Shown piece by piece: positions 1 through 64,000 of a stretch of 64,000 nucleotides of DNA. The translations under genes were made by a program, and so were the position numbers. Source of the stretch: a virus; the IMG/VR virus record IMGVR_UViG_3300003690_000003, positions 1 to 64,000 of that record; one strand, written 5' to 3'. The notes beneath the pieces are model-generated. The model was given only the letters and a program-made list of their open reading frames with translations, did no database searches and had not been told where the DNA came from. Position 1 is the first letter of the stretch. Each line of letters starts with the position of its first letter.

Positions 1-200
1 TTTTCCTTTCTTACACTTGAAAGTACGATTAGCAGATCGGGGGTTTCTCTTGCTAGCTCCCCAGGCTTCCAGTCGAACCACTGAACTTCTACATGATCGT
101 CGCAGTCCTTATCATCGTACACCAATGCCAACACGATGCCTGGGATATCATTCCCTAGATTTATGTCTGCGTATCTTACCAGATCGCCTACTTGAAACAT
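1..200 (-). CDS. KOW/SH3-like small protein (GDLV family), runs off window edge
   Basis: Manual translation MFQVGDLVRYADINLGNDIPGIVLALV...VEVQWFDW...LLIVLSS; ATG abuts upstream TAA at 201. Confidence 0.7.
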   Translation of the reverse strand, partial: MFQVGDLVRYADINLGNDIPGIVLALVYDDKDCDDHVEVQWFDWKPGELARETPDLLIVLSSVRKE

Positions 201-416
201 TTACTTTGCCCTCGACACTAGAATCAGGCTATACTGATTGAACCACATCGACTCACGACGCCAGCCTGTGAACCAAATCACCGCTGCCTCGTGACCGTCA
301 ACCCAGTTGCCGCGTGTGTCCGTGACGGTCCCTCGACCGGGATTGCGGTCTGCGCCATATGGCAGATCGTCTTCAAACCACTCGACTACATCGCCCGCGC
401 GGATCGGCAAGCTCAT
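201..416 (-). CDS. KOW/SH3-like small protein (GDLV family)
   Basis: MSLPIRAGDVVEW...GRGTV...VIWF...LILVSRAK; start moved to Met at 416. Confidence 0.7.
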   Translation of the reverse strand: MSLPIRAGDVVEWFEDDLPYGADRNPGRGTVTDTRGNWVDGHEAAVIWFTGWRRESMWFNQYSLILVSRAK

Positions 417-417
417 T

Positions 418-657
418 TTATTCTTCTGGCCTCGGGTCTGTTTCGTTTTCGAGAATCCAGCCTTGCTCGCCTTGAATCTGCACACACACCCAAGTTTCTT
501 TGTGCTTCAAGTCGCGCCACGTTGAATTGATCTCAACTTCGTCGCCGGGCAACCCAATGTCGAGTGTGCCGCGTTGGGTACTGAACGGGTTGTTAAGCTC
601 AATGAACCCTGCGTAGGATTTATTAAGTATCCTCACGCGGTTTTTGCTCATGCTCAC
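418..657 (-). CDS. hypothetical protein
   Basis: 79 aa ORF, ATGA overlap with upstream gene. Confidence 0.55.
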   Translation of the reverse strand: MSMSKNRVRILNKSYAGFIELNNPFSTQRGTLDIGLPGDEVEINSTWRDLKHKETWVCVQIQGEQGWILENETDPRPEE

Positions 658-1361
658 GCGACTACCTGTAGACGGGAAGTTGCTGCACCGGGCACATAAT
701 AGTTACTAAGCCGCTCGGTGTTGCCGTTGTGCATCCACTGAACGTCGATATTGTTAAGAAGATCGTGGGGGCGCCCGCTCACGGGCGTTACCTTGATAAC
801 GGTCCCAACGAACGGCGACGGGTGCCCGTTCAAGTCAATCAATTTTACGAGTTGTCCCACGCGAATGTCGAGGTAGTGGGTCGGGTGGGGCATCGACACG
901 CGCTTCTTCAGCGGTGCCGTGCGCCGCGTGAGCCTCTTTCGCGCCTTCTTCGGGGCCGGAGCCTCCGGCGCGGCGTTGCTGTCGCTACGGCCCGCCCAGC
1001 GGGTCCAACAGGCGTTGGCGCACACGACGTTACCGGACTTCGCCTTGAACTTCTTTGCACCGCACTTGCAGGTCGGCCCAGACGTTGCGGCAACCTCGAT
1101 AGCCTTCAAGTAGGAGCCGAAGGACTTGGTGCCCTTGAACGCTCCACCGGATGCAATCGTGCGCCAATGGCTTTGATTGTTGACAAAGACTGCCGTGAAG
1201 TGCGCCTGCTTGCCGCTGATCGGCTTCCCGGTGGCCTTGTCGATCCCGGTGTTGATCACGATCCGCACGTTCTGGAGCGTCGAATGAAACTTGCTAGCCA
1301 CAAGTTCCTCGCTCTTGTTGTTGTGGGTCTTGAACTTGTTGGTGCGAAGTGCGGTTCTCAT
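654..1361 (-). CDS. hypothetical protein with Cys cluster and C-terminal GDLV-family domain
   Basis: CKCG...CANAC; C-terminus IRVGQLVKL...GTVIKV...IDVQW...LQVVA. Confidence 0.65.
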   Translation of the reverse strand: MRTALRTNKFKTHNNKSEELVASKFHSTLQNVRIVINTGIDKATGKPISGKQAHFTAVFVNNQSHWRTIASGGAFKGTKSFGSYLKAIEVAATSGPTCKCGAKKFKAKSGNVVCANACWTRWAGRSDSNAAPEAPAPKKARKRLTRRTAPLKKRVSMPHPTHYLDIRVGQLVKLIDLNGHPSPFVGTVIKVTPVSGRPHDLLNNIDVQWMHNGNTERLSNYYVPGAATSRLQVVA

Positions 1362-1672
1362 GGTCGATGCTCCTATGGGGCGTGATGCCCTCGACTGTCT
1401 ATATTATGCCATAGGGAGAGAAGAAAAGCAAGGAAAAAATATCGTTTAGCCGCTTTTTGTCAAATAAAACTACGCTGCATCGTCAAACAGCGGGGGATCG
1501 TAATCGAGATCGAAACCGTACCTAAGTGATTGGATTTGTTCCATTTTTACTCCCAAATCACCACGGCACTTGCCAGGAGGAGAGTGAAAACTGCAAAGGT
1601 CCACATACTTTTATTTTACTTTCTTTTATCGGGGGTTAAAGTATTGTTATTGCTCGGGGCTGCCCCCCTGGT

Positions 1673-2998
1673 TTAATCCAGGGGGATCCCGACGAGTCGC
1701 TCGGGCTTCGGATCGAAGTATGGACGATCCGCGTGATAGTCGGTCGTCATCCACATTCGTTGCACTCGGCAAGCAATCGGCTTCGGTGCTTCCATATCGG
1801 TGAGGACGATCAGACCGTCGAATCCGCCCTTTTCGTTGACCCATTTGGTCGGGGCATCGAAGCAGGTTCCGCCGCACATAACACGCTCACGCTTGTGCTT
1901 TAGACCCTTTTTCCAGACGAAAACCTTATCATCGTCCACGCGGGTGTCGAAGGGAATCACGGTAAACTCAGCAAGCCTCGACAGCCCGTTTAGCTCACCG
2001 AAAAACGCCTCAAGCATTTGATCGGACACCGAACCGGACTGATCGATAGCAATTGCGACCTTTGCGGTCCGCGTTGCCTTCTTACCGGGGTGCTGGTACG
2101 GGTAGCGTCGATTGATCTTCCGCACGGTGGACCGCTTGTTAGCCCGTTGCGACTGCTTTACGAAGTATCGCAGAACCTTTTTCCAGTCCAGCTTGCTGGT
2201 GATGCTGTCGAGAATGTCCTTCCGCATGTTGGCGGGAATGGTTCCCCATCCTCGACTGCTCGACTGTGCCTCGTTGACCGCTTCCCGAATGAAGTCCTTG
2301 ACTCTCTCTTCGGCAAGTTGCTTCGTCGCGTCGTCAACCTCGTCCCAACCGGAATGATCATCGAAAACACCATCCTCAAAGGGTCCGTTGCCCTGGCCTT
2401 GACCCTGGCCTGTTCCGGGTGTGCCGCCTTCGGAGCCTTGACCCTCGCCGTCGCCGTCGTCGTCGCCGTCGTCGCCCTGCTGCTCGGGGAGGTGCTTCAA
2501 GTACCACTCCGCGCTCTTGTGGCTCGGGAGATCCTTGAACGGACCATCCTGACCGGGCTTGCAGCAGCCTTCGGGCAGGTTAACGAGGTGCGAGTTGATC
2601 GCAAGGTCCATGGCGATATTGTGCTGCCGACACTCGGCAGGACTCATATCGCGGAACGAACGGAATCGGCCCCCGGTAACGTGCTGCAAAACGATATGAT
2701 AAAACTCATGCTTGAGAATGTCCTTGCGCGTCTCGTCACTCAGGGGAGCGAAGAAGTCGGGATTGTACCGCATTTCCAGCTTGCCCTCTTTGGTCACGCG
2801 GACGCCAGCAGTCGGGACGCCGCCCGCACGCTTGTCGATCCGGCGTGAGAGAGCCGCGAAAAACGGCTCATCGATCAGCAGCCGGTGAACGTGCAGGCGA
2901 AGATCAAAAGGCTTGACCTCTCGCGCCGGTTCCAGAAGGTCAGCGATCTCGTCGTCGCTCATATCGGTAATGTCGGTCATGTTCGTTGGATCAGTCAT
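1673..2998 (-). CDS. DUF2201-type metallopeptidase (HExxH) plus vWA domain protein
   Basis: HEFYH, AMDLAIN, acidic Gly-rich linker, MIDAS DQSGS, GGT, LTD; adjacent to AAA ATPase. Confidence 0.85.
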   Translation of the reverse strand: MTDPTNMTDITDMSDDEIADLLEPAREVKPFDLRLHVHRLLIDEPFFAALSRRIDKRAGGVPTAGVRVTKEGKLEMRYNPDFFAPLSDETRKDILKHEFYHIVLQHVTGGRFRSFRDMSPAECRQHNIAMDLAINSHLVNLPEGCCKPGQDGPFKDLPSHKSAEWYLKHLPEQQGDDGDDDGDGEGQGSEGGTPGTGQGQGQGNGPFEDGVFDDHSGWDEVDDATKQLAEERVKDFIREAVNEAQSSSRGWGTIPANMRKDILDSITSKLDWKKVLRYFVKQSQRANKRSTVRKINRRYPYQHPGKKATRTAKVAIAIDQSGSVSDQMLEAFFGELNGLSRLAEFTVIPFDTRVDDDKVFVWKKGLKHKRERVMCGGTCFDAPTKWVNEKGGFDGLIVLTDMEAPKPIACRVQRMWMTTDYHADRPYFDPKPERLVGIPLD

Positions 2999-3019
2999 TG
3001 ATGTTCTCCCTACTCTCTA

Positions 3020-3078
3020 AGTATACCCCAGGTGGGGCTAGATTGCAAGCGTTTAGATTTTATTCTCAAATAAAAGTT
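3020..3078 (-). promoter_or_regulatory. sigma70 promoter plus palindromic box
   Basis: TTGCAA-17-TATACT; box 3055-3078. Confidence 0.75.
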
Positions 3079-3154
3079 AGGTTCTCTAACTCCATGATAT
3101 TGTTAAGGACGGGGGCGCGGGCCTGGAGCGGTGGCCCACAACCCCCTATTATCC

Positions 3155-4225
3155 TTACTTCTTATTGATCTCTTCTCCGGTGAGAATCTCGACAAGGTAC
3201 GCGCCGACACTCTTATCATCCACGGTGCTGCCGTGCAGGGCAATCGCGTTGTCACTGTTCGCGGCACCGATAGCACTCCACAACTTCATGGCAGGCTCGC
3301 TCGGAATGTCCATGAAGTAGCGGGCGAGGTTCTCGGTCGCCTTTGCCTTCAAGGCATCATCGAGCCGACCGGAGGCAGCGATCTTATCGATCAGGGCACA
3401 GTGGTCATTGAGATCGAAGTCCTTGGGCAGAATACCCTTGTCGAGAACGTCAGTCACCGACACAACCTTTTCGACGTTCCGAACGTAGTCGTTAAACGCA
3501 ACAGCAGCCTCAAAACCGATATAGGCGGCACTCAGGGAGTAAACCTCGGGGCGCACTTCGCCAGCGGTCAGCAGACCAGCAGCGGTCAGAGTCTCATTCA
3601 GACGGACCCAGGAGCGGCGGGAAGGATAGACCTTGTTAGGCTCGGGGTCGTCGTTATGCTCAAGATGTGCAGGCTCGCCGCGAATGAAATCAATGATCAG
3701 AGTGTCAACGCTGCTCTGCGCCCAGGTGATCCAGTCGTCAACGGACGGCTCAACGTCGAAGGTAGTGTAACGGTCCAACTCAGCCGGATCCATTTCTCCC
3801 ACCTGATAGGCCGCCGCGCCGGCGTGAGTGCCACCGTTGACGGCAGCGAAGATCAAAGTCTCGGGGTGCAGGACGTTGCCAGCGAGCTTGCGAGAGTCGC
3901 ACAACTCAAAGATGCCCTGACGGACTTCCAGGGTCGCTCGATCAACTTCGTCGAGGAACAGCAGGACCGCTTCGTTACAGGCCCGGTCGAGCCAGTCGGG
4001 GGGGCAGAACGTAGTCACGTTGCCGTCGGTCTTCGGCAGACCCAGCAGATCGCCCTCAGTCATTTGACTCGCTCGGCGCTCGACAACGGGCAGGCCCATG
4101 CTGTCAGCGAACTGATAGACGACACTGGATTTGCCAATGCCGTGCCGACCACGAAGCAGAACGGGGTGATTCGCAGTCGTAACGTGCGGGAGGATTGAAA
4201 GAAGGGTCTTGAAGTCTACGGTCAT
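3155..4225 (-). CDS. MoxR/AAA_5-type AAA+ ATPase
   Basis: Walker A GRHGIGKS, Walker B LFLDEVDR, AAVN, MDPAELDR, SRRSW. Confidence 0.88.
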   Translation of the reverse strand: MTVDFKTLLSILPHVTTANHPVLLRGRHGIGKSSVVYQFADSMGLPVVERRASQMTEGDLLGLPKTDGNVTTFCPPDWLDRACNEAVLLFLDEVDRATLEVRQGIFELCDSRKLAGNVLHPETLIFAAVNGGTHAGAAAYQVGEMDPAELDRYTTFDVEPSVDDWITWAQSSVDTLIIDFIRGEPAHLEHNDDPEPNKVYPSRRSWVRLNETLTAAGLLTAGEVRPEVYSLSAAYIGFEAAVAFNDYVRNVEKVVSVTDVLDKGILPKDFDLNDHCALIDKIAASGRLDDALKAKATENLARYFMDIPSEPAMKLWSAIGAANSDNAIALHGSTVDDKSVGAYLVEILTGEEINKK

Positions 4226-4277
4226 TGTTCTCTGTTTTGCTCCTGGGTGGGCTTGTTAGGCGCCCTTCCACTCTCTA

Positions 4278-4306
4278 AGTATAACCCGAATGGGGTTGAA
4301 ATGCAA
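4278..4306 (-). promoter_or_regulatory. sigma70 promoter
   Basis: TTGCAT-17-TATACT. Confidence 0.65.
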
Positions 4307-4381
4307 GGCTTTTTTATTTATTGTTAAAACTTTTTCTTCTATACTAAGTAGTTGATATCGCAGGGTTCTGCTTCAAAGTTA

Positions 4382-5200
4382 TCAACTATCCTCCCGTGCG
4401 GGCTGCGCCCACTCGGGGGGCAACTCCTCGGAACCGTTGAGATATTCGCGGATCGCCTTGCGCTGCGCGGGGGAGATCGTATCGAATTCATATGCCTCGT
4501 GCTTTTCATCGGTGGCGAACCAGCCTTCAACTACTTCCACCAGGCGAGTCCCAAACCAGTCATCGTTGGCGGCGACTGCTGGCGCGGGGCTGGCGAGGGT
4601 CCACCTGTGTCCGTCGCAGCCGATACGCGACTGCTGGTATCGCCCCGGGGGCCGGTCGTCCTGGGCGCCCGGTGCAACCGTGGGAACGTGAGGCAGGCCG
4701 AACCAGACCGCGCTGCCCGAAGCAACGTCGGTGGCTCGGATAAACGACTGGTCTTCCCGGTTGCCGGGGAGTCCGTGCCGTTGGGTGATGTGGCTCAGGG
4801 TCAACTCATTGACTAGAAACACGCGGGGCTGCTCATCGTCCCCCCTTTCCGCCTCATAACCGTTGTTATAGAAGGATCGACGCGAAGCGATCAGTGCGCC
4901 GGGACCAATGCCGGATGCCTCCAACCACTTTCTGAGTCCCTTGCGAATCAGGGTCGCATCTTGCGTTGCCTCACGCTTATGAGTCTTGAGTGTCGGGCAA
5001 GTGCGACGGGTGTGCCCCGCTGCTTCCTTACAGTAGGAACACTTGCGCGGGGCCTTAGAAGCAGCCTTCATTATCTCAACCTGTCGCGCATGATATCCGG
5101 TGGGATCTGCCGCCGCGAGCTTCCTGAGTTCTGGGCAGCTTCGCCTATTGTGCCCGGTATTGTAACACTGACCGCACCTGACGGTTCCACTCCACGACAT
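4382..5200 (-). CDS. zinc-knuckle protein
   Basis: Two CxxC-x(4-5)-H-x4-C motifs: CGQCYNTGHNRRSC and CSYCKEAAGHTRRTC. Confidence 0.7.
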   Translation of the reverse strand: MSWSGTVRCGQCYNTGHNRRSCPELRKLAAADPTGYHARQVEIMKAASKAPRKCSYCKEAAGHTRRTCPTLKTHKREATQDATLIRKGLRKWLEASGIGPGALIASRRSFYNNGYEAERGDDEQPRVFLVNELTLSHITQRHGLPGNREDQSFIRATDVASGSAVWFGLPHVPTVAPGAQDDRPPGRYQQSRIGCDGHRWTLASPAPAVAANDDWFGTRLVEVVEGWFATDEKHEAYEFDTISPAQRKAIREYLNGSEELPPEWAQPAREDS

Positions 5201-5246
5201 TTTCTTTTTACTCCATCGGAGGGCTTAGGTGCCCTTCCACTCTCTT

Positions 5247-5305
5247 ATTATGCCACAGGGGCCACTCAAAGTCAACAATAAAAACTTTATTCTCAAATAA
5301 AAGTT
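5247..5305 (-). promoter_or_regulatory. sigma70 promoter plus palindromic box
   Basis: TTGACT-17-CATAAT; box 5283-5305. Confidence 0.8.
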
Positions 5306-5607
5306 TTCTTCTTTGCGTTGATATGCTTGCACTCGCGTCGGAAGTTGAAGCCGGGGCAGGTGCAGGACCAGCGACCGTCAAAGCGCACCGTGTAGGTGTT
5401 CCCCTTCGATCCCTGGACCTCCCACGACTGCGCCTCGACCTTTTCGATCTTGCGCGGGGTGTAGACCATCCAGCGACCGATCTCGTCCTGAGCCGTGCCC
5501 TCGGGCACCTCGATCCAGTCTGATCCGCTGATCGCGTAGGTCTTACCGACCCACGGCATGCTGACGATGCCGGGGGGAAACTGGACCTCGATGGGTTCGT
5601 TCATCAT
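5293..5607 (-). CDS. SWIM zinc-finger protein
   Basis: GSKGNTYTV...WSCTCPGFNFRRECKH. Confidence 0.8.
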   Translation of the reverse strand: MMNEPIEVQFPPGIVSMPWVGKTYAISGSDWIEVPEGTAQDEIGRWMVYTPRKIEKVEAQSWEVQGSKGNTYTVRFDGRWSCTCPGFNFRRECKHINAKKKTFI

Positions 5608-5613
5608 GTATCC

Positions 5614-5672
5614 ATTATGCCTGAGTTGAGGCGAGAAGTCAACAATAAAAACTTTATTCTCAAATAAAAGTT
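5614..5672 (-). promoter_or_regulatory. leaderless sigma70 promoter plus box
   Basis: TTGACT-17-CATAAT-6-ATG; box 5650-5672. Confidence 0.8.
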
Positions 5673-5735
5673 TTTTAGTTGTAAGTCACAACCAACATCA
5701 GGACATACAAGAAGCATACCAAAAAAACAAAAATC

Positions 5736-5945
5736 TCAAACATTCTTGTCCTCTGTCTCCTCGGGCATCCCGAACGGGTCCACGATATCGCAGGTCGTGT
5801 CGAGCGCAACTCGCGTCACCCGAAACAGATCCTCGGTTCGCACTCGTCGGAGTGCCCCAAAAATTGAGTCAGCGTAGACGGTAAAAGTTCGCTCTTGTAC
5901 GGCTCCATCGACCATATACTGTGCGTTTACAATAAATCGGTTCAT
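5736..5945 (-). CDS. hypothetical protein
   Basis: 69 aa, ATGA-coupled to upstream gene. Confidence 0.55.
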   Translation of the reverse strand: MNRFIVNAQYMVDGAVQERTFTVYADSIFGALRRVRTEDLFRVTRVALDTTCDIVDPFGMPEETEDKNV

Positions 5946-6160
5946 GTTTGGATCTCTTCCATATACTTCAAGAATGTTTTGTCTGTCACTCGCACATCGG
6001 CGCCCAACAAAAACTTGTGGTTTACAATCGTTACTCCATCGGAGCGATTGAAAATCTCTTCGCCCAGGTAGAGAGCAACTTTACCAGCCCACTGGACCGC
6101 GAAACGCTGGTGTGCGTTGCTGCGATAGAGTGCGCCGATTTTCATATCGCCTGCTTTCAT
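5942..6160 (-). CDS. GDLV-family small protein
   Basis: MKAGDMKIGALY...; start 9 nt after -10 box. Confidence 0.6.
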   Translation of the reverse strand: MKAGDMKIGALYRSNAHQRFAVQWAGKVALYLGEEIFNRSDGVTIVNHKFLLGADVRVTDKTFLKYMEEIQT

Positions 6161-6169
6161 CGTATCTCT

Positions 6170-6228
6170 AGTATGCCTGAGTCCAGGCAAGAAGTCAAGG
6201 GCGAAAACTTTATTGTCAAATAAAAGTT
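6170..6228 (-). promoter_or_regulatory. sigma70 promoter plus box
   Basis: TTGACT-17-CATACT-9-ATG; box 6206-6228. Confidence 0.78.
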
Positions 6229-6263
6229 GCCGTCGGGGTGTCGCCGGAGTATAGATTATGTTT

Positions 6264-6464
6264 CTAAGTACCTGATTTTACAGGTATTTCTTGCGCCAGT
6301 TCCAGATACCTATGCTTGCGGTCGTATTCCCCGCTGTGCTTAGGATTCTTCGTCCAGTAAATGTTGATCATATCCCCCATCCAGGGGTCGGGCGCGTACG
6401 CTAGAACGATGCCAATATCTTCTGCACCGGGGTACGTCCACCGAACAAGATCACCGGGTTTCAT
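6264..6464 (-). CDS. GDLV-family small protein
   Basis: MKPGDLVRW...IGIVL...INIYW...YLELA; ATGA overlap. Confidence 0.75.
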   Translation of the reverse strand: MKPGDLVRWTYPGAEDIGIVLAYAPDPWMGDMINIYWTKNPKHSGEYDRKHRYLELAQEIPVKSGT

Positions 6465-6655
6465 TTTGCGCGGCTCACAACGATCCAATGGTCGGGCGCG
6501 GCCATTTCAGGCCCGGACGTATCAAAAAACTGAATCAGAATTCTATCTAAAATCGACAGGGAGGTGATATCCATAACGAGTGCCAACGGCGGCGGCGCAT
6601 CGGGATCACCGCGATAATGTTTCAGTGTAACTAAATCACCTACTTGAAAGTTCAT
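6461..6655 (-). CDS. GDLV-family small protein
   Basis: MNFQVGDLVTL...IVVSRAK. Confidence 0.75.
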   Translation of the reverse strand: MNFQVGDLVTLKHYRGDPDAPPPLALVMDITSLSILDRILIQFFDTSGPEMAAPDHWIVVSRAK

Positions 6656-6818
6656 TGATAACCTCTAAGCCGTCCTGGGAGACAACCTCTGTACCGTCTG
6701 TGAAAAAAACTACCCAGCACCTTATGATACGTCCATATACTTTGATCAGCACTCCGACTTCGCCCATACTATATCGAGGACCAAAGCCGGTTGTTTTTAC
6801 AAGATCACCGATTTTCAC
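6636..6818 (-). CDS. GDLV-family small protein
   Basis: MKIGDLVK...VGVLI...LEVINE. Confidence 0.78.
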   Translation of the reverse strand: MKIGDLVKTTGFGPRYSMGEVGVLIKVYGRIIRCWVVFFTDGTEVVSQDGLEVINELSSR

Positions 6819-6984
6819 TTACTAGCTCCAAGGCGTCGGCATAAGTCCAGCGAAGATCGTCAAGGTGATTGACACGAGACGACCATAGGCCGATATTGTA
6901 ACTCTGCTGGCAGACGCTAGCGACGATCCAGAGGTGCGCTTTCTTGCCGTTGCGTTTGAATCTTACGAGATCACCGATTTTCAC
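6805..6984 (-). CDS. GDLV-family small protein (59 aa, below ORF-track cutoff)
   Basis: Manual translation MKIGDLVRFKRNGKKAHLWIVASVCQQSYNIGLWSSRVNHLDDLRWTYADALELVSENR. Confidence 0.78.
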   Translation of the reverse strand: MKIGDLVRFKRNGKKAHLWIVASVCQQSYNIGLWSSRVNHLDDLRWTYADALELVSENR

Positions 6985-7159
6985 TGATTACCTCTAGCTC
7001 TCTTCTGGGGTGCGAACTCATGCAGTTATCATCCAGGCCACTGCCATCAATCCAATGAATCACTTGACGTTCGTCAGTGCCCGGTATCTGCCGAACAACG
7101 ATGCCGAACCAGTCTGCCCAACACGGATTGTTATAAACCACCAGATCACCGATTTTCAT
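6971..7159 (-). CDS. GDLV-family small protein
   Basis: MKIGDLVVY...FGIVV...VIHW...LEVISENR. Confidence 0.8.
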   Translation of the reverse strand: MKIGDLVVYNNPCWADWFGIVVRQIPGTDERQVIHWIDGSGLDDNCMSSHPRRELEVISENR

Positions 7160-7361
7160 TAGTTGCTTCTCGCAAGTAGTTGCTGTTTATCTGCACCACG
7201 TTGCCGGTTCTTACGTTCTGCCCCAACACGAAACCGTCGTAGCACTTACTTTCGCTAGCGGGGAGAAGTAAATACAAGTCACCGAGACCGGCCCGGGGGT
7301 TCCCGGTACTTCGCACCAGCATGCCAGCTTGCACCTGATCTCGTCGAAGATAAACGCTCAC
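7146..7361 (-). CDS. GDLV-family-like small protein
   Basis: GTG start in GTGA overlap; VQAGMLVR...EATNENR. Confidence 0.6.
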   Translation of the reverse strand: MSVYLRRDQVQAGMLVRSTGNPRAGLGDLYLLLPASESKCYDGFVLGQNVRTGNVVQINSNYLREATNENR

Positions 7362-7507
7362 CAGTCCCGCCGCCCCTTGTGCTTCGGGTGTCGAGCATCC
7401 TTGCCGCTCCCCTTGCCAGAACCCTTGCGGGCCTTGTTCTTGTGCTTCCCTGCTCCCCGGTGGTTCCAGGCAGCGAGCGCAATCAGGTTTCGTCCGTTTC
7501 GCTTCAT
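7358..7507 (-). CDS. small basic protein
   Basis: MKRNGRNLIALAAWNHRGAGKHKNKARKGSGKGSGKDARHPKHKGRRDW, start 9 nt after -10 box. Confidence 0.6.
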   Translation of the reverse strand: MKRNGRNLIALAAWNHRGAGKHKNKARKGSGKGSGKDARHPKHKGRRDW

Positions 7508-7516
7508 CGTGCTTAT

Positions 7517-7575
7517 AGAATACCACGGGCGACGGGTCAAGTCAAGGGTGAAAACTTTATTGTCAAATAAAAGTT
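7517..7575 (-). promoter_or_regulatory. sigma70 promoter plus box
   Basis: TTGACT-17-TATTCT-9-ATG; box 7553-7575. Confidence 0.78.
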
Positions 7576-7726
7576 AGAGGGTGCGGGTTCTCTTCGGTCC
7601 CCGCTGCCTAGCCTCCTGGCAACTTGTATTCGTAAGAGCAATCACGGAAGTGTGATCCTTTTTATAAGTCTCTTACAGGGATTCAGGAGAGGCGTTGAAT
7701 CCCGCTTAATATAATACCCTCTAACT
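7572..7726. ncRNA. candidate structured non-coding RNA
   Basis: Intergenic; 11-bp terminal inverted repeat plus nested helices (GTAAGAG/CTCTTAC, GGGATTCA/TGAATCCC, ATCAC/GTGAT, GCGGG/CCCGC). Confidence 0.5.
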
Positions 7727-8345
7727 ACTTAACATTCTTGCGCTTTTTCGCTTTCTTCAAGTCGCGTTCTTCGCAGATTACTGGAGTAGCCGAACCAATG
7801 GGGATCACCTCGTAACGCTTGCCGCCTCTGGCGTGTGTCAACACCTCGGGAAGTGCCCGTAGAATCATCGCAGGCTTGCCGCCCAGACCGTAGCTCACGC
7901 GGGCCGCTTTCCGAAACTCGACCATGCTTGCGGCTGCGAACTTTGGTTCATCCAGTGAGTTCGTCAAGACCGCTTGCGCGTACTTATTGCCAGTGATCGC
8001 GCTATACTGCTTCTCTGTTGGAACCCACTCGGGATCTCCCATCGCGCTGGAAACAATACTTTGAAAATATCCGTTGCGATAGTAGTAGGCTGCAACGATT
8101 TGCAATCGTTGTGCCTTGTCGGCATCCCACACTTCTTCCCAATCCTTGTTGGCTGCAAGCACTTTGTCACTGTAGTTACCCTCGATCTCTTCGAGGATGT
8201 CGGTCTGTCGCGGGGAGAGGTTTCGCCCTTCCTGCGCTTGATCTCTCAGAGACGAGGCAAAGCCAAAATCCCAGGAGTTTTCATCTTTGATACGCTCGAT
8301 CAGGTTCTCAAGTCGCTGGATCATCTTGTCTCCGGTGTTGTCCAT
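7725..8345 (-). CDS. hypothetical protein
   Basis: 206 aa, leaderless start; LSPRQ helical N-terminal part and SH3-like C-terminal part. Confidence 0.7.
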   Translation of the reverse strand: MDNTGDKMIQRLENLIERIKDENSWDFGFASSLRDQAQEGRNLSPRQTDILEEIEGNYSDKVLAANKDWEEVWDADKAQRLQIVAAYYYRNGYFQSIVSSAMGDPEWVPTEKQYSAITGNKYAQAVLTNSLDEPKFAAASMVEFRKAARVSYGLGGKPAMILRALPEVLTHARGGKRYEVIPIGSATPVICEERDLKKAKKRKNVK

Positions 8346-8351
8346 ACTCTA

Positions 8352-8410
8352 ATTATGCCTGAATCGAAGAAGAAAGTCAACCCTCTAAACTTTATTCTCA
8401 AATAAAAGTT
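8352..8410 (-). promoter_or_regulatory. leaderless sigma70 promoter plus box
   Basis: TTGACT-17-CATAAT-6-ATG; box 8388-8410. Confidence 0.8.
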
Positions 8411-8699
8411 ATGCGGGCCAAAGGGGCGCACTGTTGCGGAATACCGTGGGGTGCATCACTTCGTTAGCATGACGCTTCGCCTTGTTTACATGGGTCGAAG
8501 TTGTGACAGAATGAAAGCATCCACCGGGCGCGGTGAAGTCGCCCACGACGACTAGCCCGCCAGAAGTGCGGTGAGCGATCTTCGCGCCATACGAGAGCAA
8601 CTCGCGCCCGTCGCTGCTCAGGTTGCCAGTGTGACTGATCGCCCTTTCACCTCGGGCGAAGGCGGCCACTACTTTATCATTCTTAACTGTATCAAACAT
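8409..8699 (-). CDS. hypothetical phage protein
   Basis: LLSYGAKIA...SVTTSTH motif; GGAG SD upstream. Confidence 0.65.
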   Translation of the reverse strand: MFDTVKNDKVVAAFARGERAISHTGNLSSDGRELLSYGAKIAHRTSGGLVVVGDFTAPGGCFHSVTTSTHVNKAKRHANEVMHPTVFRNSAPLWPA

Positions 8700-8700
8700 T

Positions 8701-8955
8701 TTAACTCCTTGAAATCACACGGATTTCGCTTAGGTATTGGACGCTCCGAACGTCGGGCCAAGTGATATCATAACACCGGCTCCCTCGCGGGGTGTCAACA
8801 TGTTGAGCCGCCGTGGTGTAGGACAGCCCATCGTATAGATTGGAGTGGACTGGGTCTAGCTCACGGATCTTGTGGACAACACCCACCTGACCACGATCAC
8901 CATCGATCTTCATCTTTACCAGATCGCCTACGCGGGGGATAAGTTCCTCATTCAT
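8701..8955 (-). CDS. GDLV-family small protein
   Basis: PRVGDLVK...VGVV...DITW...IRVISRS; leaderless. Confidence 0.75.
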   Translation of the reverse strand: MNEELIPRVGDLVKMKIDGDRGQVGVVHKIRELDPVHSNLYDGLSYTTAAQHVDTPRGSRCYDITWPDVRSVQYLSEIRVISRS

Positions 8956-8961
8956 GCTTAT

Positions 8962-9020
8962 AGAATACCATGTGCCGGGTTATAAGTCAAGCACCAAAAC
9001 TTTATTCTCAAATAAAAAAG
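8962..9020 (-). promoter_or_regulatory. leaderless sigma70 promoter plus box
   Basis: TTGACT-17-TATTCT-6-ATG; box 8998-9020. Confidence 0.8.
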
Positions 9021-9090
9021 ATTATGTTTTAAGTTGTGGATATTACTTCTAAAAACTCGGCCAACTCGACACTCGTTTCGCGCCCGACTT

Positions 9091-9378
9091 TCATCTTACG
9101 ATCTCCATCCGTCCATCCTGTAGCGCATCGTCGAAAGTTTGCGGGGTATGCTTACAAATCTCCGGCTCGCCTATCCAATCAACCGCAAAATACTCGTCTG
9201 CAAAATCCATCGGATGCTCACGCCCGCAATCTACAAGATCGTGGCAATCGGCGCGGTGCGTGTGAGGGCAATCGGTACAAGTCGGCAGTGGCACAGACAG
9301 AACAATCCCAAGATCGTCGTCGCCAGAGTCGTCGTCATTCCACCGAAGTAAAGTTCCGATGTCAATGGTTTGTTTCAT
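9091..9378 (-). CDS. GDLV-family small protein with Cys/His insert
   Basis: DIGTLLRW...LGIVL...CTDCPHTHRADC...AVDW...MEIVR. Confidence 0.7.
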   Translation of the reverse strand: MKQTIDIGTLLRWNDDDSGDDDLGIVLSVPLPTCTDCPHTHRADCHDLVDCGREHPMDFADEYFAVDWIGEPEICKHTPQTFDDALQDGRMEIVR

Positions 9379-9599
9379 CCTATGACCTCCAGTTGTCGCT
9401 GATAGATGGATTCTTCTAGTCTGTCGGGTGAATGTTCACTAACTTCGCCCTCTGTCGCCCACGCGATACTATAACATCCCTGCCAGTCCTCACCGGGCAG
9501 CCCCACAACAATCCCAATATCATCTATATCTTCGTCGCGCATTTCGTCGCCGTGCCAAAGAACCAACATTCCAATTCTCAACTCACTGTGGGTTGGCAT
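9375..9599 (-). CDS. GDLV-family small protein
   Basis: LRIGMLVLW...IGIVV...SIAW...LEVIG. Confidence 0.75.
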   Translation of the reverse strand: MPTHSELRIGMLVLWHGDEMRDEDIDDIGIVVGLPGEDWQGCYSIAWATEGEVSEHSPDRLEESIYQRQLEVIG

Positions 9600-9813
9600 A
9601 AGACAAAATCTCCACAGAATCGCGGCGAACGTACTCTAGCCCTGAGTGTCCCTCCCAAGGCACCGCGAACAGGCGAACCCAAATATGAATGCCATAAGTA
9701 TCCACTATCAGGCCGACGGCGCCCTCAAGAACGATGTGAACTTGCAGAGTCTGTAGAGGACCGAGAATCAGCTTCACTACATCGCCCAACCGTGGCTTTT
9801 TACGTCGCTCCAT
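9583..9813 (-). CDS. GDLV-family small protein
   Basis: RLGDVVK...VGLIV...VEILS; leaderless. Confidence 0.75.
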   Translation of the reverse strand: MERRKKPRLGDVVKLILGPLQTLQVHIVLEGAVGLIVDTYGIHIWVRLFAVPWEGHSGLEYVRRDSVEILSYANPQ

Positions 9814-9819
9814 GATTAT

Positions 9820-9870
9820 AGAATAGCATGGGAGGGCTGCGATGTCAAACTTTTATTTGAATATAAAGTT
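9820..9870 (-). promoter_or_regulatory. leaderless sigma70 promoter plus inverted box
   Basis: TTGACA-17-TATTCT-6-ATG; box 9848-9870. Confidence 0.8.
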
Positions 9871-9871
9871 C

Positions 9872-10069
9872 TCACCGGGCTGCACTTACAACCTCAAATT
9901 GGTGACTGCTATCTGCAACAATCGTGCCATCAGGCCAGCGAACGTGAATAATATCTGTCCAGCCCTCCGGGGGGTACTGGCTCGCGGCTCGGTGCACCTC
10001 ATACACCAGACCGACCAAATCAATATCCGATATCTCCTGGTCGTACCTCACCAGATCACCGATGTTCAT
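9872..10069 (-). CDS. GDLV-family small protein
   Basis: MNIGDLVRY...VGLV...HVRW...FEVVS. Confidence 0.78.
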   Translation of the reverse strand: MNIGDLVRYDQEISDIDLVGLVYEVHRAASQYPPEGWTDIIHVRWPDGTIVADSSHQFEVVSAAR

Positions 10070-10223
10070 TTAGCAACTCCAGTGCCTCCCGTGCAAGCCA
10101 ACGAATCCTAGAGTCTCTCAAAAATCGCACACGGACTTCCGATTCTTTATGAGCAACCGCAATAACGAGCGCGGGATTCCCGCGACAGGGACCACCGACG
10201 AGCACAAGATCACCGATTTTCAC
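10056..10223 (-). CDS. GDLV-family small protein
   Basis: GTG start in junction repeat; MKIGDLVLV...LELLNEHR. Confidence 0.75.
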   Translation of the reverse strand: MKIGDLVLVGGPCRGNPALVIAVAHKESEVRVRFLRDSRIRWLAREALELLNEHR

Positions 10224-10416
10224 TGAGTAACTCCAAGTTATAATCGTTGTGCCAGAATGTTGTTTTTGCGTCAAACCACGCAACGGCGTAAGAAATCGCG
10301 GGGGAGTCTCCGCTGCAACCGTCGCGGGGTCCGCCCACAATGATTCCTGTGTCGCGTCGAGCGAAAGGCCGAGGGCTCTCCTCTGCGTGCCACTTTACCA
10401 AGTCACCGATTTTCAC
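10210..10416 (-). CDS. GDLV-family small protein
   Basis: MKIGDLVKW...TGIIV...AVAW...LELLSENR. Confidence 0.8.
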   Translation of the reverse strand: MKIGDLVKWHAEESPRPFARRDTGIIVGGPRDGCSGDSPAISYAVAWFDAKTTFWHNDYNLELLSENR

Positions 10417-10612
10417 TGACTACCTCAAACTTCCAGTCGCTTGTGCGGAATATTCCATCATCGTCCCCAAAGTTAAGGAGGATAATTCCATCAGGGTCGC
10501 GCATTTCGCCATCAAAGCCCAACTTGGTTACAACACCAATCTGGGTGTAATCGTCGACGCTTACATTCCACTTTGCGAGTGGGGTTACCTTTACCAAGTC
10601 ACCGATTTTCAT
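10403..10612 (-). CDS. GDLV-family small protein
   Basis: MKIGDLVKV...IGVV...FEVVSENR. Confidence 0.8.
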   Translation of the reverse strand: MKIGDLVKVTPLAKWNVSVDDYTQIGVVTKLGFDGEMRDPDGIILLNFGDDDGIFRTSDWKFEVVSENR

Positions 10613-10817
10613 TTAGCAACTCCAACGCGCTCGTCGCAAGTCGGTGAGTGTAACTAAACTGAGGGAAACAAACTGCGCGTCGAGACCCACCCAAATCTTT
10701 GGTGATGATCCCCAACTCGTTCTCGATATGATATTCCATGTTCTCGACACAGTTGGTGCTGACATTGAATCGGCCACCGGGCTGCCAGAGGCAGCGTACA
10801 AGATCACCGATTTTCAT
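10599..10817 (-). CDS. GDLV-family small protein
   Basis: MKIGDLVRC...LGII...LELLNENR. Confidence 0.8.
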   Translation of the reverse strand: MKIGDLVRCLWQPGGRFNVSTNCVENMEYHIENELGIITKDLGGSRRAVCFPQFSYTHRLATSALELLNENR

Positions 10818-10830
10818 TTGAAAATAAAGT

Positions 10831-11415
10831 TTAGGCGTTTTCGAGTTGCTTCTTGGTCAGTTCTGCGATCTTCAACTCTGCCTTGCGCTTGAAATTGTCC
10901 CCATAGTGGTAACGCTCATCCACTTTCAACACGGAGATTTTAATGGCAAGGTTCAAAGAACAGTTAGGATGCTCGACGAATCGTGTCAGGTGATAGCCGT
11001 GTGAGCTTTCGTTTACAGGGATATCGTCATAAATCTGTTCTAGCAACGCGGTGGGAGTCTTATTGGCTCCGATGTTCTCGCCCCAGTACCTCTGGCCCAG
11101 GAACGCACTCATCATGCGCCAGTATGACCGACTGTTCCTCTTGAAATACTTGTTATAAACGTCCCAATAGGTCTGTTCGTCAATATCGATTGCTCCGGTT
11201 CGCAAAAGCTCAGACTTAAAGACGTAGCCGCGCTGGTTCCACAGAATCTCGGCAGCTTCCTGGGTGATCTTAGGGTTGCAGGCAAGATAACTCTTTGCCA
11301 GCCTATAGGGATGATTAGCGATTGCCAGTTGCGTTTCGGCATCGGTAAATCGGTTCTTTGCGAGTCCGGTCAACTCGCTGTTATACATTTCTGTGATTTT
11401 ATCTGCGAAGGACAT
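10831..11415 (-). CDS. helical repeat (LRV-like) hypothetical protein
   Basis: Recurrent LAxN/ANHP/ACNP/EHPN motifs. Confidence 0.55.
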   Translation of the reverse strand: MSFADKITEMYNSELTGLAKNRFTDAETQLAIANHPYRLAKSYLACNPKITQEAAEILWNQRGYVFKSELLRTGAIDIDEQTYWDVYNKYFKRNSRSYWRMMSAFLGQRYWGENIGANKTPTALLEQIYDDIPVNESSHGYHLTRFVEHPNCSLNLAIKISVLKVDERYHYGDNFKRKAELKIAELTKKQLENA

Positions 11416-11446
11416 TCTGTCTCCAGGTGGTGTTTATCGTATCTAT

Positions 11447-11498
11447 AGAATAGCATGGATAACCGATGCCGTCAAGAGTTTTCTTTGAAAATAAAGTT
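11447..11498 (-). promoter_or_regulatory. sigma70 promoter plus inverted box
   Basis: TTGACG-17-TATTCT; box 11476-11498. Confidence 0.75.
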
Positions 11499-11746
11499 AG
11501 TTGTCTATGTCAGCGCAATTGCTGTGCTTTTCGACGGTATCTTCCATAACTTCGCGCAACAGCGCGTCAATACTGAAATATTCTTCATCAGTCTCATCCC
11601 ACAACACGCCGATCATCCCTAGCATTTCTTCCACTTCGGGTGGAGGCAGACCTTCTTCCCGTCGCGTTGCAGTTAGGCGGTCGAGTGCGGTGCTTCCAAT
11701 GTTACTCATTAGACTCATCATGTCGAATTCTCCATCGTACATACAT
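11497..11746 (-). CDS. acidic hypothetical protein
   Basis: About 81 aa ORF preceded by ACTACTTA motif; ATG read directly at 11744-11746, ORF track ends at 11742, so start is approximate. Confidence 0.45.
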
Positions 11747-11768
11747 TATAAGTAGTTTTCATTATCTG

Positions 11769-12020
11769 TCAAATCCTATTTCTCTTGCGTCGATACTTTT
11801 TATTCGGTACGAGGTAAACGTCTGTCACGGCGCCATCATCGAGACACTCATAAAAGCCCTTCGTGGCAATCCGCGAGATTGCGGCCGGAATAAGCCCATG
11901 CCCAACGCGAGACACCACCTTATAGTAAAACTTGCCATTCTTCTTGTCCACGATAATGCCCAAACCTCCAGCGGTCTTGAACATATCACCAACGCAAAGA
12001 TGATACTCGCACACGATCAA
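11769..12020 (-). CDS. GDLV-family small protein
   Basis: LCVGDMFK...LGIIV. Confidence 0.65.
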   Translation of the reverse strand: MIVCEYHLCVGDMFKTAGGLGIIVDKKNGKFYYKVVSRVGHGLIPAAISRIATKGFYECLDDGAVTDVYLVPNKKYRRKRNRI

Positions 12021-12193
12021 TCCAACTCTGAAAGAATTTCATAGTCGGTAAGCATTTGCCACTCTTTCCAGTCAGCAAATCTGACCCACTCCTGGGCGGC
12101 ATCGCACTTGTATTCTGTAACAATCTTCATAATGCCAGTCCCGTTAATCTTTCGGAGCAGCGCACCAATAATAACCATGCCGCGAGGTTTCAT
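12017..12193 (-). CDS. small hypothetical protein (GDLV-family-like)
   Basis: MKPRGMVIIGALLR...YEILSE; GGAG SD. Confidence 0.55.
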   Translation of the reverse strand: MKPRGMVIIGALLRKINGTGIMKIVTEYKCDAAQEWVRFADWKEWQMLTDYEILSELD

Positions 12194-12201
12194 TCTGTCT
12201 C

Positions 12202-12468
12202 CTAGTAACTGATTGAAGTGTGGGGGTAAATATCCCAAAATCCATCGCCCACACAAGTAATGTCAGCGGAGTCTTCGCCCACTTTAACAAACCTGAAATG
12301 CTCGGAAGAAGCAGAACCCGCGCCCGAGTCGTGATCGGGGGGATCTTCCTCAAACTCCCACGTATCGCAACCAGCGTCGTCAACAAACTTTTCGATAAGA
12401 TCGATAACCTTGTATTCCGGGCCGACTGTGCCGCTGTACCACTTGATACCATCCCATACTACCAGCAA
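12202..12468 (-). CDS. hypothetical protein
   Basis: 88 aa acidic ORF, FRFVKVGED motif. Confidence 0.55.
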   Translation of the reverse strand: MLVVWDGIKWYSGTVGPEYKVIDLIEKFVDDAGCDTWEFEEDPPDHDSGAGSASSEHFRFVKVGEDSADITCVGDGFWDIYPHTSISY

Positions 12469-12677
12469 CTCCTAGAAACTACTATGAAATTTGAGGATAG
12501 GTGCATGCTGCTCCGTGATCGTGTATCGTTGTGCAGTCGAACATAATACGTGGTTCTGCTGTTGGCGTCCGTTGCTGACCATGCCTCGATCACAAGATGG
12601 GTGGCCGGCTTCGCGCCGTGTATATGCTGCTTGAACTTCACCAAGTCGCCAACTTTAATGCCGTCGTTCTTAACCAT
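12459..12677 (-). CDS. GDLV-family small protein
   Basis: IKVGDLVKF...FIVVSRS; leaderless. Confidence 0.75.
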   Translation of the reverse strand: MVKNDGIKVGDLVKFKQHIHGAKPATHLVIEAWSATDANSRTTYYVRLHNDTRSRSSMHLSSNFIVVSRSCW

Positions 12678-12683
12678 GTATAT

Positions 12684-12734
12684 AGAATACCACGCGAGGG
12701 CGCGAGAGTCAATCTTTTACTTCAAAATAAAGTT
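12684..12734 (-). promoter_or_regulatory. leaderless sigma70 promoter plus inverted box
   Basis: TTGACT-17-TATTCT-6-ATG; box 12712-12734. Confidence 0.78.
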
Positions 12735-12921
12735 CTGGATTGGAAGTCTCTGGAATCACTGACAAATCTTGTCGCACCTCCCAGGAGTCTCGACTCAAAC
12801 TCTTGTCGTCGTTCCACTGAACGAGGTACTGAAAGCGTGTCGCGTCTAGTTCGCGGACGGTATCAAGAACCGTGCCAATCGATCCGGTAAAAGAATGTTG
12901 AACTGTATCACCGATTGTCAT
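12709..12921 (-). CDS. GDLV-family small protein
   Basis: MTIGDTV...IGTV...LVQW...LSVI. Confidence 0.72.
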   Translation of the reverse strand: MTIGDTVQHSFTGSIGTVLDTVRELDATRFQYLVQWNDDKSLSRDSWEVRQDLSVIPETSNPELYFEVKD

Positions 12922-13127
12922 TTTGTATTTGCCTTCGAGATTAGGGTTAGGTTGCGCTCAAACGCCCAAGTTTGTTGGTTGCCGTCGAACCATGCAATCC
13001 AGTATGCGGGCCGCTTATAAGGGTGAACCCAGGCGCGGGCGTGTTTTTCTGTCACCGGACCAACTATAACTCCGCGCCACGCGACCGCCTGGGCATGTTG
13101 ATATTCAATCAGGTCGCCGCGTTGCAT
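12918..13127 (-). CDS. GDLV-family small protein
   Basis: MQRGDLI...RGVIV...WIAW...LTLIS. Confidence 0.75.
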   Translation of the reverse strand: MQRGDLIEYQHAQAVAWRGVIVGPVTEKHARAWVHPYKRPAYWIAWFDGNQQTWAFERNLTLISKANTK

Positions 13128-13350
13128 CTACTCTCTCCACTTCATTACTATAATACCACGATGGTTCTGTGTTGTCAACCCAAGAAATAAAAAACATTGT
13201 CACGCCCTGAGCTATCACATTAGGAAGGGGAGGATCAACTCTTGAACCAGACTGGAGGGTGGAAATATCACAGGTATCAGTCACAAGACCCAAGCCCCTC
13301 TGGCCGGAAGTGAATATATGAACGCTATAAACCAAGTCACCGACTTTCAT
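13105..13350 (-). CDS. GDLV-family small protein
   Basis: MKVGDLVY...LGLV...FISW. Confidence 0.75.
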   Translation of the reverse strand: MKVGDLVYSVHIFTSGQRGLGLVTDTCDISTLQSGSRVDPPLPNVIAQGVTMFFISWVDNTEPSWYYSNEVERVDATRRPD

Positions 13351-13544
13351 CTTGCGATCTCTAAGGCTTTTTCGTACCATAAAACAATATTTTGACTGTC
13401 ATACCAATAAACCTCAAACTCTTCCTCCGACTCTTCAAATCTTTCCGGCCCCATGCGAATAATAATCCCCATGCGTCCGTACGGACACGGAAACTCTTGC
13501 AAGTCCTCGCGCTGTTTATAAGTTACCAAATCACCGACCTTCAC
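13347..13544 (-). CDS. GDLV-family small protein
   Basis: MKVGDLVTY...MGIII...EVYW...LEIAR. Confidence 0.78.
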   Translation of the reverse strand: MKVGDLVTYKQREDLQEFPCPYGRMGIIIRMGPERFEESEEEFEVYWYDSQNIVLWYEKALEIAR

Positions 13545-13731
13545 TGATTACCCCCAGATACTTTTCTTCCCACCAGCCTTCGTTACCGCAAGTGTACCAC
13601 CTGATTTCCCAGCGTCGTTTCGCATTATTGCCAGACCACCCATCGATGGGGCCACGCACAATAATTCCATGCGAGGGCGTTGAGGGGGGACTGCCGCACT
13701 CAATGAATTCTACTAAATCACCGATTTTCAT
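13531..13731 (-). CDS. GDLV-family small protein
   Basis: MKIGDLVEF...HGIIV...EIRW...LGVISEGR. Confidence 0.8.
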   Translation of the reverse strand: MKIGDLVEFIECGSPPSTPSHGIIVRGPIDGWSGNNAKRRWEIRWYTCGNEGWWEEKYLGVISEGR

Positions 13732-13867
13732 TTATTAACTCCAAGCAAGAAGGGTGTGCCTCCGCTCTCTTTCCAGAGAAAAGCTCAATCCTCGCAGTGG
13801 CATCCCCCAAAAAAACAAGAATACCTAGTCCCCGATACGGGACTCTTACCAAACTACCGATTTTCAC
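13718..13867 (-). CDS. GDLV-family small protein
   Basis: GTG start; MKIGSLVRV...LGILV...LELINENR. Confidence 0.75.
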   Translation of the reverse strand: MKIGSLVRVPYRGLGILVFLGDATARIELFSGKRAEAHPSCLELINENR

Positions 13868-14063
13868 TGATAACCTCCAAAGTCTCGGGGCCGGTTGCAT
13901 AAATATCTGAGCTACCGGGGATCACAATATCGACCATCAGGTTGTCACGCTCAGGATGGGAAGTAATCTCATAAGGCTCGCGAATAACAATGTATAGTGG
14001 GCGATCCTCTATCGGAGTGCCCCAGCTTTCGGGCGTGAATGTTACCAAGTCACCGATTTTCAC
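13854..14063 (-). CDS. GDLV-family small protein
   Basis: MKIGDLVTF...LEVISENR. Confidence 0.8.
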   Translation of the reverse strand: MKIGDLVTFTPESWGTPIEDRPLYIVIREPYEITSHPERDNLMVDIVIPGSSDIYATGPETLEVISENR

Positions 14064-14277
14064 TTACTCGCTCCAGCATGCCTCGGCTGTGCCAATCATC
14101 TATTTCTTCGTGTTCATGGTAAGTGAGTTGGTCGTCTTCGTCTCGCCAGTGGATGCCCACTTCTTCTTCGTCGGAGTCCACAAACAACACCACTCCAAGA
14201 TCATGGTCGTGGTCGGGACTGTGACGATAGTTGAATCTCACCAGATCGCCAGTGTTTAGAACCTCGCTAATCTTCAT
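14050..14277 (-). CDS. GDLV-family small protein
   Basis: NTGDLVRF...LGVVL...GIHW...LERVSENR; leaderless. Confidence 0.78.
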   Translation of the reverse strand: MKISEVLNTGDLVRFNYRHSPDHDHDLGVVLFVDSDEEEVGIHWRDEDDQLTYHEHEEIDDWHSRGMLERVSENR

Positions 14278-14283
14278 GCTTCT

Positions 14284-14335
14284 AGCATACCATGTCAGAA
14301 GCGCAGGGTCAAGGCTTTTATTTGAAAATAAAGTT
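14284..14335 (-). promoter_or_regulatory. leaderless sigma70 promoter plus inverted box
   Basis: TTGACC-17-TATGCT-6-ATG; box 14313-14335. Confidence 0.78.
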
Positions 14336-15273
14336 TAGGCCCAAGGGGTCTTAATCTTTTCTTTCTTGTAGTGCTTCACGCACCCTCCGGGTCGGGAGTA
14401 GTCCTTTTTGAACCAGAGCGCGATGATACCGTTAGCGAAACTTTCAATAGTTCTGTTTTGCTCGGGGGGGGACTCGCCCTTAACTTGAGTCTGGAATTCT
14501 TGGCTCGTTATTTCCTGTAGTCTCTCAGTAAAAATCGCCCAATCCTTCCCCACTTTAGTTGTAGCAGCAAACAAGGCAGGATTTGCTTCGTAGATCATCG
14601 CAAAGCCGCCCAGCATGGGCTTGTTAAGCTTGTTAAGACTAGGCCACGTACCCCTAACAGTTTGGATTGATTCTTTGATAGCCTGAAGGCCCGTCGCATC
14701 ACTACCTATAAGGTTTTCCACAACGGTAAATGTTTGTGCGCTGACTCGACTACCGTGGAGGTCGCCTACGATACCACCCGGCTCGGAACAACCATAAACG
14801 TAAGCGCCACACTGTTGCATCCTGGCAACCTGCGCTTGCACTTGGGCGTCTATCTGAAACTTATGGACATACCTTTCATCGGGTGTAAGAGCCTTTGTCT
14901 TACCCCCGTTACAGTTATCGAAGTTTCTGTGATAAGTGTCCACGTCGTCTATTTCTGTAACGTAAGCCCACATGTGCGTTGCCTGTGGGAAGGTCAACCG
15001 GAACATATGTGTGGTATGATCACCGTTCATGCGTTCCAGCCGTCCCCCCGCAGCACGGATCCTGTGCACCAGCGGGGGTACATGGATGCTCCAGTCCCAT
15101 ACCCAATCGTCCGTCTGTTCATCTTTCATCTGCTTTTCTAGCTGTTTTCCCTTTGTATCTCTGTTGATCCGGGAGGGGGTGTCTACGGGGACCAGTTCTA
15201 GTTTTCCCTGCTTTCCTCTAACCTTGGGGGCGCCGGGCTTAATGGCGCATGCGCCTACAATCTTATTGCTCAT
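14335..15273 (-). CDS. hypothetical protein, possibly ParB/DGQHR-like N-terminus
   Basis: 312 aa; INR...PPLV...MNGDHT resembles the DGQH-type motif. Confidence 0.5.
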   Translation of the reverse strand: MSNKIVGACAIKPGAPKVRGKQGKLELVPVDTPSRINRDTKGKQLEKQMKDEQTDDWVWDWSIHVPPLVHRIRAAGGRLERMNGDHTTHMFRLTFPQATHMWAYVTEIDDVDTYHRNFDNCNGGKTKALTPDERYVHKFQIDAQVQAQVARMQQCGAYVYGCSEPGGIVGDLHGSRVSAQTFTVVENLIGSDATGLQAIKESIQTVRGTWPSLNKLNKPMLGGFAMIYEANPALFAATTKVGKDWAIFTERLQEITSQEFQTQVKGESPPEQNRTIESFANGIIALWFKKDYSRPGGCVKHYKKEKIKTPWA

Positions 15274-15354
15274 AATATTTATCTACCTCTTTTGCAGTTG
15301 TTGTTTGACCGTCTTTAGAGTATAACACACTTTTTGTGAAAAGTAACCCTTTTT

Positions 15355-15573
15355 TCAAAAATATTTCTTAATTATTTCAAGATGGCCTACTTCGTGGCAA
15401 TCGCGCCCCAAGGGCCAGTGAACTTCAATGGGGGTGTAGGAAATATCATTATGCGCGGCGGGAACCTCGGAGTGTTCCTTGATAACGATACCGACCGCAT
15501 CGTGATTTATGTTGGGATACCACGCGGCTACCACTCCATCGGGCGTCAGCCGCACAAGATCGCCAATGTTCAT
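15355..15573 (-). CDS. GDLV-family small protein
   Basis: MNIGDLVRL...VGIVI...EVHW...LEII. Confidence 0.78.
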   Translation of the reverse strand: MNIGDLVRLTPDGVVAAWYPNINHDAVGIVIKEHSEVPAAHNDISYTPIEVHWPLGRDCHEVGHLEIIKKYF

Positions 15574-15809
15574 GCTGCAACCGATATTACCCTGATTTGG
15601 TTTTTGGTACAATGAGAGACGCGTTCGTGCTGCATCGAGTTCCATACAAGAAACCTCGGATTTTCAAACCAACGAACAACAAAACCATCCGTTAGGCTAT
15701 AGTGAGCGTTCAAAAAGCTCTTTTCTTCAACGATGATGCCTTGTCCTTCGACATAGCCCCGCTTAGTTTCAACGAGGGAACCGACTCTATACTTGCTTTT
15801 TCGTGCCAT
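15570..15809 (-). CDS. GDLV-family small protein
   Basis: YRVGSLV...QGIIV...VVRW...IRVIS; leaderless. Confidence 0.75.
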   Translation of the reverse strand: MARKSKYRVGSLVETKRGYVEGQGIIVEEKSFLNAHYSLTDGFVVRWFENPRFLVWNSMQHERVSHCTKNQIRVISVAA

Positions 15810-15815
15810 GTTTAT

Positions 15816-15844
15816 ATCATATCATCTTTCGCTGCTGGTGTCAA
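15816..15844 (-). promoter_or_regulatory. leaderless sigma70 promoter
   Basis: TTGACA-17-TATGAT-6-ATG. Confidence 0.75.
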
Positions 15845-16151
15845 GAGGAAAATCATCCAATGCGTTCAAATAGGCCACACCGTTCGGGACTTGCCCTCGC
15901 AAGATGCCGCCGTGCTTTGCTATGACAGTGTTCACCACCTCTACGGGAACGTAAGCATACACCGTTTCGGTGGGTTCGTCGGGACGTTCGGCCCAAGGTA
16001 TAATGATTTCTTCCCGGTGGCTCGGATAACCGATTTCTACCTCCGTATACTTCTCCGCGTCGTCGGTGCGCGGATCGCAGTATGCGCCGTGGTGTCCCTG
16101 AACAGACATAAAAAATCCGTCCGCACATACTACTCTTTTATTCAGAGCCAT
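15822..16151 (-). CDS. conserved-looking phage hypothetical protein
   Basis: CADGFFMSVQ...YCDPR...VEIGYPS...VYAYVP...HGG. Confidence 0.7.
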   Translation of the reverse strand: MALNKRVVCADGFFMSVQGHHGAYCDPRTDDAEKYTEVEIGYPSHREEIIIPWAERPDEPTETVYAYVPVEVVNTVIAKHGGILRGQVPNGVAYLNALDDFPLDTSSER

Positions 16152-16168
16152 TTTCTTTCCTTTGGTAT

Positions 16169-16245
16169 TGGTAGGGCAGGCGGGACTTGAACCCGCGACC
16201 TGCGCTTTATAAGAACGCTACTCTGACCTACTGAGTTACTGCCCT
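16169..16245 (-). tRNA. tRNA-Ile (anticodon UAU)
   Basis: Acceptor AGGGCAG/CTGCCCT, anticodon arm GCGTT-CTTATAA-AGCGC, T-loop TTCAAGT, encoded CCA. Confidence 0.92.
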
Positions 16246-16412
16246 GCGCGGGGTAGATCATTTTTGAGTATTCTCTTAGGTTCGTAAGCACCGTCTAACT
16301 CTTTTTCTTGTTCTTCTTAACCTCGGGCTTCTTTTTGTCCACAGGAAACTTGTTGCCGTGCCTGTCGATTTTAATATATCCCTTATCGGTCTTAACAATC
16401 ATATAACTCTGT

Positions 16413-16691
16413 TCATTTCTTCTGGGCATTATTCTTCTTTCTACTCTCGTAGGTTTCTTTTGCCCGCCCGCCGCCGGGTGGGGTTGCCCACCCCAAGAGG
16501 TACGACCTCTGTCGGCCGTCGGCCTTCGTTCCCGTGAAATAGCGAGAGGGCCCAGCCCTCATCGCGTCAGGAGCGTTAGGCATATGCCCGGTTTTCATGT
16601 TCTCGCGGATCTCTTTGTCGGTGTTGCCATACGGCGACCACCAGCCCCCCACCGACAACTTAATCTTTCCATCTGGTCCCATTACGCTCAT
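16413..16691 (-). CDS. hypothetical protein, paralog of 17044-17313
   Basis: WWSPYGNTDKEIRENMKTGHMPNAPD. Confidence 0.65.
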   Translation of the reverse strand: MSVMGPDGKIKLSVGGWWSPYGNTDKEIRENMKTGHMPNAPDAMRAGPSRYFTGTKADGRQRSYLLGWATPPGGGRAKETYESRKKNNAQKK

Positions 16692-16693
16692 AT

Positions 16694-16939
16694 TTATCCA
16701 AGTCCATTCATTGTGGTATTAACATCACCTTGACCGGAGAGTTCAGCAATCGGCTTAAATGTCCCTCCATCCTCCGGGTGCAGCGCAGTCATAAGGGTGG
16801 GATGCGGCCCAATAATCTTGTGTAGACTGATATACCAAAAACACTGTTCCTCGGCATCCCATTTGGCAACCGCTGTATCTTCGTGGATACCAAAATAACT
16901 TAGGTTATTCTTGAGTCTACTTTTAGCAAAATATTCCAT
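16694..16939 (-). CDS. hypothetical protein
   Basis: Start moved to MEYFAK, downstream of tRNA-Leu. Confidence 0.55.
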   Translation of the reverse strand: MEYFAKSRLKNNLSYFGIHEDTAVAKWDAEEQCFWYISLHKIIGPHPTLMTALHPEDGGTFKPIAELSGQGDVNTTMNGLG

Positions 16940-16951
16940 TTTATTCCTTAT

Positions 16952-17037
16952 TGGTAGCGCGGGCGGGACTCGAACCCGCAAGCCCCACGGGCGGCAGATT
17001 TTGAGTCTGCTGTGTATACCAGTTCCACCACCGCGCC
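16952..17037 (-). tRNA. tRNA-Leu (anticodon CAA)
   Basis: Acceptor GGCGCGG/CCGCGCT, GCAGA-CTCAAAA-TCTGC, long variable arm, TTCGAGT, CCA. Confidence 0.93.
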
Positions 17038-17043
17038 AAGCTG

Positions 17044-17313
17044 TTACTTCTTTCTTTTCTCGTAAGATTCTTTTGCTTTGCCGTTGATCGCACCAATGTC
17101 TTCCAGGAAGTCAGACATCTGCTCGTCCCGTTGCCCTCTGGCGGCGCTGGCGACGACGAGGGCGATGTACGCCCGGGGCACCCGCCCGTCGGGCACATTG
17201 GGCATTTGCCCCATTTTTAGGTTCTCGCGGATCTCTTTATCGGTGTTACCGTAAGGCGACCACCAACTTCCATCTACGTAGTATACTTTTCCATCGGTTT
17301 TCATCAGGCTCAT
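17044..17313 (-). CDS. hypothetical protein, paralog of 16413-16691
   Basis: WWSPYGNTDKEIRENLKMGQMPNVPD. Confidence 0.65.
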   Translation of the reverse strand: MSLMKTDGKVYYVDGSWWSPYGNTDKEIRENLKMGQMPNVPDGRVPRAYIALVVASAARGQRDEQMSDFLEDIGAINGKAKESYEKRKK

Positions 17314-17351
17314 ATTTGCTTCCTGTGAGGGGTGTCCATCTTTCTATCTTA

Positions 17352-17588
17352 CTACAACGCAGAACGTCTGTCAAGACTTTTTTCCACTATTTTGCTCACC
17401 AACTCAAAATCATCCGTGAATACCTCGCGTGTCGATCTTCCAAATTGTACGCGGCCGATGGTATAAACGTATCCATACTTTGCGTGCTCTATAGGCCAAG
17501 AATCAAGAAATATGCCAACTTTGGGATCCCGAAGATCCCTTATAACTCCATCTTTGAACATTACGAGATCACCCGCTGAGAACTTCAT
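17352..17588 (-). CDS. GDLV-family small protein
   Basis: FSAGDLVMF...VGIF...FELVSK. Confidence 0.72.
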   Translation of the reverse strand: MKFSAGDLVMFKDGVIRDLRDPKVGIFLDSWPIEHAKYGYVYTIGRVQFGRSTREVFTDDFELVSKIVEKSLDRRSAL

Positions 17589-17757
17589 CTGCCCTGCTTA
17601 CAAGTTTAAACTCGCCGTCTATTACTTCTTTTGGAAAAAGACTTTCTTCGTTATCTCGCACTGACCGTAAATGGTAGCTATATTCTCCAACTTCCGTCAC
17701 AAGCCAGCGGATAATTAACTTTTTGTTTTCTATGATGTCGCCTACTTTAAAGTTCAT
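17569..17757 (-). CDS. GDLV-family small protein
   Basis: MNFKVGDII...FKLVSR. Confidence 0.72.
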   Translation of the reverse strand: MNFKVGDIIENKKLIIRWLVTEVGEYSYHLRSVRDNEESLFPKEVIDGEFKLVSRADEVLSG

Positions 17758-18226
17758 AATATGTGTCGGGCGTCCTCTCTATTAACAGCCGGTGACTGTA
17801 ATGATTTTGCTCGATTGCTGTTTTTCTCCTATGACACGAAGCGCATCGTGTTTCACACTTGTCAAGTTCTGCTTCAATCCGCAGCCAGCCGTAACCTTGT
17901 CCCAAAAGGCTCGATATGTCTTTATCTTTGTCGCGCATATGATCGCTCTCTAAAACGCGTGGATCTGCTTCTCCGCAATCTACACAGGGATTCTCCAAAT
18001 AATGTCGAAGGAGCTTGTGTCGATTTTCTTCGATTCGCTTTGCTTTACATGCGCCAATCTTTTTAATTTGACTTGTGCGATTCTTTTTATAATACTCTCT
18101 ATTACGCTGGTGCGTACATTGTCGGCACTGAGTTTGGTGCCCATCTTTGCGGTTGGCCGCTTTGTTATATTCGCTTAACGGCTTTTCTTGTTTACACAAA
18201 GTACATTTTTTTGATTCTGTTTTCAT
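17747..18226 (-). CDS. HNH endonuclease
   Basis: CTLC/CRQC N-terminal Zn site; CVDCGE...LESDH...CETRCASCHRRKT; starts 10 nt after tRNA-Lys. Confidence 0.8.
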   Translation of the reverse strand: MKTESKKCTLCKQEKPLSEYNKAANRKDGHQTQCRQCTHQRNREYYKKNRTSQIKKIGACKAKRIEENRHKLLRHYLENPCVDCGEADPRVLESDHMRDKDKDISSLLGQGYGWLRIEAELDKCETRCASCHRRKTAIEQNHYSHRLLIERTPDTYYEL

Positions 18227-18235
18227 AACAAAAGT

Positions 18236-18311
18236 TGGAGGGCCGGGTGGGACTCGAACCCACAACAAGAAGATTAAAAGTCTCCTACTCTGCCTGTTGA
18301 GTTACCGGCCC
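18236..18311 (-). tRNA. tRNA-Lys (anticodon UUU)
   Basis: Acceptor GGGCCGG/CCGGCCC, GGAGA-CTTTTAA-TCTTC, TTCGAGT, CCA. Confidence 0.93.
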
Positions 18312-18329
18312 ATTCATCCTTACACCCTT

Positions 18330-18358
18330 ATCGTAACACTGTTTTGGCATAAAGTCAA
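18330..18358 (-). promoter_or_regulatory. sigma70 promoter upstream of tRNA-Lys
   Basis: TTGACT-17-TACGAT. Confidence 0.65.
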
Positions 18359-18546
18359 CAGTTCTTTTTCATTTCTTTGGCTGCACTCACAATCTCTAAC
18401 CAATTGTGTGCATAGTTTTCTGTAAGATAAGGAGGCTGAAGCCACTGAATACTTATATGCCCCGTCACAGGACCTACGGCCACCACTAGTGCCAAATCGT
18501 CGCCGGCTGGATCACGAACCAAGTCACCTACTTTAAATCGCTCCAC
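18355..18546 (-). CDS. GDLV-family small protein
   Basis: FKVGDLVR...SIQW...LEIVS. Confidence 0.75.
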   Translation of the reverse strand: MERFKVGDLVRDPAGDDLALVVAVGPVTGHISIQWLQPPYLTENYAHNWLEIVSAAKEMKKNC

Positions 18547-18757
18547 TTACAACCTCAAATGGTGCATAAGGCAACTCATCCCGCCACCTATCATCATATT
18601 CCGAAGTACCGTAGTAAGGGTGCACTCCACTAAACCAGTTAATCTTTACCTTTTCAGCATTCACTTCAAGAAGAATACCGAGCCAGTTGGCGCAGTATCC
18701 CAGTCCTGGGGTAGAAGTATGTTCCTTTGAAAATCTGACCAAATCACCGATTTTCAT
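18533..18757 (-). CDS. GDLV-family small protein
   Basis: MKIGDLVRF...LGILL...KINW...FEVVS. Confidence 0.78.
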   Translation of the reverse strand: MKIGDLVRFSKEHTSTPGLGYCANWLGILLEVNAEKVKINWFSGVHPYYGTSEYDDRWRDELPYAPFEVVSGAI

Positions 18758-18951
18758 TAGTTGCTTTCCAAACCTATTTTAATGGCTTCCGCCAGCGTAT
18801 CAAAGTAATAGTAAGCCATTTCAGTGTATCCCATTGTGGGATGATACACCTTATAAAGAAGTTCGTTCTCATGGGGATCGAGGCGCTGTCCAACGAAAAG
18901 GCATATGCCCCCTGGAGTGCAGCACATCCAAATGAGATCACCGGTTTTCAC
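18757..18951 (-). CDS. GDLV-family small protein
   Basis: MKTGDLIW. Confidence 0.72.
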   Translation of the reverse strand: MKTGDLIWMCCTPGGICLFVGQRLDPHENELLYKVYHPTMGYTEMAYYYFDTLAEAIKIGLESN

Positions 18952-19093
18952 TTAGAACCTCCACTGCTTTTGGAGAAGTCCAAAAGGTTCCGTACTGTCC
19001 ATCCCACCGGACTTTTATATACAGGCCATTCGTTTCAACCACTATCCCCAGGCGCGTAGCACTATATCTTCTTACCAAATCACCAACCTTCAT
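18938..19093 (-). CDS. GDLV-family small protein (51 aa, below cutoff)
   Basis: Manual translation MKVGDLVRRYSATRLGIVVETNGLYIKVRWDGQYGTFWTSPKAVEVLSENR. Confidence 0.78.
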   Translation of the reverse strand: MKVGDLVRRYSATRLGIVVETNGLYIKVRWDGQYGTFWTSPKAVEVLSENR

Positions 19094-19260
19094 GCGCTGC
19101 TTACCTCGTTTAACTCTGCTTTGTCACACAAAGTTCTGCATCCATAATCATCAAAGCAAACCAAGTAGGCGCCATTTTTATGATCGAGAATAATAAGACC
19201 CAAGTAACCGTGCATCGCACGGTGGGGGTTTCTCAGTCTGACCAGAGATCCTACTGTCAT
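19090..19260 (-). CDS. GDLV-family small protein (56 aa, below cutoff)
   Basis: Manual translation MTVGSLVRLRNPHRAMHGYLGLIILDHKNGAYLVCFDDYGCRTLCDKAELNEVSSA; leaderless. Confidence 0.72.
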   Translation of the reverse strand: MTVGSLVRLRNPHRAMHGYLGLIILDHKNGAYLVCFDDYGCRTLCDKAELNEVSSA

Positions 19261-19266
19261 GCTACT

Positions 19267-19295
19267 AGCATAGCACGGCTAGCAACTGCTGTCAA
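19267..19295 (-). promoter_or_regulatory. leaderless sigma70 promoter
   Basis: TTGACA-17-TATGCT-6-ATG. Confidence 0.75.
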
Positions 19296-19303
19296 GAGAA
19301 AAA

Positions 19304-19555
19304 TCAGTCGCCCACGTCGCTATAGCGTTGAGCAAACTTATTAAGAGCGGCGCGCATTTCTTCCAGCGTCTTCCCTCCCATGTATTCTTGTAGCTCCCTT
19401 ATGAAAACCTTCTCAAATCTCTTCTGGCTCCATCTTTTTAGTCCTTGGCTTTTCATAAATTGCTTCTTGAACTTATCATCAATCTCAAAATAGACAGTAT
19501 GAGTACCGTCCCCGTTGTCGACCTCATTGGTTATAGGAAGGTTAAAGGTCTCCAC
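19304..19555 (-). CDS. hypothetical protein
   Basis: 83 aa, GLKRWSQKRFEK. Confidence 0.55.
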   Translation of the reverse strand: METFNLPITNEVDNGDGTHTVYFEIDDKFKKQFMKSQGLKRWSQKRFEKVFIRELQEYMGGKTLEEMRAALNKFAQRYSDVGD

Positions 19556-19557
19556 TT

Positions 19558-20211
19558 CTATAACTTTCGATAGGCTTCAACGGTAATAGGGTATAGTTTT
19601 TCAATAATATTTAATATGGTCTCCGCAACTTTTTGGATCTCCCACTGGGCGCTTTCGTCCAGACGCAGATCAATGAACTTTAAAATATTGTTTAGATTCG
19701 CAGTCGCGTAGTATTCCGTATACATATTCTGAGGCAAAATACCCCTGGCCTGCTCTCGGCACACACCTTCCGTGAGCAACCACTCGTATAGCTCCAGAGA
19801 ACTTTCGTGGTGGCCCTGGACCAGGGCCCTGACTACGGGATTTTTAATATACTCGTCGCTGCTCGCTTGTCGATTGTTCTGGTGCTGTATTCTCAACTGT
19901 TTGGGTTCATAGAACCGAATGTCAAAATCTGTGTATCGTCTGCTGATTTCATTGTAAGACCACGTTCTGTGTCTCATGTGCTGTCGAGCAACAAACAAAG
20001 GAACCTTTATTCTGAAGGTGACACTACAATGTTCGAGCACAGAAGTATGTTTGTGCTCTATAAGATAGTTTATTAGCTTCTTATCTTTTTTCTGCAGTTC
20101 CAACTTTTGTTTGCCAAATGAAACGCGCGCGCTGTTTACTACAGTGAGATCCGTTCCGACGTGGTGGACCAATTCGACGTTACCTATACCATCCTCATAG
20201 AGATCGACCAT
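19558..20211 (-). CDS. thyX: FAD-dependent thymidylate synthase
   Basis: VNSARVS, HTSVLEH, RHRTWSYNEISRRY ThyX motif, EQARGILP, AQWEI. Confidence 0.95.
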   Translation of the reverse strand: MVDLYEDGIGNVELVHHVGTDLTVVNSARVSFGKQKLELQKKDKKLINYLIEHKHTSVLEHCSVTFRIKVPLFVARQHMRHRTWSYNEISRRYTDFDIRFYEPKQLRIQHQNNRQASSDEYIKNPVVRALVQGHHESSLELYEWLLTEGVCREQARGILPQNMYTEYYATANLNNILKFIDLRLDESAQWEIQKVAETILNIIEKLYPITVEAYRKL

Positions 20212-20216
20212 GAGTT

Positions 20217-20477
20217 TTACCTTCCTATTCTGTCGCAGTGGAGATCATCATAGCGCATGAGCAACTTTAATCTGTGAGCTGCAGCGGCTGTCGCGCCGGA
20301 GTGTGGAATTATGTTTGGCTGAAACATTCTTTTCGAGCTGTCCGGCGAATCTATGAGCTCATAACTTTTATTTATCTGCTCCACCAACACATCACAGGCA
20401 TGGCCGCGATCAGGCTCGCAGTGGGTGAATATCAAGAACAAAGCAAAATACAAGGAACCAGCTACGTTGGTTGTCAC
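20217..20477 (-). CDS. hypothetical protein with hydrophobic N-terminus
   Basis: 86 aa. Confidence 0.45.
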   Translation of the reverse strand: MTTNVAGSLYFALFLIFTHCEPDRGHACDVLVEQINKSYELIDSPDSSKRMFQPNIIPHSGATAAAAHRLKLLMRYDDLHCDRIGR

Positions 20478-21217
20478 TCTGAAAACTTCAAAAATACCTC
20501 GCCGTAGCGTCGTCGTGCTTCGGCGGTGCTGGTTGGGGAGGTACGCACTCTGAAAACTAGTTCTTTGCTTTCGTCCAGCGCGGTAAAGCGATGACGCGGA
20601 CCACGCCTCATTTGGGTGTAAAACTGTTGTTTGAGATCGTTGATTGTGAAAGTATCGAACTGCATATCGATCGAACCATCGGGCCTAATCCAATACGCAC
20701 CTTCGTCAACATCATCAGGAGGCTTATAAAAGAAACTATCTTGACCGTATTTATCTGCAAGAACCATGCCAACGCTTTTTAGTTCTTCGTGATCGCCACC
20801 CTGCTCTGGGCGCGCAACAATAATGACAGAGTTTTCTGGCTTTTCCGTATCAACTTTAACTATTTCGCCTTCTTCATCCTTGACGGGTTCTCCTGTCTCG
20901 GGATCGATCAAGTCTTCTTTGTAACCGCCAAGTGTAGGTATGTAACCAAACCCTGCGGTCCGAACATCTGAAAGAAACTGCTCCATATTCTCTCTGTTCA
21001 CCCTGTCTTGAATAGCCGTATCCTCTTCAGAGCATTCTTTTCCGGGTGCGAGGCCGAGTTCTGCCTCACAGGACCGATCACTCGTTAATATAATGTATCC
21101 TCTATCACCGTAGTCGGTTACTATTCGGCTGAATGCGGTTTCGTTGAGAATACGATATTTCCAGTTATTATCGGCAAGATATTTGTTCCAACTTTCAAAT
21201 AGCTGTTTCATCTGCAT
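20474..21217 (-). CDS. hypothetical protein (MKxLxExW N-terminus)
   Basis: 247 aa; TSDR, GGYKE, YGQDS motifs; ACTATTTA upstream. Confidence 0.7.
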   Translation of the reverse strand: MQMKQLFESWNKYLADNNWKYRILNETAFSRIVTDYGDRGYIILTSDRSCEAELGLAPGKECSEEDTAIQDRVNRENMEQFLSDVRTAGFGYIPTLGGYKEDLIDPETGEPVKDEEGEIVKVDTEKPENSVIIVARPEQGGDHEELKSVGMVLADKYGQDSFFYKPPDDVDEGAYWIRPDGSIDMQFDTFTINDLKQQFYTQMRRGPRHRFTALDESKELVFRVRTSPTSTAEARRRYGEVFLKFSE

Positions 21218-21231
21218 ACCTTAAATAGTTC

Positions 21232-21414
21232 TTAGCGAATGACACGACCGAGTTCATTTGCTTTATGAGTCGTCACGGGTTGTCGAGGATCTATTCTGTC
21301 ATGCCAATCAACAATATAAAAAAGTTCATCATCTAATTTCATACTTCCCACCACTTCTCCGATTCTTCCCGTGCCACGCTGGACTACCAGCTCTCCTACA
21401 CTAAATAACCTCAT
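21232..21414 (-). CDS. GDLV-family small protein
   Basis: FSVGELV...IGEVV...IVDW. Confidence 0.68.
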   Translation of the reverse strand: MRLFSVGELVVQRGTGRIGEVVGSMKLDDELFYIVDWHDRIDPRQPVTTHKANELGRVIR

Positions 21415-21670
21415 CGTTGAAAACTTTATCAGCGAACTCTTTTGTATATTTTAACCGGCTGAAACCGTAGTTGTCTTCATCAAGATCAAACTCTTTTTGT
21501 ATCTGCCTGGCAAAAGCGCGGAGCGTTTTAATAAACGCGATCTTTCCGAACGATTTGTCATAACGCCTTGGGTAGCGACTCAAATACTTTTCAGCAAGAT
21601 GATCGATAATCTTGACGGTACTTTCCATGCCCGTCCGGTCATCAGTATCAAAAACGATGTGTGTCTTCAT
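21401..21670 (-). CDS. hypothetical protein
   Basis: 89 aa; KIAFIKTLR...LKYTKEFAD loosely L7/L12-CTD-like. Confidence 0.5.
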   Translation of the reverse strand: MKTHIVFDTDDRTGMESTVKIIDHLAEKYLSRYPRRYDKSFGKIAFIKTLRAFARQIQKEFDLDEDNYGFSRLKYTKEFADKVFNDEVI

Positions 21671-21863
21671 CTCGTACCTTTTTAAACATATCGGGCGCTA
21701 TTGTCAGTGCCCATTGAGTGTCTGTAAATACAATCTTGATCCAGTTAAGACCCATAGTGTCTACTACAGCTTTTCGGCCCACCAACGTGCCTGGAAAGTT
21801 ATTGGGGTGGGTCTTCTCTGTATCCACTTCCACTATATCGCCAATCGCAAAGGGTAAACTCAT
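21648..21863 (-). CDS. GDLV-family small protein
   Basis: FAIGDIVEV. Confidence 0.65.
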   Translation of the reverse strand: MSLPFAIGDIVEVDTEKTHPNNFPGTLVGRKAVVDTMGLNWIKIVFTDTQWALTIAPDMFKKVRDEDTHRF

Positions 21864-22069
21864 TTTTTCTCCACTTTATCTAATTTCTTTCCTTGCACAT
21901 TGCAAAAAAGAGTGATTGCAGTTGCTTCTAGCCTCTTCAAGCTATATCTTATCTTTTTACCGACCTTCTGGACCGAATAGATTTCCCACAGTCCTGACGA
22001 TTTGTAATCCTTCACCCGAACATGGTCGCCTTCTACAAACTTTTGTTTCGGTACCATCTGTGTCTCCAC
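21860..22069 (-). CDS. GDLV-family-like small protein
   Basis: FVEGDHVRV. Confidence 0.6.
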   Translation of the reverse strand: METQMVPKQKFVEGDHVRVKDYKSSGLWEIYSVQKVGKKIRYSLKRLEATAITLFCNVQGKKLDKVEKK

Positions 22070-22205
22070 GCATCCTCACAAAACCCCGTATGATTTAAAT
22101 GTCTGATGCAATCAGTATTATAACGACTTATCCTAGGGCACTCCCGAATTTCAACGCCAGGGAGTTTTCCGAGTAGTTTCCTCCAAAGATTAATGAGGCT
22201 CCTTT

Positions 22206-22370
22206 TCATTTCTTTTTCTTGCGCTCCGCATCTTCTTTCATAATTTCACGCAATCGGCGCTTGATATAGGGGTGTTCTTCTTCGAGGTTACCGTACCGCG
22301 GTAGGATTTCCCCTCGTAACTCAGCCAAGCGTCGTTTTATATACACTTCGGTCCGTTCTTCTATTGTCAT
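22206..22370 (-). CDS. small hypothetical protein
   Basis: MTIEERTEV..., GAGGAG SD. Confidence 0.5.
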   Translation of the reverse strand: MTIEERTEVYIKRRLAELRGEILPRYGNLEEEHPYIKRRLREIMKEDAERKKKK

Positions 22371-22389
22371 CTCCTCTATAGTATCACGA

Positions 22390-22620
22390 TTACTCATCGG
22401 AGTCAACAACTCCTTGTATTTTTTTAAGATAATGCTCCATTATTTTAAACTTCATGCCATTAAAAAACGTTACGTGCCATACGTTGCGGTCCGACTTCTT
22501 GCTCTTTTTCGCAATTCCTGTGAGAAGACCTGTTCCCTGGGGGATACCATTACCACTCTTTGCAGGATGTTCAACTATATCCCCTAGCTTCAACGGCTCC
22601 TTTTTAGAAAAGTTCACCAT
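22390..22620 (-). CDS. GDLV-family small protein
   Basis: LKLGDIV...TGLL...WHVTF. Confidence 0.65.
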   Translation of the reverse strand: MVNFSKKEPLKLGDIVEHPAKSGNGIPQGTGLLTGIAKKSKKSDRNVWHVTFFNGMKFKIMEHYLKKIQGVVDSDE

Positions 22621-22622
22621 TT

Positions 22623-22865
22623 TTAACAGGATTTTGGAGCCGGTTCGCCGTGAGACCGATACACCGACTCAAGCTGAAGGTTTTTTGTAGAGTTCCATTT
22701 AAAAAGATTCTCCAAAGAAAACTTTTTGACCCAATGCACTTTTATTTTGCCGTGTTCGTCGGGGCCCCCAACCACCACTCCTAATGCCCCTTGATAAGGT
22801 CCCAACAATTGTAACTGGGACGCCTGATAGGACACCAAATCACCTTTTTTTAGCTTCCTATCCAT
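22623..22865 (-). CDS. GDLV-family small protein
   Basis: KKGDLVSY...LGVVV...KVHW. Confidence 0.72.
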   Translation of the reverse strand: MDRKLKKGDLVSYQASQLQLLGPYQGALGVVVGGPDEHGKIKVHWVKKFSLENLFKWNSTKNLQLESVYRSHGEPAPKSC

Positions 22866-23260
22866 TACACATCCAGTTGCGGATTACTGAAGTATTCTTG
22901 TTCACCATCATCCCACGTCAGAATGCTGGAGTTCCCGGGATGCGGCTTGATGTGGATCTTAATAAAATCAGCCATCGAATCAAAAATAGCTAATGCGCCG
23001 CGGGGTGCTGGTGTAAGCCAATGAATAACGGCTTGACCAGTCGCCAGCACGACTCCTTCGATCACAACGCCCACCCCAGATATTCCTGTTTCATCGTGCT
23101 GCCTGGCAATCGTAAATGTACGAATACCTTGAGGAGCCTGTGCCGCGGGGCGCTTTGGTTTAAGAACTTCCGGCTCGGTTGAAACTTCCTCTTTAATATC
23201 TTCTTTAACCTCTTCAACTGTTTTTGCTGTAGTTCTTTTTTTAGTGGTTTTTTTTGCCAA
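22865..23260 (-). CDS. conserved phage hypothetical protein
   Basis: RQHDETGISGVGVVIEGV...W...IH. Confidence 0.7.
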   Translation of the reverse strand: MAKKTTKKRTTAKTVEEVKEDIKEEVSTEPEVLKPKRPAAQAPQGIRTFTIARQHDETGISGVGVVIEGVVLATGQAVIHWLTPAPRGALAIFDSMADFIKIHIKPHPGNSSILTWDDGEQEYFSNPQLDV

Positions 23261-23263
23261 GAC

Positions 23264-25525
23264 TTACTCCTGTTCTGCTAACGATTTTTGTGCATCATAG
23301 GCTGTTCCAACTGCATTTAATAGCTTACCCATATAACCTCCCCGGCGCAATACTTTAAAAGCAAGATTTTCTGTGGAGTAAATACCGCCTTTTTGAAGTC
23401 CCGTTTGTCTCATTCTCTTGATCTTATCCTTGGTCACCTGTCCCAACGCGAGAGCTACCCCGTATTCTTTACGATCAAGATGTTTTTCTACTTTGTCTAT
23501 ATCTCTCATAACGTGTCGAGCTTTTTTAAAGATATTTAATTTATCTATTTCTTTTTGTTCTCGGGAAGGTTTCAATACCCATTCGTCATTTAAAATGGAA
23601 AAAACTCCCGTCGATGTGTGTTTTTCATCATCATCCTGAACATATAGCTCGACTTCAAATCCTTTCAGTTTAATATCGTGGTTGCGATTCCAATTGGCGC
23701 GAACAGCATCAAAATACTTTTTAACCAATCTTTCATCGTCAGCCACATCTCTAAAATCTATTACAATATGTACATCAAGGTCTGAATAATCCGACCAGTT
23801 GTAGTTCGCAAGAGATCCTGTTAGTATTATATCCTTTATATCTACGTTTGGCAAGTCTAATTTTTCAATAAATTCTTCTGCTATTTCTCGAAGTCTTTCT
23901 TTGATCTCGGGTCGAAGGTGGTCTCCATCCCACACTTCGGAATTTAAATCTGACTGCACCTCAAAAGAAGTTATAAGTTTTCCTCCATGTGGTCGGATTT
24001 TTATTCTAAGTTTTTTACGAGGCCCACAGTCTTCCTTAAGCTTTTTCTCCATCCCCTCTCGCGTATAACCCAACCTTTCGGCTTCTTCTTCGGCTTCGGC
24101 GGTTTGTGCTGCGAGCGCCGTGGCCTCTTCGGCCCGGGCCTGTATATCCTTTTGTTTCTGAGCGACTAGCTTCTTCCATGAAATATTCTTCCCTCCAGGT
24201 CCGTATTTCTCGTCTCCTCGAATTCCGTGCCGGCGAAGACGAGCTACCTCTGCCTTTGTTTCGGGTCGCACTTGATGGTGAAGATGAGGCCCCGTAGAGC
24301 CCCCCGTACTACCCGCTGTAATTCCCAGAAGCGCGCCCGATTTGAATATTCGTCCTGGTTTCAAATGAGTCGGAAGTTTATCTAAATGCAGCATCGCCCC
24401 CCGATGAGACTGTCCGTTTTCGTCTACATAACGATAAACAACATAATTCCCAGCGCCTTTGCCTATCCCCTTTTTTTTGCGACGAGTAATACTTCCTTTT
24501 GTTTCCGGGTGAACAGCTAAAATTTGCATATTGACTGGCGCGCTCAGTTCACCACGAATATCTTTTAATTTTTCTTGTCGAGATTGTTGGGCGGCCGCTA
24601 TTTCCCCCGCCGGTACATCCATTGCTTGGCCTGCTCCGGCCCACTCTTGTTCTGACCGCGCATACTCGGCTTCTCTAGCTAGCTCATCAGCAGCAATCGC
24701 AGCCTCCCGAGCCGAGGCAGCTCTGGTATCCACAGCTCGATGCCGCTGTGGCAATCCTGCGCCTTCAACCCCCGCCGGTCGGGTTCGCAGACCAAAATCT
24801 GAAGTAGTCACTGCAGTACTTGTCATGGGGTCGCGGTAATCCTGTGGTTGATTAACTATCTCGGGAGGATTGATTTCCCACCCTTTCTCATCTACATCCC
24901 CTATCCCCAACTCTTCCATAGACGCGTCCTCTTCGGGTTTAAACTCTATTTCCTCGGGCGGTCCCGGCGTAACAACCGCCTTGGGTTGCGCCTCTTCTAA
25001 CCCGCCGGGAGCCCCGGGCGGGGCTGATGTCCAATCTGGATCATCGGTAACTGCTTTAAAGGGGCCGGCCTTATTGGGGCCTGTTTTAGTTAACCTATTA
25101 AATGCTTTGCGCAATCTGCGTGCGCGGCCGGGTGACTTCTGATAATCCACTTCTTCTCGGACCTCCCTTCCATACTCTGAGGTATGGCGACGTACAGTGA
25201 CACCGCGCATTGTGTTGATATCATTAACTATTTGTTGAGTTAGTATATCCCTGTCGATCCCGCGAGGTAAGCGTATACGCAGTTTCATCGTGGTTAGATA
25301 GTAATCCTCTAACTGCTTTTGCACTCCTCCATCAACTCGGTCTACGGGAGTAACCGTTAAAACTTCAGGAACCGCACGAATATCGTTTTTAACTTCATCG
25401 CGATTGCCTCCGCGTTCATTGGACAACGCCAACAGTAAGAAGGCATTATAGGTATCTTGACTGTAAGTTAGATCATCCCTATCTTCTGATAAGAATGCAT
25501 TCCAATTTTCAACTAAATCTTTCAT
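23264..25525 (-). CDS. multidomain protein: M23-like peptidase plus C-terminal Pol-beta-type nucleotidyltransferase
   Basis: HRAVD, GNYV, HL...GSTGGSTGPHLH (M23); TGSLANYNWSDYSDLDVH...VELY (GS...DxD NTase). Confidence 0.75.
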   Translation of the reverse strand: MKDLVENWNAFLSEDRDDLTYSQDTYNAFLLLALSNERGGNRDEVKNDIRAVPEVLTVTPVDRVDGGVQKQLEDYYLTTMKLRIRLPRGIDRDILTQQIVNDINTMRGVTVRRHTSEYGREVREEVDYQKSPGRARRLRKAFNRLTKTGPNKAGPFKAVTDDPDWTSAPPGAPGGLEEAQPKAVVTPGPPEEIEFKPEEDASMEELGIGDVDEKGWEINPPEIVNQPQDYRDPMTSTAVTTSDFGLRTRPAGVEGAGLPQRHRAVDTRAASAREAAIAADELAREAEYARSEQEWAGAGQAMDVPAGEIAAAQQSRQEKLKDIRGELSAPVNMQILAVHPETKGSITRRKKKGIGKGAGNYVVYRYVDENGQSHRGAMLHLDKLPTHLKPGRIFKSGALLGITAGSTGGSTGPHLHHQVRPETKAEVARLRRHGIRGDEKYGPGGKNISWKKLVAQKQKDIQARAEEATALAAQTAEAEEEAERLGYTREGMEKKLKEDCGPRKKLRIKIRPHGGKLITSFEVQSDLNSEVWDGDHLRPEIKERLREIAEEFIEKLDLPNVDIKDIILTGSLANYNWSDYSDLDVHIVIDFRDVADDERLVKKYFDAVRANWNRNHDIKLKGFEVELYVQDDDEKHTSTGVFSILNDEWVLKPSREQKEIDKLNIFKKARHVMRDIDKVEKHLDRKEYGVALALGQVTKDKIKRMRQTGLQKGGIYSTENLAFKVLRRGGYMGKLLNAVGTAYDAQKSLAEQE

Positions 25526-25584
25526 GTTCGAGCACCACTCTCCCCATTAAATAGTGTCGAGCATCCCTTTCCGGCCCTCTTTTG

Positions 25585-25809
25585 TCAGGCGTCCCCTTGC
25601 GGGGTGAAACTACGGATGATCACCTTTTCTAACTCTTCCTGCATGATTTTTTTAGCCTCGACCTCTTGTTCACGCATTTCGTCAATAAATAACCATAAGG
25701 ACTCTCGTTCATCTGCTATCTTTTCCAGCTCTACCACCTTTTCTTCTAGATGACGTAGCCGTGCCTGTAAATTCTTGAACTCCACATACTTGCGAAAAAA
25801 ACGTCTCAT
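25585..25809 (-). CDS. small coiled-coil protein
   Basis: Heptad pattern, 74 aa. Confidence 0.55.
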   Translation of the reverse strand: MRRFFRKYVEFKNLQARLRHLEEKVVELEKIADERESLWLFIDEMREQEVEAKKIMQEELEKVIIRSFTPQGDA

Positions 25810-25841
25810 ATAAAGTAATTATACAGGAGCTGCAAAATTTT

Positions 25842-26084
25842 TTAATGCAGAGTTGGTTCTACAAAGATTATATCTTGTAACTCTTCTCGGGTGATGATTC
25901 CTGATTTCCTGGTCCTTACTAAATAAAGTAACTCAAACTGCTGCTCGGGAGATAAAGGAAACGGGGAATATCTGGTCTTTTTCTTCTCACCCAATATTAG
26001 CGCCAACGGTTCTGGTGCATCGTAAATACTCGTTTTTTTTATTTCATGGACTAGACGTATCGGTTTTTGGTGTTTCATACTCAT
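25842..26084 (-). CDS. hypothetical protein
   Basis: 80 aa. Confidence 0.4.
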   Translation of the reverse strand: MSMKHQKPIRLVHEIKKTSIYDAPEPLALILGEKKKTRYSPFPLSPEQQFELLYLVRTRKSGIITREELQDIIFVEPTLH

Positions 26085-26125
26085 ATCCTTTATTTTATTA
26101 TATCCTTTCTTGTGTAAAAGTTTAA

Positions 26126-27241
26126 CTAATTTCCCGCAGAATCGTCATCGTCGCCGGAGTCGTCGTCGTCGCCTGCCGAGTCATCGTCGTCGCCTAGGCC
26201 GCCTTCAACTACGTAGCCTATCTCAACCAGACTTCCCTCGGGGGGAATGACGTCGAAGCTTACTATATTAGTAGCTGCATCGTAGGTCCAATCATCAAAC
26301 TCTACAAAATCTACAAAAACAATCAACGTCTCTTCTATGGGGGGATATGTTAACTCCCATTCTTCGTGAGGTAGCGTTTGAATAGCCGCATCCTGAACGC
26401 CGGTCGACCAATCTGTCGAACAAATATCTATGACAGTGCCCCCAAAATAGTTTGTTGCATCAATGTATCTTTCCCCCACCCAGGTAGAATGAGTATAGCC
26501 TGTGCACACCGATTCCGCAACCGGAACATTTACAATGCTAGCCATAAAAACAGAATTCCGGGTCGCACCGAACCACGTTTGAAAATCTTGAAGCCCAACA
26601 GGCGTAGAGTTATAGTAGTGGTTGCTCTGTTCCTCTTCGTCACTGACAAAAACCACAAGCAACCCCGCATCTGGGCGCAGCCATCCTGCATTATACGTAT
26701 TATAGTCTATATAAGCAGTTATGGCATCAAACCCAGCCTCCTGCGGAGCGCCCCCAATATTATTGTACGCGTCCCACGCATCCTGCACAGAATCGCCCGG
26801 TAACAAGGGAAATTCTTGAGTTTGGAGGCCCCACGTCCAAGAAGTTGAAGTTATTCCTAGTCGCCACCCATTCGCCGGCAGTGCGTTCATCATAGCAGCT
26901 ATACCATCCACTATTGCTTGAGAGTGTTGCCACATAGACCCTGACTGATCAATAAGCCAAACAATGTCAATACCATTCATGGTGTAGGGTTGTTCAAAAG
27001 AATCAATCCAGACATCTCCCCCTTCACCCGGAACTTCTACTTCTACCTCAACTTCTACTATTACTTCTACCTCAACTTCTACCTCAACTTCTACTATTAC
27101 TTCTACCGGGACTTCGACCTCAACTATTACTTCAACTTCGACAATCTCGGGCGGCAGCGGTTCATGCATATTTATAAGCGCATAATCTCCTTCACAGCCT
27201 ATCAAAGCTAATAGAAGAAATAATGAAAGTATACGCTTCAT
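26126..27241 (-). CDS. vWA-domain lipoprotein with VEVEVI and GDDDDS repeats
   Basis: Lipobox LIGC; DIVWLIDQSGSM; VFVSDEEEQS; low-complexity repeats. Confidence 0.8.
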   Translation of the reverse strand: MKRILSLFLLLALIGCEGDYALINMHEPLPPEIVEVEVIVEVEVPVEVIVEVEVEVEVEVIVEVEVEVEVPGEGGDVWIDSFEQPYTMNGIDIVWLIDQSGSMWQHSQAIVDGIAAMMNALPANGWRLGITSTSWTWGLQTQEFPLLPGDSVQDAWDAYNNIGGAPQEAGFDAITAYIDYNTYNAGWLRPDAGLLVVFVSDEEEQSNHYYNSTPVGLQDFQTWFGATRNSVFMASIVNVPVAESVCTGYTHSTWVGERYIDATNYFGGTVIDICSTDWSTGVQDAAIQTLPHEEWELTYPPIEETLIVFVDFVEFDDWTYDAATNIVSFDVIPPEGSLVEIGYVVEGGLGDDDDSAGDDDDSGDDDDSAGN

Positions 27242-28035
27242 TAGTTGTGTAATCCTCCGCGCCTTGGGGCACTAGCTCCAGGCATAGCTTTTATGACTCC
27301 TACCATCTCCGCTGTTTTAACTCGGGCCTTGACTACATCCTTATCAAGAAACCATATGGGAGATATCCAAACGATATTACTTAATAATCGTCTCTGGGAG
27401 TTTCCTATATCAATACCTGTCACCACCCCCATAAATCTTCCATGTTGGTCAAACGCGCCCGCGCCCGAGGCTCCAAACCAACCAAACATATTAGTTACTA
27501 TCATATCGTGTTCTAAGGCTGCAACATGTCCACGAATAGTGAGAAGATCGTGATTGCCCGGAAAACCAGTATAAGTAATTGACGCACCAAGTATATTTCT
27601 ATTATCTTTGTATGGGTGCCACGGAGCAGCTATTCTTGAGTGAATTTGAGGAACTATCAATATAGCCAAATCTGCATCTAGATCACGATATACGATGGTA
27701 CCCACTACTACTTCTTCATCCCTAGCCTCTATGAACATAGTAGTTAAATTCTCAACGACGTGCGCTGCAGTAACCACAACATAGCGCCCGTACATCATCA
27801 TATATGTGCCGGAACCGTGGCCCCCATCAAAGGGATCAACAACTTTAACTGCAGCATTTCGTGCTATTATTTCGGTGGGGGTAAGTCGAGAAAATTCAAG
27901 TACGCGAGCCGTTTCTTGAAATGTTTCTACCGCTGTCCCGGTAACTTCGGTAACGGCAGCTGCTTGCGGAGAGGTACAGGATCCCAGCGCCAACAGGGCT
28001 ACTATAAATCCTACAAATATTCTCCAGCGGGTCAC
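27241..28035 (-). CDS. trypsin-like serine protease lipoprotein
   Basis: Lipobox LGSC; GSG, TAAH, DLA, GASG catalytic motifs. Confidence 0.82.
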   Translation of the reverse strand: MTRWRIFVGFIVALLALGSCTSPQAAAVTEVTGTAVETFQETARVLEFSRLTPTEIIARNAAVKVVDPFDGGHGSGTYMMMYGRYVVVTAAHVVENLTTMFIEARDEEVVVGTIVYRDLDADLAILIVPQIHSRIAAPWHPYKDNRNILGASITYTGFPGNHDLLTIRGHVAALEHDMIVTNMFGWFGASGAGAFDQHGRFMGVVTGIDIGNSQRRLLSNIVWISPIWFLDKDVVKARVKTAEMVGVIKAMPGASAPRRGGLHN

Positions 28036-28177
28036 ACTCGGACCTCCTCTTAAAAACCTTACCTATTTCTCTGCTTCTCTACCTACTTTTGCTACTGCAA
28101 CCTTTCTAACCTTTAGGGGCAACTACAGTTACCCTATTAGTAAATATGAAGCAGATTGCCTTTAACAGCTTTTAAAT

Positions 28178-28203
28178 AAAAAAAGACGCCCTGAAGGGCG
28201 CCC
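28178..28203 (-). terminator. intrinsic terminator after hsp20
   Basis: GGCGCCC-TTCA-GGGCGTC followed by a T run. Confidence 0.7.
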
Positions 28204-28226
28204 TTAATTTTCACGAAAAGTATTTT

Positions 28227-28646
28227 TTACTTAACTTCAATGCGATGGGAAAGAGGTACCTCACTATCCGGCTTCGGTACAATCACCGATAGAATGCCTT
28301 GGTTATATTCCGCATTAATGTTCGCAGGATCCACATTCTTGGGGAGTGACCAACTGCGGTGGAACGAACTATATGACATAGCAGTAGCACTCTCTTCCTT
28401 AGCCTCATATGAAATAGAAATAGTGGCGTCGTTGACATCAATATTAATATCTTTCTTATCTAGGCCTGGAATCACTACGTCGATGCGATAATCCTTATCG
28501 GATGCCGTCACATTCGTCTTAATCTGTGGGGTGGCTTCGCGCAAAATAGAGTTAAAGATTGGAGCAAATCCCCAGTCGTCCTCCAAAATATTGTCTAGCA
28601 AACTTCGTGTAGTCGGAATATTCGACCGTCTAATCATAGGATACAT
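28227..28646 (-). CDS. small heat-shock protein Hsp20
   Basis: IPGLDKKDINI, FHRSWSLP, AEYNQGILSVIVPK. Confidence 0.92.
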   Translation of the reverse strand: MYPMIRRSNIPTTRSLLDNILEDDWGFAPIFNSILREATPQIKTNVTASDKDYRIDVVIPGLDKKDINIDVNDATISISYEAKEESATAMSYSSFHRSWSLPKNVDPANINAEYNQGILSVIVPKPDSEVPLSHRIEVK

Positions 28647-28693
28647 ATGTTATCCCTCCTTCTGAGTATAATATAATCACTTATTTAAAAGTG

Positions 28694-29083
28694 TCAAGCA
28701 TCAATATCTGGAGTTCTGCCATAATCATCTTCCAGCCGTATGATATCACTTAGCTCCGGGGTACTCACCTCGATAAGCTCAATATCATAGTCGGCCGGTG
28801 CACAAAATCGATGGATCACCTCGGGCTTCACGTGATATGCTTCTCCCTCCGCGAGACCTAACGAAACGACGTCATCATTTTCATTATCTGGACCAATCTC
28901 TACAACGAGCGGCCCTGTGAGAACATATATAGTTTTATCTTTCTGTTCATGATATTGCCGTGAAAGCTGATGGCCACCCTTAATAAATATATATTTTGCT
29001 ACATACCTCTCTGTACAAGCCCAAATTCTCTCGTAGCCCCAAGGCTTATCGATATAGAGAATATCTTCATCTGTTTTGAGCAT
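28694..29083 (-). CDS. cupin (mannose-6-P isomerase-like)
   Basis: KPWG, LSRQYH, HRF, IEVSTPELSDIIRLEDDYGR. Confidence 0.85.
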   Translation of the reverse strand: MLKTDEDILYIDKPWGYERIWACTERYVAKYIFIKGGHQLSRQYHEQKDKTIYVLTGPLVVEIGPDNENDDVVSLGLAEGEAYHVKPEVIHRFCAPADYDIELIEVSTPELSDIIRLEDDYGRTPDIDA

Positions 29084-29084
29084 G

Positions 29085-29393
29085 CTAGCCCTTTAAAAGT
29101 TGTTTGGAGGATGTTTTAAAAATCTGATCAGCCAAAATACCGGGGGGCCCCACCACCGTTACAACCGACACATTATTACCCGTCCCAAAATGAACGCGCG
29201 AAAACTCTTGCCTTGGATCTAGTTTGGTAGGAAGGGCGCCCCTCGCAAGATTATTAGCCATTACGGGATCAGGTTTAATCTGCAGTATAGATGATGGATT
29301 AATCCATATTTCATCTAACTCATAATGAACAGAGTTTTTTCTTTCGTTTACATTAAAATCATTCACCTTTTTAACTTCTACAAATTTAATCAT
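29085..29393 (-). CDS. hypothetical protein
   Basis: 102 aa in operon. Confidence 0.6.
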   Translation of the reverse strand: MIKFVEVKKVNDFNVNERKNSVHYELDEIWINPSSILQIKPDPVMANNLARGALPTKLDPRQEFSRVHFGTGNNVSVVTVVGPPGILADQIFKTSSKQLLKG

Positions 29394-29739
29394 CAGAGAT
29401 CTCCAGTTCTTCCGAAATCACACGGGATGCAGAGTCGGCCGGAATGTCTTCTTCGGGAACGGTCTCAGGAGTACGTTGTATCCTTTGATAATCTTCGTGC
29501 CCGCTAACTATTTGTTCTATTTCCATCAATCGAATATCTATCTGTGTTAGATGCTGGCGAAGCATCTCAATCATTTCAAAAACTTGATGAGGATTAACTT
29601 CATCGGCCTGGAGGGTTGTTACTAGACTGTTAAAAAGTTCGACAGCGGCCTTGAGTGTATCCCCTTTGTTGACTGTAAGATAGGCGCACTCAGTCAAAAT
29701 ATCCTCGACATTAGCTGTATAGCTAAGTTTAACTCTCAT
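29386..29739 (-). CDS. hypothetical protein
   Basis: MRVKLSYT..., helical. Confidence 0.6.
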   Translation of the reverse strand: MRVKLSYTANVEDILTECAYLTVNKGDTLKAAVELFNSLVTTLQADEVNPHQVFEMIEMLRQHLTQIDIRLMEIEQIVSGHEDYQRIQRTPETVPEEDIPADSASRVISEELEISDD

Positions 29740-29757
29740 ATTTCTTCCTTTCATTGA

Positions 29758-30039
29758 TTATAGAATAGTTCTCCAGGCGGTTGTGATTACTAGACCGGTG
29801 CCTATAGATACTACAATCCACATAAGCTTTGTGTTGTTGTTTTTCCATGACTCTAGGATGAACAAACGAATATCCAGTTTGTTGAGTCTCGCGTACAACC
29901 CCTCGTCTGGATTGTAAACAGCCTCTTTGATTTTGGTTATATTTTCTGCCAGTTCTTCTTGCTTGTCTATCAACGTTTCTATCTTGCCCGTTAGTTCCGC
30001 TAAAGCAATAATAACCTGATTTTCGTTTACGTCTGACAT
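29758..30039 (-). CDS. coiled-coil protein with C-terminal TM helix
   Basis: YNPDEGLYARL; LMWIVVSIGTGLVI. Confidence 0.65.
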   Translation of the reverse strand: MSDVNENQVIIALAELTGKIETLIDKQEELAENITKIKEAVYNPDEGLYARLNKLDIRLFILESWKNNNTKLMWIVVSIGTGLVITTAWRTIL

Positions 30040-30079
30040 TCCACCGATTCTCCATGGTTCGTTTCTTCCTTAACTAGTG

Positions 30080-31651
30080 TTATGTTTCTATAATGGCGTG
30101 ACTCGTAGTGATTAATGTTCCCGCTGCAGAAGCTGCATTTTGAAGGGCCGTTCTTGTCACCTTTAAAGGATCAATAATTCCAGCGTCATACATATCTACA
30201 ATCGAAAAGTCTCGAAAGTTGAAGCCAGATTTTTTCGGGGCGTTTCGTATTTTAGCCTCGATTAAATCAGGGCTTTGGCCAGCATTAATCGCCATCTGTC
30301 GCAGAGGCGCAACAACTGCTTTTTTCACAATTTCTGCTCCCAAACCCTGGTCTTCATTTTCTACGTCCACTGTCAAATTTTCTATTGCCCGCAGGAGCGC
30401 AACCCCGCCTCCCGGCACGATTCCTTCTTGTTGGGCCGCACGTACAGCCTCTAATGCGTCTTCTACTCGATGTTTCTTTTCGATCATTTCTACTTCAGTA
30501 GGTGCTCCCACACGAATAACGGCTACGCCCGCGGCCAGCTTGGTAATGCGTTGTTGAATCTTTTCACATTCTTTAATCTCTTCCGTCTGGGCGAGTTCAC
30601 TTTTGAGAAGCTCTATTCTCTTGTCTATCTCTTCAAAATCTCCGCATCCTCCAATAACAGTCGTGAGAACCTTAGTAATATCGATGGATTTACATTGACC
30701 AAAGTGAGTTAACTTCACAGTCTTCAGCTTCGTTGTCGAATCTCTGGTTAAAAACGTAGCTCCTGTTGAGACAGCCAAATCGCTGAGCATGCTTTTTCTC
30801 GCTTCCCCGTAGAAGGGCGCCTTAACGGCGGCGATTTTCAGAGTTCCTCTTACCGTATTCATGATAAGAGCAGCGAGAGCTTGACCTTCAATCTCTTCAG
30901 CAAAGATAACCAGGGGGCGCCCATCTCTAGATACCACTTCTAATACTGGAAGGATTTGTTCTACCGTGTCTATCCTTGCGTCTGTTACCAGCAACAGCGG
31001 GCTGTCATATTTAACAGCTCCCCGTCGTTCATCTGTGACGAAAGCCGATGCTACGTACCCTGCCGGCATTCTAAAGCCTTCTATCACATCTAGGGAGGTT
31101 TCCATCGAACGCGCTTCTTCGACCGTTATCGCACCGTCGGCGCCGGCCTTGTCAATTGCAGTTGCAACCAACTTTCCAATGACCGGATCGTTGTTGGCCG
31201 AAATGGTAGCCACACTTTCAACATCTTCAAGGCTCGTAACGGGAGTTGCCATTTCTTGTAGGTTCTCAACAATAGCTATCACAGCCTTGTCAATTCCTCG
31301 TTTAAGTTCGATAGGTGAAGCGCCGGCGGTAAGGTACTTTTGGGCCTCCCTAAAGATTTCTCTTGCGAGAACCGTCGCAGTAGTGGTGCCGTCGCCAGTT
31401 ACCGTGTTGGTTTCAGAAGCAGCTTGCTTTAAAATCTGAGCACCGGCGTTGGCAAACTCATCGTCTAAATGGACAAAAACCGATACTGTCACTCCATCTT
31501 TAGTAATAAAGGGATCTTTACCTTTCTCTTGAAGGATTACATTTCTTCCCTTTGGTCCCAGCGTGGTTGCTACGTAGTCGGCTAGCTTATTAACTCCTTC
31601 TAAAAGTTTCTCATTAAGAACACGTCGGTCCTCAAACTTACACGTCGCCAT
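30080..31651 (-). CDS. groEL: chaperonin GroEL
   Basis: TLGPKGRNV, TKDGVTV, GDGTTT, AAVKAP, GIVPGGG, GIIDP. Confidence 0.96.
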   Translation of the reverse strand: MATCKFEDRRVLNEKLLEGVNKLADYVATTLGPKGRNVILQEKGKDPFITKDGVTVSVFVHLDDEFANAGAQILKQAASETNTVTGDGTTTATVLAREIFREAQKYLTAGASPIELKRGIDKAVIAIVENLQEMATPVTSLEDVESVATISANNDPVIGKLVATAIDKAGADGAITVEEARSMETSLDVIEGFRMPAGYVASAFVTDERRGAVKYDSPLLLVTDARIDTVEQILPVLEVVSRDGRPLVIFAEEIEGQALAALIMNTVRGTLKIAAVKAPFYGEARKSMLSDLAVSTGATFLTRDSTTKLKTVKLTHFGQCKSIDITKVLTTVIGGCGDFEEIDKRIELLKSELAQTEEIKECEKIQQRITKLAAGVAVIRVGAPTEVEMIEKKHRVEDALEAVRAAQQEGIVPGGGVALLRAIENLTVDVENEDQGLGAEIVKKAVVAPLRQMAINAGQSPDLIEAKIRNAPKKSGFNFRDFSIVDMYDAGIIDPLKVTRTALQNAASAAGTLITTSHAIIET

Positions 31652-31710
31652 TCATCCTCCGAGTTGTATGATTATTATAACACAGAATTTTCAATTGTCA
31701 AACTACTTTC

Positions 31711-33582
31711 TTATTCCGCTGCCTGGGGGAGAGTTTCTTCCTCCCTGCGGGTGGTTATTTCCGCGTCTACATTATCTTTAAGTTCTATACACTCCTCAGA
31801 AGCTTCTTGCCCCGCTGCAAGATCGTTCTGAGTGTATAATAGTTGCAGCTCGGCCATTAGTTTATCAACACTTACAAAAACCGGCATTAGGCGCTCCTTG
31901 ATGTCTTTATTGTATAGATTAATTGCATCATAAATAGAGCGTTTATCTAGTCTAATCTCGTCAATAAAATATGAAGTTTCCCCAAAGGTGACCTTATCCT
32001 GGGGGATGGAGAACTGAGACTTCTCGTCAAGACCTTTTGCGGATTTGAGGACTAGCTCGTAAAAGTCGTTGGGATTGGCTTTCGCCCACGCAACAAAGTT
32101 TTGTTGTTCAATGTCGTTAAGCCCCGCCAGGGTTCCCTCCTGGGCCATGGTCAACCTTTCAGCCGCCGATTTTTGCGCTTTCTCGCCAGAAGCCTTCGAG
32201 TATGCAAAGCCGCCCGTACTAAAACGACCAGAAATGCGTGACAACTGAGGGACCGCTTTGGTAAAGGCGTGGTGAAGGATCCTGGATGCGACTTCGTATT
32301 CCTTTTCGTTAGCTGGGCCCGCTACTAAAACGTCCAAGGCGGCGGCGACGTGGGGCTGTTTAATCTTTAGTTGGCCCGAATGGCCTCCCGCCGGGTCGGG
32401 ATCGAGCCCCGTCCACTCTGGACCATTACTGATGCTGATAACCTCGGCATGCTTATACATACTTTTAAGAAGTTCGTGTTGGCTCTGAAGGTATCCAGCC
32501 GCGGCTACGATGTAGGGACGTGAAGAGTCCCAAAGTTCTCTGCGGCCGGCCAGAGAGGTCGTAAGATTTGGCGCGGCCTCTCCATCCGGCATTACTTGAG
32601 CGTCTTCGCGGAACTTTGGGTGTACCCCTAGCGCAGGCTGAATCTTTATTACTTCCTTCCTGAACCGAGACGCTGCGGTGGCTTCATCCTCGCGCTTTTC
32701 GGGGCCGGGCTCGAACTTCCCGACGCGTTGGTAGCCCGGTTCGCCGCGTTTCGGTTTGGGCTGCGCCGGGGAGCCTCGTGAAGTCGAAAGGGCCTGCAGT
32801 TGGCTCGGATCGATAACAATAAACTTGCCCACCCAATAAATAAAATTTTCAATGTTGATATTGAATTCATAAAAGGCCACTTGTGACGCGTCCGCGTGTA
32901 TCGCCGCAAGCACATAGTCTATCCCGCGATCGGGAAACTTAGATATATGATTTGCAAGATTTTTAAGGGATCCCTTGATGGGGGTTTTCCCTTTTCCGCC
33001 GGTGAGTCTTTTAAGTGAGACGGGATCGCCGGCGCCACCTTCGTAGTCAACGATAGGAAGAGTGCCGCCCGTCTCATCGCTGTTCTCTATAATCTGCCTT
33101 CCTTTCATAAGGCCCGCAAGAAAAGCTTCCAAAAGGAACCCGCTTCCGGACGGAGAATAATCTTTAAAAACCTCTGACATACACTTAAGAAAGGTTACGA
33201 AAGATAAAATCTCATCGACCGAGCGCGTCTCGTCATATTCCGTCATGAAGAGCTTTACATTGTTGAGCTTTTCTCGGAGAGTTCTCCCCCCAACGCCGCT
33301 CATGGAACGTATAAATGCCTGGCGTGTTTTATTTTTGTCTTTTATCTCGCCAATCTCTTCGGTAATATTGGGAGTATAGATGGTGTCAAAGAACTTAGCA
33401 GCAGAAAAATCTTTTATTCCTTCCGTGAGAAGGGTTGGGTCCCGGTTCTCTACTATCGGAAGGCCGGCCTCTTCCATTGAATTCATCACTTTCTCAATCA
33501 GGCCGGCGAGATTCTCGAAACCAAAGATGTCCTCCCTCTCTTCGAAGTGACTCTCCACTATTTGATCAAAGTCGTTAGTCAT
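31711..33582 (-). CDS. large hypothetical protein, possible PD-(D/E)xK-like domain
   Basis: 623 aa; GFLLEAFLAGL...IVDY...VSLK. Confidence 0.6.
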   Translation of the reverse strand: MTNDFDQIVESHFEEREDIFGFENLAGLIEKVMNSMEEAGLPIVENRDPTLLTEGIKDFSAAKFFDTIYTPNITEEIGEIKDKNKTRQAFIRSMSGVGGRTLREKLNNVKLFMTEYDETRSVDEILSFVTFLKCMSEVFKDYSPSGSGFLLEAFLAGLMKGRQIIENSDETGGTLPIVDYEGGAGDPVSLKRLTGGKGKTPIKGSLKNLANHISKFPDRGIDYVLAAIHADASQVAFYEFNINIENFIYWVGKFIVIDPSQLQALSTSRGSPAQPKPKRGEPGYQRVGKFEPGPEKREDEATAASRFRKEVIKIQPALGVHPKFREDAQVMPDGEAAPNLTTSLAGRRELWDSSRPYIVAAAGYLQSQHELLKSMYKHAEVISISNGPEWTGLDPDPAGGHSGQLKIKQPHVAAALDVLVAGPANEKEYEVASRILHHAFTKAVPQLSRISGRFSTGGFAYSKASGEKAQKSAAERLTMAQEGTLAGLNDIEQQNFVAWAKANPNDFYELVLKSAKGLDEKSQFSIPQDKVTFGETSYFIDEIRLDKRSIYDAINLYNKDIKERLMPVFVSVDKLMAELQLLYTQNDLAAGQEASEECIELKDNVDAEITTRREEETLPQAAE

Positions 33583-33602
33583 AATGTAAACTCCTGATAT
33601 AA

Positions 33603-34196
33603 TTAGACGATTATGTCTGCAATACCCATTTCAACTGCTTCTTCTGCGCTGAAGTATGCATCAAGGTTTTTAGAAACGATTTTCTTTATCCGCTTCATTG
33701 TTAGATTGCTCTCTTCGACGAGCGCCTCAAACATCATTTGTTCTAAAGTTTCGGCTTCCTTAAAACCAGCCTCGATACTATGTAAACTTCCACTTTCTCC
33801 GGTTAAAACGCGATGTAACATGATGCGGCAATGTTTGCCAATCCTTCGGTTGCCTTTGGTACCGGCCGCCAACAATAAAACACCAGCTGACATTACTTTG
33901 CCCATCCCACATGTGTGAATGGGGCACTCTTCTCGAACCATTCGCATCATATCATAGATTGCAAACATTTCGGCAACATTCCCACCTCCCGTCGCAATGT
34001 AAAAATCAACCGGTAAAAGCGGTATAATGCCATCTTCATCGGGGAGACCCTCTCGCGTGTGATGGTAGTGAAGAAGTCCTATTAAAAACTCTTGAGTATT
34101 TTCTTCGTTAACATCTCCGTAAAGCCCCAGCACTCTTGGTTCAAGAAGTTCAGGCGCCTCGAGTTCGAATTCTATTACCGGTTCTTCGTTATTCAT
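33603..34196 (-). CDS. clpP: ClpP-like protease
   Basis: FYIATGGG, GKVMSAG, IMLH, YFSAEEAVEMGIAD. Confidence 0.85.
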   Translation of the reverse strand: MNNEEPVIEFELEAPELLEPRVLGLYGDVNEENTQEFLIGLLHYHHTREGLPDEDGIIPLLPVDFYIATGGGNVAEMFAIYDMMRMVREECPIHTCGMGKVMSAGVLLLAAGTKGNRRIGKHCRIMLHRVLTGESGSLHSIEAGFKEAETLEQMMFEALVEESNLTMKRIKKIVSKNLDAYFSAEEAVEMGIADIIV

Positions 34197-34199
34197 TGA

Positions 34200-34670
34200 T
34201 TAACTTTCCTTTCTTTCTTGCGTCATCTCGTCGAGCCGCTGCATTGCCTCTCTCCAACTTGTAAAGTTGGTGACAAAAGAAAAAGCTCGGGGAGAGTTCA
34301 CGAGAATAGTCTGTATAACTGAGTTTTTCCAGTTAGCAATAATCTCGTTGTCTACTTTCTGAAAATCTCGAATCTGCTGCTTCGTAAAATCGCATTTTCG
34401 TAGATGACTGTACTTTATTTCCGTGATAAATGAAACATCTTCATGTATTTTGGCGCACATTAAAAGACAGCAGTATATAGTTTTCTCTACGACGTGAGCT
34501 GCATGCGATACTTCAAAAAACTGAGTGGCAAATTTACAGGAGAACACTCCAAAAAAATAAACACAAACTATCACTGCAATTTGAATGCCAGTCAAGTCCA
34601 TGTTATCTCCAAAAAAAACCGCGGGGACTACCCACGGTTTTATTATAGCAGCTTTTGTTTTATTTATCAA
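34200..34670 (-). CDS. hypothetical membrane-anchored protein
   Basis: Hydrophobic N-terminal helix; start uncertain. Confidence 0.55.
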   Translation of the reverse strand: MINKTKAAIIKPWVVPAVFFGDNMDLTGIQIAVIVCVYFFGVFSCKFATQFFEVSHAAHVVEKTIYCCLLMCAKIHEDVSFITEIKYSHLRKCDFTKQQIRDFQKVDNEIIANWKNSVIQTILVNSPRAFSFVTNFTSWREAMQRLDEMTQERKES

Positions 34671-34676
34671 TCAATA

Positions 34677-35660
34677 TTATTTTTTATTCCGCAAAGCCTC
34701 GCGAACGATTCGCTTAGCGACGCGCTTAGTAATCTTATTAATCATTTCTTGAAGTGGTAAATCAAGCTCTTCTTCCTCTTCAACATCAACATCTAGTTCT
34801 TCACCGCTGTCGAGAGGTAGCTCAACTTCTTCCTCTTCCTCTTGATCTACTTCGACTTCATCTCCTAGAACGTCTTCGAGAGCTATTTCAAGCGCAGCTA
34901 AGAAATCATCAACGCTGATTTCTCGGCCACCAGAGGGTTCCTCCAGATCGAGTCCAGCGTCCTCAAGATCCTCTTCGGCATCTAGATCAAGGTCATCAGC
35001 ACGTTCTAGATCAGCTGCGTCTTCCAAATCATCGAGCTCTTCGTCTTCCAGCTCGCCTTCCCGAAGGCGCGCTCCGGGGCGCTCATCATCAGGATGTCCA
35101 TAACCTGCGGCGCCTTCGCCGCGACCTCGACCATGAGATTCTTGCTGTTGCTGCGGAAGCTTCGGCTTCGGGAGCTTTCCCAGCTGGGCCTGCACGTCCG
35201 GTCTTCGCGGCCCTTTCAGCGCCGGGCTCGAACCCTCCGGGGCAGGAGCCGGCGGAAGATCGGGGATGGTGGCAGCACCTTCGCCACCGCCGCCCTTTCG
35301 AAGGCCGCCGCTTCCGGCTACCCCTCTGGGCTTGGTGGAAACTCCCTTCAACTCGGGGCGGGAAGCCTGCAGGGCGCCCTTCACCTCGGGAGAAAGTTCG
35401 GCTGCGTCTTCCGGAAAAGCTTCATTAACATATGCTTCGTCACCCTTCTTCTCGCCGCGGCCTTTACCAGAATGAGTTAAGTCCTGACCTTTGGTCGGGC
35501 TCTCGTCGGCCGGGCCGCCGGCTTCAGTCTCTTGACCCTTTTTAAAAGCAGCCTTCTCTGTCAGGCCGTGAACAAAGCCAGGCGTCAGAGGGGTTAGATT
35601 GGCCAGCTTCATGAACTGACGAACTTGAGCTTCGGTCAGTAGATTATCATTTTTACTCAT
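34677..35660 (-). CDS. acidic low-complexity protein, possible head scaffold/internal protein
   Basis: LLTEAQVRQFMKLANL N-terminus; long D/E tract; KRVAKRI C-terminus. Confidence 0.6.
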   Translation of the reverse strand: MSKNDNLLTEAQVRQFMKLANLTPLTPGFVHGLTEKAAFKKGQETEAGGPADESPTKGQDLTHSGKGRGEKKGDEAYVNEAFPEDAAELSPEVKGALQASRPELKGVSTKPRGVAGSGGLRKGGGGEGAATIPDLPPAPAPEGSSPALKGPRRPDVQAQLGKLPKPKLPQQQQESHGRGRGEGAAGYGHPDDERPGARLREGELEDEELDDLEDAADLERADDLDLDAEEDLEDAGLDLEEPSGGREISVDDFLAALEIALEDVLGDEVEVDQEEEEEVELPLDSGEELDVDVEEEEELDLPLQEMINKITKRVAKRIVREALRNKK

Positions 35661-35716
35661 TACACTATTCTCCTAAGCAAAAGAGTCGTATTACACGTGC
35701 TTGTCGCTACATTTAA

Positions 35717-35956
35717 TTAGTATCTATCGAACATAACGACGCTTTTTATTTTCTTCAAAGTTCCATCGACAATCTGTTTTGCGCGTACAATACTGATATG
35801 ATGTCGCGCAGCTACCTCCTTCAGCGTCATCGGTCCATGTTTATGGATCGCTATAAGGGTACAGTTCTGGTCCTCGGGATAATCAATCCACATCCGACAG
35901 TCCTTTTCAACACAACACTTTTTAGCGACTAAACATTCTTTACTACATTCTCTCAT
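35717..35956 (-). CDS. sigma70 region-4-like HTH protein with Cys cluster
   Basis: GPMTLKEVAARHHISIVRAKQI. Confidence 0.65.
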   Translation of the reverse strand: MRECSKECLVAKKCCVEKDCRMWIDYPEDQNCTLIAIHKHGPMTLKEVAARHHISIVRAKQIVDGTLKKIKSVVMFDRY

Positions 35957-36348
35957 CTTCTGTTCCTCTGCAGCAAATATTCTCTCACATGCTGCGCTAT
36001 TCTCTTATCATCAAAACGACGAAGACCTGCATTCCACACCACTGTTTGGTATGGGATTTCATGTGCATCATCGGGCGTTACAATAAAAAGAGAAGGATAA
36101 CCTCTGTAGTTACACCCAAACTCTTTTTTAAATCCATGGCTTAAAATGCCGCGGCCACCAGTACTTTCTGCCTCTATTATATAGAATTCACAACAATCTT
36201 TAAGTCTTTCTTGAAGCTTTTTATATACTGGTTTGAAAAAAGCACATACATCGCATTCAAGTGATACTATCAATAGTATGGCCGCTGACGATTGATTTTT
36301 GGCCTCGCGTAACAGCTTTAGATCTTTAACCTTGCGCAGTTCTCTCAT
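35953..36348 (-). CDS. thioredoxin-like protein
   Basis: CDVC active-site motif; GYPSL cis-Pro loop. Confidence 0.7.
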   Translation of the reverse strand: MRELRKVKDLKLLREAKNQSSAAILLIVSLECDVCAFFKPVYKKLQERLKDCCEFYIIEAESTGGRGILSHGFKKEFGCNYRGYPSLFIVTPDDAHEIPYQTVVWNAGLRRFDDKRIAQHVREYLLQRNRR

Positions 36349-36665
36349 AGTTCTGGTATCTCCTCTTCTATCAAATCAAATATGTTCTCTACATCTTCCT
36401 CTGTAATCCCCAACCTCTTCATTAAATCTTGCCCAGTTTTTCTGAGTGCTGCTGATTTTTTTATATTAGCTTTGGACTGTAGCTTTTCGTCCGTTTTATA
36501 GAAATCGAGAAACTCCATAAACTTTTCATTCTTATCTAAATAGGAAAGAACGCAAGCTCGAAAAAATTCACTCTGTGTTTTAAATCCATCGTAATGTATT
36601 CTTATTTTAAAGTCCTCGTGTAACCGAGGATGCAGGAAAAAAGCTATGCTTGCCAGATCTTTCAT
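36345..36665 (-). CDS. hypothetical (RHH-like) protein
   Basis: 106 aa, TQSEFFRA. Confidence 0.55.
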   Translation of the reverse strand: MKDLASIAFFLHPRLHEDFKIRIHYDGFKTQSEFFRACVLSYLDKNEKFMEFLDFYKTDEKLQSKANIKKSAALRKTGQDLMKRLGITEEDVENIFDLIEEEIPEL

Positions 36666-37696
36666 CGGTTTAATATATGAGTTGAACTTTCAACTTGGCC
36701 CGCGGAAGACTGAATAACAAACTGCGCTCTTTCCTGTAACTCTAAAATAGTCCGGGCGCCCGAGTATGACAGACCGCTACAAATTCCTCTCTTTAAATCT
36801 TGTAGTGTGATCTTTACGCCGCCGCGATATCGAACCGCTGTAGATATTCCTTCCAGTGAAGACGCTTTACCTCGCCAATCGATTTGAGCATCTTTGCTGG
36901 CCATTCCTCGGTAGGTTTTAAACTTGCCTTTGGCTGTTTCAAACACTTCGCCTGGGCATTCATTTGTGCCGGCGAGAAGAGACCCAACCATTATAAAATC
37001 CGCTCCACAGGCGAGAGCTTTAACAATATCTCCGGAGTTTTTAATTCCACCATCGGCAATAACTTTTACATTTTTAAATCGTCCCGCTTGTTTTGCAATA
37101 CGAGTTGCCAAGATTGATTCCAGTGTTGGGATTCCATGTCCTGTTTGAACACGGGTGGAACATATACTACCCCCTCCGATACCGATGCGCACGCTGTTTG
37201 CTCCCCATGTAGCTAAATCTCCAAAACCTTCGAAGGTCGCAACATTCCCCGCCATCAGATGAACTGCGTCCCCAAATGCTTGCCGAAGTTCGCGGAGAGC
37301 ATTCTTTACATGAAGATGATGACCGTGCGCCACGTCGATACATAGAATGCGTACCCCCGCCTCATATAAAGCTCTCGCGCGGTCCAAGTAATCTCCAGAT
37401 ACTCCGATTGCGGCGCCGGCGCGACCCCCCCTTAGTTTGATGACTTCCTCGGCCATTTGAGACTGCACTTCGATCGTATTATAACGATGTAAAATCGCGA
37501 GCGCTCCATTAGAACTCATAGCAATACCCATTTTCGTTTCAGATATGGTATCCATTGGGCTAGCTATGATTGGTAAATCAAAATGATTCTGTTGATCTAG
37601 CTCATTTTCTATACATATTTCAGTTCGTGATCCAATATCAGAATATTGAGGTACTAATAATATATCGTCATATGATAAAGCCTGCTTAAGTTGCAT
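36662..37696 (-). CDS. IMP dehydrogenase / GMP reductase (no CBS domain)
   Basis: YDDILLVP, SPMDT, IDVAHGH, AGNV, GIGGGSICSTR, ADGG, YRGMAS. Confidence 0.92.
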   Translation of the reverse strand: MQLKQALSYDDILLVPQYSDIGSRTEICIENELDQQNHFDLPIIASPMDTISETKMGIAMSSNGALAILHRYNTIEVQSQMAEEVIKLRGGRAGAAIGVSGDYLDRARALYEAGVRILCIDVAHGHHLHVKNALRELRQAFGDAVHLMAGNVATFEGFGDLATWGANSVRIGIGGGSICSTRVQTGHGIPTLESILATRIAKQAGRFKNVKVIADGGIKNSGDIVKALACGADFIMVGSLLAGTNECPGEVFETAKGKFKTYRGMASKDAQIDWRGKASSLEGISTAVRYRGGVKITLQDLKRGICSGLSYSGARTILELQERAQFVIQSSAGQVESSTHILNR

Positions 37697-37949
37697 TTGT
37701 TTCTCCTATACTATTTTCAACTCTCTGCCAACAGAAGGGACACGTAAGACGAACGATCTTTCTCTCCTCAAACGTTACCACATGCCAAGTTTGTGCCATC
37801 TCTTTACTCTTTTTATCAAACTCTGTTTCACATACACAACATTTTTCTGGCATATCCAAAAGCAAACTTGTTCGTCGCTGAAGTACCTCCTGGGTCTTCT
37901 TGCGTTCCTTCTTACGCTGGGCGCTATTGAACTTTCTTATCTTAGGCAT
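37686..37949 (-). CDS. Zn-binding hypothetical protein
   Basis: CCVC...CPFC. Confidence 0.55.
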   Translation of the reverse strand: MPKIRKFNSAQRKKERKKTQEVLQRRTSLLLDMPEKCCVCETEFDKKSKEMAQTWHVVTFEERKIVRLTCPFCWQRVENSIGETNAT

Positions 37950-37951
37950 TC

Positions 37952-38485
37952 TTATGGTCTTTCCATGGGATAGAAATCTGGTGCCAAAGCAACTGGCGGC
38001 TTATAAAGGGTATTCGAATGAAATACGACTACCGCCGAAGGGAAAGGCGCAGCATTCTCTGAGTCTCCGAACTTTAGTCTGCCGCGTACCAAATGGACTT
38101 CTTTGGCCTTCATTACATAATCATGCCACCACTTGGTATCTGTTCTCGAAGGAATTAACATCACCACTACCGTATTGTGTTTCTTAGACTCTTCATAGCC
38201 TTTCTTAAGCCACACTCCGATGCCTCGACCGTAAGGAGGATTAACAAAAACTGTATGTCCTTTCCAATCCTGTGTGAGGCCGTCATCTTCTTCTGTGAAA
38301 TATTTATCACATTTGGTGTTCGTTGCTGTTGCACATGGATCCAAAGTGAAGTTGAACTGTTCGTCTAGTTTATCAAAAAGAGCCTGCGGGGTTTCCCACT
38401 CGCCATTTCCCGAACTAAATCCTACGGCACCCTTGGATTGACTCCACAAGTTTCCCTTAACAAAGTGTGATATTTCAGGTCGCAT
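37952..38485 (-). CDS. phage DNA N6-adenine methyltransferase
   Basis: EWETPQ, LDPCA, DGL, FVNPPY, SRTDT, GRLKF. Confidence 0.9.
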   Translation of the reverse strand: MRPEISHFVKGNLWSQSKGAVGFSSGNGEWETPQALFDKLDEQFNFTLDPCATATNTKCDKYFTEEDDGLTQDWKGHTVFVNPPYGRGIGVWLKKGYEESKKHNTVVVMLIPSRTDTKWWHDYVMKAKEVHLVRGRLKFGDSENAAPFPSAVVVFHSNTLYKPPVALAPDFYPMERP

Positions 38486-38939
38486 CTGTACTCCCTAGTG
38501 CGCCATGGCCGCGAGCACTTATGGTAACTGGATATTCATACAGTTCGCCGCCAGTGTTCTCCCATGGTTGGAATGAAACAACTGGTATCATTACAAGTTG
38601 AGCTATTTTTGTTTCCCTCTCAACGAAAGTTACTTCGCTCCCGATGTTATGAAGATTAATAAATACTTCGCCGTCATACCCCGAATCTATAACGCATGCG
38701 CCCACTATAAGGCTGCGCTTGACTGCAATACTCGATCTGTTCTTTACTTCCAGCATGTAGCCATGCGGCACTTCAAATCTTAATCCAGTCTGAAGCAGTG
38801 CACTTTCTCCTGGTTCAATACGGCGCGTTGTCGTAGAAAAATCTTCGGGACAATAATATACGTCTAAGCCTGCATCACTTGGGTGCCCTCTTGTTGGTTT
38901 AATCGCATCGTCTCTTACACGGTGGTACTGTACAATCAT
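38475..38939 (-). CDS. dut: dUTPase
   Basis: DAGLD, RSS, IDSGYDGE, IAQLV, RGHGALGST. Confidence 0.93.
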   Translation of the reverse strand: MIVQYHRVRDDAIKPTRGHPSDAGLDVYYCPEDFSTTTRRIEPGESALLQTGLRFEVPHGYMLEVKNRSSIAVKRSLIVGACVIDSGYDGEVFINLHNIGSEVTFVERETKIAQLVMIPVVSFQPWENTGGELYEYPVTISARGHGALGSTDAT

Positions 38940-38947
38940 TTTATCTC

Positions 38948-39550
38948 CTATTCAAAATCAATGTTAACGTTAACTGTTATGTTAAACTTGGGTACTCGTA
39001 TTTGACTGGCTAGTCCATGGTTCTTTGCCTCGGCAGCGTCCAAAAACCAGTCAGCATGGCCTCGCTCATGGATAAGATCCAAGAAGTAATCATCTTTCTT
39101 CCCACAGTTTCTAGCCATCATCTTATAAACTGTTTGATTTAATCTTTCTGCTTCTGCTGCATCCGCCTTGATCTCTTCTACCTTGCCCCATACCGATGTC
39201 GAAATATCATGTATCATTAAAGTAGCATCAGGGTCCATAAACCTCATTCCATCGTCCCCAAAAGAAAATAAAATTGCTCCACACGACATGGCTTTCCCTT
39301 CAATAATCGTAGCTACGGGTAGCTCCGCGTGTTTGATAGATGATATCATGGCCATCAGGCTGTAAACCTGACCGCCATATGAATCAACAATAACGGGAAT
39401 AACTGATTGGCCCGTGTTGTGTGCCTCAGATATTTGTGCGGCAAACTCTTTGGCCGCTTTGTTGTTAAACTCGTTCACCCTTGCGACCACCGGTGTTTTC
39501 CGAAGCTCGGTCTCTTTCAGAAGCGGACTACACGTTATTGTTGTCTTCAT
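38948..39550 (-). CDS. clpP: second ClpP-like protease
   Basis: DSYGG, GKAMSCG, LMIH, DWFLDAAEA. Confidence 0.85.
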   Translation of the reverse strand: MKTTITCSPLLKETELRKTPVVARVNEFNNKAAKEFAAQISEAHNTGQSVIPVIVDSYGGQVYSLMAMISSIKHAELPVATIIEGKAMSCGAILFSFGDDGMRFMDPDATLMIHDISTSVWGKVEEIKADAAEAERLNQTVYKMMARNCGKKDDYFLDLIHERGHADWFLDAAEAKNHGLASQIRVPKFNITVNVNIDFE

Positions 39551-40542
39551 TATATCCTTTCTGGGTTATCTGAAAAATGTAGTTCCAGCTGAGGAAGATA
39601 GAGTTCTAAATAATCTTTCCAGCTGTCTTCGTTTTGTAAATGTATTTCAATACTATTTGTATTATCCATGCGAAATGGCCAGCGGTTTAACTCTCGAAGC
39701 ACATCGACCTTATTTATTACTAAATCAGTTACTCCATTAATTTCTATTGCTTTCTTGAGTAGATTTAAGTTAGTCCAGTTGCATTGGCGTGGGCGCCCCG
39801 TTGTGGCTCCAAACTCCTGCCCCGCTTCTTGGAGCTTATCAAAGATTTCGCCGGCGCCGTGAAACTTCTTAGACCCCACATATGTTTCGTAGGCCTTGGC
39901 CACCCCCCATACCTTTCGTACCGCCGTTGCAGGAATACCATTGAGAAGCGCTCCAGCGGCCGTACAGTGGCTTGAGGTAACGTAAGGGTAGTCACCCCAG
40001 TCTATGTCCAGGCCAAAGCCTTGTGCACCCTCACAGAGGATTAGAGCACATGGATGATCATGAAGTTCTTTATAAAGATCAATGACATAGTCCATAAGGG
40101 CGGGCACCATTTCGGCACGGACGCCCTTCCGCGCATACTTGTCCCGGTAGGCGGGCCCATTGCCTCTCTTGGTGGTGCCGATGATACTTTCCTGCGCATC
40201 TTCTTGTAAATGTTTATCCGTAATAATATGAGCGTTTTTAGCTATCTTTACTAGATCGTTACAGGGAATACCATTCTCTTCCAACATTTCTATTTCTTTA
40301 AAGAACTGTTCCATATTAACCACACATCCAGCCCCAATGATAGACTTTACGCCAAAGAAAACACCGGCCGGTATGTGATGGGTGATGAACTTCTTTTCCT
40401 TGTGGTAAATGGTATGCCCCGCATTGCAGCCACCATTGTAGCGTAGACAAATATTATATGCTCCCTGGCGTAGAAGGTGATGGGCTATTTTCCCCTTCCC
40501 GCAATCGCCGTATTGTAAATCAACTACTATATCTACTATCAT
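39550..40542 (-). CDS. purA: adenylosuccinate synthetase
   Basis: QYGDCGKGK, NAGHT, GTT, EGAQG, YPYVTSS, EFGATTGRPR, KVDVL. Confidence 0.92.
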   Translation of the reverse strand: MIVDIVVDLQYGDCGKGKIAHHLLRQGAYNICLRYNGGCNAGHTIYHKEKKFITHHIPAGVFFGVKSIIGAGCVVNMEQFFKEIEMLEENGIPCNDLVKIAKNAHIITDKHLQEDAQESIIGTTKRGNGPAYRDKYARKGVRAEMVPALMDYVIDLYKELHDHPCALILCEGAQGFGLDIDWGDYPYVTSSHCTAAGALLNGIPATAVRKVWGVAKAYETYVGSKKFHGAGEIFDKLQEAGQEFGATTGRPRQCNWTNLNLLKKAIEINGVTDLVINKVDVLRELNRWPFRMDNTNSIEIHLQNEDSWKDYLELYLPQLELHFSDNPERI

Positions 40543-40685
40543 CGTTTTCCTTGACCTCGATATCTCTTCTTGTAATGTTGATTTCCACCATTAGCGCCCG
40601 GGTTCCCGTACTTAGTAAATTTGCTATTCCCGAGACGCGTCTTTTTCTTGGAGCCTTCTTTTTGGCGCTCTTTTTTCTTTGCCAC
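40539..40685 (-). CDS. small basic phage protein (48 aa, below cutoff)
   Basis: Manual translation MAKKKERQKEGSKKKTRLGNSKFTKYGNPGANGGNQHYKKRYRGQGKR; ATGA-coupled to purA. Confidence 0.65.
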   Translation of the reverse strand: MAKKKERQKEGSKKKTRLGNSKFTKYGNPGANGGNQHYKKRYRGQGKR

Positions 40686-40695
40686 TGTATTTTTC

Positions 40696-43600
40696 CTATC
40701 CTAGTAGTTTCATGTTTCTTCTAACAGACCTAGTGCTGAACCCCCATTGCTCATTATAATCCAAACGAGCCATGTAGGGTCTATTGATAAACACTTGATC
40801 CTTACCTGGTATTATGCCCCAACATCTAATCTTTGTCAAGGTAGAATTACCGTCTATTGCAGTTATAACCAAATATGGTTTGCCGTTCTTTGTTTTGCGC
40901 TCTATAACCTCCCGAGGAATAAACCATACCAATCCTAGCTCTCGATCATATTCTGATATGGGTGGGATGTACAACTCATCCAGCCGGCTCTTAGTGTGGT
41001 GATCTAAGACTAGATCCATAGGGAAGATGCCCGTAAGACTGACAGTATTTTCAATCTCTTCTTCGTGCGAAAACTCACCTTCGGGCTTATATGTTTCTAT
41101 ATTCTCGTTGAACTTCTTCTTGTTCTTTGGGCGATCGACCGCTACCGATGACCAAAAATGTTTGCGTCCTGTAAAACGGTCATCTATTAAACTATCCATG
41201 GCTCCGCTTCGTACTAACACGTCCAATGCCTTCTTATTGAACTTAGAGTATACCACATCTGGATGGAATATGGCATCTTCAATCGTGTCGAAAGGACGAT
41301 TTTTTAATACCTGCTCAATGGCTGCGTCGCCAAGTCCCTTCAACGAAGATAATGGCTGCACTAGTGTCATACTGTCATTGGGATCGATTTCCCACACGTC
41401 AATCGACATATTAATGTCTGCCTTCTCAATATTAAATCCATAGCTCTTAGCAATATTGATTGCCTTCTCTTTTCTAGACTCGGGCTCTTTGTCAAGGAAT
41501 GCCGCCATCCATTCAGCAGGGTAGTAGTTTAGTAGCCATGCGCATTGGAATGAAATAATAGAATAAGAAACGGCATGCGATTTATTAAAGCCGTAGCCTG
41601 AGAAATACTCAAAAGTTTTCCATAGTCTGTCAGCCTGTGAAATTCTCATCCCTTTCTCCTGACAACCCTCCACGAACTTTGCATAAAGTTTGTTCTTAAC
41701 TTCGTGACCCTTTCCGGTCCCTTTCTTAGTAAGAACCTTACGAAGCATATTTCCCTCATCGAGACTAAGGTTTTTACCAAGTTTATGAGCGAGCAGCGCT
41801 ATCTGTTCCTGAAAAATAAGAAATCCAAATGTCTCTTGTGTTTCTTCTTTTACAATCTCATGAACGTGGTCGATGTTTTCCGGATGTCTCTTGGCTTCTA
41901 CATATTGTTCATGTACGTTAGCCGATAGCGGGCCCGGGCGATAGATGGCAGTGATGGCTGCGATATCAATCAAACTCTCTGGGCGCGCTCTCTTGCAGAA
42001 GTTTTGTGCCGGCTGTTCCGTGAACTGAAAGATACCGGCCCAGCTGCCTTTGTGAAAAATATTCTTATACACTTCTTGATTATCAAAATCAATCGTATCA
42101 GGGTGAAGATGTTTGTGGTAGAAGTTTTTAACGTCTTCAAATGTAGGGTTCTCCACCCCGTGGTGCCTACGTAGCACGTGCCGGATACACCCGTCAATCA
42201 TTCGAAGTGTAGAAAGCCCAAGCAAATCAAACTTAATGAACCCTAGCGGTTCTAGGTGTCGAACATTTTGACCTTCTGACCACGGTGCTTGGCGTACGCC
42301 TCCAGAATTAATGAGGGGCATACGCTCGTCCAAGTTCTCGGCTATAAGAACGCCGCCGGCATGCCGACTGCAGCTGCGTACCTGTCCTACCAACGCCTCC
42401 ACATGCGTCTTAATGCGTGGATGCTTTACCAGGAAGCCGCGCAGAGAGGGGCTGAACTCCATAACCTCTTCCCATGTAGGATTATAGACGCCAGCTTTAA
42501 TATCGTTCTTACGTTTGGCATCTTGAAGCGCTTCTCTTACCATCACACTTGTGACTTTGTTAACTTCTATAAATGGGATATCATAAAACTTTGAAATATC
42601 TTTAAGGAGCGACCTTAGCTGAAGGGTGTTCCAATTTGAGATAGGGACTACGGTGTTCTCACCCCAGTCTTTCGCGAGACGCTCTTTAAGTTCCATGGGC
42701 TCTGACACATCGAAGTCGATATCAGGGTAATCCGTAGCGTCGCGACGTAAAAATCTCTCAAACAGGAGTCCCCATCGAACCGGATCAACCTGTGTAATAT
42801 CCAGCACATAGGCTACCAGAGAACCTGCTGCTGAACCTCGGCCAGGTCCTGTAACCTGAACCTCATTAGCCTTGTCAACAATCGCTTTCATTGTCAAAAA
42901 ATACTTGCTGAATCCTCGATCCTTAATGACTTCAAGTTCCATTTTTAAGCGTGAGGTATATTTTTGATTCGTATGAAGGTCCTTCGTACGCAAACCATCG
43001 ATGGCTAGCTTTTGAAGGGCTTCTTCAGCGGTTGCCCCTTCGGGAACAACAAAGTCTGGTAACTTGATAGAAGTGTCGGGTTGAAAATCTTCGATGCGAT
43101 TAAAAGCAATATTGTGAGTTTCAGTAAGGGAACTCAATACAAGATCATCATCGTATTCTACCTCGCATGCTTCTGAATACTTTTTATAGGCTTCCCACAT
43201 TTGATCACCGTTTTTAGGGTAAAGTTCATACCCAATCGTATCAACATCTATAGGCAAATCATCTGACATCCACTCGGGTCTTTGCATACTCTTTCCAAGC
43301 CAGCCTAAGCGCTTGTATAACTCTCGATCTTTCCATGCGGTCGGATTTGGGTAGTGACTATCGGCCGTAGAAATTAAAGTAATCCCATATTCATCCTTCA
43401 TCTGGATGATATACTTGTTCAACTCATGTTGCTCGGGAACGCTGTTCCATTGTAGCTCTCCATACCAACGGTCTCCAAATATTCTTACCATGTTCTCGGT
43501 AGTTCCGCGCATTGCGTTCAGAATAGCCTCTTCGCCTTCTTCCCGATTGCTCCAATAGTCCCCCGCATAGATGCCCCCCAGACATGCGCTCGCTGCAATA

Positions 43601-44136
43601 ATCCCTTCGTTATATTTCTCCAACATTTCATAGTCTACACGGGGATAACGATAAAAGTTTTCTTGCTTGTAGCTTTGTGAGATTAGCTTGAAAATATTAT
43701 TTAAGCCTGTCTGATTTTGGGCCAAGAGAATCATGTGCCGCCGATGATTGAGAAGACTACGAATAGCTTTCTTACTTTCTCCTTCATCTTCGATCGTGGT
43801 GCCGCTCATTTCATTATTAAGTTTACGAGCCTCTTTCGCATCTGCTTTTATTCTATCATATTCTTCACGCCACTCGCTGATGCTGGGAATAAAATACGCT
43901 TCCACTCCATAGATGGCTTTAAACTTCTTACCCTCGGCTTGCATCTTTTTTAGGTGTAGAAATTGATGACTGAACCCATTCATATTTCCGTGATCGGTAA
44001 GCGCCAGTGCCTCCCCGCCATTCTCATAGGCAAAATCCATGTGTTCTGGTGGATATCCAATCGCATCAAAGATACTTCCTGCGACACTATGAGCATGTAG
44101 TCCAACAAATGGGATTGAGGGTTCTTTTCTATTCAT
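40696..44136 (-). CDS. dnaE: DNA polymerase III alpha subunit
   Basis: PHP HAHS/TDHG/DSHY; GRGSAAGS; PDIDFD; KFDLLGL; YGFNKSH. Confidence 0.96.
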   Translation of the reverse strand: MNRKEPSIPFVGLHAHSVAGSIFDAIGYPPEHMDFAYENGGEALALTDHGNMNGFSHQFLHLKKMQAEGKKFKAIYGVEAYFIPSISEWREEYDRIKADAKEARKLNNEMSGTTIEDEGESKKAIRSLLNHRRHMILLAQNQTGLNNIFKLISQSYKQENFYRYPRVDYEMLEKYNEGIIAASACLGGIYAGDYWSNREEGEEAILNAMRGTTENMVRIFGDRWYGELQWNSVPEQHELNKYIIQMKDEYGITLISTADSHYPNPTAWKDRELYKRLGWLGKSMQRPEWMSDDLPIDVDTIGYELYPKNGDQMWEAYKKYSEACEVEYDDDLVLSSLTETHNIAFNRIEDFQPDTSIKLPDFVVPEGATAEEALQKLAIDGLRTKDLHTNQKYTSRLKMELEVIKDRGFSKYFLTMKAIVDKANEVQVTGPGRGSAAGSLVAYVLDITQVDPVRWGLLFERFLRRDATDYPDIDFDVSEPMELKERLAKDWGENTVVPISNWNTLQLRSLLKDISKFYDIPFIEVNKVTSVMVREALQDAKRKNDIKAGVYNPTWEEVMEFSPSLRGFLVKHPRIKTHVEALVGQVRSCSRHAGGVLIAENLDERMPLINSGGVRQAPWSEGQNVRHLEPLGFIKFDLLGLSTLRMIDGCIRHVLRRHHGVENPTFEDVKNFYHKHLHPDTIDFDNQEVYKNIFHKGSWAGIFQFTEQPAQNFCKRARPESLIDIAAITAIYRPGPLSANVHEQYVEAKRHPENIDHVHEIVKEETQETFGFLIFQEQIALLAHKLGKNLSLDEGNMLRKVLTKKGTGKGHEVKNKLYAKFVEGCQEKGMRISQADRLWKTFEYFSGYGFNKSHAVSYSIISFQCAWLLNYYPAEWMAAFLDKEPESRKEKAINIAKSYGFNIEKADINMSIDVWEIDPNDSMTLVQPLSSLKGLGDAAIEQVLKNRPFDTIEDAIFHPDVVYSKFNKKALDVLVRSGAMDSLIDDRFTGRKHFWSSVAVDRPKNKKKFNENIETYKPEGEFSHEEEIENTVSLTGIFPMDLVLDHHTKSRLDELYIPPISEYDRELGLVWFIPREVIERKTKNGKPYLVITAIDGNSTLTKIRCWGIIPGKDQVFINRPYMARLDYNEQWGFSTRSVRRNMKLLG

Positions 44137-45046
44137 TATCGTTTTCTCCTATACTAATATGACCAGTGACAAATCCGTAGGGGCGTTTGATTTCCATATA
44201 ATGTCCTGATGTTATTAGTGTACAATATTGAGCCCACGTTGTCAAGTCGTAAAACCAAGGAAGTTCATTTATTATTGCGTCCGACTGGTCTGCCTCTTTA
44301 AATACATCTGACAACTTAAAATGTCTAGACTTTCTGCGCTCTTCGGGGGGAAGTTTTCTTTTGGGTATTTCTTCCTCATTAGTCGGAGGATAATAGGTAC
44401 GAGAGTTAGATTTAATCACATTTCGGGCGCGCCGCCATTCTTCCGTATCAAAGGTAAATCCCAAGGGAAGGCCATCACAAACCGTTTTACCTTCATGCGA
44501 AAAATAAAATGGTTTCTTTCCGCTTATCTTGCTTCTCGCCTTTTTAATCTCGTTTAAGCCACACACTCCAAAAGGAAAACTTACGTAGTAGCGATCAGGA
44601 ATAAGCCAACGTCCCAGCCGTCTACAAATCCAGTATGCAACGTTTGCACCATGAATAATAGACCACGCGTAGCAATCATATTTATCTCGATGTTTTGGAT
44701 GAATCGGTACATAATATATGGGAATTGATACATGACCTTCTTTGGGATATTTCACATAGCGCCCCGCTTCAATCGTATATAAATCCTCTACCCAATCTCC
44801 TACTTTGTGTTTGATAAGTGGTGCGATATCATCATTACAAACTATCCAGATGGTTTCACAGCCTGCGTAAGAACATTCGGCTACCGCAGCCTCAATCAAA
44901 CTAAAATCCGACGCTATCGGCATTAATGTATCGTGGCCTGGCAGATTAAACTCTCCGGTTGACGACGCCACTGGAATGATACCGGCTAAGTGAAAAGCTG
45001 TTTTGCTTTGTCGTGCTATGTCCATTCCTTTGACGCGTTGCAACAA
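44129..45046 (-). CDS. sugar-phosphate nucleotidyltransferase-like protein
   Basis: AGIIPVA...LMPI...AGCETIWIV. Confidence 0.6.
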   Translation of the reverse strand: MLQRVKGMDIARQSKTAFHLAGIIPVASSTGEFNLPGHDTLMPIASDFSLIEAAVAECSYAGCETIWIVCNDDIAPLIKHKVGDWVEDLYTIEAGRYVKYPKEGHVSIPIYYVPIHPKHRDKYDCYAWSIIHGANVAYWICRRLGRWLIPDRYYVSFPFGVCGLNEIKKARSKISGKKPFYFSHEGKTVCDGLPLGFTFDTEEWRRARNVIKSNSRTYYPPTNEEEIPKRKLPPEERRKSRHFKLSDVFKEADQSDAIINELPWFYDLTTWAQYCTLITSGHYMEIKRPYGFVTGHISIGENDNE

Positions 45047-45783
45047 AAAATATTAGATGTTGTGTCCTCTCTTACAATAAATTCTTTTTTATGTTTGTGA
45101 AGCTCTCGTCTGTCGTGTTCCAGGACCAGATTAAGATTATGAACCTTATCACCAAACCGACGCTCAGGGCCTTGTAACCCATTCTCTTTTATTAACCTCA
45201 TTGCTGCGAACCTGGCTGCAGTCTCAGAATATTCAAACTCCCGCAGCTGATCACATGGAATATATGACTTGGTATAACAGTCTTTAAAAGAACCATCATT
45301 ACCATCTTTTCTGATGGATGGATAAAAAACGAGCTCTTTAACAAAGTTGCCGTGGCCCTCAACTGTGCCAGCGGTCTGTTTGGCTCCGCGTTTGATGTCA
45401 AACCAGTCATAAACAATATACTCTTCTACCTTTTCTTCTATGGCTAGCCCCTCTACCCTGTCGAGATCAAAGATATAAAGCTCCTCAAAACGAATCTTAA
45501 TCATCCGATAAAACTCTGTTATAACTTTGACGGTAGATTCCTCAACTCTAATACTTTCTATTTCCGAAGGAATAGGTGTCAATCCTCGCATGCCTAGCTC
45601 AAATGTCAAACGGTACCAGTTAGTCGCTTTTTCTTTTTCTTCTATAGGATGAGGAAGCGTCACCCCATTAATGAGAAGAGTGGCACCATTGGCCATGGCA
45701 AACTGGAGGGCCGGCAAACTGTATCCAACAACGAGTTTTCTACTTTTTAGTTCTGGTGTCTCAATCACTTTAGGCACGTTCAT
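45016..45783 (-). CDS. hypothetical protein
   Basis: 255 aa in operon. Confidence 0.6.
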   Translation of the reverse strand: MNVPKVIETPELKSRKLVVGYSLPALQFAMANGATLLINGVTLPHPIEEKEKATNWYRLTFELGMRGLTPIPSEIESIRVEESTVKVITEFYRMIKIRFEELYIFDLDRVEGLAIEEKVEEYIVYDWFDIKRGAKQTAGTVEGHGNFVKELVFYPSIRKDGNDGSFKDCYTKSYIPCDQLREFEYSETAARFAAMRLIKENGLQGPERRFGDKVHNLNLVLEHDRRELHKHKKEFIVREDTTSNIFCCNASKEWT

Positions 45784-46063
45784 AGGTCGATAAGCTACCT
45801 ATAACATAGTTTTCAGTAATAGTGTGGTATACGTGGTTCTCATAAGTAATCTCACGAATCATGTGTGCTTCAACTACCAAAAGCCATCCCGGCTCCCATT
45901 GGCGTTGGCAATCGGCGGCGCCTCCATCGGGGCTCACGCGAACGACAGCGTAAGGCTCCACAGGTGCCTGATAATCTGAAGGAAGTAGTATAGTACCTTC
46001 TTCCGTTCTTTCATCTTCTATCAGTTCAATACTAATATTTCTATTATGTGGCAAAAATCTCAT
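45770..46063 (-). CDS. GroES-like co-chaperonin
   Basis: MRFLPHNRNISIE...EGTILLP mobile-loop-like segment; ITENYVIG; 97 aa. Confidence 0.65.
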   Translation of the reverse strand: MRFLPHNRNISIELIEDERTEEGTILLPSDYQAPVEPYAVVRVSPDGGAADCQRQWEPGWLLVVEAHMIREITYENHVYHTITENYVIGSLSTYERA

Positions 46064-46434
46064 TTTTTCTCCAAATCTTCTATGGCTGCTTTAATCGCTT
46101 CTTCCGCCAACACCGAACAATGTATTTTAACGGGAGGGAGCGATAATTCCTCTACAATATCGGTATTTTTAATTTCGGCCGCTTCTTTTAGGGTTTTACC
46201 CTTTATCCACTCTGTAGCTAAAGAAGACGCTGCTATGGCGGATCCGCACCCAAAGGTTTTGAACTTCGCATCGCAAATACGCCCATCATCACCTACTTTA
46301 ATCTGTAACTTCATAACATCCCCACATTCGGGAGCGCCTACAACGCCTGTCCCTACGCGCGCGTCTTCCTTATTAAAAGAGCCCATATTGCGGGGGCTAT
46401 TAAAATGATCTAAAACTTTTTTTGAATATGCCAT
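46060..46434 (-). CDS. iscU: Fe-S cluster scaffold IscU
   Basis: YSKKVLDHF, GAPECGDVM, FGCGSAIA, LPPVKIHCS. Confidence 0.95.
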   Translation of the reverse strand: MAYSKKVLDHFNSPRNMGSFNKEDARVGTGVVGAPECGDVMKLQIKVGDDGRICDAKFKTFGCGSAIAASSLATEWIKGKTLKEAAEIKNTDIVEELSLPPVKIHCSVLAEEAIKAAIEDLEKK

Positions 46435-46453
46435 GATTTTCTCCTTATATTGA

Positions 46454-48862
46454 TTAGCCGCATTTGGCATGCCCGCAGGCTTTACAGGTTATACACCCTT
46501 CCATATATACCAGCCCTTCGGCGTTGCATTCCGAACAAGTCTTTTCAGAAGGACAGGAACCATTGATGATATATCCTTTAAGGACTCTCGCCACGCAGCG
46601 CGCAAAACTAAACATATCGCTATCGCGATCTTTTTGTAGTTGTTCTACAACATACTGAGTGTTGGCACCGTGGCGTAAGCCCAAAGATATCATACGTGTG
46701 AATGCAGAATGATTGGGATTATCAAAAACCTTTACCAAATCTTTTACTGTGAGAGTTTCACCATTTTTGCCAATCTTTAGATCATAGATAGAGTTCATTG
46801 TCTTGCGAGGATTTTTAACTAGAATGCCCTCTTCTCTGTTCCTAGGTATCTCAATTAAATTTGATAAACCGCCCATTACTTCATAAGGTCTACCATCCAT
46901 GAGTCCAACCATGATTACCCATTTTTCTCCCTGAATCGTAGCACGATGTATATTACAAGGCAGCTCGGTGGGACGCTTAGGCGCTGTATGATGGGGAAAT
47001 CGTTCTTTTCCTCTCTCCACCAATACACCAGATCGAGACCCCGCAACATATACGGTGATTCCTTTAAGCCCTTGCTTCCACCCCTCCATATAAATCTCGC
47101 CCACTACACTTGAAGGGGTTCCTTTAGGAAGATTGATAGTAGAACTAATGGAATGGTCAATGCTTCGTTGGATTACTGCTTGAACCTTTACCCGTTTCGT
47201 CCAATCAATATCTCCTGATTCTACAAAAAAACTAGGAGGGGTATCCTCTCCGAACAAATCTAAATACTCGCGCACGTTGTGGTGAAATACTTTATATTCT
47301 AGCCATTTATCTCCAAGTTCATCAGTATAATCTGCTTCCAAATCTTGTTCGTTGTGAGACAGCTTACGGCGCCGGATGTAAATATTTTTGAACACCGGCT
47401 CTAGGCCAGAAGAGGTTTGTGACAGAATGGAGACTGAGCCGGTAGGGGCGTTCGTGAGGATAGAAATATTGCGGCGTCCAAAAGTCTCAAATTTCTCGGA
47501 CAGATTTTTTGGGAGCCTTTGGATATATGGATTGTTTTTCTCTTTCTCCCAATCGAATACCGGAAAAGCGCCACGTTCCTGGGCTAAATAAACACTCTCC
47601 AGGTACGCAGTATCACGAATAGTCTCATAGATTTGCTTGATGATTTCGATGGCTTCATCCGAATCATAAGCTAGCTTGAGACGAGCCAGAGCATCTGCAA
47701 GGCCATGAGTACCAAGCCCCGTCCTGCGGCCGTTCACACACGCTGTATGCAAGTTATTCCATAGTTCTTTTTCGCTCTCCGTGTCACAAACCTCTTTGAT
47801 TGCTTCTAACTTTTCTAGCTCCAGTTCTACAAGGTCATCCGACAGACGCATACCCACAGACGTGATTTCTTTTAGTTTATTAAAATCAAAGACCGCTTTA
47901 TCACTGAACGGATTGCGTACTAAATGTTTAAGATTTAAAGAGATTAAACGACAACTATCGTAGGCCGAAAGGGGGATTTCTCCGCACGGATTCGTTGTAA
48001 GAGTGCGAAATCCTTCATCTTTATAACAGTCTGCTGGTAAATTCTCGATGATATTATCCCACATAAGAAGTCCTGGCTCTGCGGTGGTTGTTGCTGAATC
48101 TACTATCTTCTTCCATAGTTCCTCGGCTTGAATCTCGATTCTATGTGTAGGATCAGCCGAATCAACGGGAAACTGTAAAATAAATGATTCTTTATTTTCA
48201 ACTGCTCTCATGAAAGAATCGCTTATTTTCACCGATACGTTTGCCCCAGTCACCTTAGTAAGATTTTGTTTCATTACAACAAACTTCTCAATGTCGGGGT
48301 GTCGGATATCCATCGAGATCATCAGCGCGCCGCGGCGACCATTCTGGCCTATCATCCGACAAACATAAGAATAGAAATCTGCGAAGGACCAGGCGCCCGT
48401 AGTAGTGCGAGCGGAGTTATTTACTGGGGCATTTTCGGGGCGCAAGTTAGATATGTCAAGGCCAACACCACAGCGACGCTTAAATAAATTAGCCAAATCT
48501 TTTCCGGCATCGACGATCGAGCTAATATTATCGTTGGGAGATTCCACAACAACACAGTTGGATAAAGATACGTTAACATAATTATTTCCTATTCCCATCA
48601 TGGGCGAGCCTTGCGGCACAATATATTTAAAGTTTTTAAAATACGAAAAGATTTCTTCCTCAGTTAAGCGGTTACCTTCAAACTTATCTTCGATACGGGC
48701 AAACTCTCTGGCCAACCGCTTGTGCATATCGGTTGGAGTTTTTTCTATAAAATTCCCCTCGTTGTCTTGCAAACAATATTTAGTTATGAAAACATTGGTG
48801 GCTAGTTCATCCTCATTAAAATATGCTAGGGTCGCCTCTCGGACTTCTTCTACAGTATACAT
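46454..48862 (-). CDS. nrdJ: class II (B12-dependent) ribonucleotide reductase
   Basis: SNC, RRGA, TNPCGE, APTGS, C-terminal Zn ribbon (CSEC...CKACG); no beta subunit adjacent. Confidence 0.88.
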   Translation of the reverse strand: MYTVEEVREATLAYFNEDELATNVFITKYCLQDNEGNFIEKTPTDMHKRLAREFARIEDKFEGNRLTEEEIFSYFKNFKYIVPQGSPMMGIGNNYVNVSLSNCVVVESPNDNISSIVDAGKDLANLFKRRCGVGLDISNLRPENAPVNNSARTTTGAWSFADFYSYVCRMIGQNGRRGALMISMDIRHPDIEKFVVMKQNLTKVTGANVSVKISDSFMRAVENKESFILQFPVDSADPTHRIEIQAEELWKKIVDSATTTAEPGLLMWDNIIENLPADCYKDEGFRTLTTNPCGEIPLSAYDSCRLISLNLKHLVRNPFSDKAVFDFNKLKEITSVGMRLSDDLVELELEKLEAIKEVCDTESEKELWNNLHTACVNGRRTGLGTHGLADALARLKLAYDSDEAIEIIKQIYETIRDTAYLESVYLAQERGAFPVFDWEKEKNNPYIQRLPKNLSEKFETFGRRNISILTNAPTGSVSILSQTSSGLEPVFKNIYIRRRKLSHNEQDLEADYTDELGDKWLEYKVFHHNVREYLDLFGEDTPPSFFVESGDIDWTKRVKVQAVIQRSIDHSISSTINLPKGTPSSVVGEIYMEGWKQGLKGITVYVAGSRSGVLVERGKERFPHHTAPKRPTELPCNIHRATIQGEKWVIMVGLMDGRPYEVMGGLSNLIEIPRNREEGILVKNPRKTMNSIYDLKIGKNGETLTVKDLVKVFDNPNHSAFTRMISLGLRHGANTQYVVEQLQKDRDSDMFSFARCVARVLKGYIINGSCPSEKTCSECNAEGLVYMEGCITCKACGHAKCG

Positions 48863-48863
48863 T

Positions 48864-50222
48864 TTATCTACTCCTGTCTTTAAACTTTTTATATTTTTCA
48901 GCCAGTTTTTGCTTTTGAACCAGGGGGCTTACTTCAATTTCATTGTCGGCGATTGGTTCTAGAATCTTTATAGATACTGTGCTGGTGTCCATATAGAGGG
49001 GGTATATTATACCGTCCGGACCATTCCTATTTTTAGCAATAAAAACCCTGCCTGTATTCCCCAGTTTATCATTGATAGTTCGCGAAATACTAAAAATAAA
49101 ATCTGAAACAAAGCACTTATTAAAGGCTTCTGATATGGATTCCATCGTTATCACTTCAGCATTAAGGCCCGAACGATTTGTTTGTGAGGCAGTCCATACG
49201 GGGCACCTGTACTCCTGGGCCAACCCACGAAGCTCTTCGTAGATAGATTCTAGCTCATTACGCTTCTCTCTTTGGGCTGTTATGGGGCGAAGCAAGTCGG
49301 CATAGTCTACTATAATCATATCAATCGGAACATCCTTCATGCGAAGACGCTCCAAATGTGTTTTAATAGTGTGAGTGGACGCTGACTTCGTTGGATATTC
49401 CTTAATAATTAAGCGACCTTCGATACCTTGAACCTCTTCGTAAACTTTTTCTTTAAATGTAGCTAAATCACCTAACTCAATCCTCGTCAGACAGCTATCA
49501 TAACGCGAGCCGACGACGGTGTCTTGAAGTTCTAAAGTATAATGTATCACCGTCTTGCCTTCTTTAATGGCTTGAGTACCTAAATGCACAAGAGCCATGG
49601 ACTTGCCCACCCCCGTAGGGGCAATAACAACTCCTAGCTCTTTTTGTCCTAGTCCTCCTTGACATATATCATCTATGAGCGGCCATCCCGTTGCGACAGG
49701 ATTGCGGAACTTAGGTTTAAACCTCTCTTCGAAATCCTTTTTCCAATCATAGCCGGCATCGTTATCTGCACCAAGCTTGAGAGACGCATTAATCAACAAC
49801 GCAATTTCATCAAAGGATGAACTTTGCAAAAGACCGATGGACTTAATCATTGCGGACTTTAGATTTTGCTTGCGACAAAAATCCAGGGCAGTATCTTTAA
49901 TATACTCCTGGTTTTCTAGGTGTGTCGACATGACGCGGGCGTAATATTCCCTAACTTGCTGTTGCGTCATCTCATTTTCATCATCAATACCTGAACGCAA
50001 AATAGTCCCGAGGATTTGGCGTGAGGGATGAACCCCGTACTTTTGTCGGTACTGAAATATTACTTTGAGGAAGAGTTTTAAATAACGAAGCTCTAAAAAA
50101 TTAATATCAAGAACTTCTTCTATTTGATCTGCGAAAGGACGATCATCTAAGATGACCATACACAACTGCTCTTGGAATGATTTGCCGTAGCGAGAAAAAG
50201 TTATCTTCTCTTTTGATTCCAT
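48864..50222 (-). CDS. DnaB/gp41-like replicative helicase
   Basis: APTGVGKS, TLE, VDYADL, TASQTNR, KNRNG. Confidence 0.92.
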   Translation of the reverse strand: MESKEKITFSRYGKSFQEQLCMVILDDRPFADQIEEVLDINFLELRYLKLFLKVIFQYRQKYGVHPSRQILGTILRSGIDDENEMTQQQVREYYARVMSTHLENQEYIKDTALDFCRKQNLKSAMIKSIGLLQSSSFDEIALLINASLKLGADNDAGYDWKKDFEERFKPKFRNPVATGWPLIDDICQGGLGQKELGVVIAPTGVGKSMALVHLGTQAIKEGKTVIHYTLELQDTVVGSRYDSCLTRIELGDLATFKEKVYEEVQGIEGRLIIKEYPTKSASTHTIKTHLERLRMKDVPIDMIIVDYADLLRPITAQREKRNELESIYEELRGLAQEYRCPVWTASQTNRSGLNAEVITMESISEAFNKCFVSDFIFSISRTINDKLGNTGRVFIAKNRNGPDGIIYPLYMDTSTVSIKILEPIADNEIEVSPLVQKQKLAEKYKKFKDRSR

Positions 50223-50243
50223 GGGTACCTCTCTCTAATCCTA

Positions 50244-51209
50244 CTAGTTTTTGAGCGCTTTGTCAACGGCAAATCGGTTCATAGTCGCAAATAGATCGTC
50301 CCAGTTAAAAACCCCGAAACCATCTTTATTCATCATTTTGATGAACTCGGTTCTATTGAACTCATATCCCAAATTGTTAAATACATAATCGACCTTCTGT
50401 CTACTTTGGCGAGAGAGATTGGGATCGTACAGCTGCATCAACTTGTAGTTCCTTATAACTAGGTTTTTGTTCTCGATAACGCGATCAAAAAATACTACTT
50501 TGCTGTCAACTTTTTCGCAATAATCTATAACCTCTTGAAATGAATACTCTTTGTCCTCAAATAAAAATGGTAATCTTTTTTTGACGGTAGCCAAGCCGGC
50601 TCCAGGAACCCCTTTAAGATTGTCTGACTTATCTCCCGCGATAGCTCGCGCCATGGCAAAGTTGCGCGGATGAATACCAAACTTCTCTAGAATATTCTTC
50701 TGAGTAAGGACTTCTTTCTGGATAGGACGGAACAAAACCGTTTCACCATCACAGAGCTGAATGAAATCTTTATCACTGGAAACCACTACCTTCTGCCATC
50801 CCTTAAATTTATCTGATTGGGTTATGTACGCGATTACATCATCTGCTTCTACCTCGGGAAACATAAACTGCGGGATGGGCAGCTCATTAAGATATTCCAG
50901 AAGACGCGTCTGCTGCCACACCTTGTTCTCTGTCTCTTCGTCAGGAGTAAGGTTGCTCTCGCGGTTAAGACGGATGGGCTTGCGCCCCTCCTTATATTCC
51001 TTCACGATGGCTCGGCGCTTAGCCGATCCTCCTGGACCATCCCAAACTACCACCACCATGTCAGGCTTGTTCTCTCGAACAAGCTTTTGGAGGATCTTCA
51101 AGAATCCTTTAACACCACCGATGGGTTGCCCGTTGGTAGACATACTGGGATCTACAATATATGCCCTGAAATATGCATTCAGCGCATCAATAATCATTAC
51201 TCTTTTCAC
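50244..51209 (-). CDS. 5'-3' exonuclease / flap endonuclease (PolI N-terminal or RNase H-like)
   Basis: IIDALN, WDG, EADDVI, SSDKDF, GDKSDN. Confidence 0.9.
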   Translation of the reverse strand: MKRVMIIDALNAYFRAYIVDPSMSTNGQPIGGVKGFLKILQKLVRENKPDMVVVVWDGPGGSAKRRAIVKEYKEGRKPIRLNRESNLTPDEETENKVWQQTRLLEYLNELPIPQFMFPEVEADDVIAYITQSDKFKGWQKVVVSSDKDFIQLCDGETVLFRPIQKEVLTQKNILEKFGIHPRNFAMARAIAGDKSDNLKGVPGAGLATVKKRLPFLFEDKEYSFQEVIDYCEKVDSKVVFFDRVIENKNLVIRNYKLMQLYDPNLSRQSRQKVDYVFNNLGYEFNRTEFIKMMNKDGFGVFNWDDLFATMNRFAVDKALKN

Positions 51210-51592
51210 AATGTCATGTTTTCTATTCTGCCGTCTCTGTTGGTGTATACCACCCTCTTAACGCCTACATGCTTCATGGCGCTTTCGCACATGGGGCACG
51301 GCTTGCTCATGCGCGATTGTCCTTCCCTGTTAATCCTAACCACATAGATGGTTGAACCTTGGGTAATGTTCCGATCTATTCCTAGAATCGCTCCTAGTTC
51401 TGCGTGCAGGGTGGCGTCGCCATCATTATGTTCTCGAAAACGTTTTCCAAACCCACAGTGGCGGTGCTTATTGCAAGCTACATTACGAATAGAGCTGCCC
51501 TTTACGAGGATAGCTCCGTGTCTAAATTTGCCATAGTTTGATTGTTCTGCGATCTTCTTGGCGAAGGATATATAACGTCGTTGTTTCCCCAT
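51206..51592 (-). CDS. cytidine/dCMP deaminase-family protein
   Basis: HGA, HAE, PCPMC. Confidence 0.85.
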   Translation of the reverse strand: MGKQRRYISFAKKIAEQSNYGKFRHGAILVKGSSIRNVACNKHRHCGFGKRFREHNDGDATLHAELGAILGIDRNITQGSTIYVVRINREGQSRMSKPCPMCESAMKHVGVKRVVYTNRDGRIENMTL

Positions 51593-51639
51593 ACCATAGT
51601 ATACACTATGGGCTGTGGGTGTCAAGGATTAAAAGAGGC

Positions 51640-51906
51640 TTATTCTCTCTCCCGCAGCCCCAACGCTGCCAGTGCAGGAAGCAATTGCTTAGTTGCCTGA
51701 ACAATCTCATAACCCTTGTCGACCCATTTCTGCGCATGCTCTGCGGCTTCCTCGGCAGTGTTGGCACCGCCCCAGAGCCCTGTCGTCCCTGTAGAAGTAG
51801 CCTTTCTAGCTAAAAAATGAAAATCGGGAAAAACAGTTTTAATGCCCGGGCCTCTCTCTACTTCTTCCCTGATAATCTCTTTTAATCTTTGTTTGGTGAG
51901 TTTCAC
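51640..51906 (-). CDS. small protein with KLTKQRLxEIIREE N-terminus
   Basis: GTG start overlapping upstream TAG. Confidence 0.65.
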   Translation of the reverse strand: MKLTKQRLKEIIREEVERGPGIKTVFPDFHFLARKATSTGTTGLWGGANTAEEAAEHAQKWVDKGYEIVQATKQLLPALAALGLRERE

Positions 51907-52262
51907 TACACTTTCCCCTGCCATCCAGTGCCGCCCTCTTTCTTCTCTTTACGGCCGGCTTTCTTGAATCTCTTAGCTAAAGCTTTACGCTTAGGGGTAC
52001 ACGTAGACTTGGTCATGGGTGTACAATATCCTTTGTGCTCAGGATCTACAGCTTTTTGAATCCAGTCCTTCTTCTTCTTCTTTTTCTTCTTCTCGTCAAG
52101 ATTATCTTCGCTGAGATATTCTTCGATCTCTTCCATCCCCATTTGTTCAAGGCGCGTGCGATTGAAAGATTCACTCTTCTCTCTGCGTTCCTGCTCCTGC
52201 TCACTAATAGAAGCAATCTCTTCTCTAATGATTTGTAGTAGTTTTTGTTTAGATAAATTCAT
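51906..52262 (-). CDS. small protein with NLSKQKLLQIIREE N-terminus
   Basis: Paralogous N-terminus; WIQKA...CTP...RKALAKRFKK. Confidence 0.65.
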   Translation of the reverse strand: MNLSKQKLLQIIREEIASISEQEQERREKSESFNRTRLEQMGMEEIEEYLSEDNLDEKKKKKKKKDWIQKAVDPEHKGYCTPMTKSTCTPKRKALAKRFKKAGRKEKKEGGTGWQGKV

Positions 52263-52267
52263 TTGTT

Positions 52268-52618
52268 TTAATCCTTTGCTGGCGTTACGTGTCCCGGCAA
52301 ACTCTTAAGATGCTTGGGTTCCTTCGACTTGTGCTGCTTTACTTTTTGACCAAGCTTTGCTAGGCTTCTCAACTCTTTAGTAGTTATCTCTCCCTTATAC
52401 AAATCTAAAGCGGCACCCTTTAACTTACTCGTGGGAGTGTCCCCTCTCCGCGCAGACAAAGCCATCCCCGCCGCTTTCTGTTGCGCCTGGGATTCCGTGG
52501 AGCCCTGCTCACGATAGGGAGGGTCACCAACAGTCTTGTCTGCTTTGTTACCTTCGTCTACAAAAGACTGAAGTTCTTCTCTAATAATCTCTTGAAGTCT
52601 TTGCTTGGTAAGTTTCAC
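52268..52618 (-). CDS. small protein with KLTKQRLQEIIREE N-terminus
   Basis: SQAQQKAAGMALSARRG motif. Confidence 0.65.
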   Translation of the reverse strand: MKLTKQRLQEIIREELQSFVDEGNKADKTVGDPPYREQGSTESQAQQKAAGMALSARRGDTPTSKLKGAALDLYKGEITTKELRSLAKLGQKVKQHKSKEPKHLKSLPGHVTPAKD

Positions 52619-52627
52619 TGCCCTCTC

Positions 52628-52774
52628 CTAAAGTAAGGAACAGTGTCCAAGAACAAGTCCAACAGCAAGAGCTGCAGCACTATTCGCCGCCAAAAGAACA
52701 TAAAGTTCACGGGGGGCGCGTAGTAAAGCAACGTTCTTTGCCAGAGATAAACTATCTAAAAGTAATTTCTTCAT
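52628..52774 (-). CDS. small hydrophobic protein (48 aa)
   Basis: Manual translation MKKLLLDSLSLAKNVALLRAPRELYVLLAANSAAALAVGLVLGHCSLL. Confidence 0.45.
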   Translation of the reverse strand: MKKLLLDSLSLAKNVALLRAPRELYVLLAANSAAALAVGLVLGHCSLL

Positions 52775-52819
52775 TATACTATTCCTTATAAGTCGACATC
52801 AAGTGTCAATAATAAATAG

Positions 52820-53929
52820 TCACTCATCGTCTAAAGTATAATGGTCTTCTGCGTTCCCCGTGCGATTATCAAACTTCATTATGATCTCTTCATCCATGAT
52901 ATCATATACGCGTTCCCTAAACCGCTCATCTTCTAGCTTATCCACCCAGTGAGCTGCCTGAAACTTTTCTTCGGACCCATCGTCATGTACCAAAGCATAC
53001 CAAGCACCCGTTTGCTTAAGGTTCTCCGAAGACTTAATAGCTTCGAGCCAGGATTCCTCGTCCTGAACTCCAACATCTTCTCCCCATAAAATCTTAAAAG
53101 CGCAGTTACGACCCTGCGTCCCAAAGCGAGATTTCTCTAGCTTAACCTTAACTTCCGATCCGATACGGAAACCATTATTGTCCAGAACAAAACTAGCTTT
53201 AGCCTTCCGTCCCGTCAGCCACACACGCAGAGAGTAGGCATAAATCATTGCCTTCCCTCCCGGAGTGACATAGGGAGTGGTCATGGCTTCGGCTGGAAAT
53301 CTTGTGATATTAGTCTTCAACTGGTTGAGTACTAAGAAGGATGACTGGCTGTTCGCAATGGGAATGGTTAGCTTAGACATACCCTTGGCGAGGATGCGGG
53401 CTTTCACTGCCATCGACGATTGAGGATTAAAATCTCCCTCCACATCCGAAATGGACGGCGTAAGTGCTAGTGAATCCCAGATGAACAACATTTTCTCGGC
53501 TCCGCTATTAAGGATTTGTTCAATAGTTTCAAGCACTTGCTCGACTGACTGGACCTGAACATAAATAAGTGTCTCCAAATCGCACCCGGCACGTTCTAGG
53601 AAGGCCGGATCGATTGCAGACTCCGCATCCATGTAGATTACATTCATACCCATTCGCTGGGCATTGCCGGCGATCTGTGCGGCCATGAAAGACTTACCTG
53701 TGGACTCCAACCCGGCGATTTCTGAAATCTTTCCGACAGGAATACCCGCAAGCTTGCCGCGGCAGATAATACTATCGAGCCAACGAGAACCTGTAGGAAT
53801 CCACTCTTTAACTTCTGTTGGGTTCTCTTCTTTAAGGTTATATGCGACTTCCATTCCGGAAGCCTTGTTAATAAGGGAACGCAGTTCTCCTACGGATACT
53901 GTCCCTACTTTTGATTTTGATTTTGCCAC
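52820..53929 (-). CDS. recA: RecA/UvsX recombinase
   Basis: IPTGS, GLESTGKS, DAE, WDS, LNQL, TPGG. Confidence 0.93.
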   Translation of the reverse strand: MAKSKSKVGTVSVGELRSLINKASGMEVAYNLKEENPTEVKEWIPTGSRWLDSIICRGKLAGIPVGKISEIAGLESTGKSFMAAQIAGNAQRMGMNVIYMDAESAIDPAFLERAGCDLETLIYVQVQSVEQVLETIEQILNSGAEKMLFIWDSLALTPSISDVEGDFNPQSSMAVKARILAKGMSKLTIPIANSQSSFLVLNQLKTNITRFPAEAMTTPYVTPGGKAMIYAYSLRVWLTGRKAKASFVLDNNGFRIGSEVKVKLEKSRFGTQGRNCAFKILWGEDVGVQDEESWLEAIKSSENLKQTGAWYALVHDDGSEEKFQAAHWVDKLEDERFRERVYDIMDEEIIMKFDNRTGNAEDHYTLDDE

Positions 53930-54873
53930 TATTTTCTCCCAATCATTAGTATTTCTCGTGCCTTCTTGGCCTCATATAAAGTGTTGCCGTCTTCATCAAT
54001 GCCGACTTGCTTTCTACGGCCCGCTGTATATGTAACATCGAAGTATACAATATCATTCTTTCCTTTTCGGCTTTCGAAGAAGTCATCTTCTTCATCTTCA
54101 ACCACCCTATTAGATAGCATAACATAGGCACCAAGTTTTGTCGAGTCATTTAAAAATTTAATCACGCGCTCCTGCCATACATCATCAAAATCCACTCCAT
54201 ATTGTGTAAACGATCCGCGATAGGGAGGATCAAGAAAAACGTATGAGTTTTCCTTAATGTAGGGCATTAGTTTCCCAAAATCGCCTGATAATAGTATCGT
54301 CTTCCGCAAGGCTTTAGACCACTCTAAAACATTCTGTTTGTCATATACTTTTTTGTCATGATTTAACAGCCCAGAGGGAGTAGCATAACGATCTCCCGAC
54401 TCCTTCGTAGTCTGCCAAATGCCATTAAATCCTGTCTTCAAAAGAAAATATAATACCGCATCTTCCTCTGTATTGCTCCATTTTTTATGGTCATGTATAT
54501 ATTCATCTAAAAGATTATAATAAAACTTCTTTCTTTCCCCTCCGACAAGCTCTTTATCCGGCTTAAAAAAACGAGAGTACGCAACATGGTGTTCGTTGTT
54601 CAGTGGAAGATACTCGGCCTCCAGCTCATCTACTTTGGTTAGAAAATTATTACAGTCCCCCCGAATGGTCCTATATATATTCATAATGTACTTGTTGTAA
54701 TCGTTTAAGATAAAGGTGGCATTTTTATTTCTATTGTATACCCATACAAACATAGCGCCAGCACCCATAAAGGGTTCAACATAATGCTCGACTGTTCTGG
54801 GAAGAACATCTCTTACTTTATACTTCTTAATGAGGCGTGTCTTGCCGCCTGCCCACATGAACAAAGGTTTCAT
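53929..54873 (-). CDS. Dam-family (D12-class) DNA adenine methyltransferase
   Basis: WAGGK, EPFMGAG, ND, FNG, DPPY. Confidence 0.92.
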   Translation of the reverse strand: MKPLFMWAGGKTRLIKKYKVRDVLPRTVEHYVEPFMGAGAMFVWVYNRNKNATFILNDYNKYIMNIYRTIRGDCNNFLTKVDELEAEYLPLNNEHHVAYSRFFKPDKELVGGERKKFYYNLLDEYIHDHKKWSNTEEDAVLYFLLKTGFNGIWQTTKESGDRYATPSGLLNHDKKVYDKQNVLEWSKALRKTILLSGDFGKLMPYIKENSYVFLDPPYRGSFTQYGVDFDDVWQERVIKFLNDSTKLGAYVMLSNRVVEDEEDDFFESRKGKNDIVYFDVTYTAGRRKQVGIDEDGNTLYEAKKAREILMIGRK

Positions 54874-55511
54874 TACTTACGTAGGCCCGTGTCTAGAGTG
54901 CGCAACTTTTCCAATAGCTGCCTGCGCTGAGGTTCATCATCAATATCAATATCGTTTAGAAGTTGTCCCACAAGGGCCTTGATGGGCTTGTTGAGGTGGC
55001 AACGAAGCGCTTTACGAATATGTTCCACTACGTGTTGTTTAAAAGTGTCATCACACTGTACATTTTCGAGCACAGTCACACCAGCAAAGCGATTAGTATC
55101 AATAAACGGGCCGGTGGCACCCCCCGCATCCTTCTTCAGGAACCCAACACCGCCGCATGATATAAAAAGTTGCTCCGGCTCTACAAAAGTAAGATAATGA
55201 TCACCGCGCTGGCAAGCGTTGGCGCGGGCTGTCTGAAACTTATCTTCAAAAATCGCGATCAAGTGCCACTGGCCCGCTGGATCCTTCCACCAAAGAAATC
55301 CGCCATCAGCTCTATATTCCTGTGAGTTCCCTTTGGCAGTTCTTGAGTACGGGCACTTCCCGTCTGTGATCTGTTCAATTGAAAGAGATCCCGTCAGTTT
55401 GTACTCTGGCCCTAATTCTCTTACGGCGCTAACAATGATTTGTCTATGTCTTTCCTCTGATTCCTTAGACTTTGCGGTTGTAAACCCCTCTGTTCCCTTC
55501 GGCGCTGTCAT
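54873..55511 (-). CDS. putative Type II restriction endonuclease, EcoRI-like fold
   Basis: RADGGFLWWKDPAGQWHLIAIFEDKFQ...ANACQR resembles EcoRI PDGG...EAK...GNAIER; TAATG-coupled to the MTase. Confidence 0.6.
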   Translation of the reverse strand: MTAPKGTEGFTTAKSKESEERHRQIIVSAVRELGPEYKLTGSLSIEQITDGKCPYSRTAKGNSQEYRADGGFLWWKDPAGQWHLIAIFEDKFQTARANACQRGDHYLTFVEPEQLFISCGGVGFLKKDAGGATGPFIDTNRFAGVTVLENVQCDDTFKQHVVEHIRKALRCHLNKPIKALVGQLLNDIDIDDEPQRRQLLEKLRTLDTGLRK

Positions 55512-55528
55512 TTTTTTCCCTAAATATT

Positions 55529-56108
55529 TGAGGGCCCTATACCCCGGAGCCCCCCGCTGGGGGGATCCTTACCACTCTACTGAAAGGGTTCCGTTTTTGG
55601 TTGGAATGTTTACCTTCCACCCATTCACAACACTCGGGTGGTCTACAATCTGTGAGACGGCCACCTTCACCGTCGCCTTCACATCGCAACGGCCGCGTTT
55701 ATAGTCATAACGCTCGGTATTCGTTTCCAGCCAATCATAGTCATAGTGCGTAGTACGCAACACTTCGGCGAGATATTCCTGAAAAGTAAAATCGTACCCA
55801 TACTCGTCAAGCAAGCCGTCGTCGCGCATATCTTGCAAAATATCGGCCGTCCCGTGTGTGGTGGCTACGGTTACTCCGCTGGTGGCCAAAAGCCCTGCAA
55901 GAGTCTCAGCTGTTGTTGTCTCAAGAAGAGCATCATCAATGTAATCGTCTGTATAGTGAAATACGTCAGCACCATCTGTATGTATTAGTGTCGCAACGGC
56001 ATCCGGTGCCAGATCTACCGTCTTTAAAACTTCGTTTAAACTCATTTTATCTCTTTCGTATTTATGTGAGGCCCCTGTAACCCCGGGCCTCCCTGCGGGA
56101 GTGGAGGG
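55529..56108 (-). repeat. two copies of a GC-rich double-hairpin motif
   Basis: 55529-55568 and 56067-56108; stems GGGGGCTC/GGGCCCTC and GAGGCCC/GGGCCTC with shared loop GGGGT(T)AYAG. Confidence 0.55.
55569..56045 (-). CDS. hypothetical protein
   Basis: 158 aa, YDYKRGRC. Confidence 0.6.
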   Translation of the reverse strand: MSLNEVLKTVDLAPDAVATLIHTDGADVFHYTDDYIDDALLETTTAETLAGLLATSGVTVATTHGTADILQDMRDDGLLDEYGYDFTFQEYLAEVLRTTHYDYDWLETNTERYDYKRGRCDVKATVKVAVSQIVDHPSVVNGWKVNIPTKNGTLSVEW

Positions 56109-56113
56109 CTAGG

Positions 56114-56896
56114 CTATAGAGCGCCCAGCTCAGCAAATGCAGCGTCTACCGCATTAGGCTCTTCATCAGTGGTCGTAGAGGTGCCACCAAACTTTTGGGT
56201 CTCGGATGAAACCGCCTCGGGGTCCGCTACACCCGCGTTTACAAAGGTGTCAAGCAGCGCGCCCACTTCTTCAGCAGTCTTGCGCTCGAACAAGTCTTCC
56301 AGTTCTGGAATACTCTCAAGCAGTTCCGAACACTTCTCCGGCGTCATATCCTCACATAACTCGGTGCTACGTCGACGAGGTACAAGCTTTGTCTGCGGGA
56401 ACGAAGCACCTACGGGCTTTCCATAAGTCATGGTAAGATCGGTGCCGGTCTCAGGATCGGTGATATCACCATACTCTGGATTAAGCACGAGACTGAGAAG
56501 ATTCTCATATGCCATCTTGCCATACCCCCAGATACGTACACCCTTATCTTCTTCGCCACGTACGAACACCGGCGAGAAGAAGCGCGGCCGAACGAATAGG
56601 CTCTTAGCCACCTTCTTACTTTCATCATCATTGTTGTCTACACCATCGCGCCAAAGCTGCGAAGCAAACTCACACACGGGGCATTCCTCCGCATAGTTAC
56701 GCTTGGGACATAAAAATCCCGGAGTATTTCCGAGGTTATAATGGAACCACTTCTCCTTGAAGGGATCTCCATCGGGAGTCGGAACAATACGAATGTCCTG
56801 GTTCCCATCTTCGGGACGCCAAAAGTTGTCCCTATCGCCGCCTTGTCCTTTGAGAGTGGCTAGCTTTGCTCTCATTTTTTCTAAATCGATACCCAT
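56114..56896 (-). CDS. single-stranded DNA-binding protein (T4 gp32-like)
   Basis: FWRP, IRIVP, HY...CP...CPVCE, YGDITDPETG, acidic tail ending AAFAEL. Confidence 0.85.
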   Translation of the reverse strand: MGIDLEKMRAKLATLKGQGGDRDNFWRPEDGNQDIRIVPTPDGDPFKEKWFHYNLGNTPGFLCPKRNYAEECPVCEFASQLWRDGVDNNDDESKKVAKSLFVRPRFFSPVFVRGEEDKGVRIWGYGKMAYENLLSLVLNPEYGDITDPETGTDLTMTYGKPVGASFPQTKLVPRRRSTELCEDMTPEKCSELLESIPELEDLFERKTAEEVGALLDTFVNAGVADPEAVSSETQKFGGTSTTTDEEPNAVDAAFAELGAL

Positions 56897-56927
56897 TTTA
56901 TTTTCCTTTCACTGGGTTAGAGTACGA

Positions 56928-57785
56928 TCAGCCAATATCCTGATCGTCTAGTTCATCTATATATGATTGTACCACAGAACTATATTTAACGCAATAACAA
57001 TATTTCTGTTCGTAGTTCGTTTTGTATACTCCGTAGGACACATTAATCTTTTCTTCTACTTTGTCTTTGACATATTCTTTAATTTTGTTAAAGAGTGTTC
57101 CATCTGTCTTCAAATCATTCTCATTGATACCATAATAGTATACCACGTCCCTCAGCATTTGCAAGTCATAAAACCATTTTTCTTCATTTTTTTCTACATC
57201 CACCACTCCTAGTGTAGATATCCTAGCAATCTCATGAGGTTCTGTAAATGTCCCCAAAATTGGTTCGGAGTTTTTAAAAACGTTTACCATGTGTAACGTG
57301 TTTACAACTGCCTGATTTATAGTATCATAATAGCTTATGATCGGAATGTCTCCGATGCTTTTTTCTATCTGTCCGTTGGAAACCAGGTAGATTCTTTCAA
57401 ACATTCCTGATCTAGCGTACTCTTGAAAAACGTTCTTCACGATCCTCTCCTGTACCGCTTCAGTTTCACTTAGAAGCGAGACATCCGGCTCTATGTACAG
57501 AACGGTTACAGAAACGTCTGAGAGTTGCTCTAAGAGCCTCAGAGCGGCGCCTGTGATGCTCCCCGCGCCACATAGGACGAAGATAACATCCCCGGAGATC
57601 TGTTGCAAGTCTTTTTTGAAGTTTGGGAACTTTTTTTCGTACTCTTCATGAGATTTCTGCTTTGGAATATCGAAACAGTTTTCTCCGACAAGCCCGGTAT
57701 CAAACTTATAGATTTTGTACTGAGGAAACTTCGAAAAGCAGTCCGCAATTGCGCAACCGGCTTTCCCTAAGCCAATAATGTTCAT
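56928..57785 (-). CDS. divergent tubulin/FtsZ-like protein
   Basis: IIGLGKAGCAIAD (T1 loop); CGAGSITG at the T4-loop position; LVSN; IN. Confidence 0.65.
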   Translation of the reverse strand: MNIIGLGKAGCAIADCFSKFPQYKIYKFDTGLVGENCFDIPKQKSHEEYEKKFPNFKKDLQQISGDVIFVLCGAGSITGAALRLLEQLSDVSVTVLYIEPDVSLLSETEAVQERIVKNVFQEYARSGMFERIYLVSNGQIEKSIGDIPIISYYDTINQAVVNTLHMVNVFKNSEPILGTFTEPHEIARISTLGVVDVEKNEEKWFYDLQMLRDVVYYYGINENDLKTDGTLFNKIKEYVKDKVEEKINVSYGVYKTNYEQKYCYCVKYSSVVQSYIDELDDQDIG

Positions 57786-58972
57786 TATAGGTTTAAATCC
57801 TTCATATCTCCGAAGTTTTTACCGAGAGTTGTGTTTACCTTGTAATCACCGAAAGGAGTCGTACCAAAAATCTTTATTAGCTCTGGAATAATCTGACGCT
57901 CTCCGTGTTTTAAATCTATAACAATCGAATCGTGCATCATAAAAGCTATGTTGCTTTCTTTCTCTTGTAAGCTATTGTGAATCTCAACTGCTTTACTCAA
58001 AACCAAATCGCTCGTTGTGCTCTGTATAATATAGTTCAAAGCGTGATGGTTGTCAACCCCTTTTATGTCTCTCCCAAACTCTGTGTGTATATCATGACCG
58101 TTCCAGTACTTTTCTTTAACGAGGCTTTTATCGTAAAAGGTCTCAGCTTTCTTATTCTTTCGATGAGAATACAGCCACTCAAAAATCTTCTGCTTTGCCT
58201 GCGGTCGGTCAAGCTTGCCGCCATAAATGTTCTGAATATTCCACTCGTGAATATCGTCCTCGGGCTGTGGTGTTCCCGAGAGGCCCAACAGTGTCCTTAC
58301 TTCGGCCGCGTTATAATCCAACTCCAAAAACCAATCATTTTGAGGATGAAGACATCCACGAAAGTCTCTATGCAGAGTCAAAATAGGAAATGTCTTCGGC
58401 ATCGTTGTGAGTCTTCCTGTCACAGTCCCGAATGGATTATAATCGCATATCCAATCAACTTCTTGAAGTTTCTTGGCAAAGTTTTTTCCTTTCACCGACA
58501 CCAATTTTGTCATGATGGGTTCCGTATCTATATTCAAGGGTTGTTCTTTAAGATCCCCAAGCATTTTAATAACATCCACCATAAAATCATGATTAAGGGG
58601 CCGCTTGTGACTCATTAAAATATGCTTTGTAATCTCATTCTTGGCATCACAAAGTTCATAGAGGAAAAACTCTGGGATCAAATTATAGATACAAGTCTCA
58701 TTTAAATTAATCTTGGCTATTTGAAATGACTTGAGGAAGGCATGCAGCCGTTTGGTAATGCTATCCCATACAGGCTTGAGTTCTGGCGGGCAGGCTTCGG
58801 CTAATGTGAGACCCCCGTTATAAATGCGTGCGTATTCTACGTGGCGCTCCTTTAAAGAAGGAGAGTAGTACCATGTCTTGTCGGCAGTTTGCGGGAGATC
58901 TTGATAATAAAGTTCATTATCAGCGTAATATCCTAAACACTCGCCTTTGCTATCCAGCGTTTGAAAATACAA
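57785..58972 (-). CDS. stand-alone family A DNA polymerase domain
   Basis: TVTGRL, motif A LDYNAAEVR, motif B AKQKIFEWLY, ALNYIIQS, motif C MHDS. Confidence 0.85.
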   Translation of the reverse strand: MYFQTLDSKGECLGYYADNELYYQDLPQTADKTWYYSPSLKERHVEYARIYNGGLTLAEACPPELKPVWDSITKRLHAFLKSFQIAKINLNETCIYNLIPEFFLYELCDAKNEITKHILMSHKRPLNHDFMVDVIKMLGDLKEQPLNIDTEPIMTKLVSVKGKNFAKKLQEVDWICDYNPFGTVTGRLTTMPKTFPILTLHRDFRGCLHPQNDWFLELDYNAAEVRTLLGLSGTPQPEDDIHEWNIQNIYGGKLDRPQAKQKIFEWLYSHRKNKKAETFYDKSLVKEKYWNGHDIHTEFGRDIKGVDNHHALNYIIQSTTSDLVLSKAVEIHNSLQEKESNIAFMMHDSIVIDLKHGERQIIPELIKIFGTTPFGDYKVNTTLGKNFGDMKDLNL

Positions 58973-58980
58973 GTGGCCTC

Positions 58981-60444
58981 CTAATAGACGCCCCCCCCGT
59001 TGACCCCCCTGGGGCCCACATGTGTCGGAGCAGTTCTAGCATTCTCTACACTTCCTATCTTAACAGGTCCCTTTTCCTTTGTCAAGACTTTTTTGCCCAC
59101 TTGTAAGTTATATAAATAAGGTTTAATTAAATTATTAATATAACGCATGGCTGTTTCTTCATTATAAGTTTTGTATATAGTGTTAATCATTTGGATCTTT
59201 TGATTATAATCAGTAAATGTTACATTAGCCTCGCGTGTGCGAATATTAAAATATGTATGAAGCCAAAACAAACTGCCAAGTCCGTGCACCGCGTCCTTTG
59301 AAATCGTATTTCTCATTCTTACTTCGTAAGATGGGCGATTGGGGCATTTCACAGTAGATGTCGTCTGGATAGTCGCGCGCGGGTAATCTTGTGCAAACTG
59401 ATTATACATTTTCAATAAAGCATCCTTTAGAAGTAGCAAATCTTTCTTATAGGTTTTCTGATAATAAGTATTAAAAAACTGTTGGCGCGAAGGAGCATCA
59501 AAATATCCTCCAATTTGTTCACAAGTAGGACTAAAGGTTTTCGTCATGTACGCAAGCATAGGCTCCGATAAGGGATCGGCGGTTATCTTCCATGGGCCGT
59601 TTCTATCCACATAAAACCCATACTTTCTGGCAGCTTTTACAAAATAGTCAAAGTTAGGATCGAGTATATAGTTCTCGAACTTAGGAGAATCTTTGGCATA
59701 ATCCGGATTCTTCTTTAACTCTAGAGAAAGGCCCGAGATCATAGGAGAAGAATAGTTTGATACCACGTATCCTGTCAAAGTGATAGGCCAATCGTTAAGT
59801 TTTGTTCCCATATAGTTGGATAGCTCTTTGACAAAAGAGGGAAAATCCAATACTCTATTAGAAATACTTTTACTAGATCGAATCCAGTTCGTGAACCGCG
59901 TGCCATAAGCCCGATTAAAACCTCGGAAAGAGTTGTCATAGTTTTCGAAACCGCGCACAGGTTCTAACTTATAGTATACGCTATTAAACTTATTTATCAG
60001 GTCAGCATCGCCAGCGCGCTGGAGGTGTTCCTTCAAATCTTTAAATGCATCTGCCACAAAATTAAACACAAATACATTACCAGCTGAACTCTTAACTTGT
60101 TTGAGAGTGTTTTGCCCATTAGGTTCGTAAGTAGTTAGGGGGCCGGTGGGCTGCAGAATACCGGACGAGTCCGGGTCGAATGTCATGCCCACCTGGCGAT
60201 GGGCCCATTCGGCGGGTCCGACGGGATTAACCACAATCCCATTCTGAATAGGGTCAACCCTCCCATAATAATAAGATGTATACCATGAACGAAGAGGATG
60301 AGGCGTATCTAAAAAGAGTGGTAAATCCTTATATTTTTTACGCTCATAAAAAGCGTCTTTGGCTGATAGCTCGTTACTCCCACGAAGGTTCATGGCCTCC
60401 GTCGGTGAGTAAGGAATGGTTCCTGTTAGTTCTGACTGATGCAT
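58981..60444 (-). CDS. hypothetical (likely virion-associated) protein
   Basis: 487 aa, YGF-VDRNGPW motif, next to tail-like genes. Confidence 0.6.
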   Translation of the reverse strand: MHQSELTGTIPYSPTEAMNLRGSNELSAKDAFYERKKYKDLPLFLDTPHPLRSWYTSYYYGRVDPIQNGIVVNPVGPAEWAHRQVGMTFDPDSSGILQPTGPLTTYEPNGQNTLKQVKSSAGNVFVFNFVADAFKDLKEHLQRAGDADLINKFNSVYYKLEPVRGFENYDNSFRGFNRAYGTRFTNWIRSSKSISNRVLDFPSFVKELSNYMGTKLNDWPITLTGYVVSNYSSPMISGLSLELKKNPDYAKDSPKFENYILDPNFDYFVKAARKYGFYVDRNGPWKITADPLSEPMLAYMTKTFSPTCEQIGGYFDAPSRQQFFNTYYQKTYKKDLLLLKDALLKMYNQFAQDYPRATIQTTSTVKCPNRPSYEVRMRNTISKDAVHGLGSLFWLHTYFNIRTREANVTFTDYNQKIQMINTIYKTYNEETAMRYINNLIKPYLYNLQVGKKVLTKEKGPVKIGSVENARTAPTHVGPRGVNGGGVY

Positions 60445-60447
60445 GGC

Positions 60448-63336
60448 TTAAGTATTAACTAGGTTCTTGCCGGGGTCAATGTATGGCATCGCTTGATGAA
60501 GCGCTTTGACGATCGTTTCATATCCCTTCTGAGAAATAGTATTTTCTACAGATGTTACCAAATGGTATCCTCCTATTCCTAAATAGCGCGCTGGTGAGTT
60601 TCTGTTTTTAGGGGTGCCAAAACCTATCGGGGCGGGGGAAACATAAATATATTGTCCGGGCTTTATGAGCGGTGCCCCATATAGCTTAAGCGTAACACTG
60701 TAGAGTTCTCTCAGTTGCTCGGCTCCTGCCACCCTATCTCGATTTATTCTAGCCTCGCGCAGGTAGGGAGCGTCAGTACGTTGAAAAGTGGCCGTTTTAA
60801 GAAGACCCCTATCGGCACCCACGATGAAATGATATATTCCCTTTTCTCGATCGCTGTCCTCATCACCCAACTCGAACTCCATCATTCCAGGATCTGTCAT
60901 CAAAAGTATTTTAAAGTTTCTATGAATATTCTTGGCGGCGGGTTTATCAAGGTGCCTCGTCCCCTGCTTTCCTATAGATATCGACAAAGGAAGTGCGCGG
61001 CGCGCTACAAGACCGCTAGTAAATACAGAGTTAGTAAGGGGGGGGACCCCATCACTATATAATGCCTTCGCAAAGACGCCATCTCTGTCGGCCAAAATGT
61101 CTAGTTGTGTAAAGTGGTATTGTCTTTGAGGCATGCCATAGAAACACTTGGCGGATAGCATAGGCATCACTAAGTCTCGGAGAACGTCTGCGATAAAGTG
61201 GTTAAAATAATAACGCGGCTTTTTCGGTTTAACAACCTTCTTTATATACCAATTCACAAAAGACTCATATTGAATGGGAATGGAGGCAATATTAATGGTT
61301 TTAAAAAGCCGCTGTTTATCTTGTCTAGAAAAGGAGAGTTCCCGAAATTTCAACTTCTTAAAAAATTGTTCTGGATTCCTAGATTGTGTGCGCGTTCCGG
61401 CCTCCGGATCAGCCGGTTTAAACGCGGTCGCTGCATCATAAAAAACTTTTACATTCATAAATTCCAAGTCTGTTGTGACCAGACCCATACGTTGCATATC
61501 TATTTCTTTCTTGACTCCACCCTTATTTCCCTCCTCAATCACCCCTTCTATGAGATCTCCTAAAAGAAAGAAGGTAACAGGTATTTTGTCCTTCCCCAGA
61601 TTAGGATCCTCCATGGGATTGGGCTGTTGGTCTCCACTTGTATTGGGTCTTACCCCTTCGGCGGCCCCGTGGGCCGTGAAGCGCGACCAGGGCGTCCCCG
61701 GGGTGCGCGGGGATCCCATCCCCGCCATTGAGATTCCCAAAGCATCCTTACTGTCCGGATCGTTTTCCAACGCCTCTTCCAATCGCTTCCGATAAAGACC
61801 ATGTTCGGTTTGAATACTAACAAGATCCGCATGGTGTACCACCTCCCCATTATACCCAAAAAAACCATCCTGGCGGAGTCCTTCATAGTATGTGGTTCTG
61901 CCAAACATATACTGAAAAAAAGGCTCACTCCCGGTGGCGCCCCCAGCTAAATGAGCCTCCGACACAGGAGAGTCCGTAGTATGTGCAGCCTGGGCTCGTT
62001 CGGTCATCTGTCTATAATCCTCAATAGACATTTCGGCGGGAGCACCCGTGCCTGGCGCCTGTGAAAAGGCGCGGAGTTGAAGAGGTTTGGCAAAAACATC
62101 CAAGAGATGGTTACGGGAGATAAGATAGGTAAATATTCGACTGTACCTTTCTTCCAAATAGTCGTTTAACAACTTCTGAGCAGCCTCGACCTGCTGGTTG
62201 GCGTCGTCGAATGGCGCGCGTTGCGCAGCAGTGGGGCGGGGGGGGGACTGACCTAAACTTTCCCTTGATTTTTCAAGTTTTGCTAGGTTCGTAATAAGAT
62301 CTAGATCCTCTGGAATTCCCAAAATATCAAATCTATTTTCTAAACTCCCATACCGCGCACGATAGTCAATTACCAGATCGGCAGACCCATCCTGATTGAA
62401 GTTAAATCGATGCTGTGTCAGCTGCAAATAGAGAGGAGTACGCGTGTCTCTGATAACATCCATTTCCTTAGAAGTAAAAAAACTTCCGTGGTTGGGAGGA
62501 ACTTGCCATCCTACTTCGGCTTTAATTTCAAAAAAGGCGCCATCGTAATGCAGGTAACTGGGAACTGTCTCTGTATCTTGTGCGTTGCCGCTTTCCGCAT
62601 CTCCCGTTGTGGCGAGGGCCTTATGCGGGGCATAAATGATTAAATCTAAAAAGCTACTCCCTCCGGGGCGGCCGGCTTTATATACCGAATGCCGCGTATT
62701 ATCCGTAAACAAAGCCGATACATCGTTAAAATGAACTGTGAGTTGAGCCTCAATATTTTTATCAACATCCGCAGGATTAACTCCCTTTAAAGACCACTTA
62801 AAACTTTTAATACCTGTTCCTGCCAACCTTCCTTGGTGACGTTCAAACATTCTTTCTAAGGTTTGCTCGCTCACAAAGTCATCAAAAATGATCTCTTTGT
62901 CCTTCGCCAGATTAAGATTGGGACGCCGAAATCCCTCGTCGTCGGGCGGAAGGGACTCGTACTCTACCTTGTAGATTCGAAGACACGGCACAAGCATGGC
63001 CATCTTGTCTGTGGTCAGGTCAAGCATCCGAATTGCTTCCCTAGGTTGTACCAGTTTGGAAAACGTTTTCGGAGCTGTATAAGCAGTATCGCTTAAGAGG
63101 GGTGCCACATAGTTATAACCACTAGCCTGCGACGTGCTGTGGGGGTCAGTTTCAGTGTCGTTGCGGAGTCGTTCAATAAAAAGCCCAAGCTTCTCTTCCG
63201 CTTTGGGAGCAATGTCAAACATATTCTGAATTAAAAAGCACTGAGCATTAAAGGTAATAGATTCGGCGAGTGAATCGCCCACAATTGTTTGACCACTGGT
63301 CTCAAGAGTTTCGCGATAATCTTTCTGGACGGCCAT
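60448..63336 (-). CDS. putative tail/baseplate hub protein
   Basis: 962 aa; C-terminal LYGAPLIKPGQYIYV...GGYHLVTSVENTIS typical of hub proteins. Confidence 0.55.
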   Translation of the reverse strand: MAVQKDYRETLETSGQTIVGDSLAESITFNAQCFLIQNMFDIAPKAEEKLGLFIERLRNDTETDPHSTSQASGYNYVAPLLSDTAYTAPKTFSKLVQPREAIRMLDLTTDKMAMLVPCLRIYKVEYESLPPDDEGFRRPNLNLAKDKEIIFDDFVSEQTLERMFERHQGRLAGTGIKSFKWSLKGVNPADVDKNIEAQLTVHFNDVSALFTDNTRHSVYKAGRPGGSSFLDLIIYAPHKALATTGDAESGNAQDTETVPSYLHYDGAFFEIKAEVGWQVPPNHGSFFTSKEMDVIRDTRTPLYLQLTQHRFNFNQDGSADLVIDYRARYGSLENRFDILGIPEDLDLITNLAKLEKSRESLGQSPPRPTAAQRAPFDDANQQVEAAQKLLNDYLEERYSRIFTYLISRNHLLDVFAKPLQLRAFSQAPGTGAPAEMSIEDYRQMTERAQAAHTTDSPVSEAHLAGGATGSEPFFQYMFGRTTYYEGLRQDGFFGYNGEVVHHADLVSIQTEHGLYRKRLEEALENDPDSKDALGISMAGMGSPRTPGTPWSRFTAHGAAEGVRPNTSGDQQPNPMEDPNLGKDKIPVTFFLLGDLIEGVIEEGNKGGVKKEIDMQRMGLVTTDLEFMNVKVFYDAATAFKPADPEAGTRTQSRNPEQFFKKLKFRELSFSRQDKQRLFKTINIASIPIQYESFVNWYIKKVVKPKKPRYYFNHFIADVLRDLVMPMLSAKCFYGMPQRQYHFTQLDILADRDGVFAKALYSDGVPPLTNSVFTSGLVARRALPLSISIGKQGTRHLDKPAAKNIHRNFKILLMTDPGMMEFELGDEDSDREKGIYHFIVGADRGLLKTATFQRTDAPYLREARINRDRVAGAEQLRELYSVTLKLYGAPLIKPGQYIYVSPAPIGFGTPKNRNSPARYLGIGGYHLVTSVENTISQKGYETIVKALHQAMPYIDPGKNLVNT

Positions 63337-63339
63337 TCT

Positions 63340-63678
63340 TTATTCCCTATAATATTCTAACATAGTTTCGAGGGGCATTGGAATATAAACCATTTCTCCT
63401 AGTTTAAAATGAGCGTCTGTGGGTTTGGAATTAAATCTTGCTATTACCCACCACAATTTTGGATCACCGTAGTGTTCAGCGGCCAATTTATAAAGGCGAT
63501 CGCCGACCGTCCAAACTTTTTGTAGTTTAGTTATACGCATACGTTCTGCCTGAGTTACCTTATTAAATACAGGAGTGACGTACTGAACAATGCTAGTAAG
63601 TCCACGCTCTTCTAATATATTAAAATAGATCTCGTCAGTATTTCTAAAGATGCGTCGGTTATCGTATCGTGATGGCAT
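63340..63678 (-). CDS. LysM/tail-X-like baseplate wedge protein
   Basis: GDRLYKLAAEHYGDPKLWWVIARFN...VYIP. Confidence 0.8.
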   Translation of the reverse strand: MPSRYDNRRIFRNTDEIYFNILEERGLTSIVQYVTPVFNKVTQAERMRITKLQKVWTVGDRLYKLAAEHYGDPKLWWVIARFNSKPTDAHFKLGEMVYIPMPLETMLEYYRE

Positions 63679-63703
63679 TCATGCTCTCCCTTATACTATT
63701 CTA

Positions 63704-64000
63704 TTAGTCTGGTCTTCCAGGTATATTTTCCACACCAGCTGCGAGCCCAGGCACCGCACCGGTACCAGTTAGAGTCGCCGCAGCATCTCCTGCGGCCTCT
63801 AGAGTGGACTGGTCGCCCTTGAGGGCCCCGGCCTCGACTGTATCGTCAGCCGGGGACACCGGTGCTGACGCGGCCGTGTCACTCAAAGTTGTGCCATACC
63901 CATACGGGTAATCAGCGGTTTGTCCAAAAGTAATGGTATTTGTTCCACTGAAGGCGTCGTCGCGATTCCACGTCCAGCCCACTTTCGCATTTTCATGCAG
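63704..64000 (-). CDS. C-terminal part of a structural protein (5' end outside window)
   Basis: Frame open to window edge (LHENAKVGWTW...YPYG). Confidence 0.5.
   Translation of the reverse strand: MHENAKVGWTWNRDDAFSGTNTITFGQTADYPYGYGTTLSDTAASAPVSPADDTVEAGALKGDQSTLEAAGDAAATLTGTGAVPGLAAGVENIPGRPD

Follow-up and report, generated by a model that had tools for sequence, protein, structure and literature searches.

Four arrays of small overlapping genes, carried by a large myophage in its early region, probably make up a library of small paralogous proteins that is shuffled through short-homology recombination by the phage machinery. Close relatives have added, dropped, exchanged and relocated units, the breakpoints lying in the junctions that join them, and the resulting genes keep their frame and their coupling signals. 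The window, a stretch of 64 kb, represents the early region of a contig of 171 kb (170,861 bp, 94% complete) from an uncultured, aquatic T4-like myophage, in which sheath-, capsid- and baseplate-like frames were recognised by eye.

The family census covers 243 related loci with 1,914 cassette copies, and recombinases were compared in 24 genomes, namely this one and 23 relatives, 17 of which are at least 90% complete. Conspecific contigs (L-numbered; 97-100% identity to the window phage) were recruited through the identity of their proteins and not through a DNA pattern. All comparisons rest on assembled short-read metagenomic contigs. Searches of 50,697 phage records with the arrays (blastn) and a cassette (tblastn) gave no match, and no cultured relative was found, the best RecA match in that search being 33%; protein-seeded locus searches using two flanking genes also gave no match. 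Nine matches in genome bins carry discordant host labels, and most resemble mis-binned phage DNA.

The junction repeat

A sequence-only reading of the window had reported ten exact copies of a 13-mer together with several variants; all are present as described, on the minus strand. With up to two mismatches there are 19 matches, compared with 2.3 +/- 1.5 expected, a number reached in 0 of 100 shuffles, and no exact or one-mismatch copy lies outside 6.4-19 kb in the whole contig. This 13-mer sits at the core of a junction of ~35 nt between genes of 50-80 amino acids, which holds a Shine-Dalgarno (SD) sequence, the start codon, the upstream stop and a 14-nt overlap (Table 1). Its proposed dual-frame reading is right: an upstream LEVISENR tail, a GGAG SD, the start, the upstream stop and a downstream MKIGDLV. 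These ~35 nt encode the last strand of one barrel and the first strand of its neighbour, and because they are doubly coding and also carry SD, start and stop, they are the only sequence common to otherwise unrelated units.

Junction copies are degenerate: any two agree at a median of 23.5 of 35 nt, and their longest uninterrupted match has a median length of 10 nt and a maximum of 24. Ten of the 12 spacings are 1 mod 3, and both spacings of 194 use 4-nt or 1-nt coupling, as had been stated; however, these correct values are not independent evidence that units are held in frame, because a 14-nt overlap of intact genes forces 1 mod 3 by arithmetic. No significant hairpin was found in six junctions folded as DNA, two of them on both strands (z -1.5 to +1.5), and the junction itself is without a sigma70-like early promoter.

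Table 1. Arrays, junctions and associated features of the window
Feature	Position	Strand	Remarks
Cassette family extent	201..22865	-	36 minus-strand reading frames match the cassette profile, none outside this interval
Further cassette-profile frames	201-416, 8701-8955, 9375-9813, 12459-12677, 15355-15809, 17352-17757, 22390-22865	-	
Array 1	18355..19260	-	five coupled SH3-like mini-genes; starts 19260, 19093, 18951, 18757, 18546
Array 1 promoter	-35 at 19295	-	leaderless, sigma70-type; upstream of first mini-gene
Junction variant	19073..19107	-	4-nt overlap
Junction	18931..18965	-	14-nt overlap
Junction core	18737..18771	-	1-nt overlap; L280 switch point
Array 2	12709..14277	-	eight mini-genes; starts 14277, 14063, 13867, 13731, 13544, 13350, 13127, 12921
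Array 2 promoter	-35 at 14312	-	
Junction	14043..14077	-	14-nt overlap
Junction	13847..13881	-	14-nt overlap, TAG stop
Junction	13711..13745	-	14-nt overlap; L287/L288 switch point
Junction	13524..13558	-	14-nt overlap
Junction	13330..13364	-	4-nt overlap; L274 switch point
Array 3	9872..10817	-	five mini-genes; starts 10817, 10612, 10416, 10223, 10069
Array 3 promoter		-	only a promoter-box remnant, fused to first start codon (10817)
Junction core	10797..10831	-	fused directly to promoter-box remnant
Junction	10592..10626	-	23 identical nt with next junction (10396..10430); L281 deletion end
Junction	10396..10430	-	L281 deletion end
Junction	10203..10237	-	switch point in L285, L287, L290
Junction	10049..10083	-	14-nt overlap, 1 mismatch
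Array 4	6264..7361	-	degenerate 71-aa unit (7361), then starts 7159, 6984, 6818, 6655, 6464
Array 4 promoter	-35 at 7545	-	
Junction core	7139..7173	-	L270 switch point
Junction	6964..6998	-	L273 switch; homology stops at +30
Junction	6798..6832	-	14-nt overlap
Junction variant	6444..6478	-	4-nt overlap
Folded cassette	6971..7159	-	modelled five-strand barrel, AlphaFold2 pLDDT 82; 4zn3 Z 8.2, rmsd 3.0, 58 aligned
Folded cassette	10210..10416	-	modelled five-strand barrel, AlphaFold2 pLDDT 84; 4zn3 Z 8.4, rmsd 1.7, 56 aligned
Promoter-box repeat, 12 copies	3056..14335	.	~23-nt AT-rich quasi-palindrome, most just upstream of a sigma70-type -35
Promoter-box 5' ends	3078, 5305, 5672, 6228, 7575, 8410, 9020, 9870, 10831, 11498, 12734, 14335	.	
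UvsX/RecA-like recombinase	52820..53929	-	candidate engine; PHROG 97, E 1.7e-57
gp32-like single-strand DNA binding protein	56114..56896	-	usual UvsX partner, putative role; PF08804, E 2e-13

Cassette exchange among relatives

Crossovers at the junction had been predicted to add, delete and reorder units while keeping frame and coupling, and the arrays of relatives support this. The arrays of close relatives are non-syntenic, and the flanking core genes are syntenic where the arrays are not. In conspecific contigs, all eight distinct switches to an unrelated cassette (8/8) end at -14 to +30 of the junction start, a zone that makes up 24% of aligned array DNA (0.24^8, about 1e-5), and 72 junction crossings are intact. 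L281 lacks exactly one cassette (10612-10403), with the deletion running across 23 identical nt, and one cross-array join, over 14 identical nt, recurs in L287 and L288, contigs of different samples, where it places the 10416 cassette before 13731. A different cassette lies upstream of 18757 in L280 (Array 1), the cassette after 13350 is replaced in L274 (Array 2), L285 and L290 have other neighbours in Array 3, and in Array 4 the switch lies at the 7159 junction in L270 and at the 6984 junction in L273. Breakpoints inside cassettes were found in L285, L286/L289 and L288, between alleles of one family, and L275 departs at -14 into non-cassette DNA.

Clade-wide, a non-homologous neighbour accompanies 22 of 158 cores that are 97-100% identical, 33 of 64 that are 90-97% identical, and 497 of 505 below 60%. 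At 97% identity or more, alignments break at 26/109 junctions versus 4/75 other gene boundaries, and alignment ends per kb number 5.3 at junctions versus 0.53 in cassette cores. At 80-97% identity the two classes do not separate (break rate 0.82 at ordinary gene boundaries versus 0.88 at junctions); ordinary boundaries break almost as often as junctions, and the whole region is plastic. Single-cassette moves are also seen between the independent genomes G001 and G006, which are mostly 80-90% identical. The junctions of swap partners resemble each other more closely than do randomly chosen ones.

Cassette proteins

The DNA between repeats had been described as dissimilar from unit to unit, which is correct for the DNA, but the encoded proteins are homologous. 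The cassettes are not unrelated spacers; all are paralogues of one SH3-like (KOW/Tudor-type) barrel. The 1,914 copies fall into ~1,150 families, cassette units are coding and 145-214 nt long, 555 of 566 have an open frame, and dN/dS of 0.19-0.22 indicates purifying selection.

Structure models predict an SH3-like small beta-barrel fold. Both folded cassettes have five strands, about 55-65 residues and a short helical turn before the last strand, and the best structural match of both is Spt5 KOW (4zn3; VIA). ESM Atlas neighbours of a cassette are DsrB, R67 DHFR and SH3-C. The five-strand barrel and short helical turn are shared with other SH3-like barrels (KOW of NusG/Spt5, Tudor/PWWP, PsaE, NdhS, R67 DHFR, YorP), with Z of 7-8.4 over almost the whole chain, but the structural matches are tied, their identities are 8-23%, and they single out no family or function. 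Pfam gives only scattered weak matches, in at most 3 of 70 members (KOW, Tudor and DfrB families), and neither Pfam nor PHROG names any cassette. PDB sequence matches are weak (E of at least 0.012), and a Foldseek viral search gave no cassette match at E <= 0.001.

The barrels may or may not, with the balance about even, form an early-expressed panel of binders whose variable loops on a fixed scaffold would inhibit or decoy host proteins, and whose turnover would track host change. Possible targets are host defence, transcription or translation factors, and this defined library of more than 1,000 small single-fold proteins is directly screenable for host targets.

Codon conservation in the junction

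Amino-acid constraint in two overlapping frames had been named as a possible full explanation of junction identity, and it does not account for the data. In junctions with an overlap of 4 nt or 1 nt, which are free of constraint from the upstream frame, AAA is kept in 154/174, RTC in 107/174 and GGT in 135/174 cases, compared with 9/22, 2/22 and 11/22 for the same codons of promoter-first genes (Fisher p 2e-6, 3e-6 and 0.009), counts that are not phylogenetically independent. Promoter-first genes look leaderless, and are therefore an imperfect codon control. At a site that is synonymous in both frames, GTC and GTA occur 482:53, where 0.40 is expected. By these counts, the junction keeps its codons at sites without amino-acid constraint, and promoter-first genes do not. 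An Ile/Val variant is overdispersed among loci (chi2 252 versus a permutation maximum of 159), three loci being Ile-type, and in 8 of 10 cross-type pairs it tracks the genome, not the cassette family. The same junction core is shared by phages at 37-38% identity in RecA and 41-43% in DnaE.

These patterns bear on an explanation in which shuffling is real but is not why the junction is maintained. Its uniformity would come from common descent and from signals for translation (SD, coupling or re-initiation, low structure), and breakpoints would fall there only as the sole homology of diverged paralogues, other joins having been purged. SD, start and stop do explain many fixed positions, the downstream half of the junction can pair with the 16S tail, and at 80-97% identity breaks are frequent at other boundaries too. 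The outcome is moreover the same as in the shuffled-library model; selection for recombinability and passive homogenisation fit the data alike. We nevertheless consider this explanation unlikely: the cores have diverged past DNA recognition, yet synonymous junction sites are uniform, 4-nt overlaps included, and both the behaviour of the Ile/Val variant and the core shared with such distant phages argue against it.

Candidate recombination machinery

In the shuffled-library model, crossovers would arise by general short-homology recombination over roughly 14-25 identical nt, within one genome or between co-infecting relatives, and repeated exchange would homogenise the junction. Candidate routes are phage UvsX/gp32 and replication-linked repair or template switching. 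UvsX/RecA is present in 23/23 related genomes, or 24/24 with this one. T4 UvsX joins DNA at minihomologies (PMC8262927), and T4 segmental amplification occurs at 6-10 bp identities (PMC9391042), so that in both cases very short identities suffice for a phage with UvsX to join DNA. The T4 microhomologies are scattered and due to chance, whereas here one is repeated at each gene boundary, and joins therefore give intact genes.

That no dedicated integrase is needed, as first proposed, fits the recombinase-family searches, which leave room for a host or unrecognised enzyme. We think it quite improbable, though, that such a phage enzyme or host integrase cuts the core and moves cassettes as circles in an integron-like manner. 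Single cassettes do move between arrays, several conserved proteins in the array region are uncharacterised, and the change from upstream-linked to downstream-linked polymorphism is centred on the invariant core, at roughly -2 to +17. However, no tyrosine recombinase (PF00589) was found in the 24 genomes, with controls positive in 14/14, and this genome has no match to PF00589, PF00239, PF04404, PF04098 or PF03837, and so no tyrosine or serine recombinase, ERF, Rad52 or RecT. The absence of a significant junction hairpin also speaks against such a system, as do the crossover intervals inferred at nine junctions with proxy parents, which differ by event (+1..+5, +4..+16, +16..+19, -12..-6) and do not all overlap.

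Swaps mimicked by mis-joining of contigs at the repeat are very improbable, even with short-read metagenomic contigs only and with no cluster at 85% identity or more showing two alternative neighbours each in two loci, given that identity at the joins (14-23 nt) does not exceed usual k-mer sizes, L287 and L288 repeat the same join in two samples, cassette order differs between diverged, independently assembled genomes, and the order in the window recurs in other samples (L265, L277).

More tentatively, and on balance doubtfully, the junction could be an evolved enzyme-free cassette site, written into the coding sequence of the scaffold, at which exchange would give correctly translated proteins. 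Distant aquatic phages (RecA 37%) would then retain one core as a means of access to a common pool of thousands of SH3-fold binder genes, used in an antibody-like way against host defence or expression machinery.

Comparison with known systems

The closer precedent is PeSL and linker shuffling in T4-like phages. PeSL (promoter-early stem-loop) cassettes are known in the T4-type phages RB49/phi1, PST and nt-1, in which no integrase was found and general phage recombination was proposed (PMC2839356, PMC4122927). In both systems, short repeats mark the limits within which small genes are inserted, deleted or replaced, and the setting is a plastic region of a large T4-like myophage that has general recombination genes (here UvsX-like and gp32-like). 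PeSLs are non-coding promoter-terminator units, each cassette being its own transcription unit with unrelated cargo, whereas the present linker is ~35 nt of doubly coding DNA with SD, start and stop, and its cassettes are promoterless, overlap-coupled and of one fold. Circles have been shown for PeSLs, and the present system is known from assembled contigs.

Botstein/Campbell linker sequences and the T-even internal protein (IP) loci, discussed in PMC2839356, likewise have conserved boundaries that permit in-place exchange of small accessory genes. Those linkers are regulatory or intergenic, and they have neither a dual-frame junction nor a library of more than 1,000 families of one fold. How plastic regions gain and reorder small genes unharmed is the subject of a debate between linkers and illegitimate recombination (PMC2839356). 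Here, recombination sites are readable at base resolution in natural phage populations, and the phage could draw new combinations from a large library of small proteins, apparently with no need of a dedicated integrase. No description of the junction or cassette family, nor of a linker in which two protein ends overlap and translation signals are included, was found in the literature searched, which included few subscription papers.

The suggested likeness to integrons and CRISPR arrays holds for the architecture, but membership in either class is rejected. Integron arrays (IntI, attI/attC) consist of tandem promoterless single-gene cassettes behind one promoter, with a large pool and variable order, and tandem promoterless single-gene cassettes behind one promoter are found here too. 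No integrase was found in the 24 genomes, however, and no attC-like hairpin in the six junctions folded, and the site lies within coding sequence; no sign of a fixed crossover point was seen in the nine cases mapped with proxy parents. Unlike a CRISPR array, the units are coding and under selection (dN/dS ~0.2), and the repeats are only partly alike.

A promoter-linked repeat

A second repeat, missed by the sequence-only reading, is associated with promoters. Terminator-like sites are not enriched (13 versus 20 in shuffles). The promoter-box repeat is the direct analogue of the PeSL, differing in that the PeSL has a GC stem-loop and the box is AT-rich. As a second tier of exchange, promoter-box repeats may shuffle whole transcription modules in the manner of PeSLs. 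Promoter-led modules are likewise reordered among relatives.

The junction and its layout

The arrays are a real feature of this phage. The 13-mer has ten exact copies in the window, all where a sequence-only reading had placed them, and at two or fewer mismatches there are 19 matches against 2.3 expected; no close copy was found elsewhere in the 170,861-bp contig. The 13-mer is in each case the core of a junction of about 35 nt, which carries a GGAG Shine-Dalgarno sequence at about -11, the start codon of the downstream cassette at 0, and the upstream stop at +11 to +13. This stop gives adjoining genes a 14-nt overlap, which is present in 913 of 1,112 coupled pairs among the matches listed. 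Junction copies are degenerate, with a median of 23.5 matches in 35 positions and a longest perfect run whose median is 10 and whose maximum is 24. Strand 5 of one barrel and strand 1 of the following barrel are both encoded in the junction. The spacings are those reported by the sequence-only reading, but their 1 mod 3 values, taken there as what keeps units in frame, have a simpler source, namely that whole genes overlap by 14 nt.

A single family of small barrels

Pattern scans of viral and metagenome collections detected at least 243 loci holding at least 1,914 mini-genes, which form at least 1,150 clusters at 40% core identity, at least 833 of them singletons. The DNA between repeats had been described as not recognizably similar from unit to unit; the encoded proteins are nevertheless one family. 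With the terminal motifs left out, one profile of cassette cores picks up 1,092 of 1,760 other listed cores at P<0.001, versus 13 shuffled ones. Searching this genome with a full-length cassette profile gives 36 frames, all within 201-22,883, and the 654-1361 frame includes a C-terminal copy of the domain (E 0.003). Two cassettes are predicted to be five-strand barrels (pLDDT 82 and 84), whose models score alike against KOW, Tudor/PWWP, PsaE/NdhS and R67 DHFR barrels (best Z 8.2 and 8.4). Cassette cores have dN/dS of 0.19-0.22 whatever their distance, and the frame is open in 555 of 566 listed units; the proteins are therefore maintained by selection. The fold does not point to any particular function; that the proteins are anti-host binders is a hypothesis which, in our estimation, is evenly balanced. 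A conserved 206-aa gene (7725-8345) has an SH3-like tail by eye and no family match.

Exchange of units at the junction

Thirty-three conspecific contigs from other samples, found through identity to window proteins, are 97-100% identical where aligned. Many keep the window order, and their 72 intact junction crossings validate the assembly. All eight distinct switches to an unrelated cassette end within -14 to +30 of a junction start, a zone comprising 24% of aligned array DNA, as expected from the earlier proposal that units change by crossovers at the junction. Four further breakpoint events lie inside cassettes, where alleles of one family were exchanged (L285 twice, L286/L289, L288), and contig L275 exits at -14 into non-cassette DNA close to its end.

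Switches to an unrelated cassette in conspecific contigs (window positions)
Contig	Position or event	Identity at joint	Remark
L270	7158		
L273	6954		
L274	13331		
L280	18757		
L281	deletion of exactly unit 10612-10403	23 identical nt	
L285	10209		
L287/L288	unit ending 10210 joined to unit starting 13731	14 identical nt	different samples
L290	10224		

Among the matches listed, 95 of 169 homology-block starts fall at -20 to +9, and 129 of 185 block ends at +10 to +29. Non-homologous neighbours, again among those matches, are found in 22 of 158 pairs at ≥97% core identity, 33 of 64 at 90-97%, 96 of 126 at 80-90%, and 497 of 505 below 60%. Blocks at ≥97% identity break at 26 of 109 listed junctions versus 4 of 75 ordinary boundaries, and breaks per kb are ten times as frequent at listed junctions as in cassette cores; at 80-97% identity, the ordinary-boundary control does not tell junctions from other boundaries.

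Synteny with other phages also bears out the idea of shuffling: in the nearest relatives, none of the junction-joined adjacencies between cassettes shared with the window is kept, in one (G003) two are in reverse order, and promoter-led modules move as well, while core genes remain syntenic. Genomes G001 and G006 differ by moves of single cassettes, and one cassette sets loci L015 and L017 apart, across 20 identical nt. That units are shuffled at the junction is well supported, and we hold it to be very probable.

All 23 genomes of 158-293 kb that were chosen from pattern matches carry 1-25 copies of the junction core; in four, RecA is 37-38% and DnaE 41-43% identical to that of the source phage. 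Cassette families are common to different lineages at about 50-60% core DNA identity. Nine matches (L246-L254) are in bacterial genome bins whose labels disagree, and most of them look like phage DNA that was binned wrongly. In one of the nine, L253, a scaffolded WOR-3 chromosome, the locus contains an N gap and an array adjoins ATP-synthase-like genes.

Junction identity and protein constraint

Amino-acid constraint in two overlapping frames had been named as a possible full explanation of junction identity. In junctions with 4-nt or 1-nt overlaps, the upstream frame does not constrain the codons that follow the start. Among the matches listed, such junctions have AAA in 154 of 174, RTC in 107 and GGT in 135, whereas promoter-first genes with the same peptide have them in 9, 2 and 11 of 22. 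At a Val/Arg dual-frame site where either base is synonymous, C occurs in 482 of 535 listed cases, against 40% expected from core codon use. Ascertainment was limited by removing one pattern-matching junction per locus. In 8 of 10 listed cross-type pairs, an Ile/Val variant goes with the genome. The free codons and the excess of C, although non-independent counts from sequence comparison, indicate that junction identity is not protein constraint only. Translation effects may contribute to the codon bias, with leaderless starts initiating differently.

Candidate mechanism

Family searches found no tyrosine or serine recombinase, ERF, Rad52 or RecT in the source genome, and no tyrosine recombinase in 23 relatives, which fits the suggestion that no dedicated integrase is needed. 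All genomes examined have a RecA/UvsX gene. Folding gave no significant junction hairpin. Polymorphisms up to -2 are linked to the upstream cassette, whereas from about +17 onward they are linked to the downstream cassette; swap-partner junctions are more alike than random junctions, and crossovers in nine chimeric junctions, placed with proxy parents, map to different intervals. These observations fit homology-directed crossovers over 14-25 nt of junction identity, with UvsX as putative agent. In T4, UvsX is known to join DNA where a few bases are identical (PMC8262927), and amplified segments end at microhomologies of 6-10 bp (PMC9391042). One ectopic junction crossover and one ordinary crossover between co-infecting relatives would suffice for indels and moves; excised circles could form and would not be required. 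General recombination is the likely shuffling mechanism.

Promoter boxes

A second repeat, overlooked in the sequence-only inventory, is a promoter box: an AT-rich quasi-palindrome of about 23 nt before the -35 box of early promoters, with 12 copies at 3056-14335. Its role may be that of an operator or UP element. Its exact form matched only four stretches in IMG/VR and so is lineage-specific. Between the copies at 9020 and 9870 the direction of its asymmetry is reversed, with no change in the strand of the genes. First genes of arrays look leaderless, since they start only 5-9 nt past the -10 box. One cassette family (L116, L003 and L004 versus window 7159 and 6818) has junction-type codons when internal and other codons when first behind a promoter, which suggests that the promoter unit carries its own homogenized half-junction.

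At 10797-10831, a promoter-box remnant is joined straight to the junction start codon, and the -35, -10 and first gene are missing; this fusion resembles the product of a deletion through a short A-rich match and is also present in conspecific L281 and L282. For the called 126-aa frame at 7146-7540, the likelier start is 7361; the frame would then be a degenerate cassette of 71 aa, coupled to a short leaderless gene (7507-7358) that is very basic and has 84-92% DNA-level conservation in relatives.

Comparison with known systems

The nearest known system is the shuffling of promoter-early stem-loop (PeSL) cassettes in T4-type phages, which has a common logic and likewise no integrase (PMC2839356, PMC4122927). 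However, the PeSL linker is a non-coding promoter-terminator and its cargo is unrelated, whereas the linker here is a dual-frame junction; the PeSL analogue in this phage is the promoter box. Of the integron/CRISPR-like architecture once proposed, the integron-like array layout stands; family searches found no integrase and junction folding no attC-like hairpin, so that integron membership is rejected, and the arrays are not CRISPR arrays. A literature search found no paper on this dual-frame junction system.

Source phage and additional observations

The window covers bases 1-64,000 of the contig, which is 94% complete. Among the genes of the contig are UvsX-like, gp32-like and exonuclease genes, and frames resembling DnaE, GroEL, sheath, capsid and baseplate proteins are visible by eye. 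The source is a large T4-like myophage, for which a search found no cultured relative. The first 23 kb are a series of small minus-strand genes with 42 sigma70-type promoters versus 18 in shuffles. GC content is 54-57% over the first 6 kb versus 40-49% in the core. A MoxR-type AAA ATPase adjoins a DUF2201 metallopeptidase/vWA gene (1676-4225), conserved and syntenic in relatives. Two paralogous basic genes of about 90 aa (16413-16691 and 17044-17313; 82% identical over 79 nt) adjoin tRNA-Leu and tRNA-Ile. An HNH-like frame seen by eye at 17747-18268 overlaps tRNA-Lys; conspecific L279 lacks it and has a different tRNA-like sequence in its place. A 285-aa frame (56928-57785) has an FtsZ/tubulin-like glycine-rich start by eye and no Pfam or PHROG match. 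Outside the window, the contig has, by eye, a 1051-aa frame like a fused Mre11/Rad50 nuclease (about 95655-98810) and a block of genes like those of sugar pathways and glycosyltransferases (about 139900-154100).
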